Origin: a virus
Taxonomy: Duplodnaviria > Heunggongvirae > Uroviricota > Caudoviricetes
DNA length: 51,601 bases
Virus record (IMG/VR): IMGVR_UViG_2854395284_000002
Span: 91,638 to 143,238 of that record
Reading direction: 5' to 3' (one strand)
How positions within the stretch are numbered: the first letter of the stretch is position 1; each line of letters opens with the position of its first letter. Shown one piece after another: positions 1 to 51,601 of the stretch. Made by a program: the position numbers and the translations under genes. The notes beneath the pieces are model-generated. The model searched no databases, was not told the origin of the DNA, and saw only the letters and a list, made by a program, of their open reading frames with translations.

Positions 1-37
1 TGATACTTAACTTTTTGTTTTACCTTGAATAAATGTG

Positions 38-271
38 TTAAATTTGCCATAATTTTTTATCTCCGTTTCTTGGGTCAATATAATCATCGCCATATTCTTC
101 TTGATCTTCTTTATTGTAGATAATGCTTACATCACATTTTGGAATGTTATATTTATTATCATGTTTCCATTCTGTGAATAGTTTTCGTGCTTCATTTTCA
201 CTTGTTGCACAAAACTGAATCGACCCATAGCCATCTACATTTTCATCATAACAAAATTGATATGTATACAT
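38..271 (-). CDS. hypothetical protein (77 aa)
   Basis: ORF with GGAGG RBS, co-oriented with array. Confidence 0.75.
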   Translation of the reverse strand: MYTYQFCYDENVDGYGSIQFCATSENEARKLFTEWKHDNKYNIPKCDVSIIYNKEDQEEYGDDYIDPRNGDKKLWQI

Positions 272-300
272 ACATTTAGTCCTCCGTTATAAAAATAATT

Positions 301-696
301 CTATAATATAAAGTGCAATTTTGTTCCAGTAATTTTTCCATTTTTATATGATGAATCAAGTAATCTATATAATCCTGTTTCTTTTTCTTTTCCATTGTAG
401 CTTTCTAGAAAATCTTTATAATTACCTTCATACATCTCATTATAAATTTCATCAAAATCATGATTATCCACATCTCCAGTTACCTCAACATAACCGCCTT
501 TCTCTTTGTAAGACACATTATGTAACAATACAACTTCATCACTGTTAATTGTATTTTGAATATCGGCATATGCTTTAAGTAACATGCCTTTCTTACCACA
601 AACATCAAAATCAAAATAATATGCATCTAGTTCTAATGTTCCTTGTATATAATCCTCGTATACTTGCTCTTTAATTTCGCTTTTTGTATATAGCAT
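301..696 (-). CDS. hypothetical acidic protein (131 aa)
   Basis: ORF with GGAGG RBS. Confidence 0.75.
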   Translation of the reverse strand: MLYTKSEIKEQVYEDYIQGTLELDAYYFDFDVCGKKGMLLKAYADIQNTINSDEVVLLHNVSYKEKGGYVEVTGDVDNHDFDEIYNEMYEGNYKDFLESYNGKEKETGLYRLLDSSYKNGKITGTKLHFIL

Positions 697-769
697 ATAA
701 TAACCTCCACTTTTTCATATTTGGTTTTATCTGTGTTATAATACTATTTAAATCTCCGTTTTTTATGTA

Positions 770-963
770 TTATCTTTGTTTTATATATACGTTCTCCATA
801 TTTTCGATCCGTCCACATAGTAAGTTCAATACTAATTTCAATTTTTCCATATCATCATATTCGAACGCCAATATAAGACCTTTAATTGTTTTATTTCTAT
901 ATTCTTCATCATCATATACATTCTGACAAACATGAGCAAATTCTTTCTGCTAACTTTTCGTCA
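770..963 (-). pseudogene. possibly frameshifted small gene (...EKLAERICSCLS/VYDDEEYRNK/TIKGLILAFEYDD...KQR*)
   Basis: Protein-like segments in three frames joined by single-A indels; stop followed by a degenerate junction palindrome at 748. Confidence 0.35.
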
Positions 964-1248
964 TTCGCTTCTTTTTTCCCAGTCATACACCGGAATGTCA
1001 TCAATAACATCTGCGTCTCTATCCATTCGGATCAAGTCAATTCCATTTATCCATGCATACTGAAGTAAGATCCGTAAATCTTTTGGCATATCACTGATGT
1101 TAGTTTCTTTTTGAGCTGGTACACTGATAAAAACACCTTCTTCATATTCATAAGTATATGGTGGCTCCATGGCATTGAGTCCTTCAAACGTTTTCTGTTT
1201 TAAATGTGCCGTGCTAATTTCTAGATATTTTCTTTCATTTGTTTTCAT
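961..1248 (-). CDS. DUF5983-like protein
   Basis: STAHL...YEEG.FI.VP...P.DL..LL.YA...G..LIRMDRDA..I.DIPVYDW pattern. Confidence 0.6.
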   Translation of the reverse strand: MKTNERKYLEISTAHLKQKTFEGLNAMEPPYTYEYEEGVFISVPAQKETNISDMPKDLRILLQYAWINGIDLIRMDRDADVIDDIPVYDWEKRSE

Positions 1249-1301
1249 ATTTTGATTCTCCCTTCTGAAATCCTTGTTTCATTTTTCTATTATTCTCCAA
1301 C

Positions 1302-1336
1302 AAAAAGGAACCATACACTATTTTGTATGATTCCTT
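1302..1336 (-). terminator. probable intrinsic terminator
   Basis: AAGGAA.CATACA / TGTATG.TTCCTT stem with a U-tract on the minus strand. Confidence 0.55.
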
Positions 1337-1360
1337 CGTTAATTTTATTCTGGCAATATT

Positions 1361-1585
1361 TTATAAGTTAATTGGTTCATCATTCTCATCATATTCAATC
1401 GGATAAATCTTCGCTGCATAACCAATATTTTTTAATTTATCATAAATTTCCATTGTAATTGTTTCGCCACCTACTGACCATTCAAGCGAAAATCTACTAT
1501 CATTGTTTTCAATGATTTCAATCAAATGATCTAATAATTCTTCTGTATTACTTGCCCTTTCCTTCTGTTTATCAATATTATTCAT
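1361..1585 (-). CDS. hypothetical protein (74 aa)
   Basis: Start moved to MNNIDK, where the AGAGG RBS lies. Confidence 0.7.
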   Translation of the reverse strand: MNNIDKQKERASNTEELLDHLIEIIENNDSRFSLEWSVGGETITMEIYDKLKNIGYAAKIYPIEYDENDEPINL

Positions 1586-1694
1586 AATCAAACCTCTTTT
1601 CATGAATCAAATTACACCATATACAAAATCGCATGTTATTTGCAGAATAAAGATGTCTTCCACATTTGTTACATCTTTGCCTTATCATAACCAT
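1578..1694 (-). CDS. 38-aa CxxC...CxxC zinc-ribbon microprotein (MVMIRQRCNKCGRHLYSANNMRFCIWCNLIHEKRFDYE)
   Basis: Hand-translated; GGAGG RBS directly after the junction palindrome at 1710; below the ORF-track cutoff. Confidence 0.6.
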   Translation of the reverse strand: MVMIRQRCNKCGRHLYSANNMRFCIWCNLIHEKRFDYE

Positions 1695-1722
1695 AAAATA
1701 GAACCTCCTTGAAATGTGCTTT

Positions 1723-1986
1723 TCATTGTGTTATTCTCGCATATTTTAATGGATATTTCGAAAAATCCAAATATTCAGAATTATATACACTAGGAATAAA
1801 TTTTCTAAAATCATCATAGTACCATGCTTTCCATAATTCTGTTCCGGTCTTTGCAAATTCCCTAGTGGCTTCTTGAAATGCGTCATATAACGTCATGTTA
1901 TATACTTCCATATTTTCTTTTGTTCTTTCTTTTACCTTTTTAGGAACTCTACCAATTATCAAATCATCGTCATAAAACATATTCAT
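1723..1986 (-). CDS. hypothetical protein (87 aa)
   Basis: AGGAG RBS before MNMFY; TGA stop is part of the palindrome at 1710. Confidence 0.7.
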   Translation of the reverse strand: MNMFYDDDLIIGRVPKKVKERTKENMEVYNMTLYDAFQEATREFAKTGTELWKAWYYDDFRKFIPSVYNSEYLDFSKYPLKYARITQ

Positions 1987-2015
1987 ACTCCTTTTTTTAT
2001 GAGAAGTTTTCATTG

Positions 2016-2219
2016 CTATTTTACTTTGTCCAATCCAAATAAAGCATCAGGAAAACTTCTCTTTATTTCTTCAAAATTTTCAAAGCAATCTGCATATCTA
2101 TCTGTGCCATCTTCTATGTTCAATACGAGAAAACTTCTATCTCCATCATTCCATAATGTTCTTGCATCATGTTCTGAAATAATATCAAACCATTTTGAAA
2201 AATATTCTTCTGTAAACAT
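2016..2219 (-). CDS. hypothetical protein (67 aa)
   Basis: ORF with GGAGG RBS. Confidence 0.7.
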   Translation of the reverse strand: MFTEEYFSKWFDIISEHDARTLWNDGDRSFLVLNIEDGTDRYADCFENFEEIKRSFPDALFGLDKVK

Positions 2220-2290
2220 TTCAATTCCTCCAATCTTTTAATTTATTAGTTTATCAAACCCTATCTTATTATTCTCTGTCTTGTTGTACT

Positions 2291-2323
2291 AAAAAAGCAG
2301 ATAACTTTTTCGTCACCTGCTTT
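2291..2323 (-). terminator. probable intrinsic terminator
   Basis: AAAGCAG...CTGCTTT stem plus U-tract. Confidence 0.45.
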
Positions 2324-2474
2324 CCTTAAATATTACGAAACTGCATCTCCGTATCATTTCATAATCTCTACATCCTTTATAATTATCACACATCCAATTA
2401 TAAATCTCTGTATCAGACATATTATGAAATTTTAGAATATGTTTTCTGCATTCATCTAAGATATATCCTTCCAT
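2313..2474 (-). CDS. hypothetical protein (53 aa, MEGYILDECRKH...)
   Basis: Hand-translated, GAGGAG RBS. Confidence 0.6.
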   Translation of the reverse strand: MEGYILDECRKHILKFHNMSDTEIYNWMCDNYKGCRDYEMIRRCSFVIFKESR

Positions 2475-2477
2475 ATT

Positions 2478-2645
2478 TTACTCCTCAATTTCTTCAACAT
2501 CACTTTCATCATAATGAGTATCTGCTATTGGAATACATCTATCAGATTCCAATTTTTCTTCCGCTATTCTAAGTGCTTCAGTTTCATTTTCTGCCTCTAC
2601 TTCATATTCTTCATATGTTGTAAATGTCACACTATACTTCTTCAT
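2478..2645 (-). CDS. hypothetical acidic protein (55 aa, MKKYSVTFTTYEEYEVEAENETEA...), DpnD/PcfM-like pattern
   Basis: Hand-translated, GGAGG RBS. Confidence 0.6.
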   Translation of the reverse strand: MKKYSVTFTTYEEYEVEAENETEALRIAEEKLESDRCIPIADTHYDESDVEEIEE

Positions 2646-2647
2646 AA

Positions 2648-2854
2648 TCATTCCTCCATCATTTCTTTAAATTCTATCCAACTTTCAAAAGACTCTTCCA
2701 ATCCTCTCGATCGAATGGTTTCCATTTCGTCTTCTGTCATTTCATAATTTTTATCTTCACAATATTGTTGGACTGTATCATGCTCTGCTTCTAACCACTT
2801 ATCATCGTCTTCAATTTTATCGACTTCTACTAATAATTTATCAAGTTCATTCAT
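2648..2854 (-). CDS. hypothetical acidic protein (68 aa)
   Basis: GGAGG RBS before MNELDK. Confidence 0.7.
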   Translation of the reverse strand: MNELDKLLVEVDKIEDDDKWLEAEHDTVQQYCEDKNYEMTEDEMETIRSRGLEESFESWIEFKEMMEE

Positions 2855-2948
2855 AGTAGTCAACCTCCAATTCATGTCAACAATCAATAAAGAAAATCGT
2901 TCCGTTAAATATTTATTCTCTCTTTTTTTAATGAAATTTCCGTTTCAA

Positions 2949-3101
2949 TTATATTCCAAACGCCATAAATACAATCGCACACAGCAGCATACCAAATGCT
3001 GTAAGTGCTAAAGCTCCTTTAATTGTCAAGTTAACTCTTGACATATGGCTTCCCATGTACCAACATGTCAAACTAATTAATGCACATGTAATTCCTCTCA
3101 T
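2949..3101 (-). CDS. small membrane protein (50 aa)
   Basis: Hand-translated hydrophobic ORF; stop lies just upstream of the palindrome at 2932. Confidence 0.55.
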   Translation of the reverse strand: MRGITCALISLTCWYMGSHMSRVNLTIKGALALTAFGMLLCAIVFMAFGI

Positions 3102-3229
3102 TTTTTATCTCCTTTGTTCTTAAATATTTTGTCATAAACTTCTTTATAGAATTGAATATCCTGTGCTGTTGCTCTTTTTACTTTCTCTATACAATTTTGT
3201 AAAAAAGCCAAACTTTCTTCCTTATTCAA
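3098..3229 (-). CDS. hypothetical protein (43 aa, TTG start)
   Basis: GGAGG RBS after the palindrome at 3242; ATGA overlap with the next gene. Confidence 0.55.
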   Translation of the reverse strand: MNKEESLAFLQNCIEKVKRATAQDIQFYKEVYDKIFKNKGDKK

Positions 3230-3258
3230 ATGTTTTCCTCCTGATACTTTCCGTTTCA

Positions 3259-3573
3259 TTACAACTCATAATCTCTGCATAAATCCAACACTGTATCAAT
3301 AATATTCTGTACGGAATCAATTCCATACCCGCTTAACATATCGAACGAAACATTGTCAGATGCGTATACTAAATCACAATAATGACACCACCCATCTTCT
3401 TCGTTATTAACAAATGTAATCTCAAGATTCACTTCGTTTGTTAATGGATATTGCCAAGCTCTGTCATCAAATGATATTGGTCTATTTCCATTTCCGCTCC
3501 ACATTTCAGGGTTCATCTGATTAAAAAAATTTTTTACAATTTTTTCTGCCGTTTCTCTTTTCATTATCATCAC
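3259..3573 (-). CDS. hypothetical protein (about 100 aa)
   Basis: ORF bounded by palindromes on both sides. Confidence 0.75.
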   Translation of the reverse strand: MMIMKRETAEKIVKNFFNQMNPEMWSGNGNRPISFDDRAWQYPLTNEVNLEITFVNNEEDGWCHYCDLVYASDNVSFDMLSGYGIDSVQNIIDTVLDLCRDYEL

Positions 3574-3600
3574 TCCTAATTTTGAATTTTCTATTTCATT

Positions 3601-3795
3601 CTAATAAAAACATAAGACACCATCATATAAGTCCGGTGTAAATTCCTCAATTCCCCATCGTGTAATATCTAATGGCAATCCTAAAGTTTCTAATAATTCT
3701 TTTCTTTGACATTTCATTTTTTCAAATGCATCGTTTTCATTATCTGCATAGACAACACATCCGAAATTCTCTTGTGCTAAATAAAATACTTTCAT
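3601..3795 (-). CDS. hypothetical protein (64 aa)
   Basis: GGAGG RBS before MKVFY. Confidence 0.7.
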   Translation of the reverse strand: MKVFYLAQENFGCVVYADNENDAFEKMKCQRKELLETLGLPLDITRWGIEEFTPDLYDGVLCFY

Positions 3796-3822
3796 ATTGC
3801 TTTCCTCCACATAAATTTGTTT

Positions 3823-4161
3823 TCATAGATTTATTTTATCCTTGCATAAGTTATAAATAATTCCTCGTAGATCTTCAATTTCTGTTTCCGAAAGATATTC
3901 GCTTCTGTTAGTCTCCGGAATGTCATAAATATTACAACTATCATTTTCAAACCATATTTCAAAAATATAATACCATATTCCATTATCACAATTGTATTCA
4001 CAGTGGATAAAATATGAATTTCCATCTTTATCAATCAACTCTCCATCACCAATGTCCAATGCAAAAGAAGTATCATCATTCCAATATGAATTGCATTTGA
4101 ATTTTCTTCCATTTCCCCAATCTATTTCATAAAGGAGATTTTCGGTTTCTATATATTTCAT
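3823..4161 (-). CDS. hypothetical acidic protein (112 aa)
   Basis: AGGAG RBS; bounded by palindromes. Confidence 0.75.
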   Translation of the reverse strand: MKYIETENLLYEIDWGNGRKFKCNSYWNDDTSFALDIGDGELIDKDGNSYFIHCEYNCDNGIWYYIFEIWFENDSCNIYDIPETNRSEYLSETEIEDLRGIIYNLCKDKINL

Positions 4162-4192
4162 TTCTATCACTCCTAATTTTGAAATCTACGTT

Positions 4193-4411
4193 TCATTTAG
4201 CTGCTTCTATTACAATGGTAGAATCTTGTGTTGTGATATACTTTATTTTCATATCAAGAATACGATCCAATGGTTTATTAAAACCGTCTCTTTTTGTGCA
4301 AAAAATCAATTCTGCTCCATCACCATATTGCTTTCCGTCTGAGCAATCATAAATATCATAATTACAATTACAATCAAAATCATCATTATAAACTAAATCG
4401 CCAACAACCAT
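4193..4411 (-). CDS. hypothetical protein (72 aa)
   Basis: GGAGG RBS; TGA stop inside the palindrome. Confidence 0.7.
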   Translation of the reverse strand: MVVGDLVYNDDFDCNCNYDIYDCSDGKQYGDGAELIFCTKRDGFNKPLDRILDMKIKYITTQDSTIVIEAAK

Positions 4412-4617
4412 TCTTGTATCCTCCGATCATCAATTTCTTGTTTCTCTTTTTCGTGGATCTGTTCAAGCTCTTCATAAGTTACAGTTCGAGAATTATAACC
4501 TATACTTCTATAATATTTGGTATAATGATTTGCATTCTCTCTATCACAGCTTGTACATGTTTTTATAAATCCAGTATGCTTTTCTGTTGCAATCACGCAG
4601 ACAACATTATCTTCCAT
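4393..4617 (-). CDS. hypothetical protein (74 aa)
   Basis: GAGG RBS. Confidence 0.65.
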   Translation of the reverse strand: MEDNVVCVIATEKHTGFIKTCTSCDRENANHYTKYYRSIGYNSRTVTYEELEQIHEKEKQEIDDRRIQEWLLAI

Positions 4618-4675
4618 AATTGTTTCCTCTCTTTTCTCTTTCCGTTTTCGTTTCTGAAATCATCGTTTCTTATGG

Positions 4676-4963
4676 CTAAATAAATTCTTCAACATATCCC
4701 ATCGCTAATACATCTTGCATATAATTATAAAAATTTCTAGTTACAATTATTTTTTCAGGCGAATAAATAATATGTCTTTCATCGTATAATCTGTTTAGAA
4801 TTTCAATTTCTTCTTCATCCATTTTTGAATAGCTCCATCCTTGACATGCATTTTTTATTGAATAGTCTATATACGGATATAATCTAAGTTCCTTTTGTGA
4901 AATTGTTCTATCCAAGAATGCCACCGCTTTTTCTTGAATGCTATCTGTTAGTATTCCTCTCAT
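4676..4963 (-). CDS. hypothetical protein (95 aa)
   Basis: AGAGG RBS; bounded by palindromes. Confidence 0.7.
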   Translation of the reverse strand: MRGILTDSIQEKAVAFLDRTISQKELRLYPYIDYSIKNACQGWSYSKMDEEEIEILNRLYDERHIIYSPEKIIVTRNFYNYMQDVLAMGYVEEFI

Positions 4964-4991
4964 ATAAAAACCTCTCTTTCCTAGTAAATCC

Positions 4992-5894
4992 TCATTTCAT
5001 TGTCTCAATTTTTATTAATGGTTTTATTCTTCTCCTACCAACATTTTTCCCTTGTCGTTTAAGTAACGATAAAGTTTTATTATATGTTTCAACATCTATA
5101 ATTGGCTCAAAATTTCCTTTATAAGTTTCTCCACAAAAAATATTGTACCCACAATATTGTGTTCGTGTAAGAATTTTTTGAACACTATAAGCTGTTGGAA
5201 CTTTGCCTCTCTTACCTTTAAATCCTCTTTCTCTTGCTTCTTTCGCAACTTCTGATAAATTTTTTCTTAACGAATACTCAGAAAAACAAAAACGCACATA
5301 TTCTGCTTCTTTTTTATTGATTTTAAATGAATCCTTTCCATCTAAATCATATCCTAATATTTCAGAACAAGTACGTTTTCCTTGTGCGGCTCTCTCTGCC
5401 ATAGCTGCACTAACTCTTTCACTTGTTAATTCTCTTTCTAGCTGTGCGAATACACCAACAATGCCAATCATTGCTCTACCCATTGGAGTAGATGTATCAA
5501 AAGCTTCAGTATATGAAACCATAGATATATTCCATTGTTGGAATTTTTCCATTGTCGAATATAAATCCGATACACTTCTTGTAAATCTACTAAGTGCCCA
5601 AAATAAAACTAAATCAAATTTCCCATTTTTTGCATCATATAATAATCTATTTATATCTGGTCTATGTTCAATATCCTTCCCTGAAATTCCTTTGTCTGCA
5701 TACAAATCATAAACATTATATTTCCGTTCCTCACACCATTTCCTAAGCGTTTTTTCTTGTGCATCTAAAGAATATCCTTCACGGGCTTGATCGAGTGTGC
5801 TTACACGTATATATATTGCTACTTCTTCAATTGGGACTAATATCGTTTTCTTAAAAACCATTTCCGTTGTAATTGCGTAATATTTCTTTTTCAT
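4992..5894 (-). CDS. serine recombinase (resolvase catalytic domain plus recombinase domain, no C-terminal zinc ribbon)
   Basis: AIYIRVST catalytic motif, SRFTRS, GIVGVFAQLERELTSER, LGYD, and L..RG..GKRG...T..SV..IL...QYCG...EPIID. Confidence 0.9.
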   Translation of the reverse strand: MKKKYYAITTEMVFKKTILVPIEEVAIYIRVSTLDQAREGYSLDAQEKTLRKWCEERKYNVYDLYADKGISGKDIEHRPDINRLLYDAKNGKFDLVLFWALSRFTRSVSDLYSTMEKFQQWNISMVSYTEAFDTSTPMGRAMIGIVGVFAQLERELTSERVSAAMAERAAQGKRTCSEILGYDLDGKDSFKINKKEAEYVRFCFSEYSLRKNLSEVAKEARERGFKGKRGKVPTAYSVQKILTRTQYCGYNIFCGETYKGNFEPIIDVETYNKTLSLLKRQGKNVGRRRIKPLIKIETMK

Positions 5895-5899
5895 AAAAA

Positions 5900-6053
5900 C
5901 TATCTCCTTTCCTGAAATTCATATACAGAAAATACTTTTCTCTTCTTTTCAGTTACAAGGATTTTCCGCAATTTTCACTGCCTGTTCCTTTGTTTTTGCG
6001 TCTACAGATATACCTAATTCTTCATTTTCAAAACCAACACACCATGTTTTCAT
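5900..6053 (-). pseudogene. small gene with a +1 frameshift in an A-run (MKTWCVGFENEELG...KIAE/ILVTEKKRKVFSVYEFQERR*)
   Basis: 154 nt from ATG (with RBS) to TAG; removing one A of GAAAAT restores a 50-aa ORF. Confidence 0.5.
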
Positions 6054-6082
6054 ATTATTTTCTCCTTTGAAATTGCTATTTC

Positions 6083-6427
6083 TTAACAATAAAGCTCCCA
6101 TCCTTTTCTTTGACTTCCAAGTTTCCGTTCAATTACAATACTTTCACCTTCACCTATTAAATATCCTTCTCTGCAAATTTCTGTATCTCCTAAACGAATC
6201 CATGGATAAATATAAAATTGCGTGATCTCTTTATAATTTGATAGATCATCTTTAAATCCATTTTCTCTGTTTTCTTTCAAGCATTCCTTCCAGATCTTTT
6301 CAAATTCAGTTCTACATTTCCGCTTAGACATTCGATTTGACTTAGTAACCTCATTTCCAGCATAATAATAACCACCTTCTGCTGGTTCATAAATCGGATA
6401 TTCTGAATAAAATGTTAGATATCTCAT
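6083..6427 (-). CDS. hypothetical protein (114 aa, YEPAEGGYY motif)
   Basis: ORF with RBS. Confidence 0.75.
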   Translation of the reverse strand: MRYLTFYSEYPIYEPAEGGYYYAGNEVTKSNRMSKRKCRTEFEKIWKECLKENRENGFKDDLSNYKEITQFYIYPWIRLGDTEICREGYLIGEGESIVIERKLGSQRKGWELYC

Positions 6428-6450
6428 ATTATTTTCCTTCTCTCACACAA

Positions 6451-6648
6451 TCATTCTGCTTCTATTTCCATCAGATCCGCAAATCCGCCATCGTAATTCT
6501 GTTTCCACGACCTATAAACTCCGTTTGTATCACGAAACTCTAAGTAATACGCTTCTCTCCATTCCCACGGCTCCTGCCATACAATCTCTTTAATTGTACA
6601 TACAATTCCTTGGCAATGAACTACATCACCTGGTCTTAAATCTCTCAT
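6451..6648 (-). CDS. hypothetical protein (65 aa)
   Basis: AGGAG RBS before MRDLRPGD. Confidence 0.7.
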   Translation of the reverse strand: MRDLRPGDVVHCQGIVCTIKEIVWQEPWEWREAYYLEFRDTNGVYRSWKQNYDGGFADLMEIEAE

Positions 6649-6676
6649 TTTCTTTACTCCTTTTAAAATCTTAGTT

Positions 6677-6871
6677 TCAACCGATACTGTCATATCCTGT
6701 TTCAATTACCCTATTTCCATATTCATCTTCCAAATCATATCCTCTGTATGATTTTCCAATCACTTTAACTTTTGTTCCTTTTTCGAAATAGCCTGCACAA
6801 CTATCAACCTTTTTTATTGTAGTTGCCCAATCACCAATTTCAAACCCGTTTTTATTTTTTACATATGTCAT
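6677..6871 (-). CDS. small beta-rich (SH3/KOW-like) protein (64 aa)
   Basis: FEIGD...FEKGTKVKVIG pattern. Confidence 0.6.
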   Translation of the reverse strand: MTYVKNKNGFEIGDWATTIKKVDSCAGYFEKGTKVKVIGKSYRGYDLEDEYGNRVIETGYDSIG

Positions 6872-6904
6872 ATCTTTATCGTCCTTTCTGTTGAAATGCG
6901 AGTT

Positions 6905-7510
6905 TTAAACGCCCATTGTTCCGTCAAAATAATCATTTACACCTTCAAAATAATCTTCATTTGATTGTTCTTGATGAATAAGTTTCTGTGTCTCTGCAAT
7001 TTTAATATTCCCACATTTAATCAATGAAACAAAATCCTCTGTATAATAATCGGCACTATTTGCAACACTGTCATCTGATTCAACAGGTATAAGAACAATT
7101 TTGTAGTTCTGTTTAATTTCTCTATTCCATCTTTCTTCCACCTTGCATAATGTGTCTTTAAATTCGTTTCCATTTAAGAAAAATCCAAAACCACATCTTA
7201 TATTCAACGGAGCAATAAATCGCACGTTTTCAACCCCGTCGGTCATGATAGCTTGGCATAAATCATCTGAAGTAATCCGTTCTCCATTTTCAATTTTCTC
7301 TTTTAATTCTTTCATAGAGATCTTAATCCAATCATTGAGATAAATTGTGTTGCGATTCCAAGTAAAGAATTTTCCATTTTCATCTTCTCTGATTGTACGA
7401 TCATATGATTTTTGTGTTTTTGTATCTTCAACTGATACTTCATTATGAAAATCATCATTCCATACAAACACTCTAATTATTTCATTTCCACACTTATATT
7501 TATAAAACAT
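6905..7510 (-). CDS. hypothetical protein (201 aa)
   Basis: GGAGG RBS. Confidence 0.75.
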   Translation of the reverse strand: MFYKYKCGNEIIRVFVWNDDFHNEVSVEDTKTQKSYDRTIREDENGKFFTWNRNTIYLNDWIKISMKELKEKIENGERITSDDLCQAIMTDGVENVRFIAPLNIRCGFGFFLNGNEFKDTLCKVEERWNREIKQNYKIVLIPVESDDSVANSADYYTEDFVSLIKCGNIKIAETQKLIHQEQSNEDYFEGVNDYFDGTMGV

Positions 7511-7559
7511 GTCTATTTTCCTCCATTTTCATATGTCATCGTAAATGCGAATTTCTTGT

Positions 7560-7739
7560 TTATATATTATAATAATTTAATATCATCTGAAATGAATCAC
7601 TACTTACATATTCTGCAATATCCTTTTCATGTCTTCTTATTCTTTTTTCTAATAATTCTCTATTTTCAGGATGTGTTTGTAAAAATTCTTTATCTTGTTT
7701 ATATCTTGCTACAAGATGCTTCAATGTTACTCTTTCCAT
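7560..7739 (-). CDS. hypothetical protein (59 aa, MERVTLKHLVARYKQDKEFL...)
   Basis: Hand-translated; bounded by palindromes at 7541 and 7764. Confidence 0.6.
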   Translation of the reverse strand: MERVTLKHLVARYKQDKEFLQTHPENRELLEKRIRRHEKDIAEYVSSDSFQMILNYYNI

Positions 7740-7782
7740 ATTTATTCACATTATCCTTTCTAATGAAACACGCATTTTAATA

Positions 7783-8130
7783 TCAATTTTTTCTTCTGTC
7801 ATGCATGAATTTTATTACTTTTTCATGCGTTTCTGGTGTTCGTGGCATCTTATTTTTCTGCATATAACTTATAATTGCCTCCCAATCTTCCCAGGTTAAT
7901 GCATAATCGCAGCATTCGACGCCACAATTCATGCACATTACACCTCTGGTCTGAACAAAACATCTTCTTCCTAACTGTTCGTACTGTTCACTTTTCTCTT
8001 TTAATTCTGTTATTTCTGCTTCCGACTTCTTTTTCAGTTCCTGCAGTTCTGTTTTTAATTTTTCATTTTCAATTGTTGCATCGCTTGACAATGCAGCCTT
8101 AAATTCTTCAAGACTCATTCCTTTAGCCAT
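7783..8130 (-). CDS. coiled-coil plus Cys-cluster protein (115 aa)
   Basis: C..C...C.C motif. Confidence 0.7.
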   Translation of the reverse strand: MAKGMSLEEFKAALSSDATIENEKLKTELQELKKKSEAEITELKEKSEQYEQLGRRCFVQTRGVMCMNCGVECCDYALTWEDWEAIISYMQKNKMPRTPETHEKVIKFMHDRRKN

Positions 8131-8132
8131 GT

Positions 8133-8339
8133 TTATACATCCATTTCAATTCCAAACTCTTCATGCAACAGTTTTTCAAATTCCGGATCTCTCTTCACGT
8201 ATTCATCGAGGAATTCTTCTTCACTACATGGCGCAAGATCGAAATGCACATCTTCTCGAATATCATCATTCATATATGTGACGATTGCGTCCCAAAGATT
8301 TTTGTCTAAATCTAATTTTTCTCCATACCGTAACATCAC
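8133..8339 (-). CDS. AcrIC5-like anti-CRISPR candidate (68 aa)
   Basis: WDAIVTYMNDDIREDVH......EEEFLDEYV matches the remembered AcrIC5 pattern FDAAVNLMDAELREELH......DQEFLDAYV. Confidence 0.6.
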   Translation of the reverse strand: MMLRYGEKLDLDKNLWDAIVTYMNDDIREDVHFDLAPCSEEEFLDEYVKRDPEFEKLLHEEFGIEMDV

Positions 8340-8355
8340 AAGTTCTCCTTTTCAT

Positions 8356-8386
8356 AAAAATGAGGAACAAGATTTCTCTTGTCCCT
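8356..8386 (-). terminator. probable intrinsic terminator
   Basis: AGG.ACAAGA / TCTTGT.CCT stem plus U-tract. Confidence 0.45.
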
Positions 8387-8389
8387 TTA

Positions 8390-8563
8390 TTATTCTCTTT
8401 TTAAATTCGGACATAATCCAAGACCACCATCAATTTCTGGTAGCCTTCTATATGCATCTCTGTGAATACAATTTTCTCTTTTGCATTCCGGACAGTAACA
8501 TTTGATGTATTCTTCGTAACTCATTTTATAATTTGTTGTCGCAAACCATTCTCTTGTTGGCAT
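8390..8563 (-). CDS. Cys-rich microprotein (57 aa, C.C..C....C.HRDAYRRLPEIDGGLGLCP)
   Basis: Hand-translated, GAGG RBS. Confidence 0.6.
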   Translation of the reverse strand: MPTREWFATTNYKMSYEEYIKCYCPECKRENCIHRDAYRRLPEIDGGLGLCPNLKRE

Positions 8564-8566
8564 AAT

Positions 8567-8896
8567 TCATTCCTCACTTTCCATTGCTAACTCAATTAAC
8601 TCATAAACTTCATCTTTGTTGTCTAACATAAACTTTTTAAATCCGTCTTCATCGCTTTCTCTTCCGTCAATTAATCTTCCATCATCATCATGAATCCAAC
8701 GTTCCCACATTGTGTCTTCAACAATTGTTGCATTGATTCGCTTTCCTTTATATTCAATCTCAGGATCGTTCCATTCTCCATGCCATACAAATCCTACACT
8801 TGTAAGACCATACCAATCTGGAAGTTCTTTCATTTTTCTAAATAAAATTCCTTCAATGCTATTATCTCTTTCCAATGTACTAATCATATTTTTCAC
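8567..8896 (-). CDS. phage-type hypothetical protein (WHGEW.DPEIEY motif)
   Basis: ORF in array. Confidence 0.7.
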   Translation of the reverse strand: MKNMISTLERDNSIEGILFRKMKELPDWYGLTSVGFVWHGEWNDPEIEYKGKRINATIVEDTMWERWIHDDDGRLIDGRESDEDGFKKFMLDNKDEVYELIELAMESEE

Positions 8897-8899
8897 CTT

Positions 8900-9094
8900 C
8901 TAATAGTCTTCATCAATACATTCGTCTGCTTCGCTATAATATTGACCATCATATCCTTTTTCCATTAATTTCTCCCAACAATCATAGCATACCAATCTAA
9001 AAGTAATTCCGTGACAGTCTCTTGTAAAATTCATATCATTTCTTTCTACTTTTTTTCCACACACTGGACAAATTCTCATATCCTTTTCTTTCAT
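8900..9094 (-). CDS. zinc-finger microprotein (CPVC...C..C)
   Basis: Cys motifs, RBS. Confidence 0.7.
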   Translation of the reverse strand: MKEKDMRICPVCGKKVERNDMNFTRDCHGITFRLVCYDCWEKLMEKGYDGQYYSEADECIDEDY

Positions 9095-9162
9095 ATTTTT
9101 ATTCCTTTCTATTTATACATTTCTCCATCTTTTGTTCTTGAAAATCGTTCTTTCAACTGGTT

Positions 9163-9786
9163 TTATATAACTTCTTTCCAATCAACCACCTGCTTATATC
9201 CGTCTGCCTGTAAGATGTGAATTTCTTCATCCTTGTCAAGCTCATATCTGTTTTTGAAAAATTCTTTTAACCCCTCTTCTCTTTCTGCTCTCCACAATTC
9301 ATCATGAGTGATTATATCTCCAAAATTTTCCTCATCAGTTGTTACGGTAATATCAGAAATCTTTCCAAAATACATTGCTTCAAGTAAATCTGTATCCACA
9401 TCTCCCTTGACAATGTAATCTTGCCAATCACCTTGACAATAACCTCTAATTGTTCCGTCTTTAAAAGCATCTTCTGGATAAAGCAATCGTAATACATCAA
9501 CTATAATATCTTCTGTACATCTGCATTTATCGTAAAGCTCCTTTAATTTTGCATTTACTTCTTCGGATGTATATTCAGGATATAATTCATAACAATCAAT
9601 ATCCTCTATTACTTCTTTTGCCTTTTGATACCATTCGGCATCTGTATATTTCTTACAATTTCCATTACCAGTAAGAACCACCTGTTCATCAAAATTGTCA
9701 CACCCACAATAATCTTTCCACACATCATTATCATTGTATAACCACCATGTTCCATCGCCGGTGTTGTCAATTCTAATTTCTACCAT
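9163..9786 (-). CDS. phage-type hypothetical protein (RGYCQGDW motif)
   Basis: 207-aa ORF, GGAGG RBS. Confidence 0.75.
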   Translation of the reverse strand: MVEIRIDNTGDGTWWLYNDNDVWKDYCGCDNFDEQVVLTGNGNCKKYTDAEWYQKAKEVIEDIDCYELYPEYTSEEVNAKLKELYDKCRCTEDIIVDVLRLLYPEDAFKDGTIRGYCQGDWQDYIVKGDVDTDLLEAMYFGKISDITVTTDEENFGDIITHDELWRAEREEGLKEFFKNRYELDKDEEIHILQADGYKQVVDWKEVI

Positions 9787-9801
9787 TCCGTTCTACCTCC
9801 A

Positions 9802-10980
9802 TTATGCTGTCTTATTCATCTCAATATATTTTGCAATTCTCTTTTCAGCTTTAACCTTTACATCTTTAATATTAACTGGCAGAATCAAGAAGCTATATGT
9901 ATCTCCCTTAATAATCCACGGGCAAACCTCTTTTGTCCCATAGAAAATCGGGTATTCAGAATCTACGATACTCATTACATCCACAAGAAAATTTGGATTA
10001 AAGCCAATATAAAAATCTTTTTCTGGTTTCTCTTTGACTTCGATTTCATCAAAAGCTTCATATCTCGTTGTACTTGCATACGAGTATAAATTTCCATTTT
10101 CTGCATGAAATGTAACTGGCAATTTCGATTCTTTCAAAATGTCTGCGTCGTACTTCATTGCCTCTAATAGCTCTTTTGCATTTGCAGTAAATTTATAATC
10201 CCATTCATCCGACAACATCTGATTTACTTTGAAGTATTCACCATCAATTCTTTTTGTAATATATGTAAAGTTTTCACTTTCTACTTTTACATACTTATCG
10301 TTCTGAGAAATAATGACTTTCCTTTCTGATTTTTTGTCCAATAATTTCTTAAACACTGGAACACATCTGCAATGCAGTTTTACTGTTTCAAACGGATTTT
10401 CTGTTTCTTTAAAAGTCATATCGTCTTCTAACTGTCGCATTCCGATCATACAGTTCCACAATGCTTCTACACGTTTCTCTTTTGTATTAAAATTGAACAC
10501 GCTCATCATCCGATTAACTTCTTCTCTATTTGCCACAAATACTGACAAATTAGAAATTGTTTCAGATAACCAGTTTTCTTTTACATCCAGAATGTTTTCT
10601 CCGTTATCTAATACCGGAAGAGAAACATCTGTATTTTCAAATCGTGGAATAGAAACATTTTTCTTGCCACACTTGATATTGATTTTCTCTTCTTTATCTG
10701 ATGTGATATCTTCTATGGTAATTTCTCCTGACATTTTTGAAATAATTTTAATATCTTCAATGTCGATTCCGAACATACCAGGTTCTGTATGGTACGTATT
10801 TTCTGTTCTTACTTCAACATAATGCTCAATATCTGTACTAAGAATTTTTAAAATTCCCTTATCGTCAATCGAGAAATATAATCTTTTAAGGCTCGGAACA
10901 GATGCTTTTTTATTTACTACCGTCATTGCTTTATCCATCATGGTTTTGAGTTCTTTTGCGTTCATCGTAAATTTGATCAT
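9802..10980 (-). CDS. dnaN: DNA polymerase III beta sliding-clamp homologue
   Basis: 392 aa; IKFTMNAKEL..MMDKA..VV.K....P.L....F......L.I.STD.E N-terminus, RIDGEY, IGFNP.FL.D, FLILPV C-terminus. Confidence 0.8.
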   Translation of the reverse strand: MIKFTMNAKELKTMMDKAMTVVNKKASVPSLKRLYFSIDDKGILKILSTDIEHYVEVRTENTYHTEPGMFGIDIEDIKIISKMSGEITIEDITSDKEEKINIKCGKKNVSIPRFENTDVSLPVLDNGENILDVKENWLSETISNLSVFVANREEVNRMMSVFNFNTKEKRVEALWNCMIGMRQLEDDMTFKETENPFETVKLHCRCVPVFKKLLDKKSERKVIISQNDKYVKVESENFTYITKRIDGEYFKVNQMLSDEWDYKFTANAKELLEAMKYDADILKESKLPVTFHAENGNLYSYASTTRYEAFDEIEVKEKPEKDFYIGFNPNFLVDVMSIVDSEYPIFYGTKEVCPWIIKGDTYSFLILPVNIKDVKVKAEKRIAKYIEMNKTA

Positions 10981-10981
10981 A

Positions 10982-11209
10982 TTATTTTACCTCCACTGTA
11001 TTATATTTTTCTACGAGATATCTTAATTCATTTCTTTCTTTTCTCAATCTCTCAACATGTCTTGATAATTTCTTATTTCCTTCTAATAACGCTCGATTGT
11101 TATTGCGAAGCGATTTGTTTGAAATTTTGATTCTAGTATTTTCATTTTCTAATTGAGAAATATAAAGTTTCGCCTCTTCTAATTCCATTTTATATTCATC
11201 AATACTCAT
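10982..11209 (-). CDS. coiled-coil protein (75 aa)
   Basis: Heptad pattern. Confidence 0.65.
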   Translation of the reverse strand: MSIDEYKMELEEAKLYISQLENENTRIKISNKSLRNNNRALLEGNKKLSRHVERLRKERNELRYLVEKYNTVEVK

Positions 11210-11224
11210 TTTTCTTCACCTTTC

Positions 11225-11974
11225 TTATGCTATCTTTTCCCATTCAATGTGTGTATTTTTTCTATGTGCTTCTTTTGATACAATGAGGATATCTCCTTTA
11301 TAATATCTAAACATTATATCTTCTAAATGCGGTCTTGCTAAAATGTTCTGTTTAATTTTTGCAATTTCTCTTCCACCGTGTTCAGCTTCATATTTTTCCA
11401 GTACCCATTCTAAATCCTCATAGAAATCTAACAATGCACATTTAACTGATCGTTTATAATTCTCTTCCATGATCTCATGCATTCTTTTTTCAGCAGCTTC
11501 ATATGTCTCAAAAACTTCATCTGGATATCTGTCATTATGACTTCCATAGCACTGCGTCCATGCAGGATATTTCTTTCTCAATCTATATGTATCGTGATTA
11601 AATTCTGGTTCAATAATTGGTTCTACATTTTCCATTTTGACAAGATAACCATTATCAAATAACCACTGAAGATCCGATGGACATGTAAAATATCTACCTT
11701 TCATTGCTGCATTGATTTTTTCTTTTTTATCAAGGTTTTCTGTTACGGTATATAAATCAGTGCTATATGTCCATCCTTTAGGAACTTTTTTAAATTCCGT
11801 TTCTGACTGAAAATCATCAAATGGAACTCCATTTATTAGTCTTATTTCTGGTGGTCTTAACCGTGATACCTTATGTCCACCATACGTTTTTTCATATTCG
11901 TACATTCCATACGAAACATATAATTTCCCGTTAAATCCTCTTTCAACATAATAACAAACCTGATTGTGTTTCAT
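11225..11974 (-). CDS. hypothetical protein (249 aa)
   Basis: AGGAG RBS. Confidence 0.75.
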   Translation of the reverse strand: MKHNQVCYYVERGFNGKLYVSYGMYEYEKTYGGHKVSRLRPPEIRLINGVPFDDFQSETEFKKVPKGWTYSTDLYTVTENLDKKEKINAAMKGRYFTCPSDLQWLFDNGYLVKMENVEPIIEPEFNHDTYRLRKKYPAWTQCYGSHNDRYPDEVFETYEAAEKRMHEIMEENYKRSVKCALLDFYEDLEWVLEKYEAEHGGREIAKIKQNILARPHLEDIMFRYYKGDILIVSKEAHRKNTHIEWEKIA

Positions 11975-11989
11975 TGCTTTTTATCTCCT

Positions 11990-12271
11990 TTACATATTTT
12001 TTAATTCTTCATCTGAATACTTAAGCCACTTGCCAGTTTGGATATTATTCATCCGTTCTGTAAAAGTTCTCTTTCGCATCTCATACATTTCCGTTGCAAT
12101 TCTATACATGTCGTAGACTACATTTTTTTCAATGTCAATGATCATGAACTTATGAGGATCATATGTGTCTAATACATATTGCATAAAGTCTCTAAACACA
12201 ATCAACCTATTTGTAGTACACCAGGTGATTGTTTTGTCTTTTTCTTTTGTTACAAATTTTACATTTTGCAT
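11990..12271 (-). CDS. hypothetical protein (93 aa)
   Basis: AGGAG RBS before MQNVKF. Confidence 0.7.
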   Translation of the reverse strand: MQNVKFVTKEKDKTITWCTTNRLIVFRDFMQYVLDTYDPHKFMIIDIEKNVVYDMYRIATEMYEMRKRTFTERMNNIQTGKWLKYSDEELKNM

Positions 12272-12346
12272 TTTTCTCCTTCCTAATAAATAAGACAGAT
12301 ACATTTCTGCATCTGCCTTATTATTCTCTGTAAAACATATTATTTA

Positions 12347-12610
12347 TTAGCATTCAATTATTTCCCATGTCCATTCGTATTCTCCATCATAAGATGAAAG
12401 ATCTGCTGTTCCATCATCATTTATTGTAAAATCAATTTTATCTCTATCTTTTTTACTTGCATTATTCATTTCTTCCTCATAAGTATTTTGTGCATCTTTT
12501 TCAAGAAATGCATACGCATCATCCTCATTATCAAATGAATCATGGCTTGCAATTTCCTTTTCGTGTACAGAATAACAAATCACTACATATTTTTTCATAA
12601 AAACTACCAT
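12347..12610 (-). CDS. hypothetical acidic protein (about 85 aa)
   Basis: ORF in array. Confidence 0.7.
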   Translation of the reverse strand: MVVFMKKYVVICYSVHEKEIASHDSFDNEDDAYAFLEKDAQNTYEEEMNNASKKDRDKIDFTINDDGTADLSSYDGEYEWTWEIIEC

Positions 12611-12663
12611 CCTTTCTTAAATTGAAACTAATATTTCATTCATGTTTTTATCTAGCTTTCGCT

Positions 12664-12858
12664 TCAGCAAGCTATGAATTCCAAGTTACCCAAGCACTCG
12701 TTTTTCTGTTTCATTTCCAACGCTTTGCTCATAGCATAGTGATAACACTCTGCTTCTGTATCAAAGAAGTTATCTCCATCAAATTCTATTTTACGTTTTA
12801 TGGATTTGATAGAACTTTCTAAGTCCATAACATCGTATTTTGCTTCAAATATCCACAT
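12664..12858 (-). CDS. hypothetical protein (64 aa)
   Basis: ORF in array. Confidence 0.65.
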   Translation of the reverse strand: MWIFEAKYDVMDLESSIKSIKRKIEFDGDNFFDTEAECYHYAMSKALEMKQKNECLGNLEFIAC

Positions 12859-12885
12859 GATAATTCTTCCTTCTAAATTGCACTC

Positions 12886-13125
12886 CTATCTACTCCATTT
12901 ACCAACCTTATTTCCGTTGATATCCATAATTGTTCCGCTTGTTTCTCCATATTCGAGCTTTTCACAAATCTCTTTTAAGATTCTTTTAAGTTCCAATGCC
13001 TCATCCATATTATTCTCTTCTCCTGTATATGGATCACAAAATGCTGCATTTCCTGTTTTGATTTCACATTTAAACATAACTTTCGCTCCCTTCCAATCCA
13101 AGTACATAACAATCTCTCTTACCAT
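12886..13125 (-). CDS. phage-type hypothetical protein (NAAF...RIL...LE.G...G.IMDINGNKVG.W)
   Basis: ORF in array; true start may be MFKCE. Confidence 0.7.
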   Translation of the reverse strand: MVREIVMYLDWKGAKVMFKCEIKTGNAAFCDPYTGEENNMDEALELKRILKEICEKLEYGETSGTIMDINGNKVGKWSR

Positions 13126-13153
13126 TCCAGAAATACGATTTCAAATCTGCATA

Positions 13154-13339
13154 TCAATCACTAATCCTTTCTCTCCACTTTTTAATTCGCACAGGGTAAG
13201 TTACGTTTTCTCTGTATGTTTTCAATTGTGCTTTTGCATCTGCTCTATCTTCACAATTACACTCAATATCCCATCCATAACCACAATTTCCTTCGATTGC
13301 ATAACAATCTTTCGTCTTTCTCTTATATGTCATAATCAA
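13154..13339 (-). CDS. phage-type hypothetical protein (GYGWD...A..QLKTYREN)
   Basis: ORF in array. Confidence 0.7.
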   Translation of the reverse strand: MIMTYKRKTKDCYAIEGNCGYGWDIECNCEDRADAKAQLKTYRENVTYPVRIKKWRERISD

Positions 13340-13740
13340 TATACCTCTTCATAAAATTTAATTGTTCCTTCCTTTTCAGCTTTATATTTCGCTTTATCAG
13401 TAAATAATGTGAGATAAATATCTCCCTCACAATATGTAAATACCGCCATCTGTTCATCTGAATAAGCGTAAGAGCTATAACCATTTACCTGCACTAAATC
13501 GAATTTGCATTTCTTTGCGAACTGATAGCTCAAATCAGACATCCAATGTCCACTCAACATATAGTTTCCATTTCTATCTTCTGTCTCTTCCATGAAGTTT
13601 ACGTTCGCAATCCGTTTTGTATCTTCGTTCAATGGATACACTGACAAATCTAAATCGGCAATGTCATATTCTTCTTTATCTGGGATTCTTCCAGTTTCTC
13701 TAATCATCTGATAGTATTTGTTTCTTGGTATATATTTCAT
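13336..13740 (-). CDS. hypothetical protein (134 aa)
   Basis: TAATG coupling to the upstream gene places the start at 13740. Confidence 0.7.
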   Translation of the reverse strand: MKYIPRNKYYQMIRETGRIPDKEEYDIADLDLSVYPLNEDTKRIANVNFMEETEDRNGNYMLSGHWMSDLSYQFAKKCKFDLVQVNGYSSYAYSDEQMAVFTYCEGDIYLTLFTDKAKYKAEKEGTIKFYEEVY

Positions 13741-14183
13741 TATTTCATCCTCACTTTCATCATTTCTTTTCTGTATTCTTTTATCTGTTCCAAAGTCAAC
13801 CATTCCGGTTTCTCTTCCAGTGAGTTCCAAATCCGTTCCATTTCGTCACAAATTGCTTCTACACTGCCACCCCACAGATGACCTTCATAACCGTTTCCAT
13901 TTCCGAAGAAATAGTTACAATCACTTCTCATTCTGTCTAATAACATGTAATCCTTTTCTCTTGGATGACGAACAAAAGGATCATCGCATTCAACTGGTTC
14001 TGTTACTCTATTACATGGCTCACCACAGATTTCATCCCATTCGGTTCTATAAGCACCTGTGTAGAGATTAAGTCCGTTTTCTCCATTGTTCTCGTCAAAA
14101 TACAACTTCCCATTTTCATCTTCGTAGCATGGAACTTCCATGTATCCACCAAACCCAACATATTTTACTTTCATACTTTTCAA
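13740..14183 (-). CDS. LPD11-domain protein
   Basis: YMLLDRMRSDCNYFFGNGN....HLWGGSVE....EM...WNSL.EKPEWLT.E.I..Y motif. Confidence 0.7.
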   Translation of the reverse strand: MKSMKVKYVGFGGYMEVPCYEDENGKLYFDENNGENGLNLYTGAYRTEWDEICGEPCNRVTEPVECDDPFVRHPREKDYMLLDRMRSDCNYFFGNGNGYEGHLWGGSVEAICDEMERIWNSLEEKPEWLTLEQIKEYRKEMMKVRMK

Positions 14184-14192
14184 CCTGCCTTT

Positions 14193-14403
14193 CTATCCGA
14201 TCCACTGTTTTGTTACTGTGTCATAAATCGCCCCGTTTGCATCCTGATATTCTTTGTATCTGGAATATGTAAACCGTAAACATTTATGACCGTTCGCATA
14301 AACAATGGTCTTATTTCCATTATCAATGGCAAATCTTTCACGCCATCCGGCTGCTTCCCATGCTTTTTTTCATTTCGCCTTTAAATTTTCTTTCCTTTTC
14401 CAT
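14193..14403 (-). pseudogene. gene with a +1 frameshift in an A7 run (MEKERKFKGEMKK/AWEAAGWRERF...TKQWIG*)
   Basis: 211 nt from RBS-linked ATG to TAG; A6 instead of A7 gives a 69-aa ORF. Confidence 0.55.
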
Positions 14404-14405
14404 TT

Positions 14406-14660
14406 TTATACCTCCTGTTTTCTCTTCATAATCCCATTTGCCGCCTGAACACATCCGTATAACCAACCATTCAGGTAATCAATGTTGTAGCAATACTGCG
14501 TCCAATCTCCGTTTTTTGCCCTTTCTTCACTGGTAAAAACATAAAATCCACCCCCATAATCAGCATCTTCAATTTTAATAAAGTCGAAGTTTGCCTTATA
14601 AGACCGCAAGTTATCTTTAATAATTTCTTCCTGACGTTTTGTCATCTTCTTTTTCTCCAA
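14406..14660 (-). CDS. hypothetical protein (YLNGWLYGCVQ motif)
   Basis: ORF in array. Confidence 0.7.
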   Translation of the reverse strand: MEKKKMTKRQEEIIKDNLRSYKANFDFIKIEDADYGGGFYVFTSEERAKNGDWTQYCYNIDYLNGWLYGCVQAANGIMKRKQEV

Positions 14661-14666
14661 TTAAAT

Positions 14667-14700
14667 AAGGCAGCTAGGTATTTATTCTCCTAACTGCCTT
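14667..14700. terminator. hairpin, probable terminator
   Basis: AAGGCAG.TAGG / CCTA.CTGCCTT stem. Confidence 0.5.
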
Positions 14701-14732
14701 TGATTTGCGTTATCTTGTTTAGTTGCTAAACC

Positions 14733-15017
14733 TTACAGATATTCTGCAAAAACCTGAAGGTCAAATTTATTGCTTAACTTTTCAATGGTCATATCTTTGA
14801 GTTCCTTTGCAAGTGATAATTCATTTGCATTGTAAGCCCATTCTATTTTACACCCATTTGGTGTTGCAGGGAATTTTACTTCTACACAAATTTCATTTCC
14901 ATAGTCCGTAACTTCTGTTACTGTACCAAAGAAACTTTTATGAAATCGTACACCATATTCTTCTTCGTACTTTGTATCTGGATTAGATACATATACTAAA
15001 TCACCAACTTTAAACAT
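14733..15017 (-). CDS. SH3/KOW-like hypothetical protein (94 aa)
   Basis: MFKVGDLVYV...GTVTEV pattern. Confidence 0.65.
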   Translation of the reverse strand: MFKVGDLVYVSNPDTKYEEEYGVRFHKSFFGTVTEVTDYGNEICVEVKFPATPNGCKIEWAYNANELSLAKELKDMTIEKLSNKFDLQVFAEYL

Positions 15018-15049
15018 TTGCCTTCACTCCTTTTCTTGAAATCTTAATT

Positions 15050-15355
15050 TCATTGGGTTATGTTATCAAAAAAATCTAATATCTTCGTTTTTTCATAATA
15101 CTGTTTCCAGTTACCGCTTAAAGTTACGCCTATACAAGTACACGGATCTGTATTATGACTTTTCGGTATCTGAAAAACGGCAATACATTCATCGTCAGTA
15201 ACAGTCATATCCGAAAATATCAACTTTTCTAAGCTACATTTTGTTGCGCAGTTTTCTTTTACACCTGTACAAATTCTGTCATACTCCGACTTACACTCAT
15301 CAAAAGATTTTCCTTTAATCACAACAGAATGATTTAAAACTTTAATTTCTGTCAT
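15050..15355 (-). CDS. hypothetical protein (101 aa)
   Basis: Bounded by palindromes. Confidence 0.7.
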   Translation of the reverse strand: MTEIKVLNHSVVIKGKSFDECKSEYDRICTGVKENCATKCSLEKLIFSDMTVTDDECIAVFQIPKSHNTDPCTCIGVTLSGNWKQYYEKTKILDFFDNITQ

Positions 15356-15391
15356 ACAATTATACCTTTCCTATGAAACACGTATTTCTAA

Positions 15392-15922
15392 CTACTTGCT
15401 AATATAAATTCTTACTGAGTTTTCGTCATCAAATGCCTTTATGACATCATCTTCCGTTTCTAAGAATGTATAATTGATTCTGTATCTAATTCTTGCATTA
15501 CTATAAAGTTTCTTGTAGAAATAATCGTCAAACTCCTTCATTGTCATTTCCGTTGGCTTGTCATTTTCAAATACTGTCACACCATCAATTCTATTGAATG
15601 ACACATATTTTCCAGAATGAATTAACTCATCGTAAGTAACTGACTTTTTCAGCATTCTCAACAAGTGCATTCCATAATCATAATAAGTACAATATCTACT
15701 TCCGATTTTCAAGTCAAAGCCCTCTGATTCTTTGGATGGTTTACTATCATTTTTGAATCCTTCTGCAAACTTGATAAAATCTTCTTTTGTATAAATTTTC
15801 CCTTGCCAATCATCGTTTTTTCTGCCTTCATTGTCATTGTTACAACCTTGTAAACTCAGATGTAAAATTCTCCCATCTGATAAGTTCACAATTTTTGTTT
15901 TAAAGATAATACCATATCCCAT
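15392..15922 (-). CDS. hypothetical protein (176 aa)
   Basis: Bounded by palindromes. Confidence 0.75.
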   Translation of the reverse strand: MGYGIIFKTKIVNLSDGRILHLSLQGCNNDNEGRKNDDWQGKIYTKEDFIKFAEGFKNDSKPSKESEGFDLKIGSRYCTYYDYGMHLLRMLKKSVTYDELIHSGKYVSFNRIDGVTVFENDKPTEMTMKEFDDYFYKKLYSNARIRYRINYTFLETEDDVIKAFDDENSVRIYISK

Positions 15923-15986
15923 ATAATCACCATTTGTCTTTCTGATCTTCCTATGAAATGTTGCTTTCTTACACTAAGCTACAATT

Positions 15987-16214
15987 TTAGTAACTTTTAA
16001 TTGAACCATCTGCGTTTACATGCCATTTTTCAGATGGTCTAAAGTTCTTTCCGTTGTTGATATGCAAAATCCATATGTCACCCTTCGGACAAAACCAATT
16101 AGCATGTTCCATCCGATGCTCCATACATTCTTCAAAAGAAGAAAATATATCTACAACTTCACCGCTTCTTTCGCTTGTTTCAACATATATTGCATAAAAA
16201 TCAAACTTAACCAT
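15987..16214 (-). CDS. hypothetical protein (75 aa)
   Basis: GGGAG RBS after the palindrome at 16227. Confidence 0.7.
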   Translation of the reverse strand: MVKFDFYAIYVETSERSGEVVDIFSSFEECMEHRMEHANWFCPKGDIWILHINNGKNFRPSEKWHVNADGSIKSY

Positions 16215-16306
16215 TATTCTCCCTTCTGAAATTTCTCTTTCATCCGATGAATCCATAGAAACAACCAAAAACTTTTTCTGGTTTATGAATAGTTACTGTG
16301 CGAATA

Positions 16307-16489
16307 TCAACCATGTTTTATTACCTCCGTTTCAATTTCGTTCCCATCATCATCTTCCAGCCAATACTCAAGCCCAAGATAATCTGTATCACGCAAATTT
16401 TCTACCAGCATTTTCGCTTTCGGAAGAGAAACAGTTGATTTTAATTTTCTGGCTTGTGTTTCTACACCATTACTTGCTACAATGTACAC
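16307..16489 (-). CDS. hypothetical protein (60 aa)
   Basis: GGAGG RBS. Confidence 0.6.
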   Translation of the reverse strand: MYIVASNGVETQARKLKSTVSLPKAKMLVENLRDTDYLGLEYWLEDDDGNEIETEVIKHG

Positions 16490-16671
16490 ATTCCCTTGCC
16501 TCCTTCTCTTACAGATTTTCTTGTTGCAAATAATCGACCGTCAAGACTCATATATACATCAACCATTGTATTTTTTGTTCTTACATACAAGACGGTCATA
16601 TGCCGCAAAGCGTCTTTCTGTACATATAGTACGGGTTCGTACCGATCAAAGATTTTTATCCAAATCACCAT
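16477..16671 (-). CDS. hypothetical protein (64 aa)
   Basis: ORF in array. Confidence 0.55.
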   Translation of the reverse strand: MVIWIKIFDRYEPVLYVQKDALRHMTVLYVRTKNTMVDVYMSLDGRLFATRKSVREGGKGMCTL

Positions 16672-16967
16672 AAAATCGCTTTCCTTTCTGTGATTAATAA
16701 CAGCCCAAATAAAATGAACGTTACCCCTAACGGCCAGGTATCGCTTGCATATCTAATAAGTAGATACCCAACGCCCATAAGTATCACGCAAAAGATTTTT
16801 TGTGCTATAAGTTTTTTACGCTGCCGTTCTCTTTTGCGTTTGGCTTTCGCTTTCTGGATTTCCATTTTCCGTTGTTCTTCAATATGCTGACGGTATTTTT
16901 CGTAGTTGGTAATATCAATTATATTGTAATGATCTGGATCAAATACAGCACATTGTTGCGTTCTCAA
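16665..16967 (-). CDS. membrane protein with two C-terminal TM helices
   Basis: Basic stretch followed by hydrophobic segments. Confidence 0.65.
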   Translation of the reverse strand: MRTQQCAVFDPDHYNIIDITNYEKYRQHIEEQRKMEIQKAKAKRKRERQRKKLIAQKIFCVILMGVGYLLIRYASDTWPLGVTFILFGLLLITERKAILW

Positions 16968-17208
16968 TTCTTTTCGCTCCTTTCACTTTTTTATTCGACA
17001 TAAGGTTATTCTCTTTAATCAGTCTTGCTTTTACTTCTCTGTTCAGCCGTGTGTTTACTTCAATTCTCTTGTGAGTTACACGGTTTAAATAATGCAAATG
17101 CGATCCAGTACCATCTCTTCCGTTTACTCTTGTTTCTCTGAATCCATTAGGAAATAAATATTCCCTTTCAAAGTCCAGAACTTCCTTTGGCTTTCGTCGT
17201 CTCGACAT
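16939..17208 (-). CDS. HicA-like (dsRBD-fold) protein, orphan
   Basis: L..NGF...R....GSHLHY.N......I.V...L......RLIKENNL. Confidence 0.55.
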   Translation of the reverse strand: MSRRRKPKEVLDFEREYLFPNGFRETRVNGRDGTGSHLHYLNRVTHKRIEVNTRLNREVKARLIKENNLMSNKKVKGAKRIENATMCCI

Positions 17209-17636
17209 TATTCATCGTCTCCTTTTAATAATCCGAAAAATTCTAATTCTGCATCATCCATAGCACATTCATTCATGAAATATTCATACTGTTCTTCGTC
17301 TGCCATATTACATTCTTCCAGAAGAGTATCTTTCCATTGCGTTGCAAGTTCTTCCAGGCGTGAACGTGGAATGTATGTATTTTCCGTTCTAGCACGAAAT
17401 GAATCAATCGCATTCTGCATAACCAGATATTCTTCTCTACCATATTTTCCATACATCCATGAGCAGACAGTGTAAGCCCAACTTCCATCAGCACAGATAT
17501 CAGATACAATCTTGTACTCTTCTGTACTTTCCATTTTGATGAGTGCGTACTCTTTCTTTTTGGCAATGATTTCATAATCAAAGCCAGCTGGATTATGTCG
17601 TGTCTCCATTTTTATTCTCCCTTCTCTCTTATACAA
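17208..17636 (-). CDS. hypothetical protein (about 135 aa)
   Basis: GGGAG RBS before METRH. Confidence 0.7.
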   Translation of the reverse strand: MYKREGRIKMETRHNPAGFDYEIIAKKKEYALIKMESTEEYKIVSDICADGSWAYTVCSWMYGKYGREEYLVMQNAIDSFRARTENTYIPRSRLEELATQWKDTLLEECNMADEEQYEYFMNECAMDDAELEFFGLLKGDDE

Positions 17637-17907
17637 ATTCGATTAGATTAATTCCTAAGTTCTCCTCTAATGATTCGAGAAAAACTTCTCCATCTTCTTT
17701 GTTTTTGCAGTAATTCACCAAAGAAGTCACACGTAATTCATTTTCGTTTTCCTGCAATTTCCCTTCAAACATCGCACGAACTTCATTCCAAAGATCGTCG
17801 TTTGTTTCCAGCTCTACAGATAAATCTGTAAACCGTTTCTGTTTTAATAAGTTATACCGTAATGTTTCTTTCATTTTCTCTTCCTCTCTTTCTTGTGATT
17901 GAATCAA
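17629..17907 (-). CDS. hypothetical protein (about 82 aa)
   Basis: GAGG RBS before MKETL. Confidence 0.65.
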   Translation of the reverse strand: MIQSQEREEEKMKETLRYNLLKQKRFTDLSVELETNDDLWNEVRAMFEGKLQENENELRVTSLVNYCKNKEDGEVFLESLEENLGINLIEFV

Positions 17908-17961
17908 ATAATCACATCAGCACAGACAAGGTAACTTACCTTCTCTGCACTGTCTGACTAC

Positions 17962-18051
17962 TTAATTTTCACTTTCGCTTTCGGATAAATACTCTTCAAG
18001 TCCTGCATATTCGTCATCCGAAAGCAGATTCCGTAAATCATCCATTGACAT
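17962..18051 (-). CDS. 29-aa acidic microprotein (MSMDDLRNLLSDDEYAGLEEYL...)
   Basis: Hand-translated, AGGAG RBS. Confidence 0.4.
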   Translation of the reverse strand: MSMDDLRNLLSDDEYAGLEEYLSESESEN

Positions 18052-18090
18052 AATCGTTATTCTCCTTTCTCGTTTGCGTTTTTGAGTGAA

Positions 18091-18129
18091 AGAAAACACC
18101 ATCAGTTAGCTAGGCTGACGGTGTTTCTT
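18091..18129 (-). terminator. probable intrinsic terminator
   Basis: GAAA.CACC.TCAG / CTGA.GGTG.TTTC stem. Confidence 0.55.
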
Positions 18130-18227
18130 CCTATATATATGTGGAGGGATAAGGTGGTGCTTTCTTATTCCGAACTCCCTATGTAAAATATGTATATGTA
18201 TTGCTTGCTATGTATGTAAGATATGTA

Positions 18228-19343
18228 TTATTTATTGATTTCGCTTTCCAGAATGTCAAACAACTGTGCATTACTCTTAACAGGAAATACCTTACTTTCG
18301 TAGAAAGCTGCTCCGCTACAATGTTTCTTCAAAAGATTTAATGTTTCCGTTCCGTGAATGCTTTCCATCTTCAGAAGAACATTGATATTTCGCTGTGTGA
18401 ATGCATTCTTTTCTGTAGATCCGCACCAATTCAATTCTTTAATCATAACGATTGCATGTTTAAGCGATTCAGGTCTGCGCTTTGCCATTCTTAACAGATT
18501 CATGGTTGGTGTAACTTTCCCAATAGGATTTTCTTTCCGATTCAGGTCAGCTGAGATCTGGATGTTGTATGCATCGAAAATCATTTTGAAATTAATATAA
18601 TCTTCTTCGTTCGCTTCAATACCAGCTCTATACATATCACTAACCGACATAGGTTTCCTTCCTGCCTGCTGTCCTAAGAAAACTAATACGGCCTCACACA
18701 TTGTTTTACAATCAATAATCTCAACCAGAATTTTTAATTTTTCTGCTTTTCCTAACAGATTGTTTTTCATAATGAATGCAGCTAATCTATGTGCGCCATC
18801 GGCTACATATAATTTTCCATCAATAAGGAACACTTTGATCGGATCGAATTTCGATTCATTGAAATTTTCTTCAATCTCTTTTGCCTTTACCATGTCCGTA
18901 CTTCTCTGCCAGTCTGGAATATGTACAAACAGTGGGTTGATTGTTATATATTTTTTATTTCCTACTGTCAAAGGATACCGTAATGCATTGCTTACTTCCG
19001 ATGTTTCCATTTCTGCATCAAAATCCCTCTGTTCATTAATCCAATTTTCGAAATCGACTGATGTCATATAATGCCGAAATCCTTTTGCTCTTCTATATTT
19101 TTCATATGTCTTTCCCATCGAATCTGAAAAGCTGTATCCTACATCATGAATTTCGATGTCGTCTTTATTGATCTTCAGGATAAAGCAGATTTTGTCTACT
19201 TTCTCTTCCGACGGATTACTTCGACCTGTTTCATAATTGGAAATTGTGCTTTCAGCAACTCCAAGTTTCTTTGCAAGTGCATTCTGTGACATACCAGCTT
19301 TCTCTCTCATCTCTGTTAATTTTACTCCATTGATTTTACACAT
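18228..19343 (-). CDS. XRE-family HTH fused to a ParB/Srx-like (DUF6551-like) domain
   Basis: N-terminal LTEMREKAGMSQNALAKKLGVAESTISNYETG; central P.WQR.......I...F....FDPI.V......YVADGAHRL. Confidence 0.75.
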   Translation of the reverse strand: MCKINGVKLTEMREKAGMSQNALAKKLGVAESTISNYETGRSNPSEEKVDKICFILKINKDDIEIHDVGYSFSDSMGKTYEKYRRAKGFRHYMTSVDFENWINEQRDFDAEMETSEVSNALRYPLTVGNKKYITINPLFVHIPDWQRSTDMVKAKEIEENFNESKFDPIKVFLIDGKLYVADGAHRLAAFIMKNNLLGKAEKLKILVEIIDCKTMCEAVLVFLGQQAGRKPMSVSDMYRAGIEANEEDYINFKMIFDAYNIQISADLNRKENPIGKVTPTMNLLRMAKRRPESLKHAIVMIKELNWCGSTEKNAFTQRNINVLLKMESIHGTETLNLLKKHCSGAAFYESKVFPVKSNAQLFDILESEINK

Positions 19344-19446
19344 AATTTTTATCTCCTTTTTCTATGTTTTATTATTTTGAATTTCCCTTTGATTTTGAGC
19401 ATAAAAATAACAGGTATATTTCAACCTGCTTTTCTATGCTCTGGGT

Positions 19447-19650
19447 TCAGTTTTCGAAACCACATAATGTATATGGTTCTAGCGTACATACCATATAACA
19501 ATATATAGCATTATCATATAGTATGTCATCTTCGGCAATTCGCTTCCAATTTTCAAGCGTTGCCTTCTTATTTTCTCTTAGTCCTCCACCGTATTCTTTC
19601 CAGATCGTATCACGGCTTGCAATGTTTAGTTCTGCTAATCTACGATCCAT
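19447..19650 (-). CDS. hypothetical protein (67 aa)
   Basis: ORF in array; start uncertain. Confidence 0.45.
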   Translation of the reverse strand: MDRRLAELNIASRDTIWKEYGGGLRENKKATLENWKRIAEDDILYDNAIYCYMVCTLEPYTLCGFEN

Positions 19651-19740
19651 TTGCCGTAAAGATTCTATACGACGGTTTAGTGACCATGCTTCTATTTTGC
19701 GTTGTGTGATTGTGCATCAGCTCCTTTCTATGGTTTTGCC

Positions 19741-20235
19741 TTACTGGATTTTATAAAAGCTTTCATTCCAACCAGGAAGAAGAAATTCTGTCAACCGATC
19801 ATTGTTCATCATCGCATTGAATCCGATTTCCGTTACAATGTCAATAATTTCTTTCTTAGTAAGGATAAATTCTAGCGTTGTCTTTTTAATAGTTTTTACA
19901 CAGATTTCCGCAAGTTCTCTTTCTGCTTCTTTCTGCTTGTACAATACCTGACAGCTGATGTCATGGAACAGATCGTCTAACGCTTCTTTTACCTGCTGAA
20001 TAGTAATATATTCTTCATGCAGTTTTTTGTATTTTTCTACAGACTCGTTGAATTTCCGTTCTTCCGCCAGCTTGTTACAATACTGGACTGCTGCCGCGAA
20101 CTCTGCGTCTGTCATATCACAGGTAAAGATGATAATTTCCGGTTTCTCTTTTGTTTTAAAGTCGATTCCAGATAATGCAAGATAAGAATAAAAACTTGCG
20201 CTACTTGTTACTTTGATTTCGAATACTTTTCTCAT
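19741..20235 (-). CDS. hypothetical protein (164 aa)
   Basis: RBS before MRKVFE; 8-bp IR ATGCATAA-N7-TTATGCAT upstream at 20281-20303. Confidence 0.7.
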   Translation of the reverse strand: MRKVFEIKVTSSASFYSYLALSGIDFKTKEKPEIIIFTCDMTDAEFAAAVQYCNKLAEERKFNESVEKYKKLHEEYITIQQVKEALDDLFHDISCQVLYKQKEAERELAEICVKTIKKTTLEFILTKKEIIDIVTEIGFNAMMNNDRLTEFLLPGWNESFYKIQ

Positions 20236-20319
20236 GATTTTTAATTTCCCTTTCTTAATTAATTTGATTATGTATATATTATGCATAATTATAAGTTATG
20301 CATTTATACTACATAGTTC

Positions 20320-20493
20320 TTAGTGCTGCGAAATGATCCAGTTTCCGTTGTTCGCTTCACCAAAAGCTACGACATAAGTAAGACACAGAAGAGATGGAAT
20401 AATATTCCACATACTAGCTTCCAAACTGAGCAGGGACGAAAATGCGCCGATCCATGCCAGGATATAACTTGCTTTTAAAATTTTATCTCTCAT
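20320..20493 (-). CDS. small membrane protein (57 aa)
   Basis: Hand-translated, AGGAG RBS, hydrophobic. Confidence 0.55.
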   Translation of the reverse strand: MRDKILKASYILAWIGAFSSLLSLEASMWNIIPSLLCLTYVVAFGEANNGNWIISQH

Positions 20494-20621
20494 TTCTTTT
20501 TCTCCTTTGCCTTTTTGTTTTATTCTCTATTTGCCTTTTTCGAATTTTGAGTACAAAAATAACAGCCATCGTTTTCGTGATGGCTGCTATTAAAATGTAT
20601 ACAGTATTTAGTTTATAAGGA

Positions 20622-20903
20622 CTATTTCCGCAATGGGACAATATCTAATGTATATCCCATTGGTACAAGCAATTTAATAAGTGTGTCAATCTGCGGCACT
20701 GCTTTCATACTTTCCATTCTGGCGATCGCTGACTGTTTAACTCCGCTTGCCTTTGCAAGTTGGGTCTGAGAGAATCCGCTGGACTCTCTCATCTCCTTTA
20801 CTTTCTCAATCAATGCGACTTCAAAATTGATTTCTGCCTTGTCTTCTTCGGAAAAATATTCCGGATCATTGAACATATCTTCGAAATTTTTATGCTCTTT
20901 CAT
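20622..20903 (-). CDS. HigA-type HTH antitoxin
   Basis: XRE HTH (SQTQLAKASGVKQSAIARME) downstream of a RelE-like toxin. Confidence 0.8.
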   Translation of the reverse strand: MKEHKNFEDMFNDPEYFSEEDKAEINFEVALIEKVKEMRESSGFSQTQLAKASGVKQSAIARMESMKAVPQIDTLIKLLVPMGYTLDIVPLRK

Positions 20904-20905
20904 AG

Positions 20906-21268
20906 CTATTTTCCCTCTCTTTCTAACCAGTCTCGCATGTTTGCCTTTGCCTTTTCTATTTCTCTTTTCGGTGCTTTCTGCGACTTTTTCATGTAATGAC
21001 TTAGTAACACAAACTTATTCTCTTTCCAGTAGAAGAAGAAAATTCGATTCTTTAATGGTCGCAGTTCCCAAACATCTCCTTCGATCGGTCGAACTACAGG
21101 ATATCCGATTCTTGTGCCGTTTCGCTTAAGCAACAAAATATATTCTGCAATCTTGTTCATGTTGATTCTTGCGTTTTTATCTATCTTTGCCTTTTCCGCA
21201 AGCTCTGCGAAATATTCTCCAATTTCGCAATGATCGTTGACGTCCTTATAAAATTCTACTGTATACAT
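20906..21268 (-). CDS. RelE/HigB-type (Gp49-like) toxin
   Basis: G.RIGYP.VRPIEGDVWELRP..NRIFFF......FVLL.HYMKKSQKAP..EI..A. Confidence 0.8.
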   Translation of the reverse strand: MYTVEFYKDVNDHCEIGEYFAELAEKAKIDKNARINMNKIAEYILLLKRNGTRIGYPVVRPIEGDVWELRPLKNRIFFFYWKENKFVLLSHYMKKSQKAPKREIEKAKANMRDWLEREGK

Positions 21269-21295
21269 TTATTATATTCCTCCTTCGTCAAATTT

Positions 21296-21324
21296 ATTAT
21301 AACATATTTGTTATAACTGTACAA
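21296..21324 (-). promoter_or_regulatory. sigma-A promoter of the TA operon with an overlapping operator
   Basis: TTGTAC-17-TATAAT on the minus strand; IR TTATAACA-N4-TGTTATAA at 21297-21316. Confidence 0.75.
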
Positions 21325-21346
21325 GATAGAATTTTATGTTTGCCTT

Positions 21347-21760
21347 TCAGTTTTCTCTTATCAGTCCGAAAATCTCATAAACACTTCCATCTTTTGTGTA
21401 GATACGGATTTTGCCTTCTTCCTTTTCTACGTCGGTGATGTCATCAAGTGCGACGTATGCCTTGTTAAAATCGTACTCGTCGGCTGATTTATAAGAGTAG
21501 AACTCATAACCGTCGGAAGTCATAAGAGACAGTTCTTCTCCGTTTGTATTCCAGTCTACAATGTCAGAAATAAACGAATCGGCGTAGCTGTAATCCTGTT
21601 CGGCGGAATAGTCAAGTTTTCGGTTGTTGGTTTCCGTTGCGGAGTTCTGCCGTGATACTGCTTTTACTGGTTCTGCTGCTGTTCTGGTGGTGTTGTAAGC
21701 AGAGATTCCGGAAAAGATGGTGGTAAGGGTGAGAAGTGTTACTGTTAATTTTTTGAACAT
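21347..21760 (-). CDS. secreted protein (137 aa)
   Basis: Signal-peptide-like N-terminus MFKKLTVTLLTLTTIFSGISA. Confidence 0.7.
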   Translation of the reverse strand: MFKKLTVTLLTLTTIFSGISAYNTTRTAAEPVKAVSRQNSATETNNRKLDYSAEQDYSYADSFISDIVDWNTNGEELSLMTSDGYEFYSYKSADEYDFNKAYVALDDITDVEKEEGKIRIYTKDGSVYEIFGLIREN

Positions 21761-21873
21761 AGTAGTTCCTCCTTATTTTGAGTTTGCCTTGTGAAATTGA
21801 AAATTTTTGCATCAAAAAAAGACATTCTTGCTTTGCATTGCAAAAACGCCTTTTTCGGTTCTGTTATTTTGTT

Positions 21874-22110
21874 TTACAAATAGAATGTAACTTCTACTTG
21901 TGTAGGAATCCCGAATGCAATTACATTACATACACGGGTTTCCATTGTGTTATCTTCCAGATATTTCCGTTGTTGGATTCTGGAATCATACATTCCTGTC
22001 AGTTTCCGCAAAGTATCTTCTACGTTTTCCGGTACGAACTGTTCCGCAATTTCTCTGTGACGCCGTGAAAATTTTGTCATCGGAATACAAGTAATATCAT
22101 TTCTTTTCAT
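21874..22110 (-). CDS. hypothetical protein (78 aa)
   Basis: GGAGG RBS. Confidence 0.65.
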   Translation of the reverse strand: MKRNDITCIPMTKFSRRHREIAEQFVPENVEDTLRKLTGMYDSRIQQRKYLEDNTMETRVCNVIAFGIPTQVEVTFYL

Positions 22111-22339
22111 TTTCTCTTCCTCCTAAGATCATTCTTGATGCTTTCAACGCATTGTTTGCCTTGAAATTTCCAGTTTTGATAAACACGGATAATAAAGCCG
22201 GTGCTAATTCTTCTACTAATTCTGTAGTATATAACATATTACAGATAGCATTGAAAATACCCATGGTTGCCTTGTCATTTTCTAAATGATTGCTTTTAAT
22301 TGTAACCATCATTGCGTTTTCTGCCTGGATTGCGTTCAT
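22097..22339 (-). CDS. hypothetical protein (80 aa)
   Basis: GGAGG RBS. Confidence 0.65.
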   Translation of the reverse strand: MNAIQAENAMMVTIKSNHLENDKATMGIFNAICNMLYTTELVEELAPALLSVFIKTGNFKANNALKASRMILGGRENEKK

Positions 22340-22378
22340 GTTATTCTACCTCCTGTTTTACCTTTTTACATTCTCTGC

Positions 22379-22942
22379 TTAATAGTCATAACCACAAGAT
22401 AATGAAATCATTGATGCATTACCAGAAAATTCCCAATGAGCATAAGTTGTGTGTTCTTTCCATTCCGGTTCTGACCGTCCAAAATCTCGTGCTTCCATTC
22501 CAGGAATTAATCGCTGCCCAGATCCACCGCCTTTCTTTCTTGTAACCGCGCTTTTCATCATTTTATCGAAATTTTCCGGTTTGCATTCTCTGATTGGGTG
22601 AACTGATTTCGCTTTACTTTCTTTATGAGCTTTCCAGATGCTGCACGCAAGTTTCCGTTCGAACTCATTCTTGCTATAGGTGGCGATTATATCTCGTTCC
22701 CATTCGTTATAAACCGAATTGAAAGCCCACACATACAAATAAACGCGGTTTCCTTTATAGTTTGGGAACGAGTCACACACGTACCGAACGCCGTCATATT
22801 GAGTATATACGGCATTTACTGGGAAAAGTTTTCCCGCCATTCTGAATTGTTTTCTTGCAATGAGATAACGCGTATCTGAGCATTTTTTAAACACTTCTGA
22901 AATTTTACACATGGTTTTCCCTCTTTTCTTTCTTATTTTCAT
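22379..22942 (-). CDS. hypothetical basic protein (about 177 aa)
   Basis: ORF; likely start MCKIS. Confidence 0.65.
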   Translation of the reverse strand: MKIRKKRGKTMCKISEVFKKCSDTRYLIARKQFRMAGKLFPVNAVYTQYDGVRYVCDSFPNYKGNRVYLYVWAFNSVYNEWERDIIATYSKNEFERKLACSIWKAHKESKAKSVHPIRECKPENFDKMMKSAVTRKKGGGSGQRLIPGMEARDFGRSEPEWKEHTTYAHWEFSGNASMISLSCGYDY

Positions 22943-23034
22943 TGCAAAGCTGGAAATTTAAGTACGCAAAAAAGACGTTGCACACACAACGCCCATTTTC
23001 GGGTATCAAAAAGCACTTAAAAAAATAAGTGTTG

Positions 23035-23070
23035 AAAATCGCCCGTAACTTTTGACGGTCACGGGCGATT
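23035..23070 (-). terminator. probable intrinsic terminator
   Basis: AATCGCCCGT / ACGGGCGATT stem. Confidence 0.6.
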
Positions 23071-23087
23071 ATATTGCGATTGCGTGG

Positions 23088-24134
23088 TTATTTCTGTTTC
23101 TTCTGTTCAAAAGTCAGATTGCCCTTAATTTCGAACTTTCCACCCTGTTTTTTCAGGACGATTGCTTTTACAAGAACTCGTTCAAATTTCTTGTAGTTCA
23201 CTGTCTTGAACAGGAATTTTCCGTTTCCGTCCTGTTCAATGTTGAAACCAGAAACAAGGGTCGCCAGGTTATTTAATTCCGTTGGGGTCATTCTGATGGA
23301 ACGAGACGCAAGTACCTTGTTCCCGTCCGACTTTGTGACAGAAAACCGCGAAAACAGGTTTTCCATCTCAGACCGGAATGACAGATATAATTTTTTTGTA
23401 TCTTCCGTTGTCTCACCACCAGTGCGTCCCAATTCATGGCGGTAAAGCTGGGCTGACTGTAAAGGTTTTTCAAAAACCTTTTTCCAGTCCGAAACGTTTC
23501 CGGAAGCAAGGGAACAAAACAGTTCAAAATGTAACAACTGTTTTCCCGTGCCTTTCACCTGGGCAACGTATACCGGAGAAATGATACCGGAAATTTCGTT
23601 ACACGCGTTGCGGAGTGCGTCACGGCGGTTGACAAGATCCATTCTTACGTCCTCCGATGTGAGAAGAAACGCGCGGAGCTTTGAGTATTCTGTGCTTTCC
23701 TCCTGATCCAATTCGAATACATCACGCTTGTTTTCGAGCTCTTTTGCGCGCGCTTCAGACTTTTCAACCGTTTTCAGAAAACTTTCTAACTTGTTTTCTG
23801 AAGCTGTTTTTTCCTGTTCCATACAAGCAGCGAAAACGGCGTTTTTGTACAGAACTGGAGTGAGAACTACACCGACAAGTGACAGTTCGCTAAAGTCGGT
23901 ATAAGACCGTGAGATAATCCCGTCCGAAACGAGATCGAAAACAACGCGGTTATAGACAAGCGCGGTTTCATCTACTACAAGACGAGTTCCGGAAACAAGG
24001 TTGATAGAAGCAAGTTCGTTGCGGGTTACTTTCAGAATGTTATACATCATGGTTTTTTCCTCCTTAAATGCCGTGTACTTGACACGGCGAAACAAAATTG
24101 ATAAGATATGTATTGAAACAATTTCGGCGCTCAT
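23088..24134 (-). CDS. hypothetical protein, first gene of the leftward operon (probable start MMYNIL at about 24049)
   Basis: Long ORF; GGAGG RBS precedes MMYNIL; more GC-rich than the array. Confidence 0.7.
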   Translation of the reverse strand: MSAEIVSIHILSILFRRVKYTAFKEEKTMMYNILKVTRNELASINLVSGTRLVVDETALVYNRVVFDLVSDGIISRSYTDFSELSLVGVVLTPVLYKNAVFAACMEQEKTASENKLESFLKTVEKSEARAKELENKRDVFELDQEESTEYSKLRAFLLTSEDVRMDLVNRRDALRNACNEISGIISPVYVAQVKGTGKQLLHFELFCSLASGNVSDWKKVFEKPLQSAQLYRHELGRTGGETTEDTKKLYLSFRSEMENLFSRFSVTKSDGNKVLASRSIRMTPTELNNLATLVSGFNIEQDGNGKFLFKTVNYKKFERVLVKAIVLKKQGGKFEIKGNLTFEQKKQK

Positions 24135-24716
24135 AAACTCACGTTTTCGTCAATATTTCAAGCGGGCGACTTGAGCGCCACGACTTACGGGAAACGTCCC
24201 GCGACGTATTTTAATGGAACACGTAAACCGAAAAGGGAGCGACTTGAGCGCCACCACTTTTTTTATTGCAATTTGTAGGGAGCGACTTGAGCGCCACCAC
24301 TACGAAAAGGTGTTTCGTTCGAATGTAGTCTGTATATCCCGTGTACAGGTGGGAAAACGCATATCATCACACGCGCCCACTTTGTTTACCACTCAAGTGC
24401 TGCTGATTTTAAGCAGATATTTGAAGACGGTTACTCGTGTTACCCGTTCGCGTACATCTCACGACGTTCGCGCGCTCAACTGGGAATAGTCCTATTCGGT
24501 ATGGACTTTGTACCGGGCAAATTAGTTTGCCGAACTCATGCAAGAATAGAATGCAGATGGATTTTCCGCCATCCGCGGAGCGGTTACACGTCCGCGTAAT
24601 AGATACTGAGACTAAGGTTGACAGTTACAATCCCGGGCGGTGTCCGGTATACAGAAGAAGAAACACCGCGAACGAAACGACCGTTCGCGTATCAATTAAG
24701 GTCATCCCTCATTGAC
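24135..24716 (-). ncRNA. candidate structured RNA or long 5' leader (about 580 nt)
   Basis: GC-richer non-coding segment with at least 9 consecutive hairpins directly downstream of a consensus promoter. Confidence 0.45.
24166..24301. repeat. three direct repeats, core GCGACTTGAGCGCCAC
   Basis: 24166-24181 (16 nt); 24235-24258 and 24278-24301 are identical 24-mers. Confidence 0.9.
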
Positions 24717-24722
24717 AAGTCA

Positions 24723-24751
24723 AGTATAGCATGTAGGCACTCATTTTTCAA
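24723..24751 (-). promoter_or_regulatory. sigma-A promoter of the leftward transcript
   Basis: TTGAAA-17-TATACT with an extended TG; 10-bp IR TGTAGGCACT (24732-24741) / AGTGCCTACA (24784-24793) overlaps the spacer. Confidence 0.7.
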
Positions 24752-24958
24752 GTATTTTTTAGTAAAATAATCACGGTTTTATAAGTGCCTACATATATAT
24801 TTTTATGCATATTGCTAGTTAGTTAAATGTAATTGTACAATATAAACAACAAACATAGTGCAAATAGTAATGTTATGCAGCATATTGACGAACAGTAATA
24901 TTGCACAATAGATGCAATAGTTTATTGTGCAAAGTGCTGAAAATAAAATAATTTATTA

Positions 24959-25177
24959 TTGTATATGCAAAAGGAGTTATTGTGTATGAGTACAGAAGCA
25001 GAAAAGAAAGCTGTTAGAAAGTATCAGGCAAAATGCAAAGAAGTAAGAATAAAGTACACTGAAAAAGAAATATCAGAATACAATAGATTGCAAGAATATT
25101 TATCAGAAAATAATATCAAAGTGACCGAATATTTGAAAAAATTAATAAAAGCAGATCTGGACAAAAAGGGGTATTGA
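24959..25177 (+). CDS. small ribbon-helix-helix-like DNA-binding protein
   Basis: KAVRKYQAK...V.IKY.......L.EYL......V.EYLKKLI..DL; divergent from the array. Confidence 0.6.
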   Translation: MYMQKELLCMSTEAEKKAVRKYQAKCKEVRIKYTEKEISEYNRLQEYLSENNIKVTEYLKKLIKADLDKKGY

Positions 25178-25203
25178 CTGCAAAGCGTGCCGGAATAGAA
25201 GGT

Positions 25204-25258
25204 TGACTAATGGTCATATTTTTATGACTAATGGTCATATTTTTGTGACTAATAGTCA
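25204..25258. repeat. 21-bp tandem repeats (iteron-like), each containing TGAC-N5-GTCA
   Basis: Units start at 25204, 25225, 25246. Confidence 0.85.
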
Positions 25259-25346
25259 GTTTAGAAAATTAGGAATGGTTACTATTATTGATTTTATGGA
25301 AATGTGAGGTTTAGTACTGGTAAACTTTTTGTTTAGTATTTGCATA

Positions 25347-25386
25347 TGTGGAAATTGTGGATAATGTGGAAAACTTATGTGGATAA
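25347..25386 (-). promoter_or_regulatory. cluster of four DnaA-box-like sites
   Basis: Perfect TTATCCACA (minus strand) at 25356-25364 and 25378-25386; variants at 25347 and 25365. Confidence 0.7.
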
Positions 25387-26002
25387 CTTGATAATAGTAA
25401 TCATTACTATTTTCGATATGTAAAATTTTTACATATGACCTTACGTCACCTTGCCACCGGAATAATGCGCGCCATGGTCAAAAATTTTTATTTTACCAAA
25501 CAATAGAAAAAATTTTATCTATTGTCAAAATTTTTTGAATTGTATTAGAATTGTGTTATGCCCTATAAAATACCTGTTTTTCGGGGTAAAATAGTGATGT
25601 GATCTGTTTATTGTCTGAATGTTCAGACTGGGGGGTAGTTAAAACTGGTAAATTGTCTGAATTTTCTGAAACCTCACATAGCTGGTTCATCCACACACTA
25701 ACTCCAAAACTCATCATCACCATCCCATTCCGCCCATCCAAAAACAATCCCAAATTTACCCAATAATCAAGCCAAAAATCCAATCATTTCACCACAAAAC
25801 ACCTTATCGTACCCTTTATCGTTAATCCCAATAATCAAGCCTTAAAATCACTCCACCATTCATATTTCATTTCCAACTTTCACACATCCGTTCCAAAATA
25901 ATCCATATAAATTCCAAACTCTAACGATAAGTATTTCACCACGCAAAAATTGCTCTCTTCTACTCTCACATCCACGCATACCATCACAAATCATCCTTAC
26001 TA

Positions 26003-26031
26003 TTGATCTAAGGACAAAACAGTATTATAAT
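26003..26031 (+). promoter_or_regulatory. sigma-A promoter
   Basis: TTGATC-17-TATAAT upstream of 26100. Confidence 0.55.
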
Positions 26032-26099
26032 CGACCTAGAATCCATTCAAACACCTATACCCTATAAACTGTCAACCTATACAAGAAAAGAGGAAAATC

Positions 26100-26618
26100 A
26101 TGTCATTTCGTGATGAATTGTCCAGCCTTACCCCAACACAAAAGCAGATCCAGGTCAAAGCAACATCTGAAGCACAAACAAATGCCAGACTTGATTATTC
26201 TGGTGTAAAAGATCTTTTACGCTCCAAAGCACAGCATAATGAGTACACAACTATAGGCAATCATAAATATATCTCTTGCTATTATCCGGATTCCTATTCA
26301 GGCGAACCAGAAGCTGCAGAATATGTCAGACGAGTCTGTGAAACAAGAACAACCATGCATAGAAGAGGATTATTTTCTGGACAAGTACAAGAAACATCAT
26401 GCGTAATCTCTTATATTATTACAAACCAATCTGCATATGATGAATATTTAAAAGAATTACAAAGACTCGCTGCAGAAGATGATATTCGTATATCTGTAGT
26501 AGGATATAATAAATTAGAAAAACGCACCGAAATATCAATTCCCTGTTGTCTCGGATCGACTTTACTGGCAAACAATTATATGTACAGAATCAAACTTAGT
26601 GTCAGCATCACATTTTAA
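26100..26618 (+). CDS. hypothetical protein (172 aa)
   Basis: GAGG RBS, promoter, downstream hairpin at 26643-26673. Confidence 0.7.
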   Translation: MSFRDELSSLTPTQKQIQVKATSEAQTNARLDYSGVKDLLRSKAQHNEYTTIGNHKYISCYYPDSYSGEPEAAEYVRRVCETRTTMHRRGLFSGQVQETSCVISYIITNQSAYDEYLKELQRLAAEDDIRISVVGYNKLEKRTEISIPCCLGSTLLANNYMYRIKLSVSITF

Positions 26619-26974
26619 ATAGGAAATAACTCAAATAAAATAAGGGTAGATGACCATAAAAATCACCTACCCTATACAAAAAGATACTTCTACAGATTTT
26701 AAATCAATTTTATATCCATACCATAACAACTATCCACTAAGCACATTAAAATTTGTTCTAAACAAATAATCTCACATACTCTCCTACGATCATACCCAAG
26801 AAATGATCTGTATCCTCTCATACCAGACACACCATGGGGGGCTACTTTTAAACTCCAGCATAAAACGATCTTCTATTTCATATATACCTATATAATATAC
26901 AGAATTTACCATTTGAATGTTTGTTCGAATTATGCTAAAATTATTAATATCAAAAATATAAAGGACTGTTGGGC

Positions 26975-27745
26975 ATGAATGATTTATATAGCTTTTTCTA
27001 TTGGGGAGATTACAATGCTCAGATGGCGGAATTAGCAAAAAGAGCACAGTCAGAGCCGTGGTCTTTTGGAAATATAAACGATTATTCAATTTTAAAAAAT
27101 TATATGAAACACACTTTCCAAAAACTGCAGAGTGAAGGGAAAATCGTTACAGCAAAATATTATTGTATTTTTAATACAGGCCTATATGATAATTATAACG
27201 AACCAATTTATGTATATGCAGAACCTAATAATAGATTAGGCTATTCAAGTTGGATATTTAAAGGATTCAAAGATCGTTATGAGCTAGGCGATTTAAAAAT
27301 CATTGATTTACCAGAAAGAGCTGATTACTTTTCTGATCCAGGCAAACTCATATTCAACTGGCATTATCCCGTTAATGTTCATTATGAACACATCTTAGAT
27401 GACCTTAATACAGCGCAGCGTTTACCAGAACGTATTCGGACAAGTGATCTTGCATTGGAAACACTAAAAGGAGTAATCGATTCTTCAATTCAAAAGGTTA
27501 CTGCGAATTATAAGCTTGCTATTCCTCATTACTACAATAACAGGATTCAGCTAATGATTCCATTATATTTCAACAAAAATAATATTCCTGACGTTGCATT
27601 GGTGCTTAATGAAATAGATGGAAAGTGTTACCAAGCAAGAACATGTCTTTCCATGAAGATGGCATACATTGATGCAAGGATTATTTCTAAGCCTGATGTG
27701 TTCTGGTTATCCTTTGATACAATTAATGCAAGAGAAGAAGAATAA
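26975..27745 (+). CDS. DUF3825-domain protein
   Basis: EPWSF...ILKNY...TF.KL...FNTGL....EPIY...P.RADYF...HI.DD...RLP...NYKLAIP.YY...IQL.IPL...AY..AR.I.KP...WL. Confidence 0.75.
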   Translation: MNDLYSFFYWGDYNAQMAELAKRAQSEPWSFGNINDYSILKNYMKHTFQKLQSEGKIVTAKYYCIFNTGLYDNYNEPIYVYAEPNNRLGYSSWIFKGFKDRYELGDLKIIDLPERADYFSDPGKLIFNWHYPVNVHYEHILDDLNTAQRLPERIRTSDLALETLKGVIDSSIQKVTANYKLAIPHYYNNRIQLMIPLYFNKNNIPDVALVLNEIDGKCYQARTCLSMKMAYIDARIISKPDVFWLSFDTINAREEE

Positions 27746-27769
27746 AATAATATATGAAAATACATTCCT

Positions 27770-27804
27770 ATAGCAGATGAGAGAAATCTTGTCTGCTATT
27801 TTTT
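27770..27804 (+). terminator. intrinsic terminator
   Basis: ATAGCAGA / TCTGCTAT stem plus T-run. Confidence 0.65.
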
Positions 27805-27912
27805 ATGCTCAAAATCAAAAATTGACAAATCATAAAACACAAAAACGATTCAAATAGCATGGAGAATAAACAAATATCAAAGAAAATCATAAATGCGAAG
27901 GAGATATTTACT

Positions 27913-28045
27913 ATGGACAATAATTTAAAACTGATCACAACAGAAAAATAAATTTTATGACAAAGAACAGAGAATGAAAAGATGTACGAGTTGGACTCCG
28001 AAAGGAGTGCAATTAATCTCATATAATAATTATATATTTATATAA
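27913..28045 (+). pseudogene. possible collapsed antirepressor remnant
   Basis: AAGGAG RBS plus MDNNLKLITTEK*, then in another frame ...TSWTPKGVQLI (antirepressor-like termini, middle missing). Confidence 0.35.
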
Positions 28046-28130
28046 TAATTAATTAAGTGCAAAAAGTGGTCAAAATCTGCCCACTTAGCGGGAGTGTTTT
28101 GGAGTGTAGTGGTCAAAATCGATACACTTT

Positions 28131-28510
28131 TTGCACCATGTAAAAAATGGAGGTAAAATTATTAACGATCAAAATTTAAAATCAATTCAAATTTCTATAC
28201 CAAAAGATATACTTCACTCTTCTACTTTTTCAAATTATGAAATTGCAGCGTACTGTTTCTTAAAAACTGTAGTGACTGTCACATACACAACAGAGCATTG
28301 TATATCTTATTCTCAGGCCAGCTATTATCTAACTGGATCTACAAAATATTCTAAACGATTCCCTGTATATATAAAAAATGGAATAGATAGACTTATTCAA
28401 AAAGGAATTATTATCCAAAAAGGAGTCGCTCAAAAAGAATATATTTTAGACTGTTCTTGTTTATGGGATGATACAAAAGATACTCCGTTTGTTATTATTG
28501 ATTTAAAACA
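28131..28510 (+). pseudogene. 5' part of a winged-helix (Rep-like) gene interrupted by the ICE
   Basis: IPKDIL.S..FSNYEIAAYCFL...GIDRLIQKGII...EYILD; the reading frame runs into the Tn916-like end after PFVIID. Confidence 0.55.
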
Positions 28511-28651
28511 AAATCACAAAGTAATTTTTGACTATCTTTTCAAAAGTTCTTATATGCCGGTATAGCCTATTGTTACAGGCTTTTCCGGCATTTTTCGTTA
28601 TGGAAGATATTCTCAAATCTTCTTATATCCCCGTATGTTTTGATGTTCAAA

Positions 28652-28688
28652 AGTAGTATGTGGAGTAGTAAATTCTCCGTTTACTACT
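28652..28688. promoter_or_regulatory. integrase arm-type binding sites (Tn916 DR2-like)
   Basis: AGTAGTATGT at 28652, AGTAGTAAATT at 28664-28674, inverted TTTACTACT at 28680-28688. Confidence 0.7.
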
Positions 28689-29881
28689 TATGCAATCAGC
28701 CGCTTCATTTCTGTTATCGACGTTTCGGAAGTCGTATGCGCGTAATAGTTCAGTGTCATGTTGATGTTAGAATGTCCCATGATGTACTGTAATGCCTTTG
28801 GGTTCATTCCTGCATTTGCTAACGTGGTGCAGAATGTGTGGCGTAAGGTGTGCGGTGTCATTACCTTTGGCAATGCTACCTTTTGCGTTTTGTTGTATTT
28901 CCTTACAAGCCCCCGGAACATACTTTCATAGTTGACCGCCACTTTTGGCAAGCCGTTCCGGTTAAGGAACAGAAACTTTGTGTAGCCCTCCAAAATAACA
29001 GGCTGTGCATATTTCCGTTTGTTCAGCACCCGCTGAAATGCTTCCAACACTTTTTCACTCATAGGAATAACCCGGTTGCCGCTTTTCGTCTTAGGTGTTT
29101 CCACATAGTAGCCCACGTCTGCAATCTTCAAAAGTTGGTGGTCTACATGGATAAGCTGTTTGTCTAAGTCAATGTCAGCTTCCGTCAATCCGCAGAGTTC
29201 CGAAATGCGAAGCCCTGTCCCTAACAGTATGATAATCTCGTCGTAGTATTTCTGATAGACTTTATCATGCTGCACAAAGGACAAGAAAGCCGCTTCCTGC
29301 GTAGGGGATAGAGGTTCCTTTGGTTCTGTATCATCTTCAAGGACTGTGTTCAACTGGAAGTCAAACGGATTTTTACGAATACAATCGTCCTGTATGGCTG
29401 TGTAAAAGGCAGCCTTTAAGGAACGCTTGTGGTTGTTGATAGTTTTGAAGCCGTAACCTTTTTCTTTCATGCGTAACGCCCATTCCTTTGCGTCGGAGAG
29501 CTTCACATTTTCAATCCGGCAGGCTCCAAGTTTATCCTCCTGCAAAATCCGCATGAGCTGTTTTCGCCCCTGCTTTGTACCATGCCGCACATTTGCCCGG
29601 TGGCGTATCTGCTTTGCGTAGAGTTGGCAGACAGTCATTTTCTTTCCGATATGGTCGATACCGTCGTCAAGGTCTTTTTGGATTTCTTTCTCTTTTTCCC
29701 TCAACGCTATATCGTCGCGCTTTCCTGCCGGGGTTTTGTCCGTAGGCACTAACTTCCAAGAATAAACAAACTGCGGTTTCCCAAAGGTGTCTATATATTT
29801 GTAGGCATATCTCCCGTCTTTTCTCTGGCTCTCTCCGGTGCGGAGAATACGATTTTTATTATCCCGTCTTTTTTCCGACAT
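28688..29881 (-). CDS. int: Tn916-family tyrosine integrase
   Basis: MSEKRRDNKNRILRTGESQRKDGRY N-terminus; GLRISE, TPHTLRHTF, LQYIMGH, Y motifs. Confidence 0.95.
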   Translation of the reverse strand: MSEKRRDNKNRILRTGESQRKDGRYAYKYIDTFGKPQFVYSWKLVPTDKTPAGKRDDIALREKEKEIQKDLDDGIDHIGKKMTVCQLYAKQIRHRANVRHGTKQGRKQLMRILQEDKLGACRIENVKLSDAKEWALRMKEKGYGFKTINNHKRSLKAAFYTAIQDDCIRKNPFDFQLNTVLEDDTEPKEPLSPTQEAAFLSFVQHDKVYQKYYDEIIILLGTGLRISELCGLTEADIDLDKQLIHVDHQLLKIADVGYYVETPKTKSGNRVIPMSEKVLEAFQRVLNKRKYAQPVILEGYTKFLFLNRNGLPKVAVNYESMFRGLVRKYNKTQKVALPKVMTPHTLRHTFCTTLANAGMNPKALQYIMGHSNINMTLNYYAHTTSETSITEMKRLIA

Positions 29882-29960
29882 CGTTATGCTCCTTTCCATA
29901 ATGGAAAGAGCCTTGATATGCTTGACTACATTGTACCACATTCAAGGCTCGATTTCACTA

Positions 29961-30164
29961 TCAGATTGCGTCCACCGTATCAATCATTTTTTCAAACTGC
30001 TTCCGCTTAATCTGAATACGGTTTCCGTTCATCATTACCCAGTCCGGGACGGGATTTTCTTCTGCCAGTTTCCGCAGCTTGCTTTCTCCGATACGGAAAT
30101 ATTTTGCCGCTTCTTCTATGGTAAGAGTGTACTTTTCCCAAATCGGCACGTCGTTATTGTTCAA
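29961..30164 (-). CDS. xis: Tn916-family excisionase
   Basis: [29 protein letters not shown]...[14 protein letters not shown]. Confidence 0.95.
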
Positions 30165-30582
30165 TTTGTCGTCCCCCTTTCTTAATGGGTCAAAAGTTAA
30201 TGTGTAACATAGGCTTTAATCGGACGGCTATTAGCGTAACCTCATGGGACTTGCACCCCTCCGGCGGTCTGCCGAAGCCCTACCCATTGCCTGCGACGCT
30301 TCTAACGCTCGGACTATGGCTGTAAGGAAGTATCATTATATATTCTGTGCGTTATCGCCCGCAGGGTGCTATCCCTGCTTTACGGTGTGGTATTTCTCGC
30401 TCGCTTTTCGGTTAAGAAAAAGGTCATGGCGTACCCACCGCATGGCTCGGCACAAAAGGAACGTATCCGATTTGCCTTATACTGCGTCGCCGTTCTATTG
30501 CGCCGCTTTCTTTGTCAAAGAGCAGAGAGCTGTTCTGCGATATGGAACGGAAAAGGGAGAAGCGTTCCAATACCGCGTTGGT

Positions 30583-30840
30583 TTATTCAGCCCTAAATGT
30601 GAGGATTGCCCTCATCAGTTTTGCTTGCAGCCTTTCGCGTATTTCTTCGTCTACTCCAAAATAAACATTTCCTCGCTCATCATAGAGCTTCCGCATGGAA
30701 AGACTTGCTATATAGCCGCTGAAATGCTGCAATACAATCTTCATTGCGTCCGGGTCGCCTTTGCTCGCCGCCAAAATAACGGGATAGGGAACAAGGGCAT
30801 TTTCCGGGTACTCGGTCGGTTTACCATTCAATCCATTCAT
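30583..30840 (-). CDS. Tn916 Orf8-like HTH protein
   Basis: VPYPVILAASKGDPDAM..VLQHFSGYI...DEEIRERLQAKL. Confidence 0.8.
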   Translation of the reverse strand: MNGLNGKPTEYPENALVPYPVILAASKGDPDAMKIVLQHFSGYIASLSMRKLYDERGNVYFGVDEEIRERLQAKLMRAILTFRAE

Positions 30841-31261
30841 CAGCGTTTTCCTCCAAATATTTTTTTAACTGCTCAAAGGAGCTTGTCCGGCGATACTGTA
30901 CCGTACTTCTTGAGATATTGAGTTGCTTTCCGATTTCTATATCAGTCAATCCCTCAAAGTAATACAGCAGTATAATTTTGCGCCGTTCTTCGGGCAAAGC
31001 CCGGATAGCTTCAAGTAGCAGTTTTGGGGTTATTTCTTTTCCTGCCATTTGATAAGACGGCTCTGCTTCTTCGTCTTGAAAATACTTATCGACGGTATAA
31101 AGTTGCCGTTCCTCATGCAAGGCAAGGTTGGAAAAAGTAACCTCCCGAACTCTGCGCCGACGAATTTCTTCATGGGCGTTGCACGCTTCGTTGTGCAGCA
31201 CTGATTTACAGAACTTTTGAAACGCACATTGCTTTTCAAATTCCCTGCGATTAGGTGTCAT
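30821..31261 (-). CDS. Tn916 Orf7-like sigma-70 region 4 protein
   Basis: AIRALPEERRKIILLYYFEGLTDIEIGKQLNISRSTVQYRR. Confidence 0.85.
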   Translation of the reverse strand: MTPNRREFEKQCAFQKFCKSVLHNEACNAHEEIRRRRVREVTFSNLALHEERQLYTVDKYFQDEEAEPSYQMAGKEITPKLLLEAIRALPEERRKIILLYYFEGLTDIEIGKQLNISRSTVQYRRTSSFEQLKKYLEENADEWIEW

Positions 31262-31784
31262 GGTGTTCACCTCCTTTCTGCCGAAAGGCGGTAGTACCTC
31301 CCCTTTTCGCGGGATAATACAGGCGACTTTTTGCTTTGCCAAAAAGAGGACAAAGTTTTTGAAAAAATCTTCTGTAAACGCAAAATACGCCCGCCCGAAA
31401 AAACTCGGACAGGCGCAGAGGAATTAAAAGAAGTATTCAGATGATTTGACAATTCATATATATAGCCGCAATAACCCCTTGTAGGAGGCGGGCTTTTTTT
31501 GATAAGGTATTCCTTATCTGTATGTATTCATTCTTTCCTTTTTTCACAATGACAACCTCCCAATATACCGCCCCTGCTGATTGCATGGGATAGAGAGTGT
31601 CAAAGTGCTTTAAGCAAAAAGAAACGGCGGCTTTTCCATAAGCCACCGTTTCAAAGGCGCGTGAAAATATGTCTGCTTTACGACGGCTTTTTTTCTTTTG
31701 CCGTCGCGCGGCAGATTTAGTCTATTTTATATCCATTTGTTATAATATTTGCAATATCTAAATTTATTCTCTGTGGTTATTCAG

Positions 31785-32273
31785 TCACTTTTTTCGCCTT
31801 ACCAAAAACAAAACACAAGCAAGAGAAAATACAATACTACATATAATGTACGTCCAATTAAAAAATGAAATATTGATTAAATATTGTGCAGATTGACTTT
31901 TAATGAAGTTAACATATGGCATATTGTTACCAATAGTTTCCATAACTTCAACAATGTTTGTCGGACTTAAATTATATAAAAACGAGCCAAACAAATATAA
32001 TGTGATTTTTTCAACGATAGATGGTAGAAGAATAGCCAATACATAAAACCAAATTTTGTATTGATTACAGGATTTCCATAAATATATTGTTCCTAAAAGA
32101 TACGGTATAATAGCAAGTAAACCGCCTAAAAGGGGTGTATATAAATGAAAGCCTAAAACAATAAATACAATACGAATTAAAAGGTACACTCCTAAAATAA
32201 TTATCCAGTTCAGTAACAATACCAAAATAGAATTTTGCTTTTGTCCGTTTGTTACGTTACTCTGTTGTTGCAT
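31785..32273 (-). CDS. membrane protein (about 4 TM)
   Basis: Hydrophobic segments; end of the cargo operon. Confidence 0.75.
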   Translation of the reverse strand: MQQQSNVTNGQKQNSILVLLLNWIIILGVYLLIRIVFIVLGFHLYTPLLGGLLAIIPYLLGTIYLWKSCNQYKIWFYVLAILLPSIVEKITLYLFGSFLYNLSPTNIVEVMETIGNNMPYVNFIKSQSAQYLINISFFNWTYIICSIVFSLACVLFLVRRKK

Positions 32274-32275
32274 TT

Positions 32276-33328
32276 CTACACCTCCCGAAAGAAAGGACGT
32301 TCCACTTTTGGAAACGTCAAGGTTACGGTTGTTCCACCATAAGAATTAGTCTGTATTTCCACTTTTATAGTTAGGTCATTAGCCATTTTTTGAACAAGGT
32401 ATAACCCCATGCCTGTAGAACGGCTTAAATAACTTCCTGTATCGCCGGTAAAACCTTTATCAAAAACAAATGGCAAATCCGATATGGGTATGCTCATTCC
32501 ATTATCGTTAATAGATAAGATGATTTCTTCACTTTGTGAAGCTTCATTGATTGAGAATTGAAGAAAGGGAGAAGATTTTTTTTCAGCATATTTTACACTA
32601 TTACTAATAATCTGTCCTAAAATAAACATTAGCCCTTTTTTGTCGGATATAATTTGATATTCATTCCCCAAAAACTCAATAGAAAATCCGGCTTCTTCAA
32701 GCAGAGTTACATTATCCTCAACTGCTTCTCGACAAGTCCTAAGAATAGATAGTGGTTCAAAATAATAATCTTTATGGACAGCACCAAGCCGAGAAAAATA
32801 AAGGATTTGTTCAACATCTTGCCGCGCATGGTCACGCACGTAAAGCATACGAGTATGCACTAAAGGGGACATTTCGTTTTTTCGATTATCCAATAACAAT
32901 GTCATAAGCGATAGTGGCTTTTTAATTTCATGCGCCCAATTTTCAATATATTGTTCATAGTCCGAAATCTTTATTTTCTGTTCGTTCACATATTCCTGCT
33001 GTGTTCTCAAATGCTGTCCCAATTCACGAACATAGGGACGTAATAACGCGGGTACAATTTCACATAGTAAGTATTCATTAGTATCATCTGGTTCCAATAA
33101 AAAACTATGAAAAACAACATCAGCTTTGTTACTTTTTTTGATTGATATAGTAATCGGTATAGTAAGTGCAGCCAATGAAACAAAAATTATCAAGGCAACA
33201 TAGCTTGTGAAATATTCCGGGTAAGCCAACCAAGCAAGGAATATAAAGAACAAATCCAAACACATAAATGTTATAAACCAAATTCGATTAGAAGAAATAG
33301 CAATTAAAAGATTTTTCCATTTATTCAT
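32276..33328 (-). CDS. BceS-like intramembrane-sensing histidine kinase
   Basis: Two N-terminal TMs with no loop; WAHEIKKPL H-box; QIISNSVKY, DNG, F.KGFTG, TGMGLYL. Confidence 0.9.
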   Translation of the reverse strand: MNKWKNLLIAISSNRIWFITFMCLDLFFIFLAWLAYPEYFTSYVALIIFVSLAALTIPITISIKKSNKADVVFHSFLLEPDDTNEYLLCEIVPALLRPYVRELGQHLRTQQEYVNEQKIKISDYEQYIENWAHEIKKPLSLMTLLLDNRKNEMSPLVHTRMLYVRDHARQDVEQILYFSRLGAVHKDYYFEPLSILRTCREAVEDNVTLLEEAGFSIEFLGNEYQIISDKKGLMFILGQIISNSVKYAEKKSSPFLQFSINEASQSEEIILSINDNGMSIPISDLPFVFDKGFTGDTGSYLSRSTGMGLYLVQKMANDLTIKVEIQTNSYGGTTVTLTFPKVERPFFREV

Positions 33329-34008
33329 ATGTCCACCTGCTCTTTCAAACGGTATCCTTGCCCTCGCACCGTTTCTATACGTTCTTCAAGCCCAAACTCC
33401 CGAAGCGTTTTTCGCAGCCGAGTAAAATTTACTTGTAATGCATTTTCGTCTATAAATTCTTCTGTTCCCCATAGTCTAATGCATAATTCTTTTTTAGAAA
33501 CAATCTTAGGGCTATTTTTCAAGAGAGCAAGTAATATTTTTCCTTCGTTCGGTGGCATAAGGTAAGAGCTATTCCCTACATAAATTGTAAAGGTATTCGG
33601 GTCAAGTAAAAAACCACCTCCATCAAGTAACCCTTGCTGTACCTGTTCTTCTTTACGTCGAAGAAGATTTTTAATTCGGGCAAGTAAACGTGACATATTA
33701 CAAGGTTTTGTTAAATAGTCATCAGCCCCCAAGTCTAATGCGTGCAGTTCGTCCTGCAATTTATCTCTTGCAGTCAATACGAGTACCGTACCAATCTGTT
33801 TAGCTTTCAACTCTTTACATATTTCAAAACCCGAACGAAAGGGAAGATTGATGTCAAGCAAAATTAAGTCGGGAAAATATGCTGCTATTTCTGATACTGC
33901 GTTTTCAAAATCCGATAATCCAATCGTATCATATCCCGATTTTTCTAATAAGTTCAACAGTTCTTCTCGCATATAAACATCATCTTCAACCACAACTATC
34001 TTTGCCAA
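33325..34008 (-). CDS. OmpR-family (BceR-like) response regulator
   Basis: IVVVEDD, LLDINLP, GADDYLTKP, IETVRGQGY; TTG start after GGAGG. Confidence 0.92.
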   Translation of the reverse strand: MAKIVVVEDDVYMREELLNLLEKSGYDTIGLSDFENAVSEIAAYFPDLILLDINLPFRSGFEICKELKAKQIGTVLVLTARDKLQDELHALDLGADDYLTKPCNMSRLLARIKNLLRRKEEQVQQGLLDGGGFLLDPNTFTIYVGNSSYLMPPNEGKILLALLKNSPKIVSKKELCIRLWGTEEFIDENALQVNFTRLRKTLREFGLEERIETVRGQGYRLKEQVDI

Positions 34009-34045
34009 TATGTCCGCCTCCTTTCCCATAATATTTATAAGCCTG

Positions 34046-36196
34046 TTAAGAATTGGGCTTGTAATTGAGCTTTCCTATTTCACGATTAGCTGTTCGAGCA
34101 ACAGCCACACCGTAAATTACCATAACAAGAACAACAATAACAGTCATAGCAATTAAAAGAGGATAGGACTGTTCAAGGTGTGCCGCTCCTGAATATAAAT
34201 ATAGCTGCATGGCATATATCCCTACTGCTCCGCTGATACACGCTAATATAAGAGGAAGCAGGAAATACCATAATACTTGTTGGTTGATAGAACGCTTAAT
34301 TTGTTCACGTCGTGCTCCTAAAATAGAGAGTGTTAGATACCTTGATTTTGTAGTTTGCATTTGCGTCAAGAATTGCAGGGCAAGTAATGCACACGCAATA
34401 ATCAAAAACATAAATCCCATGTATAGTGTTGTATAACTTCCGGAAATAACATAAAATAATTGTCGCCCAAAATTATTAAGATAGCTTTCGTAATATAGAC
34501 CAGATGGTTTTAACAAATCACGAGCTTCCATAATCGGTAACATTAAACCTTTTGTTTCAACAAGTTCATTAGGAATACAAAAGTTCCAATAAACCATACA
34601 AGTGTCTGAATTTACAAATTCTGAATATATCTCATCTGAAACAATCAATGCAGTTATAATCTTGATATTTTCATCTGCGGTCAACCCTTTCATCGGTACG
34701 GAGGGAACAAGATAAAATGGTCTTTCGTTGATAGAAAGCGACGCTTCATTATTCGCCTGTGCGTCTGCTGCAATTTGATTTAACAGTGTAACCGTTTCAT
34801 CTTGAGCATTACCTAAAAAATCTGGGTTGAGATAATAGACAACTTCATTGTTCCCAAGGCTAATCTGTTCTTCTCCCGCGGCATCCAATAACCGATTATA
34901 GGAAGATACAGGAAGCAAATAAGGAGAAGAACTACCAGTATCAATAAGACCTAAAAGGTTTAAGGCAGCAGGTTGGTCGGAGCCAAAACTATACATACCA
35001 TCTTCTTGTGTGGCAGGGTCTACTACATCTTGAGGTAAATGCTGCACGATTTGTTTCCTAAATTTCGACCAATCAACAGGAGAACTTATCCCATCCGAAG
35101 CAGTGGATTTTATATTTCCTATTTCCATACGGTTCAGATTTGATACATAAGGACGAATTTGTTCGTTGGAAAGATACTTCTCAACAATTTGGTCGTTGCC
35201 CATTACAGTAAAGTCATAAACAGAAGTACCTCGTGTCAATTCACTTCCATATGACATTATGCGCACTGAGCCGTCGGTAATTAACATAATAGTAAGCATC
35301 ATCAGAATGGACGCTACGCTGATTGAAATATATTTATTAACGACATTTTCATGCAACTGCCGTAAAGTAAATACATAAAGTCCTCTTGTGGCTTTGTGTT
35401 TTATAGAAGCTGCCCATATACTCAAAATTCTTGCAAGTCCTCGAATAAATAGAATTGTTCCGATAATTCCAAGTAAAACGGCAATAAGCAGCATTGCCCC
35501 ACTCGCAGCCATAAAATGCTCTACAACAATCCAGTACGCGACAAGCAAAATTACGGTGCCTATAGCAAACGATACGAAACTTACATATGGATTCCCTGTG
35601 CGTTGCTTTTTCGCCATCTCTCCATAAACAAGTTGATGTAGCTCTTTACGGAACAGCTTTCCGCATAGAACAAACAATGCTACAAACTGAATAATCAAGA
35701 AGCCTAACGATGTGAAAATAGCGGCACTTACAGAAAAACTTAATTGGTGTGTAATGATACCATGCCCTACTAAACGCGCGGTTGTAAGACTTATAGCTTC
35801 GGATAAAAAGCCACCGCATACAAGCCCTCCTAAAAGAGCTAAAAACGACGTGATTAGCCCCTCTGTCATTATTTGAATAAATAATTTAATCTTTGTCATT
35901 CCAAACATCAAATAAAGCCCCAGTTCTCGACTACGACATTCAAGTTGATATTTGTTTGCAAATACTACGAGAAAGAACACAAATAATAAAGCACAAAGAT
36001 AAACCGTCGGTAAAAGATTAGTAAGCAACCGTTCTACTGCGTCGCTCTCAATTTCACTTAAAAAACGTATTACGTCCTGTTGTCCAAGAGAAAGCACTAT
36101 ATAAAACATTGCTACGGCTGTTATCATTGTCAGAAAATAAATTAGGTTTTCGCTACGGCTCCGTTTGGCGTTTCGCCATGTGAGATTAAAGAACAT
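34046..36196 (-). CDS. BceB-like ABC permease (FtsX domains)
   Basis: Multi-TM, RELGLY.MFG, R..Y.TL..LGA....I motifs, large extracellular loop. Confidence 0.88.
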   Translation of the reverse strand: MFFNLTWRNAKRSRSENLIYFLTMITAVAMFYIVLSLGQQDVIRFLSEIESDAVERLLTNLLPTVYLCALLFVFFLVVFANKYQLECRSRELGLYLMFGMTKIKLFIQIMTEGLITSFLALLGGLVCGGFLSEAISLTTARLVGHGIITHQLSFSVSAAIFTSLGFLIIQFVALFVLCGKLFRKELHQLVYGEMAKKQRTGNPYVSFVSFAIGTVILLVAYWIVVEHFMAASGAMLLIAVLLGIIGTILFIRGLARILSIWAASIKHKATRGLYVFTLRQLHENVVNKYISISVASILMMLTIMLITDGSVRIMSYGSELTRGTSVYDFTVMGNDQIVEKYLSNEQIRPYVSNLNRMEIGNIKSTASDGISSPVDWSKFRKQIVQHLPQDVVDPATQEDGMYSFGSDQPAALNLLGLIDTGSSSPYLLPVSSYNRLLDAAGEEQISLGNNEVVYYLNPDFLGNAQDETVTLLNQIAADAQANNEASLSINERPFYLVPSVPMKGLTADENIKIITALIVSDEIYSEFVNSDTCMVYWNFCIPNELVETKGLMLPIMEARDLLKPSGLYYESYLNNFGRQLFYVISGSYTTLYMGFMFLIIACALLALQFLTQMQTTKSRYLTLSILGARREQIKRSINQQVLWYFLLPLILACISGAVGIYAMQLYLYSGAAHLEQSYPLLIAMTVIVVLVMVIYGVAVARTANREIGKLNYKPNS

Positions 36197-36968
36197 TTGC
36201 ACTTCCTCCCCCCATTTGAGCCATCACTTGTAAAATACGTGCATAAAAATCTTCCTGTGTTTCATTTGGAATTTTACGACGTAACTCATGGAAAATAACA
36301 CCGTCTTGAATGAACAAAATACGAGAACAGAAACTCGCGGCGTTAGGGTCATGCGTGACCATTAGGATTGTGCGTCCACGCCTAAGATTGATTTCCTGTA
36401 ACTTCTCCATGAGTAAACGTGCTGATTTTGTATCTAATGCACCTGTAGGTTCATCAGCCAAAATAATATCGGGGTCAGAAATCAAACTACGTGCAGCAGC
36501 TACGCGTTGTTTTTGACCGCCCGACATTTGTGACGGAAATTTAGAAAGAACGTCTGTAATTCCAAGAAAATCTGCTATATCTTTTAGCTTTTTTTCCGCT
36601 GTAACAATGTCAATATTATGAATTGATAAAGGCAATATAATATTTTCTTTACCAGTTAGATTATCAAGTAAAGCAAAATCTTGAAATAGATAACCAATCT
36701 TGTTGCCACGATATTCAGCCAACTTCGTGCCATCAAAAGAGCTTATATTGGCACCTGAAAGTAAAATTTGACCTGAAGTTGGTTTAATTACCGTCGCAAT
36801 ACAATTTAATAATGTAGTTTTACCGGAACCACTTGCACCCATAATACCCAAATATTCACCATTGAGAACATTAAATGAAATCCCATTTAGAGCCTTTGTG
36901 GGGACACCATCTTTTGTGTAAACTTTATGCAAGTCGCACACTTCCAAGAGTTTTTCTGTATAATTCAT
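36186..36968 (-). CDS. BceA-like ABC ATP-binding protein
   Basis: GASGSGKT, MSGGQKQR, LADEPTGALD, VTHD. Confidence 0.93.
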   Translation of the reverse strand: MNYTEKLLEVCDLHKVYTKDGVPTKALNGISFNVLNGEYLGIMGASGSGKTTLLNCIATVIKPTSGQILLSGANISSFDGTKLAEYRGNKIGYLFQDFALLDNLTGKENIILPLSIHNIDIVTAEKKLKDIADFLGITDVLSKFPSQMSGGQKQRVAAARSLISDPDIILADEPTGALDTKSARLLMEKLQEINLRRGRTILMVTHDPNAASFCSRILFIQDGVIFHELRRKIPNETQEDFYARILQVMAQMGGGSANVL

Positions 36969-37034
36969 TTTTACACCTCGCCTTGTGGATTGTTGATTGT
37001 TTACCAGTTATAATTTTACTGCGTAATAACTCAA

Positions 37035-37070
37035 TGTAACACTTACATTTGATGTAAGGTTTTACGTAAG
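37035..37070. promoter_or_regulatory. candidate response-regulator box upstream of the ABC operon
   Basis: CTTACA-N5-TGTAAG inverted repeat at 37042-37058 with flanking TGTAAC and CGTAAG. Confidence 0.4.
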
Positions 37071-37073
37071 GAA

Positions 37074-37253
37074 TTATCTATTTTTATTCCCTTTCCTACG
37101 TCCATCAGTAGGCTTCTCTGCCGCTTTGGGTATCAACCACATATAACCGATTTTTGAAACTCCCGGTATTCTGTTCTGTTTACAAAGTATCTGTACTCGC
37201 CGTTCAGAAATGCCCCATTTTTCCGCTGCTTCTGGACAAGACATATATTCCAT
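37074..37253 (-). CDS. 59-aa excisionase-like HTH protein (MEYMSCPEAAEKWGISERRVQILCKQNRIPG...)
   Basis: Hand-translated; below the ORF-track cutoff. Confidence 0.7.
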   Translation of the reverse strand: MEYMSCPEAAEKWGISERRVQILCKQNRIPGVSKIGYMWLIPKAAEKPTDGRRKGNKNR

Positions 37254-37413
37254 AGTTCAACCGCCCTTTCCTCAAACTTTATCAATATAATTATAATCGG
37301 ATAACCGAATAATAGCAAGTGTATGATATGCTCTATTTCTATCCATACTATGATGTGTGTAATCATATCTCGAAAGAGAGATGAAATATACAATGTAGTT
37401 GGGTGAAATGATT

Positions 37414-37773
37414 ATGAAGCAGAACAAAGAAAAGTTTGATTTTAAGGCTTTCGGACAGGCTATAAAAGCGGCAAGAAAAGCAAAGGGGATTTCCCGCAAT
37501 CAGTTAGCGGATAAGCTGAACATTGCGCCGCGATATATCGCGTCCATTGAGAACAGCGGACAGCACCCAAGTTTGCAGATTTTGTATGAGCTTGTAACCT
37601 TGCTTGACGTATCGGTAGACCAGTTCTTTTTCCCGGAACGGGAACAGGAAAAGTCCACCCGCCGCCGTCAGCTTGATACCATGCTCGACGGCATGAGCGA
37701 AAAGGATTTGAAAATCCTGTCTGCTACCGCAAAAGGGATTGAGGAAGCCAACAACGAAACAACGGGGGAATAA
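37414..37773 (+). CDS. XRE HTH regulator (Tn916 Orf9-like)
   Basis: FGQAIKAARKAKGISRNQLA....IAPRYIASIENSGQHPSLQ. Confidence 0.85.
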   Translation: MKQNKEKFDFKAFGQAIKAARKAKGISRNQLADKLNIAPRYIASIENSGQHPSLQILYELVTLLDVSVDQFFFPEREQEKSTRRRQLDTMLDGMSEKDLKILSATAKGIEEANNETTGE

Positions 37774-37895
37774 AGTTCCCTCGTTTCTTCATAGAGAAAG
37801 CAGTTTGAAACGTCGCAGTTTGCGACGTTTTTCTTTTGTCCTGCTTTGGCAAAATCAAATTTTCCATGTAGTAGGGATAAAGGGAGAAAGTTTCT

Positions 37896-37995
37896 TAGCA
37901 AGCATAGGAAAAGAGTACCCTTTTCCGTATTTTCGCCCTCCCGCCCTGCGGTGCGTCGGTTAAAAATTGCTTGTTGGGAAGTGTCCCAAACCCTC
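37896..37995. other. oriT-like site, copy 1
   Basis: Upstream of mobC; IR GGAAAAG-N6-CTTTTCC next to TAGCAAGCATAG. Confidence 0.55.
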
Positions 37996-38016
37996 GGAAT
38001 GGAAAGGAACGATTGC

Positions 38017-38346
38017 ATGAACGGACGCAAAAGAAAAGTACAAATCAAATTCTATGTAACAGAGGAAGAACGGGCATTGATTGAACAGAAAATGAAGCTC
38101 GTCCCTACCCAAAATATGGCGGCGTATCTTCGCAAGATTGCCATTGACGGGTATATCATTCAGACAGACCATAGCGACATAAAAGCCATGACAGCGGAGA
38201 TACAGAAAATCGGGGTCAACGTCAATCAGATTGCAAAGCGTGTCAATGCGACAGGCAGCGTCTACCAAGAGGACATAGAGGAAATAAAGGGGGTGCTTGC
38301 GGAGATATGGCGGTTACAAAGATTAAGCCTATTAAAAGCACGTTGA
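38017..38346 (+). CDS. mobC: MobC relaxosome accessory protein
   Basis: RKVQIKFYVTEEE...I..KM.......YLRK.AIDG...IQKIG.NVNQIAK..N. Confidence 0.88.
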   Translation: MNGRKRKVQIKFYVTEEERALIEQKMKLVPTQNMAAYLRKIAIDGYIIQTDHSDIKAMTAEIQKIGVNVNQIAKRVNATGSVYQEDIEEIKGVLAEIWRLQRLSLLKAR

Positions 38347-39656
38347 GCAAAGCCCTTGATTATATCCAAAACCCGGATAAGACAGACGGGAAAACGCTTG
38401 TGTCCTCCTTTGGGTGCAGCTATGAAACGGCAGATATTGAGTTTGAATATACTTTGTCGCAGGCTCGGCAGAAAGGGAACAACTTAGCCTTTCATCTGAT
38501 ACAATCGTTTGAACCGGGAGAGGTGGACTGTGAGAAAGCCCACACAATCGGAAAACAGCTTGCCGACGCGGTAACAAAGGGACAGCATGAATACGTCTTG
38601 ACTACCCACATAGACAAAGGGCATATCCATAACCATATCATTTTTTGTGCGGTCAACTTTGTTGACTACCATAAGTACAATTCCAATAAGCGCAGTTACT
38701 ACGGCATACGGAACATAAGTGATAAGCTGTGCAGGGAAAACGGGCTGTCCGTTGTCATTCCGGGTAAAGGCAGTAAGGGAAAAAGCTATGCAGAATATCA
38801 AGCGGAAAAGACGGGAACAAGTTGGAAAGGCAAGCTAAAAATTGCCGTTGATACACTTATCCCCCAAGTAGCAAGTTTTGAAGAATTATTGCAGCGGTTA
38901 CAGGCGGCGGGCTATGAGATAAAACCGGGAAAATATATCTCCTGCCGCGCTCCCGGACAGGAACGCTTTACCCGCTTAAAAACCCTCGGTGCAGATTATA
39001 CAGAGGAAGCAATCAAAGAACGGATTGCAGGCAAGCGCACAAAGGCAGCGAAAGCTCCCAAAGAGCAGCGCGGCGTATCGCTGCTTATCGACATTGAAAG
39101 TAGTATCAAGGCACAAGAGAGCCGGGGCTATGAACAGTGGGCGAAAATCCATAATCTGAAACTGGCTGCAAAAACTATAAATTTCTTGACAGAACACAAG
39201 ATTGAGCAGTACGCGGATTTAGTCAGCCGGATTGAAGAAATAAATGCGGAAAATGAAAAGACAGCAGACGCATTAAAGAGCGTGGAGAAACGTCTTGCAG
39301 ACATGGCGGTGCTGATGAAGCACGTTACCACCTACCAAAAAACAAAAACCGTCTATGAAGCATACCGCAGGGCAAAGGATAAGGACACATACCGGGCAAA
39401 GCAGGAAAGCAGTCTGATACTCCATGAAGCGGCGGCAAAGGCATTGAAAGCGGCGGGCGTTACCAAGCTCCCCAATCTTGCCGCCATGCAGGAAGAATAC
39501 GGGAAGCTCCAAGCGCAGAAAGAAGCCCTTTACACTGATTATGGCAAGCTGAAAAAACAGGTCAAGGAATACGACGTTATCAAACAGAACATAGACAGTA
39601 TTTTAAGACTGGAAAAAGAACCGGAACGGGGCAGGGAAACCGAACGCTTACAGTAG
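38307..39656 (+). CDS. MOBP-type relaxase
   Basis: ALDYIQNPDKT, HLIQSF.PGE, THIDKGHIHNHII (3H motif). Confidence 0.92.
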   Translation: MAVTKIKPIKSTLSKALDYIQNPDKTDGKTLVSSFGCSYETADIEFEYTLSQARQKGNNLAFHLIQSFEPGEVDCEKAHTIGKQLADAVTKGQHEYVLTTHIDKGHIHNHIIFCAVNFVDYHKYNSNKRSYYGIRNISDKLCRENGLSVVIPGKGSKGKSYAEYQAEKTGTSWKGKLKIAVDTLIPQVASFEELLQRLQAAGYEIKPGKYISCRAPGQERFTRLKTLGADYTEEAIKERIAGKRTKAAKAPKEQRGVSLLIDIESSIKAQESRGYEQWAKIHNLKLAAKTINFLTEHKIEQYADLVSRIEEINAENEKTADALKSVEKRLADMAVLMKHVTTYQKTKTVYEAYRRAKDKDTYRAKQESSLILHEAAAKALKAAGVTKLPNLAAMQEEYGKLQAQKEALYTDYGKLKKQVKEYDVIKQNIDSILRLEKEPERGRETERLQ

Positions 39657-39716
39657 AAATATCTATAAAAGCGTGGTAGGATAAAGGTATTCCAATATAG
39701 ACAGGAGCGTGAAAAC

Positions 39717-39986
39717 ATGGCAGACCAAACGATACCCGATTATGAAACCATAAGCGCCGCCGTTACCGGAGAAACATGGGCGGTGGAAAAGGTGCTTATG
39801 TGCTACAAGGACGAAATCGACAGGCAGGCAACTGTAAAGAAACGTCAGCCGGACGGAACATTCAAACTGGAAATTGATGAAGATATGCGCCAGTATATCA
39901 CAATGAAGCTGATAGAAGCCCTCCCCCAGTTTCCCCTTGAAGAAATGGAAAGAGAGGAAAAAAGAAATCGGGACAAAAAATCATAA
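39717..39986 (+). CDS. Orf8-like HTH protein
   Basis: PDYETISAAV.GE.WAVEKVL..Y...I...A.......DEDMRQYI..KL. Confidence 0.65.
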   Translation: MADQTIPDYETISAAVTGETWAVEKVLMCYKDEIDRQATVKKRQPDGTFKLEIDEDMRQYITMKLIEALPQFPLEEMEREEKRNRDKKS

Positions 39987-40326
39987 AAAGGTAGACGGGA
40001 AGCTGCTGCGGACAGATAAGCAGTTCCGGCATTTGAAGCAACGGCAGAAAGAAACTATCAGTACATGGCTTTATGAGGAATACCGCCGTCTTTGGATAGA
40101 AAAGGGACAGGAGCCGCATAAGTACAACAACCGGGAAATCGTTGCCGCTGTTATGGAACGGATAGAAGCTGCGGGGATATGGCTGCCGGAACAGGAAGTA
40201 ACAAAATATTTTTACCGCAGGAAAACCCATTACCGGAACCGGATAGAAAAAGAATTACAGCCGAAGCCGGAAATGCAGGATAAAGACAGTCAGACACAAA
40301 AAGAACAGGGCGCAGGAAGCCAGTAA
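39937..40326 (+). CDS. hypothetical ICE protein (129 aa)
   Basis: ORF overlapping the previous gene. Confidence 0.6.
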   Translation: MKKWKERKKEIGTKNHKKVDGKLLRTDKQFRHLKQRQKETISTWLYEEYRRLWIEKGQEPHKYNNREIVAAVMERIEAAGIWLPEQEVTKYFYRRKTHYRNRIEKELQPKPEMQDKDSQTQKEQGAGSQ

Positions 40327-40472
40327 TGACCTCCCGCACCCTGTTCTTTTATATAGGTACTGATTTTAAAATGTTACGCAGTAGAACCCCCATTTTAAGG
40401 GAAAAGGTATTCTGTATCGCCTATGCCAGTTTCACGTCATTTATGCCCTGTAAATCAAGGCTTTTTTTGCCC

Positions 40473-40838
40473 TTATCGCGTAACCGCCGCACGCCGTTTC
40501 CTCATGCGCTCGGCTGCCTGTCTGCGGGTAATCCGCTTCCGGCAGTCCGGGCAGTATTTGACGCTGTTCGATTTTGATACAAAGAACGTGCCGCACTCGG
40601 TACAACGCTTTTTGTCCTCTGTCTTGAAAAGCTCTGCATACAGTAGCTTATCAAGAGGAAGTACGGCAATTTGAAACCACTTGCATAAAAGCGAACAGGA
40701 AATGAGCTGCGGGCAGACACATTCCTCCCCGTCGTCCAGTAAGATACAGTGTCCGCGCTCGCAGTTGCAGCACTCCTTTTTTACAAGGCTGTTGACTTTT
40801 CGGCTCTGTGGCGGCGTAAGCCGCTTACCCCCGGTCAT
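40473..40838 (-). CDS. cysteine-rich VLP-domain protein
   Basis: CCNC..G.C..LD...C.CPQ.....L.CKWF..AVLP...C..C...CPDC. Confidence 0.8.
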   Translation of the reverse strand: MTGGKRLTPPQSRKVNSLVKKECCNCERGHCILLDDGEECVCPQLISCSLLCKWFQIAVLPLDKLLYAELFKTEDKKRCTECGTFFVSKSNSVKYCPDCRKRITRRQAAERMRKRRAAVTR

Positions 40839-41047
40839 ACTTCATCAGCGGCGAAAATGGCAAGCTCCGCATACTCGTTTTCTGTTAGCGGGGAAATTTT
40901 CTGTAAGGTGCGTTCTGCAAAGGGGCGCATATCCTCGTCCATGAACGGCAGCGCAGCCGTCATATTTTCCATAAGCTGTGCTTTGCTTCCCTCATGGTAA
41001 ATACTCAACAGGTTCATTTCTTCAACGGTCAGTCTAATCATGCTCAT
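40835..41047 (-). CDS. transposon-encoded TTRAP-like small protein
   Basis: LTVEEMNLLSIY....L.ENM..ALP..DEDM......L.KI. Confidence 0.65.
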   Translation of the reverse strand: MSMIRLTVEEMNLLSIYHEGSKAQLMENMTAALPFMDEDMRPFAERTLQKISPLTENEYAELAIFAADEV

Positions 41048-41988
41048 ACCTCCAATTCGTGATGTTTTGATTTTGCTGTCTTTTTCGGGACTTTTGGGGA
41101 TTTTTCTGTTTGTAACTGCGCCCGGACAGAGGGAGGGGACTGTTTCATCTCTTTCTTCCTCTCGCTTTTATCTATCAGCGCATAAACGCCATGCCTGCCC
41201 TCCAACGTAGATAAGGAAAGGCTTTTGTAAGGGAGCATGGAAAGCAGCCGTTCCATATCCTTATCCGTTGCCAGTGGAACAAAGTAGGGAGAAAGTTCTA
41301 CCGCACAATGGGTCTTTTCGGGGCTGTCCGGTTCTCCAAGCCCTTTTACATTTTCCACAATCCGGCGGGCTTCTGTTTCAATCTGTCTATCATGCAGGGC
41401 GGCGATATGTAACTGAAAATCCCTCTGCGTATGCGGTGTTCGTTTTTTCTGCTGTTCCCTCAAAAGGCTTTTTAAGGCTTCCGGGTCGTTTGGCTGTGCT
41501 TCAAAACGTATAAACTTTCCAAGTTGCGGGTCAGTGTCCCCGTCAAAATATTGTCCGGCAGGCTTTGTCAGCTCCCCATGCTCATAAATCAGCGTGTAGT
41601 TGTCGGCAGGGATTGATTTTTCGATTACTTCCCGGAAATGCTGCAAATAATCCAGTTCATAAAGATTGCCCTTGATTTTTTCCTGCTCTGTGCCTGTCAG
41701 TTCCACCGCATAGGCAAGGATAGTATCGCGGGTCTGTTCCCCGTAAAACCGCCATGTATTATGCTGCCTTGTGTCCTTTAGAAAAACGTCCCGTTCCCGG
41801 AAGCAGCACGTCCCGGACGGGCGGGAAAACCACAAAAGCCGTTTGTCCTCCGGGATAAGGCTTACCGCCGCTTTCCGCAAAATCTGTTTGTCTATGTCAA
41901 AATCGCTCTGATAAAAAGCGGTGTTCTGTTTCATTATGGCTTCAAGGGAAGCAATAACGTCCACATTTTCAAATTTTTGTAACTTCAT
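41044..41988 (-). CDS. conserved Tn1549-type ICE hypothetical protein (314 aa)
   Basis: ORF in operon. Confidence 0.75.
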   Translation of the reverse strand: MKLQKFENVDVIASLEAIMKQNTAFYQSDFDIDKQILRKAAVSLIPEDKRLLWFSRPSGTCCFRERDVFLKDTRQHNTWRFYGEQTRDTILAYAVELTGTEQEKIKGNLYELDYLQHFREVIEKSIPADNYTLIYEHGELTKPAGQYFDGDTDPQLGKFIRFEAQPNDPEALKSLLREQQKKRTPHTQRDFQLHIAALHDRQIETEARRIVENVKGLGEPDSPEKTHCAVELSPYFVPLATDKDMERLLSMLPYKSLSLSTLEGRHGVYALIDKSERKKEMKQSPPSVRAQLQTEKSPKVPKKTAKSKHHELEV

Positions 41989-41991
41989 AGG

Positions 41992-44900
41992 TCAGCTCCT
42001 TTCCAAATCCTGTGTTTTCTGTCTTGCCTGTTTCTTCTGTGCCTGTTCTTTCGCTGCTTTAAGCTGCGCCCGGATAGAGGACTTTTTCTCCGGCTCTGCC
42101 TGTTTCTTTTCTGCTTTGAGGGCTTCGGCGTATTCTGCAAGGGAAATCTGTCCTCCGGCTTTTGCTTTTTCTTCCAGTTCCGTAGCGGTCGGGGTGTTGT
42201 TTATCTGCCCGTCAATCATGTTGTAATTCTGCTCGGTGGTCTGTTCGGCAGCTTTCAGATAATTTTCCGGCTGCAAAAACTCCGGCACGTCCTTATAACC
42301 GAAGCTGTCTACATAGTGGGCGGTGTCCTGTCCGTTCTGATGAAGTACCACCACGTCGGAAACGGAAAGGCTGTGTCCCTTAAAATCTTTCGGGTGGTCG
42401 ATATTAAAGCGGGTGTAAATATCTTCAAGGGAAGTCCCCGGCGTAAGAGGTGCGGAATAGACAAGTGTATAGTTTTTCGCGTCTACCCGGTGTCCGGCGG
42501 CAATCAGACGGTCGTAAGGCTCAAAACGCAAGTCCCTTGTTTCGTCCCCGCCTTTTATCTGATAAATGGAAAAGGTGTCTTTATCCTGTGGGGCTTCCTG
42601 CTCCGGCTGCCCTTGTGCGAATTGTTCCTGTGCAGCTACCTTTTGCGCCCGGATATGCGCCCGCTGTAACTCGGTAGGCTTTTCCCCGGTAAGAGGTGCA
42701 ATCGCCTTGACATAATCAGCCGCATAATAGGCGTTACTGGTAAGCTGCCGCTGCCATACCCCGGCTTTTGGCGACCAACGGAAGCCGTTGCTTTTTAAGG
42801 CTTCCCGCGTAGCTTCGTCCGGCTTATCCTCAAAGAAGATTTGCAGACGGTTCGCTTCGGTGTTTGCTTCCACCTTGCCGCCGTCGAATTCCCAACCCAC
42901 AAAACCGATTTCTTTTTGCTGTGAAAGGGATTTGATACGGTCTTTCACGCGCCGGATTTCCGCGCTGTTGTTGGATAACGCCCAAGTCGCAAAGGGCTTG
43001 TCCCCCAAATGCCAACTGCTCGCCATGTCCGCTTTTAATTTTTCAAGCTGTTCCGGCAACAAATGCGGGCAGCCGTCAAGGGTCTTGTGCTTACGGTAAT
43101 AGGCGTTTACGGCTTTCATGGTTTCCTGTGATTTTTCAAGGCTTTCCAGTTTCTTTTCTAACTTCTGTACTGCCTGTGGGTCGTCTGCACTGATACCGCC
43201 CATGCCGGTACTGCGGATTTTATCAAGAAGTCCTTGTATGTCCTGCCATTCCCGGTAATTGCTGTCGCGGGCTGCGTTCTGCTTTTCTTTCTTCCTTGTG
43301 GGGAAGTTAGAGCCGCCCGCAATGAGGATAGAGGGAACACGCGCGTCAATCTCATAGCCTTTGTTCATGTTCGCCGCCAGTTTCCGGGCGTAGGTGTCAA
43401 GCAGGCTGTCGATTTTCTCATGGTACATCGGGTCTACCCGCTGTTTCTGCCTTTCTGCAAGCTGTACGGCTTCATCTACATAGTGCCTGTATTCAGCCGT
43501 CGCGCTGCCTTGCTTATAATCGGAAAAACTGTTTGCGTCCTTTGCACGTTTGGCGGCAGCTTCGTTGATTGTGTAATAAGGTGCGGCGGGTGCAGCTTGT
43601 TCCGGCTGTGGTGCTTCGCTGCTTGCGCCTGTATCAGCTTCCGGCTCGGTCTGTGCTTCTTTTTCCTGTACCGGGGCTGTTTCTTCGGGAAGCTCCGGCG
43701 CGGCTGCTTCTGCTTCGGGCTGTATGGTAGCTTCCTGTGGGGTCTGTGCCTGTTCGGTGGTCTGTTCCTTATCCTGTGCCTTTTGGATTTCTGCAAAATG
43801 TCCGTCTATGGTATCAATCAGACTTGCGGCGGTGCTGCGGATTGTTTCAAGAGAGCCTTTCAGTTCTGCAAGTTCTTTTCCGCTGCTCCACCCGGCGATA
43901 TATCCAAAGGAATAGTCCGACGTATCAAGCCCGTAGTGTTGGCAAACGGCATAGGCGACGCTTTCTGCCTGTACCTCGCGGGTGCGGCGGTCGGGACGTT
44001 CCGGCGCGTCTTTGTCTATGTCATGGAGTGTCGCATGGGCAATTTCATGGATAGCGGTCTTGATATTCTGCAATTCATCCATGCCCTCGTTGATGAGAAT
44101 ACACTTTTCCTCATAATTGCAGCGTCCTTTTATACTGCCGCTTAGTGCTTCAAATCCCATAGCAAAGGGGGAAGTTTTTTCAAGGGCAGCGAAAAAATCC
44201 TGATACTGTTCCACGTCGCCCGTAAGCTCCTTTATCCCAAGGTCGGGCAACTCCTTACCCTCGGTCTGCGACACGTCAAAAACAGATACCACACGAAAGG
44301 CGGGGATTTGGATTTCCTTTTCCTCGGTAACGGCTTTCCCGTTCTTATCGAAAACAGGCTTTTGCGTGTCCGGGTCGATTTTTTCCACCTGTTTCTTAAC
44401 GGTAAAGGGCGCGGGCGCAATTATCTTGATAGCTTTTTCCCCCGGCTTTACATGGCGGTCAAATTCCTTTTCCCATTGTTTATAGCCTTTTACAAGGTTG
44501 CCGCCCTGCATGGCGATAAGGATTGTATTGTTTAGGCTGTAATCATGGAATTTAGACATAGTACGCAGATAGTCGGCGTAACGGTCGCTTTCATAAATCC
44601 CCAAAATGCCCTGTTCCAGTCGGTCGGTAATCTCTTTCATTTTGTTGGCGGGCTTTTCGGAAGATAGGATAATCGGGAGAACCGGGGGCTGCTCTGTGGC
44701 AGTGGTCGGTATGGCTGCGGCAGCGTCAAGGTCTGCCTGTTCCTTTTCCTGTACTGGCGGCTGCGGTGTTACCCGATATTCCTCCGGCACGTCCCGTCCG
44801 TCATACCACTGTGTAAAGGTGTTGCGGTTGTTGTAGATATATCCCTGCTCGGTAAATCTGCCCCCGTCATTGATAGCAGCGTCCCGCCCGTATTCCTCAT

Positions 44901-45864
44901 AGAGAAAATAGTTTTTTGCTTCTTCCGGCAGCTCCAACTCGTCCAGTTCTTCAATCAGATAATGCCCGTAATCTTCCTCGGTTTTTACGGACGAATAAAT
45001 CCAGTAACAGTCAAGATTTTGTGCAAGGTTTATAATGTCCTGCAAGTCCCTTGTATGGTCGCCGTATGTGATAGCCGCAGCAAATTTTTCCCGGTCGTCG
45101 TCAAACTGCATTTTCAAAAGCTCGCCCAAATAGTTCAGTTCGTCAAGGCTTTCAAGCTCGGTCAATTTCCCTGCCAGTCCCGGAATAGAGGACTGATATT
45201 CTGTGATGTGCAGCTCCCCGTAGTTTTTGCCGTCTATCCCGATACGGTCAAAGACTTCTTTCAAATGTTCAGCAGTCGTGGGGAATGATACCCATTCGCC
45301 CGCAGGTCTGCCCTCGGTGTACTTTCCAAGATTAGAAAGATACCCGCTTAAAATCGTTTCTTCCATGCGCTCACTCCTTTCTTTCTCAATCATGCGGTGC
45401 ATAAGCTCGTAGTCCTCCATGCTCATGCTCCCGTCAAATAGATAGGGGTCGGGTTCTTCGCCGCCCCGGTAGGCTTTTTCAGAAAAAGGCAGCCCCGCAG
45501 CGTGGGCGGCGGCTCTTGCTTCCTCGATAAGCTCCGGCGGCAGCCTGTCGTCGTGGGCTTCGATAAATTCCCCGATATTGCTATATCCGTTTTCGTAGTG
45601 GCGGCGCACCCCGGCGGTCAGTTCGTCAAGGTTCCTGTCCTCGCCAAGATAGCCGGAATAATAGCCGTTTACCACAACGGCGGCAGGGTCAGCCTGTTTG
45701 ATTTCTTCCATGCGGCTTCTGTCCTCCGGGTAGAGAATATCGCCCATTTCAAGGTGGAAATATTCCGCGTTCCAAGAACGTCCCGTTTTCCAAAACGCCA
45801 CCCAAGCGATACCGTCCCTTAATTCTTCTTGATAGTCTTTTACGGTGTCCCGTAAATTTGCCAT
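41992..45864 (-). CDS. polyvalent protein: ArdA + ArdC-like ssDNA-binding + HEXXH metallopeptidase + YodL + DUF4316
   Basis: NLGKYTEG...GEWVSFP (ArdA); YSLNN..LI..Q...GYKQW...V.PGEKAI; HEIAH; FNIDHP.DFKGHSLSVSDVV; EQNYNMIDG.INN. Confidence 0.85.
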   Translation of the reverse strand: MANLRDTVKDYQEELRDGIAWVAFWKTGRSWNAEYFHLEMGDILYPEDRSRMEEIKQADPAAVVVNGYYSGYLGEDRNLDELTAGVRRHYENGYSNIGEFIEAHDDRLPPELIEEARAAAHAAGLPFSEKAYRGGEEPDPYLFDGSMSMEDYELMHRMIEKERSERMEETILSGYLSNLGKYTEGRPAGEWVSFPTTAEHLKEVFDRIGIDGKNYGELHITEYQSSIPGLAGKLTELESLDELNYLGELLKMQFDDDREKFAAAITYGDHTRDLQDIINLAQNLDCYWIYSSVKTEEDYGHYLIEELDELELPEEAKNYFLYEEYGRDAAINDGGRFTEQGYIYNNRNTFTQWYDGRDVPEEYRVTPQPPVQEKEQADLDAAAAIPTTATEQPPVLPIILSSEKPANKMKEITDRLEQGILGIYESDRYADYLRTMSKFHDYSLNNTILIAMQGGNLVKGYKQWEKEFDRHVKPGEKAIKIIAPAPFTVKKQVEKIDPDTQKPVFDKNGKAVTEEKEIQIPAFRVVSVFDVSQTEGKELPDLGIKELTGDVEQYQDFFAALEKTSPFAMGFEALSGSIKGRCNYEEKCILINEGMDELQNIKTAIHEIAHATLHDIDKDAPERPDRRTREVQAESVAYAVCQHYGLDTSDYSFGYIAGWSSGKELAELKGSLETIRSTAASLIDTIDGHFAEIQKAQDKEQTTEQAQTPQEATIQPEAEAAAPELPEETAPVQEKEAQTEPEADTGASSEAPQPEQAAPAAPYYTINEAAAKRAKDANSFSDYKQGSATAEYRHYVDEAVQLAERQKQRVDPMYHEKIDSLLDTYARKLAANMNKGYEIDARVPSILIAGGSNFPTRKKEKQNAARDSNYREWQDIQGLLDKIRSTGMGGISADDPQAVQKLEKKLESLEKSQETMKAVNAYYRKHKTLDGCPHLLPEQLEKLKADMASSWHLGDKPFATWALSNNSAEIRRVKDRIKSLSQQKEIGFVGWEFDGGKVEANTEANRLQIFFEDKPDEATREALKSNGFRWSPKAGVWQRQLTSNAYYAADYVKAIAPLTGEKPTELQRAHIRAQKVAAQEQFAQGQPEQEAPQDKDTFSIYQIKGGDETRDLRFEPYDRLIAAGHRVDAKNYTLVYSAPLTPGTSLEDIYTRFNIDHPKDFKGHSLSVSDVVVLHQNGQDTAHYVDSFGYKDVPEFLQPENYLKAAEQTTEQNYNMIDGQINNTPTATELEEKAKAGGQISLAEYAEALKAEKKQAEPEKKSSIRAQLKAAKEQAQKKQARQKTQDLERS

Positions 45865-45976
45865 GTGTAACCTCCTTTCCCAAAGGCAGCGCGGACGCTG
45901 CGCTTTCCAGTTTCATCATTCAGTACCCCGCGCCCGCGTTTTTGCCAAAGAGTTTAGATATTTTTTCAAGATTTCA

Positions 45977-46076
45977 GAGGGTTTGGGAAACTTCCCAACA
46001 AGCAAAAATCCCCGCCGTTCTCGGTAGAGAAAGCAGGAATTTTACGGAAAAGGGTACTCTTTTCCTATGCTTGCTA
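45977..46076. other. oriT-like site, copy 2 (inverted)
   Basis: 46043-46076 is the exact reverse complement of 37896-37929; 45977-46005 matches 37967-37995 with one mismatch. Confidence 0.55.
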
Positions 46077-46081
46077 TTCAG

Positions 46082-48172
46082 TTATTTTTTCTTCGGAAGC
46101 TCCACCCGGTAGTTGACATATTTCCCGCCCGTATCAGCCAATACGATAGTTCCGTCGTAGGTCTTGCCCGTCTTTGGGGAATAGAGCTTTTTCACATTTA
46201 CCTTGCCGGATTGTAAGAGCGCGGCGGCAATCTTCGGGGTAAAGGTTACTTTTCGTTCTTCAAAGAAACGGTCATTTTTCCACATGGTAAAGATACATTC
46301 CTTATTGCTGCAATAGTAATTCTTCTTGCCCTCATAGACAGGAGAACCGCAGCGGGGGCAGCTTCCCAACGCTTCCCGTTCCGGCTTGAACATCTGCGCT
46401 TTATCATCAGAAAGAAACGGGTACGTCTTTACCAGTTCCCGCGCCATATTCTCAATACCCTCCATAAATGCGGCGGGGTCTGCCTTGCCTTTTGCAATCT
46501 GTGTCAGATTGTTTTCCCATTCTGCGGTAAGCTGCGGGCTTGTCAAGGTGTCCGGCAGGACGCACACAAGGTTGATACCGTCCTTTGTGGGAAGTAGCTG
46601 CTTGCCTTTTCGCTCCACAAAACCGCCCTTTACCAGTTTTTCAATGACGGCGGCGCGGGTGGCGGGAGTTCCAAGCCCTTTGCGTTCTGCGTCCGGGTCG
46701 GTGTCCTCGCTTCCGGCGTGCTCCATAGCAGAGAGCAGCGACGCTTCGTTGTGAGGTTTTGGCGGTGTTGTGTCATGTTCCGTTACCGTTGCCGCCGGAT
46801 TTTCAAAGGTCTGTCCCTCGGTAAATGGCGGCAGGGTCTTTTCTGTGTCGCTGTCTGCGTCGTCCGTTTCGGGCTTGTTCTTTAAGGCTGCCCGGTAACG
46901 GCGGTCAATCTCTTTCCAACCGTCGTACAGCACTGTTTTTCCCTTTGCGGTAAAGGACTGTCCGGCACATTCAAATGTAGCCGTAACCGCTTCAAAGGTA
47001 TGTACTGCGGCGGTCGCCATGAGCAGACGCGCCCCGGCAAGGGTAAGGATATTCCTTTCGCTTTCCGGCAGCGCGGCAAGGTCGGTCTTTGCAAGCTCCA
47101 TAGTCGGGATAATGGCATGGTGGTCTGATACCTTTTTACTGTTCAGCACTTTTGCAAGCTCCGGCGCAAAGTCCATGCCCGCCATAAAAGAAAATTTCCC
47201 ACAAAGCAGCTTGATAATGCCCGCCGCTGTGTCGCCCATGTCGTCGGTCAGAAATGCGCTGTCGGTTCTCGGATAAGTAAGCAAACGCTTTTCATACAGG
47301 GCTTGTGCAAGGTCAAGGGTCTGCTTTGCGGTATATCCGAACAGGCGGTTTGCTTCCCTCTGCAAAGAAGTAAGGTCAAAGAGCTTCGGCGGGGCTGCGG
47401 TCTTTTTCTCTTTCACAAGGGAAGTACAGACTGCTTTTGACGCTTCACAAGCAGCTTTCAGCCTGTCAGCTTCGGAACGGTCAGACAGTTTTTCGCTTGC
47501 AGCTTCCGCGCCGGATAAGGACAGGCGCACATGATAGTATTTTTCTTTCTTGAACGTGGTAATCGCCGCGTCCCGGTCAACAAGCATTTTTAAGGTCGGG
47601 GTCTGTACGCGTCCCACATTCAAGGTATGGTTGTAAAGGACAGAAAAAAGACGGGTGGCGTTGATACCGATTAGCCAGTCAGCCTTTGCCCTGCATAATG
47701 CGGAAGCAAAGAGCGCGTCGTATGCTTCGCCGTTCTTCAGATGAGAAAAGCCCTCTTTGATAGCAGCTTCTTCCATTGAGGAAATCCACAAGCGGCGCGT
47801 GGGCTTCCTGCACCCGGCAACTTCGTAGACAAAACGGAAAATGAGTTCTCCCTCGCGCCCCGCGTCGCAGGCATTGACGACTTCGGAAACGTCTGCCCGG
47901 TGCATAAGTTCCTTTAAGGTCTTGAATTGCTTTTCCTTGTCAGAAGCAACGGTGTACTTCCATTCCTGCGGCAAAATCGGTAAGCTGTCATAGCTCCACT
48001 TTTTATACTGCTCCCCGTAGGCGGCAGCTTCGGAAAGCCCTACCAAATGTCCCACGCACCAAGAAACGATATAGCCGCTTCCTGTGAGAAATCCGTCTTT
48101 CTTTTCCTTTGCCCCAAGTACGGCAGCGATTGTCTGTGCCACACTGGGCTTTTCTGCGATAACTAAAATCAA
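46082..48172 (-). CDS. topB: DNA topoisomerase III (type IA)
   Basis: IAEKPSVA TOPRIM, ACDAGREGE, GRVQTPTL, TYPRTD, GLGTPATRA, C-terminal zinc ribbon. Confidence 0.95.
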   Translation of the reverse strand: MILVIAEKPSVAQTIAAVLGAKEKKDGFLTGSGYIVSWCVGHLVGLSEAAAYGEQYKKWSYDSLPILPQEWKYTVASDKEKQFKTLKELMHRADVSEVVNACDAGREGELIFRFVYEVAGCRKPTRRLWISSMEEAAIKEGFSHLKNGEAYDALFASALCRAKADWLIGINATRLFSVLYNHTLNVGRVQTPTLKMLVDRDAAITTFKKEKYYHVRLSLSGAEAASEKLSDRSEADRLKAACEASKAVCTSLVKEKKTAAPPKLFDLTSLQREANRLFGYTAKQTLDLAQALYEKRLLTYPRTDSAFLTDDMGDTAAGIIKLLCGKFSFMAGMDFAPELAKVLNSKKVSDHHAIIPTMELAKTDLAALPESERNILTLAGARLLMATAAVHTFEAVTATFECAGQSFTAKGKTVLYDGWKEIDRRYRAALKNKPETDDADSDTEKTLPPFTEGQTFENPAATVTEHDTTPPKPHNEASLLSAMEHAGSEDTDPDAERKGLGTPATRAAVIEKLVKGGFVERKGKQLLPTKDGINLVCVLPDTLTSPQLTAEWENNLTQIAKGKADPAAFMEGIENMARELVKTYPFLSDDKAQMFKPEREALGSCPRCGSPVYEGKKNYYCSNKECIFTMWKNDRFFEERKVTFTPKIAAALLQSGKVNVKKLYSPKTGKTYDGTIVLADTGGKYVNYRVELPKKK

Positions 48173-48187
48173 TGATAATTCCTCCTT

Positions 48188-48373
48188 TTATCGTTCGGTC
48201 TGTCGTTTGTTTTCCAGTTTTCTCATACAGTACCCCACACAAGGGGACTGCCCCTTGTAAGGGCAGCCCGCGCAGCGTGGGGAAGAAAGCTCCGGCGGGG
48301 ATTTTTCCCGTTTGCCATAGTCCGGCTTCTGTATCATCATCTTTTCAAAGGGATTGTCGGTAAACAGGGTCAT
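48188..48373 (-). CDS. small Cys-rich ICE protein (61 aa)
   Basis: C.GCPY....C...C. Confidence 0.6.
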   Translation of the reverse strand: MTLFTDNPFEKMMIQKPDYGKREKSPPELSSPRCAGCPYKGQSPCVGYCMRKLENKRQTER

Positions 48374-49095
48374 ACTTCCTCGTCCTCCGTTTCTTCCTCT
48401 TTGGAAACTTCCCCGGTATCTGCTTCCGGCTCGTCCTCGTCGTAATCCTCAAAGTCAAAATCTTCAAGGTCGGTGCTTCCTTTCACGTTATGCTTCGGTT
48501 TTACAAACTTAAAGTAGTAGAACGCCGCGCCGCCACCAAGCAGCACAAAGAGGACTAAGGCAAGCACCGCGCCGGGATTGCCGTCTTTTTCTTTGGGTTC
48601 TTCCGGCTGCTCGGTGGGTGTTGGCGTGGGTTCCTTGCCTGTGCAGCCTGTCAGAGTAGTTGCACATACCGGGCAGGACGTATTTACCTTTCCGACTTCG
48701 CATTTTTCCGTACAGTTGCAGACTTCCGGCTTTTTCGTGGCTTCCCCGGTTTCGGTCAGTGCCATAAGGTCGGCTTCGTCCACTTGATTAAGGAAATGTA
48801 CGGTCTGTTCCCCCTCGGCTGCCCGGTCAATGAGGATATAAAAGTAGTTGCCGCCTTTGGTGGTAACAGTGATAAGCTGCTTATTGCCGCCGAAATCGTC
48901 CACCAGTGTTGCGTTGCCCTTTGGGGTAAGGGGCGGCGTTTCCGGTTCTTCCACCACTACATTGCTGTCGTTGGTCGCGTCCTCTGTGGGTGGCTCTGCG
49001 GCTGTTCCCTGTGCATAGGCAGGGACAGAAAAACCGCCCATAAGGATAAGGGCGGCACAAAGGGCAGTCATGGTCTGTTTGAGTTTATTTTTCAT
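48370..49095 (-). CDS. DUF4366-domain exported/membrane protein
   Basis: PLTP.GN.TLVDD...KQ.IT.TTK.GNYFY..IDR...V.FLNQVDE.DL; C-terminal TM. Confidence 0.85.
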   Translation of the reverse strand: MKNKLKQTMTALCAALILMGGFSVPAYAQGTAAEPPTEDATNDSNVVVEEPETPPLTPKGNATLVDDFGGNKQLITVTTKGGNYFYILIDRAAEGEQTVHFLNQVDEADLMALTETGEATKKPEVCNCTEKCEVGKVNTSCPVCATTLTGCTGKEPTPTPTEQPEEPKEKDGNPGAVLALVLFVLLGGGAAFYYFKFVKPKHNVKGSTDLEDFDFEDYDEDEPEADTGEVSKEEETEDEEV

Positions 49096-49354
49096 CTGCA
49101 TTGTCCTCCTGTTCTTCGTAGTCTGCCGCTTCGGTAGCGGGTGCGGCGTTCATGCCGGGAATACCGCCGCCGGACAGCATAGCATTTAATTCCTGCGGGG
49201 TAAGTCGCATAGCGCGTACAAGCTGCACGATTTCAAGGTTTTCCGCTTCGGTTTTCTGCGCTTCCAGTCCTTTTAACTTGTTCTGATACTCTGTGATTTT
49301 CTCGCGGGTCTTTGCGATTTCCTTATTGATACGGTCGATTTTGTTGTTTGCCAT
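49085..49354 (-). CDS. DUF4315-family protein
   Basis: KI..I.KEI.KT.EKI...Q.KL..LE..K.EAENLEIV..VR. Confidence 0.85.
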   Translation of the reverse strand: MANNKIDRINKEIAKTREKITEYQNKLKGLEAQKTEAENLEIVQLVRAMRLTPQELNAMLSGGGIPGMNAAPATEAADYEEQEDNADEK

Positions 49355-49385
49355 AAAATAAATTCTCCTTTCTTTTCGGGGCTGC

Positions 49386-51329
49386 TTACCAGTTCATCAG
49401 CCCGTAGCCTTTGATACATTGATAGTTGAGGTCATAGCTTTTAATCTTGCAGGCGTCGCCGGAATTGCCCTCAACGGTATAGACGCGGCTTCCGTCCCTG
49501 CCAAGCACAAGCCCCACATGGTCGGCAACGCCGTCTAAATCCCAGTCGAAAAAGATAGCGTCGCCCGGTGCGATATTCTCATAGCCGCGTGCGCCCCATT
49601 GTCCCCTTGACTGGAACCAAGGAACGCCCTGCCATTCGCAGCCCGCAAAGCGGGGTTCGCTTTTTCCGGCTTGATTGTAGCACCATGACACAAAGCAGGC
49701 GCACCATTCCACGCGGCTGTTAAAGCCGTACCAAGACCAGTAAGGGTAGCCGCCCACGTTTCCGACCTGCTGTTTTGCAAGCTCCATAAGCTCCGGGTTT
49801 CCGGGACGTGTGCCGTTTACAAACTCCACGCCGCTTAAATCCTCGGACGGGCTTCCGTCGGGAGAGCCGCCGCCAAAAATCAACGGTTTGTTGCCCTGTG
49901 TCTGTAAGTACACCTTGAACATTTCAAACTGCTGTGGGTTCAGCAGTTCTTCCGCAAGGGAAGCAATCGGCTTGTTTGTCAGTTTCACATTTAAGATACG
50001 GTATTCGTATTCTTCCTCGTTGCCCTCCTCGTCGGTGGTGGTGCGTATCTCGATTTCTTCCGTCAGCGTCAAGGTGTACTGTAAGCCGAACAGCCGTTTT
50101 AGCTCTGCCTGTGCGCTCTGCGGGGTGTAACTCTGCAAAAGGGCAGTCAAGTACGACGCTAATTCGTGGGGGTTATGCCCGATAGTATCAAGGTCATAGC
50201 GGTATTCATCATAGCCGCTGTGGGTGCTTTCGATATTGTCAATTTCCTGTTGCAGCTCATTTTCCATTGCAGCATAGCTCTGTTCCGTTGCCACAAGGTC
50301 GCTGTCCTCGGACGTGTAGGAAGTCCCTAACACGCTGTTCATGCTGCCGGAAAACATTGCCCCACAAGAGGAAAGCCCTACGGATACCATGATGAACAGA
50401 AGCAGCGCGGCGATAGCGATTATCACGCCTGCCGGGTGTCGTCCTGCAAAGGCAGCCGCTTTCTTTGCTGCTGTTTGGGACGCTCCGGCGGCAGCTTTGG
50501 CGGTGGCTGCGCCGCTTTTCTTTACGGTTTTTGCATACTGGCGTTTGATTTTCTGTTTCTGCATGAACCGTGAAAAGGGATTGCTTGTAAGCTGCGGGTT
50601 CTCCTGCAAGGCTTTGTGATACTGAAAATTGACGTTTGCCTTAAACGCTGCCTGTTCTGCCTTTGCCGCTTCCCGGTAGGGTTTCAGCTTATGGCTGCGG
50701 TAGCCCTGTTTTAATTTTCTTGTCCCGTACCTTGCGCCGCGCTCGGCAAGTTCCTCCGATTTGTGCGCGCCCTCCACACCGGAATTATCTTTCTCGACGC
50801 TATGGATTTTGTTGTGAACAAAAATACCCGCTTCCTGCGCGGGGTGGGATAACGGGTTACTGTGGGCTTTGCCGCCGGGTATCGGCTTTTCCTGTTCTTC
50901 AAAGCGTAAACGGGTCTTTGCCTTTCCGGCGGTTTCCTCAAAGGTGCGCTCTTTTACAAGTTTCTTCTGCTTCGGGAGAGCTGCCTTTGCTGCGTCCAGT
51001 TTGTCGGCTGCTTTTTCCGATTTTTTGATGTAGGGTTGCAGTTTTGGCGTTTCCCGTTCCTCGTCGGTAAACTGCAAGCGTGAGGTGGAAGTACGCAAAA
51101 CAGCCGCTTCCTGTGCTTTCTTGACTGCCTTTTTGCTTGCCTTTCGGGTATGGGCTGCGTCAAGGTGTTCCATGACACGCTCTGCGGTAGCGGTGTCCGG
51201 CTGTGAAAAGTCGCTGTCTGCTTCCCGGCTGCTGATACGCTCGGCAGTCTGCTGTGTTTCATTGATTTCCACCGCACCGTCGCGGGTCATTTTCTGCGTG
51301 ATTTTATCGCGTGGTTTTAACTGTTTCAT
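49386..51329 (-). CDS. conjugative peptidoglycan hydrolase (CHAP/NlpC-like C-terminus)
   Basis: G..YWSWYGF..RVEWCACFVSWC...PGD.IFFDWD......HVG.V.......TVEGNS. Confidence 0.88.
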   Translation of the reverse strand: MKQLKPRDKITQKMTRDGAVEINETQQTAERISSREADSDFSQPDTATAERVMEHLDAAHTRKASKKAVKKAQEAAVLRTSTSRLQFTDEERETPKLQPYIKKSEKAADKLDAAKAALPKQKKLVKERTFEETAGKAKTRLRFEEQEKPIPGGKAHSNPLSHPAQEAGIFVHNKIHSVEKDNSGVEGAHKSEELAERGARYGTRKLKQGYRSHKLKPYREAAKAEQAAFKANVNFQYHKALQENPQLTSNPFSRFMQKQKIKRQYAKTVKKSGAATAKAAAGASQTAAKKAAAFAGRHPAGVIIAIAALLLFIMVSVGLSSCGAMFSGSMNSVLGTSYTSEDSDLVATEQSYAAMENELQQEIDNIESTHSGYDEYRYDLDTIGHNPHELASYLTALLQSYTPQSAQAELKRLFGLQYTLTLTEEIEIRTTTDEEGNEEEYEYRILNVKLTNKPIASLAEELLNPQQFEMFKVYLQTQGNKPLIFGGGSPDGSPSEDLSGVEFVNGTRPGNPELMELAKQQVGNVGGYPYWSWYGFNSRVEWCACFVSWCYNQAGKSEPRFAGCEWQGVPWFQSRGQWGARGYENIAPGDAIFFDWDLDGVADHVGLVLGRDGSRVYTVEGNSGDACKIKSYDLNYQCIKGYGLMNW

Positions 51330-51555
51330 AGGCTGCTCACTTCCTCCGGCTTCGTCGTCATAATGCGGTAAAGCTCGGTATCTTTCGGGAAATGGTCTAC
51401 AAAGGGAAGCACCACATTCCCATAAAAGATAAGTCCCTCGCCTGCTTCGGTGTGGGTTACATACTTCATCTGCTGTGGGCTGATATTTAACTGCTTTGCA
51501 AGGATAGCCCGGTCGCCCTGTGCCTGATTGAGCATGAGGACAAAATCAGAGTTTT
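51326..51555 (-). CDS. 3' exon of a VirB4/TraE-like conjugation ATPase
   Basis: (E)NSDFVLMLNQAQGDR..L...LNIS..Q..YVT....GEGL.FYG...LPF.D.FPKDT.LY..MTTKP. Confidence 0.85.
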
Positions 51556-51601
51556 ATAGTGATAGGTAAGCCCCTGATATCATCTCAGGCTTTTCCCCCA
51601 C
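51556..51601 (-). mobile_element. 3' end (domain VI) of a group II intron
   Basis: Minus strand GTGGGGGAAAAGCCTGAGATGATATCAGGGGCTTACCTATCACTAT: DVI hairpin ending in AY, joined directly to a split Glu codon. Confidence 0.75.

Follow-up and report, generated by a model that had tools for sequence, protein, structure and literature searches.

A palindrome recurring between stop codons and ribosome-binding sites in the early arm of an SPbeta-like phage, possibly a distributed operator

What does a 16-bp palindrome do that stands about 20 times between the stop codon of one small gene and the ribosome-binding site (RBS) of the next? The stretch of viral DNA that was analysed (IMGVR_UViG_2854395284_000002:91638-143238, 51,601 nt; hereafter the window) is the early arm of a temperate, SPbeta-like phage (~200 kb) whose hosts are Lachnospiraceae; past ~28.5 kb there is a conjugative transposon. 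The window carries such an array at 748-16242. The initial annotation had offered three models: (a) recombination sites of an integron-like system, (b) a distributed operator or roadblock array for one dimeric regulator, and (c) an RNA processing or translation-control signal. The parts of the array, all on the minus strand, are as follows.

18228..19343, minus: protein with an XRE HTH and a DUF6551 (ParB-like) domain (XRE-ParB), array head
16939..17208, minus: basic 89-aa HicA-RNase-like protein, matching a gene marked HicA_toxin (weak) in relative L038
16227..16242, minus: the array's first motif copy, reading TGAAAGAGAAATTTCA in the sense direction; the ATG of gene 16214-15987 follows after 12 nt
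15954..15969, minus: motif copy with one arm mismatch, AGAAAGCAACATTTCA
15374..15389, minus: motif copy; homology to relatives breaks at 15373
15037..15052, minus: motif copy whose TGA is the stop of gene 15355-15050; breakpoint at 15054
12623..12638, minus: motif copy TGAAATATTAGTTTCA
9139..9154, minus: degenerate copy with a 1-nt insertion, intact in relatives (core GAAAGAACGATTTC)
8133..8339, minus: AcrIC5-family anti-CRISPR candidate (PF22147, E = 2e-10)
7764..7779, minus: motif copy TAAAATGCGTGTTTCA, right behind the stop of gene 8130-7783
6892..6907, minus: motif copy with one mismatch
6664..6679, minus: motif copy whose TGA is the stop of gene 6871-6677; breakpoint at 6678
6068..6083, minus: motif copy AGAAATAGCAATTTCA
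4992..5894, minus: 300-aa serine recombinase (Resolvase and Recombinase domains), an optional cassette within the array
4984..4999, minus: motif copy, two mismatches, behind the serine recombinase gene
4655..4670, minus: motif copy adjoining the upstream stop; next ATG 37 nt away
4180..4195, minus: motif copy whose TGA is the stop of gene 4411-4193
3583..3598, minus: motif copy with one mismatch; RBS flank common to the copy at 4180
2932..2947, minus: motif copy adjoining the upstream stop; next start ~75 nt away
1710..1725, minus: motif copy whose TGA is the stop of gene 1980-1723
1266..1281, minus: motif copy; RBS flank common to the copy at 16227

The motif is genuine and phage-specific; it lies between genes, keeps to the early arms and is conserved throughout the phage family. 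Its consensus is the 16-bp TGAAAY-N4-RTTTCA with the core GAAA-N6-TTTC; the arms are conserved and the centre is free, and the conserved element spans 16-18 bp, beyond which conservation is limited to one flanking base. Within 748-16242, 15 of the 18 sites with at most one mismatch are intergenic (1,978 nt in total) and three are coding (13,517 nt), so that the motif is ~34 times as dense between genes as within them, and 1,000 shuffles of the gaps gave a mean of 0.14 sites and a maximum of 2. The recurrence described in the initial annotation was thus borne out, although its list of positions mixes grades: eight match its consensus exactly (1266, 2932, 4180, 4655, 6068, 12623, 15037 and 15374; shuffle expectation 0.25), and the others are variants with one mismatch (1710, 3583, 6664, 6892, 7764, 15954 and 16227) or two (4984 and 7541), or ±1-nt or degenerate forms (3242, 9139 and 13129). 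GAAA-N6-TTTC occurs 14 times in the window, and GAAA and TTTC at other spacings one to eight times.

The motif starts at -3 to +8 nt relative to the upstream stop codon. The proposal that the TGA of this stop supplies the first motif bases holds at 1723, 4193, 6677 and 15050, whereas at 3823 the motif is merely degenerate. An RBS was said usually to follow, and in 14 of the 16 window sites, read by eye from the printed sequences, the SD lies 0-10 nt and the ATG 12-25 nt beyond the end of the motif; the exceptions, 2932 and 4655, adjoin the upstream stop and lie far from any SD. Both pairs of longer shared flanks (3569/4166 and 1255/16216) are exact. The motif is usual at junctions but not obligatory at each of them, since ~10 gaps of at least 27 nt carry none. 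Upstream of 16227..16242, no copy is seen as far as 28.5 kb: a motif search of 16.3-28.5 kb gave just two chance matches, both within genes, and no intergenic copy, and the early promoter predicted near 24.7 kb is free of the motif.

The same motif recurs in the early arms of ~40 relatives, with 41-44 cores per 200-kb relative compared with 10-17 for a control word. Functional-looking sites lie only in minus-strand early arms, and in the late block all copies are within genes. A 2.2-Mb host-like Lachnospiraceae genome contains just five exact copies, three or four of them within ORFs, which indicates that the motif is specific to the phage.

Whether the palindrome acts as DNA or as RNA can be judged from its fold and its variants. 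The hairpin has a folding energy of 0 to -2.1 kcal/mol; 5 of the 16 sites form none, and at most sites the arms pair with a probability below 0.2 in the context of the mRNA. Mismatches at the sixth arm position, pointed out in the initial annotation, are genuine: arm positions 6/11 and the centre display no covariation (14 pairs seen versus 17 expected). Read as a hairpin, the motif has a conserved stem and a free loop, the reverse of usual protein-hairpin recognition. Taken together, the negligible energy, the lack of arm covariation and the conserved stem with its free loop argue against a free RNA hairpin, and model (c) in this plain form is disfavoured. Variants with G-to-A in the left arm and with C-to-T in the right arm are both present, which points to DNA symmetry rather than RNA compensation. 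No T run adjoins the motif sites checked for terminators, and promoter-like sites are not enriched (90 found versus 97.5 expected). The 5-N6-5 layout, shared by the operators of the 434 repressor and of CRP, fits a putative symmetric dimer on double-stranded DNA.

Conserved half-sites, the free centre, the lack of covariation, the negligible hairpin energy and the 5-N6-5 layout make model (b) the best supported of the three, and the array may be a distributed operator or roadblock array for a putative phage protein, with a probability of roughly 40%. The palindromes would be double-stranded-DNA sites of one symmetric dimeric protein, putatively encoded by the phage family, with two half-sites, (A/T)TGAAAY, one helical turn apart. 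They would mark the boundaries of translation units in a long early operon made up of small genes with accessory and anti-defence roles, and the AcrIC5-family candidate at 8133..8339 appears to mark the array as cargo of this anti-defence or accessory kind. The bound protein would most likely block or throttle read-through transcription arriving from the block upstream, where toxin-antitoxin genes and the gene for XRE-ParB lie, and the array might thereby be silenced in the lysogen or shut off on schedule. The motif may double as a favoured point at which short homology lets related phages recombine and swap cassettes, because the same short sequence recurs at many junctions. We infer the binding of a protein, its identity and its repressive effect from sequence patterns. 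XRE-ParB, the reader suggested initially, is present in every relative retrieved (XRE-ParB itself was the retrieval query) but is a poor candidate, because its recognition helix varies while the motif stays the same.

The view that no described system has such a layout was too strong, since stoperators, PeSLs and SPBRE are known systems built on related ideas. In Cluster A mycobacteriophages, stoperators (read by a repressor of the L5 gp71 type) occur in 20-30 copies in transcribed DNA, mostly in short intergenic gaps and not at promoters, where one phage protein blocks transcription elongation; these 13-bp sites are asymmetric, oriented with transcription and read by a monomer, a true operator lies at the early promoter, and the site co-varies with the repressor among heteroimmune phages (PMC6550527, PMC9283540). 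The present array likewise has many copies of one short site in gaps of transcribed DNA, but its site is palindromic, its early promoter-like site near 24.7 kb has no copy, and its motif is constant over ~40 relatives, although XRE-ParB is only 36-53% identical across phages that carry it. Two observations speak against the operator reading: the predicted early promoter and the whole of 16.3-28.5 kb lack a copy, unlike operator-plus-stoperator systems, and the motif stays constant while XRE-ParB and its recognition helix diverge. Immunity operators usually diverge.

In Bacillus prophage SPbeta, the 15-bp element SPBRE lies in about ten promoter regions and is bound by MrpR/YopR, a protein with a tyrosine-recombinase fold that has three of seven catalytic residues (structure entry 8A0A) (PMC10516654). 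In broad terms the phage studied here is of that lineage: its temperate genome is large and encodes a polymerase of the YonO type. Like SPBRE, its motif is a repeated short element in intergenic DNA of early regions; SPBRE's reader is one master regulator. Conversely, the sites here lie between stop codon and RBS inside one operon and not in promoter regions, and the tyrosine recombinase here, an Xer-like protein of 346 aa, keeps six of seven catalytic residues (R, K, H, R, H and Y intact). A solved-structure sequence search with this recombinase (E up to 1) did not return the MrpR chain.

A rather unlikely alternative is an RNA-level operator, in which a phage protein would bind or cut the early mRNA at the motif, 5' of the SD, and set translation or stability unit by unit; candidates would be a T4 RegA-like translational repressor, an Aca2-type HTH protein and the conserved HicA-like RNase. 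The distances of the motif from the upstream stop, the SD and the ATG favour it, and this tight stop-to-SD placement suits it at least as well as it does the DNA operator. Moreover, the HicA-like gene heads the array in many relatives, and the array includes an AcrIC5-family gene, which in one relative is immediately preceded by an HTH gene. Aca2-type regulators bind an inverted repeat as DNA and RNA with an HTH dimer, adjacent to the RBS of anti-defence genes, which they thereby control; Aca sites number one per operon, compared with ~20 copies here. The SAS/ESAS elements of Cluster K mycobacteriophages are conserved and precede many start codons at a short, constant distance, much as the motif stands shortly before many start codons of one phage, but SAS is asymmetric and overlaps the RBS itself, whereas the motif is symmetric and precedes the RBS. 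The RNA-level explanation has to contend with a hairpin that is energetically negligible or missing, with the lack of covariation, with left-arm G-to-A variants that would break the closing pair, with a pattern of stem and loop conservation opposite to the usual one, and with the distance of 2932 and 4655 from any SD.

Relatives are mosaic, with gene gain, loss and reordering, and homology ends exactly at motif edges, as model (a) had anticipated. For instance, at 15374..15389 relatives keep the upstream flank and the motif and have a different gene downstream; the 16-mer of 12623..12638 is found in 8-9 combinations of unrelated upstream and downstream flanks; the core 14-mer of 6068..6083 precedes four different genes in four phages; and the intact form of 9139..9154 joins two upstream with two downstream flanks in all four combinations, this junction being broken in 11 of 12 covered relatives. 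Identical 14-16-mers, centre included, thus stand between DNA that is unrelated on both sides. All eight junctions with the motif are broken, but so are 12 of the 14 without it; in terms of covered cases, the broken share is 75% for motif junctions and 44% for others. The clamp gene is cleanly deleted in relatives at an RBS microhomology, and RBS-region 14-mers likewise act as recombination islands.

These breakpoints could reflect dedicated cassette-exchange sites, an improbable explanation in which 7-bp arms and a 4-6-bp crossover region would form minimal core sites for the phage Xer-like tyrosine recombinase; sites with the same centre would recombine between co-infecting relatives, and differing centres in one genome would prevent deletions. 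The exact ends of homology, the recombined flanks and the excess of broken motif junctions are consistent with it, as are the intact recombinase, syntenic in 10 of 10 complete relatives examined, and a layout of RBS, ORF, stop and site that is the integron's. On the other side stand the breaks at motif-less junctions, including the clamp gene deletion, the RBS-region islands, and arms far shorter than those of known Xer, Cre and attC sites. The recombinase is only 25-27% identical among phages with a common motif and may simply be the integrase, and no circle or excision joints are seen in contigs, where rare ones would not show. Quite improbable is the specific form in which the arms bind the tyrosine recombinase and the variable 4-6-nt centre is an address for matching junctions. 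If true, it would swap anti-defence genes between co-infecting phages without array deletion; phages would then have their own equivalent of heterospecific lox sites, and the integron idea would have been invented twice.

The integron-like model in the form first proposed is not supported. The array shares with an integron its promoterless units, one upstream promoter, small accessory cargo and variable content. attC sites, however, are imperfect palindromes of 57-141 bp that are folded single-stranded, with R and L boxes and extrahelical bases, whereas the element here is 16-18 bp without attC anatomy, and no GTTRRRY box was seen at array sites. An integron is headed by the IntI gene with attI and Pc; the head of this array consists of XRE-ParB and small genes with no IntI-type integrase, attI or cassette promoter, and the Xer-like recombinase is encoded elsewhere, ~20 kb downstream of XRE-ParB. 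The serine recombinase is optional and is missing from relative G004. In the PeSL (promoter-early stem-loop) cassettes of T4-type phages, motifs flank small non-essential genes in hyperplastic regions, ends of insertions, deletions and replacements between close relatives fall in motifs, and each element combines a strong sigma-70 promoter with a terminator hairpin that works (PMC2839356, PMC4122927). In both systems, short conserved motifs stand beside small genes, and recombination between elements shuffles genes, with swaps between relatives ending at motifs; the 16-mer here is neither promoter nor terminator by the values given above.

Similarly improbable is a linker without a dedicated reader, with the motif travelling with cassettes and kept for micro-homology at gene borders, an idea classical in phage modular evolution. 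Cassettes and motifs are highly identical among phages whose core proteins are ~50% identical, and all kinds of junction undergo exchange, which speaks for a linker. Dyad symmetry is nevertheless unnecessary for micro-homology, and palindromic arms with a fixed 6-nt spacing and many centres suggest recognition by a symmetric partner. A promoter before each unit, for a phage RNA polymerase or a modified host polymerase, is very improbable: the motif does lie at unit starts and the family encodes a YonO-like single-subunit RNA polymerase, but a start site and leader would not fit ahead of the SD, the site has dyad symmetry, and hexamers of the sigma-70 kind show no enrichment. The YonO-like gene, for its part, stands at the head of the opposite block, the late one, in which all motif copies are genic.

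The small genes of the early arm, dozens of them uncharacterised, include at least one from an anti-CRISPR family, and a conserved site at unit boundaries gives a handle on the switching of this block and on the exchange of its content. Identifying the reader of the motif would give the family its common regulator or, with lower probability, a recombinase. In metagenomes the motif can also serve as a practical marker for the limits of exchangeable anti-defence cassettes; these SPbeta-like phages of ~200 kb are common in gut samples (human, pig and mouse) and wastewater, and their hosts include Fusicatenibacter and Butyribacter.

The array of palindromes claimed in the initial annotation is borne out by counting. 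In the window, the exact consensus TGAAAY-N4-RTTTCA occurs eight times against 0.25 expected, and its core GAAA-N6-TTTC occurs 14 times, whereas other spacings of the same halves occur 1–8 times. A weight-matrix scan of the window returned about 18 sites, all within 748–16242. Of the 18 sites in this interval with at most one mismatch to TGAAA-N6-TTTCA, 15 are intergenic, in 1,978 bases, against 0.14 sites in shuffled gaps. Read on the sense strand, a unit runs from stop codon to motif, Shine–Dalgarno sequence and ATG, and at four sites in the window the motif's own TGA is the stop codon. About ten gaps of at least 27 nt lack the motif and tightly coupled genes leave no space for it; thus the motif is not universal.

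The motif could act as double-stranded DNA or as RNA. Identity with a sigma-70 promoter or a terminator was rejected, and antisense promoters using plus-strand TTGAAA were not consistent with the two sites inspected by eye. The first rival to a DNA site is a protein-dependent RNA operator, a reading helped by the position of the motif, tight against both the Shine–Dalgarno sequence and the stop codon. The arms themselves point the other way. Covariation is absent at the sixth arm position and at the centre, isolated hairpins reach only 0 to −2.1 kcal/mol (5 of 16 have no fold at all), and the arm-pairing probability in the mRNA context is mostly below 0.2, in agreement with the earlier argument, based on mismatches at the sixth position, that this is no simple RNA hairpin. 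Conservation lies in the stem sequence, and the loop varies freely. Each half favours a pyrimidine on its own strand, as two independent half-sites would. The left arm shows G-to-A changes and the right arm C-to-T changes, two kinds that are equivalent on a DNA duplex though not within a hairpin. Five-base half-sites six apart are an operator geometry for helix-turn-helix dimers. Because covariation is lacking, the hairpin is negligible, the loop is free and the geometry is 5-N6-5, binding of double-stranded DNA by a symmetric protein is the favoured prediction.

The recurrence of the motif was followed beyond the window. The remainder of the same phage carries more copies ahead of ribosome-binding sites (RBS), and four complete relatives have 41–44 cores each against 10–17 occurrences of a control word. 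In one complete relative, all intergenic, start-proximal copies lie in the minus-strand early arms, whereas copies in the late block lie only inside genes. About 40 more distant relatives, in which the XRE-ParB protein heading the array has only 36–53% identity, contain 3–6 cores in the 10 kb after the XRE-ParB gene, against 0.3–1 at control spacings; the 10 kb preceding it hold 0–2. A 2.2-Mb Lachnospiraceae genome holds just five exact copies, most within open reading frames (ORFs), and a host signal was rejected. A scan of the kind proposed in the initial annotation, covering related elements and a host-like genome, therefore assigns the signal to the phage family and not to the host.

Exchange at the junctions was examined by comparing the window with contigs of related phages sampled from mouse, pig and wastewater, and with 18 IMG/VR loci; these are mosaic relative to it. 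Recurrent breakpoints fall on motif edges at 15373, 15054, 13146, 12640, 9142–9162 and 6678; others fall at junctions without a motif, at 10978, 9801, 11991, 8570 and 8140. An identical 14–16-mer, centre included, occurs between unrelated flanks: the 14-mer GAAAGAACGATTTC joins two upstream to two downstream flanks in all four combinations, TGAAATATTAGTTTCA is found in 8–9 flank combinations, and in four phages the core GAAATAGCAATTTC precedes a different gene each time.

Breaks at junctions that three or more relatives cover (the cases do not represent independent events)
With motif: broken in at least one relative, 8 of 8; broken/covered cases, 44/59 (75%), not independent
Without motif: broken in at least one relative, 12 of 14; broken/covered cases, 58/131 (44%), not independent

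RBS-region words likewise behave as recombination islands. One gene is present in some relatives and missing from others:

9802–10980: DNA sliding clamp encoded by the phage, with weak Pfam scores for each of the three beta-clamp domains

In one relative, the clamp has been lost by a clean 1194-bp deletion, both junctions of which share the RBS micro-homology TGGAGGTA. Since motif-free junctions break too, the motif is a preferred joint for exchange rather than a required one. As the cassette-exchange model put forward earlier would have it, relatives are mosaic and break at motif edges, but with breaks at other junctions as well, the model in its original form is not supported. The pattern of breaks differs from that of a dedicated integron; the swapping at the motif matches that described for the PeSL cassettes of T4-type phages (PMC2839356).

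The earlier remark that no described system with such a layout was recognised goes too far, as stoperators, SPBRE with MrpR, and PeSLs are described relatives. Their layout is related, but the array departs from each of them in one or more defining features. It differs from these three systems in that its motif is palindromic, absent from the promoter, unchanged across a diverse family and tied to the unit boundaries of an anti-defence-type array. The array is filed as a variant of the dispersed regulatory repeat arrays of phage early regions, with a secondary role as recombination joint documented.

Several proteins were considered as readers of the motif. The serine recombinase inside the array, considered as its enzyme, was rejected because it is an optional cassette and the site geometry does not suit it. 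For the conserved, strongly acidic 133-aa protein after XRE-ParB, DNA binding is unlikely, and a Pfam search of thirty small array proteins found no helix-turn-helix (HTH) domain. With XRE-ParB as search query, every relative retrieved has it at the head of the array; a search of genome contigs for it matched one MAG. The earlier nomination of XRE-ParB as motif binder is disfavoured: phages with an identical motif differ in its recognition helix (ESTISNYE, QNAISHYE, KSSIQKYE, YSTISKYE and others). Two further genes are conserved near XRE-ParB: one for a HicA-like basic protein and, in some relatives, an opposite-strand gene for a DUF3825 protein. A tyrosine recombinase lies about 20 kb downstream:

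87339–89402 of the whole record (7339–9402 of locus L005): Xer-like tyrosine recombinase with intact active site (88362–89402, array strand), beside a C5 cytosine methyltransferase

Such a recombinase with intact catalytic residues occurs at this distance in 10 of 10 complete relatives examined. It is 97–99% conserved among the close relatives listed, in mosaic surroundings. Across clades, identity is only 25–27%, and the enzyme may be nothing more than the integrase.

The window makes up the final 51.6 kb of a virus record 143 kb long. The phage part, from position 1 to about 120 kb of the record, has 32% G+C, with its genes almost entirely on the minus strand, and encodes NrdD, an NAD-dependent ligase, the PolIII alpha subunit, RecJ, DnaB, Nampt and a P-type ATPase. 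PolIII alpha is nearest to that of uncultured human-gut phages, followed by phiCD211, c-st, Geobacillus E3 and the Lactococcus 949 group. Complete relatives measure 200–216 kb, and their plus-strand late block is headed by a helicase and an 857–877-aa protein, which has an RdRP-like Pfam match in one relative and is read as a YonO-type polymerase of SPbeta-like phages. Cultured hosts named among the database hits are Fusicatenibacter saccharivorans and Butyribacter intestini. Homology to all related phages ends at window position 28504, next to an integrase gene:

28688–29941, oriented toward the 28504 junction: Tn916-type integrase

Past it are genes for FtsX/ABC transporters and sensor kinases, together with those for a relaxase, an ArdA/ArdC polyprotein of 1290 aa, a topoisomerase and a CHAP protein. 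With a G+C content of 46–52%, 28505–51601 looks like a conjugative transposon inserted in the phage genome between the early and late blocks. These boundaries place the motif array in the phage early arm, downstream of the toxin-antitoxin and XRE-ParB block. Near-identity searches of phage and plasmid collections found no match, nor did an Rfam search of window positions 1–29000.

Other features of the early arm are as follows.

24135–24751, minus strand: G+C-rich stretch with no ORF, behind the promoter-like site heading the early operon
20906–21268: Gp49/HigB-type toxin gene, with an XRE-type HTH gene of 93 aa after it (20622–20903)
8390–8563: Cys-rich 57-aa protein, probably zinc-binding
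8133–8339: 68-aa protein matching the AcrIC5 anti-CRISPR family (E = 2e-10)

Within 24135–24751, a word of about 20 nt (GTGGCGCTCAAGTCGC...) occurs three times, and the stretch may encode a leader or antitermination RNA; this hairpin-rich region (24.1–24.8 kb) has no Rfam match, no relation to the palindrome and no complementarity to it. Few array genes are shared more widely than that of the Cys-rich protein, present at 76% identity in 17 of 40 distant loci; a terminator-like hairpin follows it at 8363–8386. In the relative L035, an 80-aa HTH_3 gene stands directly ahead of the AcrIC5 homologue, as would be expected of an Aca-type regulator. Immediately after XRE-ParB, the distant relatives L036–L038 carry a HicA-type toxin gene (the window counterparts are 16939–17208 for the HicA-like protein and 18228–19343 for XRE-ParB). 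XRE-ParB may be a partner or antitoxin of the HicA-like RNase, an arrangement that to our knowledge has not been described. Upstream of XRE-ParB, 20622–21268 is a toxin-antitoxin pair, conserved in L035.

Follow-up and report, generated by a model that had tools for sequence, protein, structure and literature searches.

A large structured leader RNA heads an early operon of human-gut jumbo phages and may be half of an antitermination module

The minus-strand early operon of an uncultivated phage opens with an untranslated, structured leader RNA of 666 nt (24051..24716, minus strand), recognized by its fold energy, its covariation and the lack of a conserved ORF. It lies in a stretch of 51,601 nt (hereafter the window) that is part of a 143-kb IMG/VR virus record (IMGVR_UViG_2854395284_000002, positions 91,638 to 143,238). 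Established here are the fold of the RNA and the strand from which it is read, its modular build, the pairing of one hairpin with one gene family, and the presence of terminators behind the first gene. Regarding function, the reading that we rate highest, with a probability of about 0.4, is that this cis-acting, modular 5' leader would be the RNA half of a two-part (RNA and protein) processive antitermination module; it is preferred because the layout matches that of lambda pL-nutL-N-tL1 and, in spirit, that of conAn. The question addressed is the control of early transcription in large phages of Gram-positive gut bacteria: with one promoter, one RNA, a candidate protein, a repeated loop and a triple terminator, this control is directly testable by reporter.

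Promoter and extent of the leader

The promoter named in the first-pass annotation (TTGAAA-17-TATACT with an extended TG, 24751-24723, minus strand) was found, and its spacing is kept by the alternative promoter modules of relatives: across three non-homologous modules, the -35, TG and -10 elements stand in constant register with the first hairpin of the leader. An operator-like inverted repeat (arms 24731-24744 and 24781-24794) is located at the promoter. The divergent 63-aa gene (24986..25177, plus strand), which has a 64-65-aa counterpart in distant relatives, is likely the repressor of this promoter module; from its sequence we take it to encode a ribbon-helix-helix protein, and it has no Pfam match. 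The promoter and repressor module, of which there are at least three types, is exchanged independently of the leader cassette.

ATG 24050 is the first start codon with support and has AAGGAGG (24065-24059) ahead of it. The stretch previously described as free of supported ORFs is indeed so over 666 nt: no conserved ORF is present across the 11 aligned leaders, in which ORF ends vary between haplotypes. In type A, the leader enters the ribosome-binding site of the first gene directly, with no terminator between them, and is therefore a 5' leader and not a gene in its own right. The same annotation had called the segment GC-richer than its flanks, which is true with respect to the upstream DNA (0.47-0.49 versus 0.27-0.31) but not with respect to the next gene, which is similar (0.42-0.49).

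Selection for RNA structure

The same leader is carried by eight IMG/VR contigs and four metagenome contigs with 66-99% identity. RNAalifold analysis of an 11-sequence alignment (A2) gives a consensus of approximately 30 helices and 157 predicted pairs, 49 of which show compensatory double changes; over the 11 sequences, consensus pairs are 98% canonical, with hardly any disrupted. Column shuffles give an alignment energy of -59.8 ± 5.0, compared to -156.3 for the real alignment (z = -19, calculated with our own script), and the 49 covarying pairs compare to a mean of 10.8 and a maximum of 18 in column shuffles. If the 3' partners are slid by 1-3 columns, pairing falls from 98% to 31-45% and covarying pairs number only 4-10. 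The single-sequence fold (-211.5 kcal/mol) is also more stable than its shuffled controls (z = -4.2, 20 shuffles). What had been noticed by eye as a hairpin-dense RNA is a large structured RNA backed by covariation among 11 relatives.

Most of the stems that had been listed lie in the consensus fold and most of those covary: in the consensus are CGCGAACG/CGTTCGCG, GATGG/CCATC, GGCAAA/TTTGCC, CGGTA/TACCG, CTGCT/AGCAG, GTGGG/CCCAC, CTGTA/TACAG and GGGA/TCCC. GCGGA/TCCGC is absent from it, and the place of GAATAG/CTATTC is probably taken by the pseudoknot described below.

When the structure is mirrored onto the opposite strand, canonical pairing drops from 98.4% to 88.7%, because 181 cells are G:U. 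Covariation, shuffles, strand bias, the absence of a conserved ORF and the kept promoter register together confirm that the minus-strand transcript is under selection for structure, and the observation of a leader RNA holds. The same data bear on whether the region might act as DNA, for example as iterons, an origin, a single-strand initiation site or a centromere beside a DnaA-box region. The three direct repeats described below would suit such an element, as would three TTATCCACA boxes just upstream of the sister-group promoter. We nevertheless consider it extremely unlikely: compensatory changes keep the stems while the sequence drifts, the loops rather than the stems are conserved, the 181 G:U cells make pairing 98% canonical on one strand versus 89% on the other, and the promoter geometry is kept across three unrelated promoter modules.

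Searches for known families

A search of the whole window against Rfam 15 at the gathering threshold gave no match on the leader, and a search of 23900-25000 at E ≤ 10 gave only chance matches to eukaryotic miRNAs and snoRNAs, far below gathering. No Rfam match was found in the sister loci, and the repeat region searched alone (171 nt, E ≤ 10) did not match the Rfam CRISPR-DR models. Since no Rfam 15 family matches, the leader RNA is, as judged by these model searches, in no catalogued RNA family and is not ROOL, GOLLD, OLE, EAR (presumably among the Rfam 15 models) or a CRISPR repeat; the ROOL/OLE identity that had been floated for it is not borne out.

Comparison of the leader with GenBank phages and PLSDB plasmids using blastn returned nothing, as did tblastn searches of phages with the first gene and with the HTH-DUF6551 gene. 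Pattern scans of representative genomes produced only one chance match, in an Amaricoccus MAG. Seven candidate loci were set aside as chance matches: L028, and six (L011, L014, L015, L021, L022 and L024) in which an 18-mer match falls within coding sequence.

ARAGORN finds no tRNA in the window. The sole Rfam match of the window is a pemK RNA (30242-30339, minus strand) scoring 56 bits against a gathering threshold of 34.8. It adjoins the Tn916-type integrase (28688-29941) of an integrative element inserted beside the phage replication region.

Anatomy of the 5' module and middle domain

All coordinates in this section are on the minus strand. The 5' module (24633..24716) was delimited using alignment A7, nhmmer and covariance model R1, and the latter detects one copy per genome. 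It comprises hairpin P1 (24716-24691), hairpin P2 (24689-24667), which contains the motif UACGCGAACGG (24691-24681), and hairpin P3 (24647-24633), which has a CACCG loop. In alignment A7, P3 is preceded by a pyrimidine tract ending in CUGUA, the feature that enters a comparison with lambda boxA/boxB. The second copy of UACGCGAACGG (24454-24444) is at the start of hairpin P10; the repeat CCGTTCGCGTA reported earlier at 24444 and 24681 is present at both positions.

Three interpretations of this region were rejected. P2 is flagged in the window as an attenuator terminator, but this is not conserved: L037 has GUGAUCAAAAGAC after P2 and no U tract. RNAalifold predicts long-range pairing between the pyrimidine tract after P2 and the Shine-Dalgarno sequence; this pairing was discarded because its covariation stems only from a non-homologous stretch in L029 and because the tract is absent in L037. 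A 10-bp complement between the P2 3' strand and 24321-24312 (repeat I1) is uncompensated in other haplotypes.

Helices P4 to P6 (24537..24631) have four covarying pairs each. Here a long-range helix (24590-24584/24543-24537) encloses a hairpin (24576-24553) that keeps G.AAAA in its 6-8-nt loop on a covarying stem and may resemble boxB, which in lambda-type nut sites is a hairpin of 5 bp with a GNRA-like pentaloop, preceded by boxA. Next is the RNA core (24488..24531), made up of hairpins P7 (24531-24516) and P8 (24515-24497) and invariant in type A and a sister group. The P8 loop segment AGUCC (24507-24503) complements GGACU (24492-24488), five bases downstream, forming a candidate pseudoknot. 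Both of its strands are invariant, hence no covariation signal is possible; it is favoured because the diverged sister group is unable to form the local hairpin that would be its alternative. Helix P9, which has a GNRA-type loop (GUGA or GCGA), and the start of P10 come next (24427..24472); the UACGCGAACGG motif located here is shared with the sister group. Of the remaining helices, P11 to P14 (24330..24425), P13 (24380-24349) has a UGAUGR loop, which type C leaders and the sister group also contain.

Repeated hairpins with a UCAAGU loop

The 3' domain contains three repeated hairpins of approximately 28 nt each (24160..24303, minus strand): U1 (24303-24275), U2 (approximately 24261-24233) and U3 (24186-24160). 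They have the form GGCGC-UCAA-G(U)CGCC, with three matches compared to zero expected, and hold the direct repeats GTGGCGCTCAAGTCGC (24166, 24239 and 24282, minus strand), which had been missed in the first reading. Stem covariation (GGCG to GGCA, GACA or AACG) leaves the loop unchanged, and no such units are found elsewhere in the approximately 200-kb genomes. Two small hairpins are interspersed (24224-24204 and 24202-24187, minus strand). The segment UGAGCGCCG (24125..24142, minus strand) complements the 5' half of the repeat units and is predicted to pair with U2, closing the 3' domain, in a helix that shows no covariation.

A last hairpin, GCCGUGU-CAAGU-ACACGGC (24088-24070, minus strand), has 7 bp and a CAAGU loop and is located beside the ribosome-binding site, 5 nt upstream of the Shine-Dalgarno sequence. 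U1-U3 and this hairpin all carry the UCAAGU loop: TCAAGT occurs four times in the 666-nt leader, compared to approximately 0.2 expected from the window-wide rate, with five more occurrences on the same strand in the other 51 kb. ACUUGAG (24398-24392) as a partner of the CUCAAGU loops was rejected because it is found in a single haplotype only.

The repeat units invite comparison with RNA anti-CRISPRs, which in this case would mimic type I-C CRISPR repeats and soak up Cas proteins. U3 consists of GUCG, a hairpin and CGCUUGAAAU (some relatives end in CCCCAUUGAAAU), and published I-C repeats consist of GTCGC, a hairpin and GTGGATTGAAAT (PMC7264901); UUGAAAUAU is invariant in the alignment, and an RNA of this kind, RacrIC1, is known and sits with acrIC5 (PMC10651486). 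We judge this explanation very unlikely. The sequence shared with the published repeats is GTCG...TTGAAAT, with an overall identity of only approximately 55%; the stem is shorter and the loop is different. The 3' handle is absent from U1 and U2, no Rfam CRISPR-DR model matches, and the covariation-supported fold pairs part of the supposed handle.

The first gene and its relatives

ORF1, the first gene of the operon (320 aa, 23088..24050, minus strand), is the proposed source of a protein that would bind the UCAAGU hairpins. It belongs to no Pfam or PHROG family, searches using a PDB sequence profile and the ESM Atlas returned nothing, and these sequence searches and the fold searches below returned no match to N, Q, ConAn1, NusG-like or other characterised factors. 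A first AlphaFold model based on close homologues only was too poor to use (pLDDT 55); a model including distant homologues (pLDDT 79) has a long coiled-coil hairpin and a helical bundle. In Foldseek searches of PDB, AFDB clusters and BFVD, this model matched only generic coiled coils and uncharacterised proteins of approximately 250-270 aa, three of them viral. The best matches (AFDB C9L7N4, BFVD A0A8S5RCX8 and BFVD A0A8S5PJX1) are approximately 270 aa in length, and two are from phage metagenomes. Because these equal the first genes of the other cassettes in size, the first genes of all cassettes may share one fold despite their unalignable sequences; profile-profile comparison of the first-gene families of different cassettes was not significant (E = 0.12-0.25).

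An exhaustive phmmer search identified first-gene homologues with 24-33% identity. Three of the four contexts, those of homologues with 29-33% identity (L084, L085 and L086), have the same order: a divergent 64-65-aa gene, a gap of approximately 470-510 nt for promoter and leader, and the homologue. The hairpin before the ribosome-binding site in these three relatives has different stems and a CAAGUA, AAGUAU or UCAAU loop, and in all four lineages this hairpin is 0-12 nt from the Shine-Dalgarno sequence. When the stems vary but the loop persists, with the same protein family downstream, the pattern is that expected of a cognate protein-RNA site. On this comparative sequence evidence, the product of the first gene, which the first reading had not considered, is probably the partner of the RNA. 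At the fourth homologue (L087, 24% identity), the contig ends upstream, and behind the gene there is just one hairpin, which lacks a U tract.

A type III toxin-antitoxin system, in which RNA repeats precede a toxin gene, was considered for the units and the first gene and rejected: the units are not arranged in tandem, and the protein neither resembles ToxN nor matches Pfam.

Terminators after the first gene

Downstream of the first gene are three intrinsic terminators in tandem, each with a U tract (22967..23068, minus strand): T1 (23068-23035), T2 (23031-23008) and T3 (22994-22967). Also overlooked in the first reading, they are conserved in relatives, with one compensatory change in T2. Tandem terminators (two or three) stand directly after the first gene in distant relatives as well: two follow the homologue in L085 and L086, the contigs that reach far enough. 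The 45-kb contig L086 further shares the downstream operon down to the HTH-DUF6551 gene. Other cassette types have one weaker terminator-like hairpin after the first gene; a scan of the type B locus found no sense-strand terminator-like hairpin in this position.

The first-pass annotation had suggested an antitermination leader that lets polymerase read through many downstream terminators. Antitermination remains the best fit to the architecture, with tandem terminators directly after the first gene; the "many terminators" are not enriched operon-wide, as 11 terminator-like sites on both strands compare to 7.6 ± 2.5 in shuffles. No recognisable N or Q protein is encoded among the scanned operon genes of the window.

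The terminators could also simply end a self-contained unit of leader and first gene. The UCAAGU hairpins would then serve the first gene alone, as operators that autoregulate its translation or stabilise its mRNA; T1-T3 would end the transcript, and later genes would be expressed from other promoters or by basal leakage. The position of the hairpin, 0-12 nt from the Shine-Dalgarno sequence in every one of the four lineages, is in keeping with this, as are the strength of the tandem terminators after the gene and the presence of promoter-like sites further down (for example, 21323-21296). Such a unit is possible, if on balance unlikely, in both its regulatory and its transcriptional aspects: it leaves unexplained both a richly structured leader of 666 to approximately 1100 nt and a 5' module that is kept across cassettes with unrelated first genes. 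In addition, there is no promoter-like site between T1-T3 and the next gene (ATG 22912), and the later genes are codirectional and tightly packed.

Further down the early operon is a toxin-antitoxin pair (minus strand), consisting of a Gp49/HigB-like toxin gene (20906-21268) and then an HTH antidote-like gene (20622-20903). A strong terminator-like hairpin (20591-20558) is located just after this pair.

Distribution and cassette exchange

The leader RNA is found in uncultivated human-gut phages of 200-216 kb, with a single copy per genome; the complete relatives in this size range are 97-100% complete according to CheckV. Replacement of the window segment 24634/24905-21790 (leader body and first four genes) by other cassettes is seen between flanks that are 92-96% identical. 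The cassette edges are sharp (window 21790-24905 versus L033, L037, L043 and L044). Leaders of types B (approximately 1.1 kb) and C (approximately 0.88 kb) match the window in the 5' module only, the sole part of the leader common to other leader types, and are strongly structured themselves (z = -18 and -9.5, respectively). The 5' module is thus joined to at least three non-homologous leader bodies. In the other cassettes, a different hairpin beside the ribosome-binding site is paired with a different first gene. The joint exchange of leader body and first gene points to a possible specificity pair shaped by diversifying selection, comparable to lambdoid immunity regions.

The sister group (L012, L018 and L020) has a leader of approximately 900 nt, and the parts that it has in common with the window are only the P8/pseudoknot core, the GNRA hairpin and GAACGG motifs. 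In this group, the sequence immediately before the early promoter contains three TTATCCACA DnaA boxes (L018:8735-8790, minus strand), which suggests a physical linkage of promoter and replication origin in this phage family.

The type B leader of L033 has a second, perfect consensus promoter (TTGACA-17-TATAAT, 4574-4602) right after the 5' module and an ORF of approximately 35 aa with a strong ribosome-binding site (4753-4860). The type C leader contains an 89-nt tRNA-like gene (L043:6074-6162 and L037:5302-5390) that ARAGORN identifies as tRNA-Stop(tta), of the ochre-suppressor type. This gene has a long variable arm and a canonical T-loop and scores below the Rfam tRNA gathering threshold. 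A degenerate copy is present in the sister group (L018:7795-7890, minus strand), and the variable arm is absent in L020. The tRNA-like gene may serve in stop-codon recoding or as an RNase P processing signal in these jumbo phages.

This modularity bears on whether the leader is instead a large, ornate RNA that acts in trans, or the precursor of a set of such RNAs, with only the promoter in common with the first gene. It might then be an RNP scaffold, a host-takeover or anti-defence decoy, or a processed RNA immunity factor such as P4 CI or P1 c4. RNA modules are reshuffled between leader types, and the tRNA-like gene at the same position in sister cassettes indicates that RNA genes do live at the leader position. 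The zone is swappable and immunity-like, with alternative modules of repressor and promoter beside it; strong structure is seen in each of the three leader bodies; and the size class is that of ROOL and GOLLD, which are phage-associated (10.1101/2024.12.08.627333). A trans-acting role is nonetheless doubtful. Type A has no terminator or obvious processing site before the first gene, the RNA matches neither ROOL, GOLLD nor any other Rfam model, and no conserved target complementarity was found: the sole repeat/antirepeat pair is that of U2 and UGAGCGCCG, which resembles a normal closing helix.

A proposed read-through module

In the antitermination reading that we prefer, transcription would start at the repressor-controlled promoter and the nascent leader would fold into its approximately 30 helices. 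The UCAAGU-loop hairpins (U1-U3 and that at the ribosome-binding site) would bind the protein encoded by the first gene, and the resulting RNA-protein complex would let transcription pass T1-T3 and proceed through the early genes (approximately 23 kb). This complex may be assisted by the conserved RNA domains (5' and core), acting on RNA polymerase. With a hairpin 5 nt upstream of the Shine-Dalgarno sequence, the protein could also limit its own translation. A simple protein-loading model makes approximately 450 nt of the leader (P2 to P14, including the pseudoknot-like core) superfluous, which counts against read-through, as does the possibility raised above that T1-T3 merely close the unit formed by leader and first gene. 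Also weighing against it are the lack of operon-wide terminator enrichment, the weaker or absent terminator-like hairpin in the other cassette types and the dissimilarity of the first-gene protein to known factors.

Comparison with known systems

In lambda pL-nutL-N-tL1, a repressor-controlled early promoter is followed by a leader RNA site, the first gene, one or more terminators and the remaining early operon. The window has the same order of parts and also has conserved-loop hairpins; as with N and nut, RNA site and protein are exchanged together between related phages. The scale is different: lambda nut is approximately 40 nt with two sites, whereas the leader is 666 nt with approximately 30 helices and one site per genome. 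Unlike N, the first-gene protein has 320 aa, is mostly long coiled coil, lacks an arginine-rich motif and shows no similarity to N.

HK022 put and Bacillus EAR are, like the leader, structured nascent RNAs just downstream of a promoter, and P2 and P3 of the 5' module (approximately 60 nt) are near put in size. Put (approximately 70 nt) and EAR (approximately 120 nt) both act without a dedicated protein, unlike the proposed leader module. ROOL, GOLLD and OLE resemble the leader in their size class (approximately 600-900 nt), many covarying helices and association with Firmicutes phages, and in the tRNA-like neighbour seen here in sister cassettes; in contrast to them, the leader is fused to an mRNA and has no Rfam match. 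Racr RNAs (PMC10651486) are likewise repeat-like hairpin units downstream of a phage promoter, but only one unit of the leader has ends that resemble I-C repeats, and the units are embedded in a far larger fold.

Two systems of conjugative plasmids provide further comparisons. The zipper-type attenuator of pLS20 is a 456-nt structured leader ahead of the antitermination module of a 32-kb operon (PMC13401043). The leader described here is similarly long and structured; unlike the attenuator, it has no long imperfect stem with a terminator/antiterminator alternative that we could find, and L037 lacks a U tract after P2. RNA and protein antitermination at the head of operons of more than 30 kb is documented in Gram-positive mobile elements (PMC8191782): conAn consists of a large RNA element (260-600 nt) and a small, poorly conserved protein, is cis-acting and is divergent between elements, with 13-33% identity even among proven members (PMC8191782). 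Like conAn of pLS20-type plasmids, to which it is likened by layout, the proposed module pairs a large RNA with a protein at the head of a very long mobile-element operon. In conAn the gene for the ConAn1 protein precedes the conAn2 RNA, which has a GC-rich box and a hairpin SL1, whereas here the RNA comes first, and in a phage rather than a conjugative plasmid.

Long structured leaders and RNA-based antitermination are already known, and the leader RNA is in no described family. A more far-reaching reading, which we hold to be improbable, is that these leaders are a new class of modular ornate RNAs of approximately 650-1100 nt in human-gut jumbo phages, whose bodies would join the coiled-coil protein of the cassette in an RNP that reprograms the host. 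Such an RNP, equally conjectural, would not be a simple leader; it would act either on transcription elongation complexes or, in trans, as a particle for immunity or anti-defence. Similarly speculative is the inclusion of the suppressor-tRNA-like unit of sister cassettes among the interchangeable bodies. To our knowledge, only a few natural RNAs exceed 600 nt and have helices backed by dozens of compensatory changes, and every one of them to date has led to new biology. If the antitermination reading is true, it adds a phage example to RNA and protein antitermination systems so far drawn from conjugative plasmids, with a leader that is larger and more modular than put, EAR and nut and that accompanies a protein of unknown fold.
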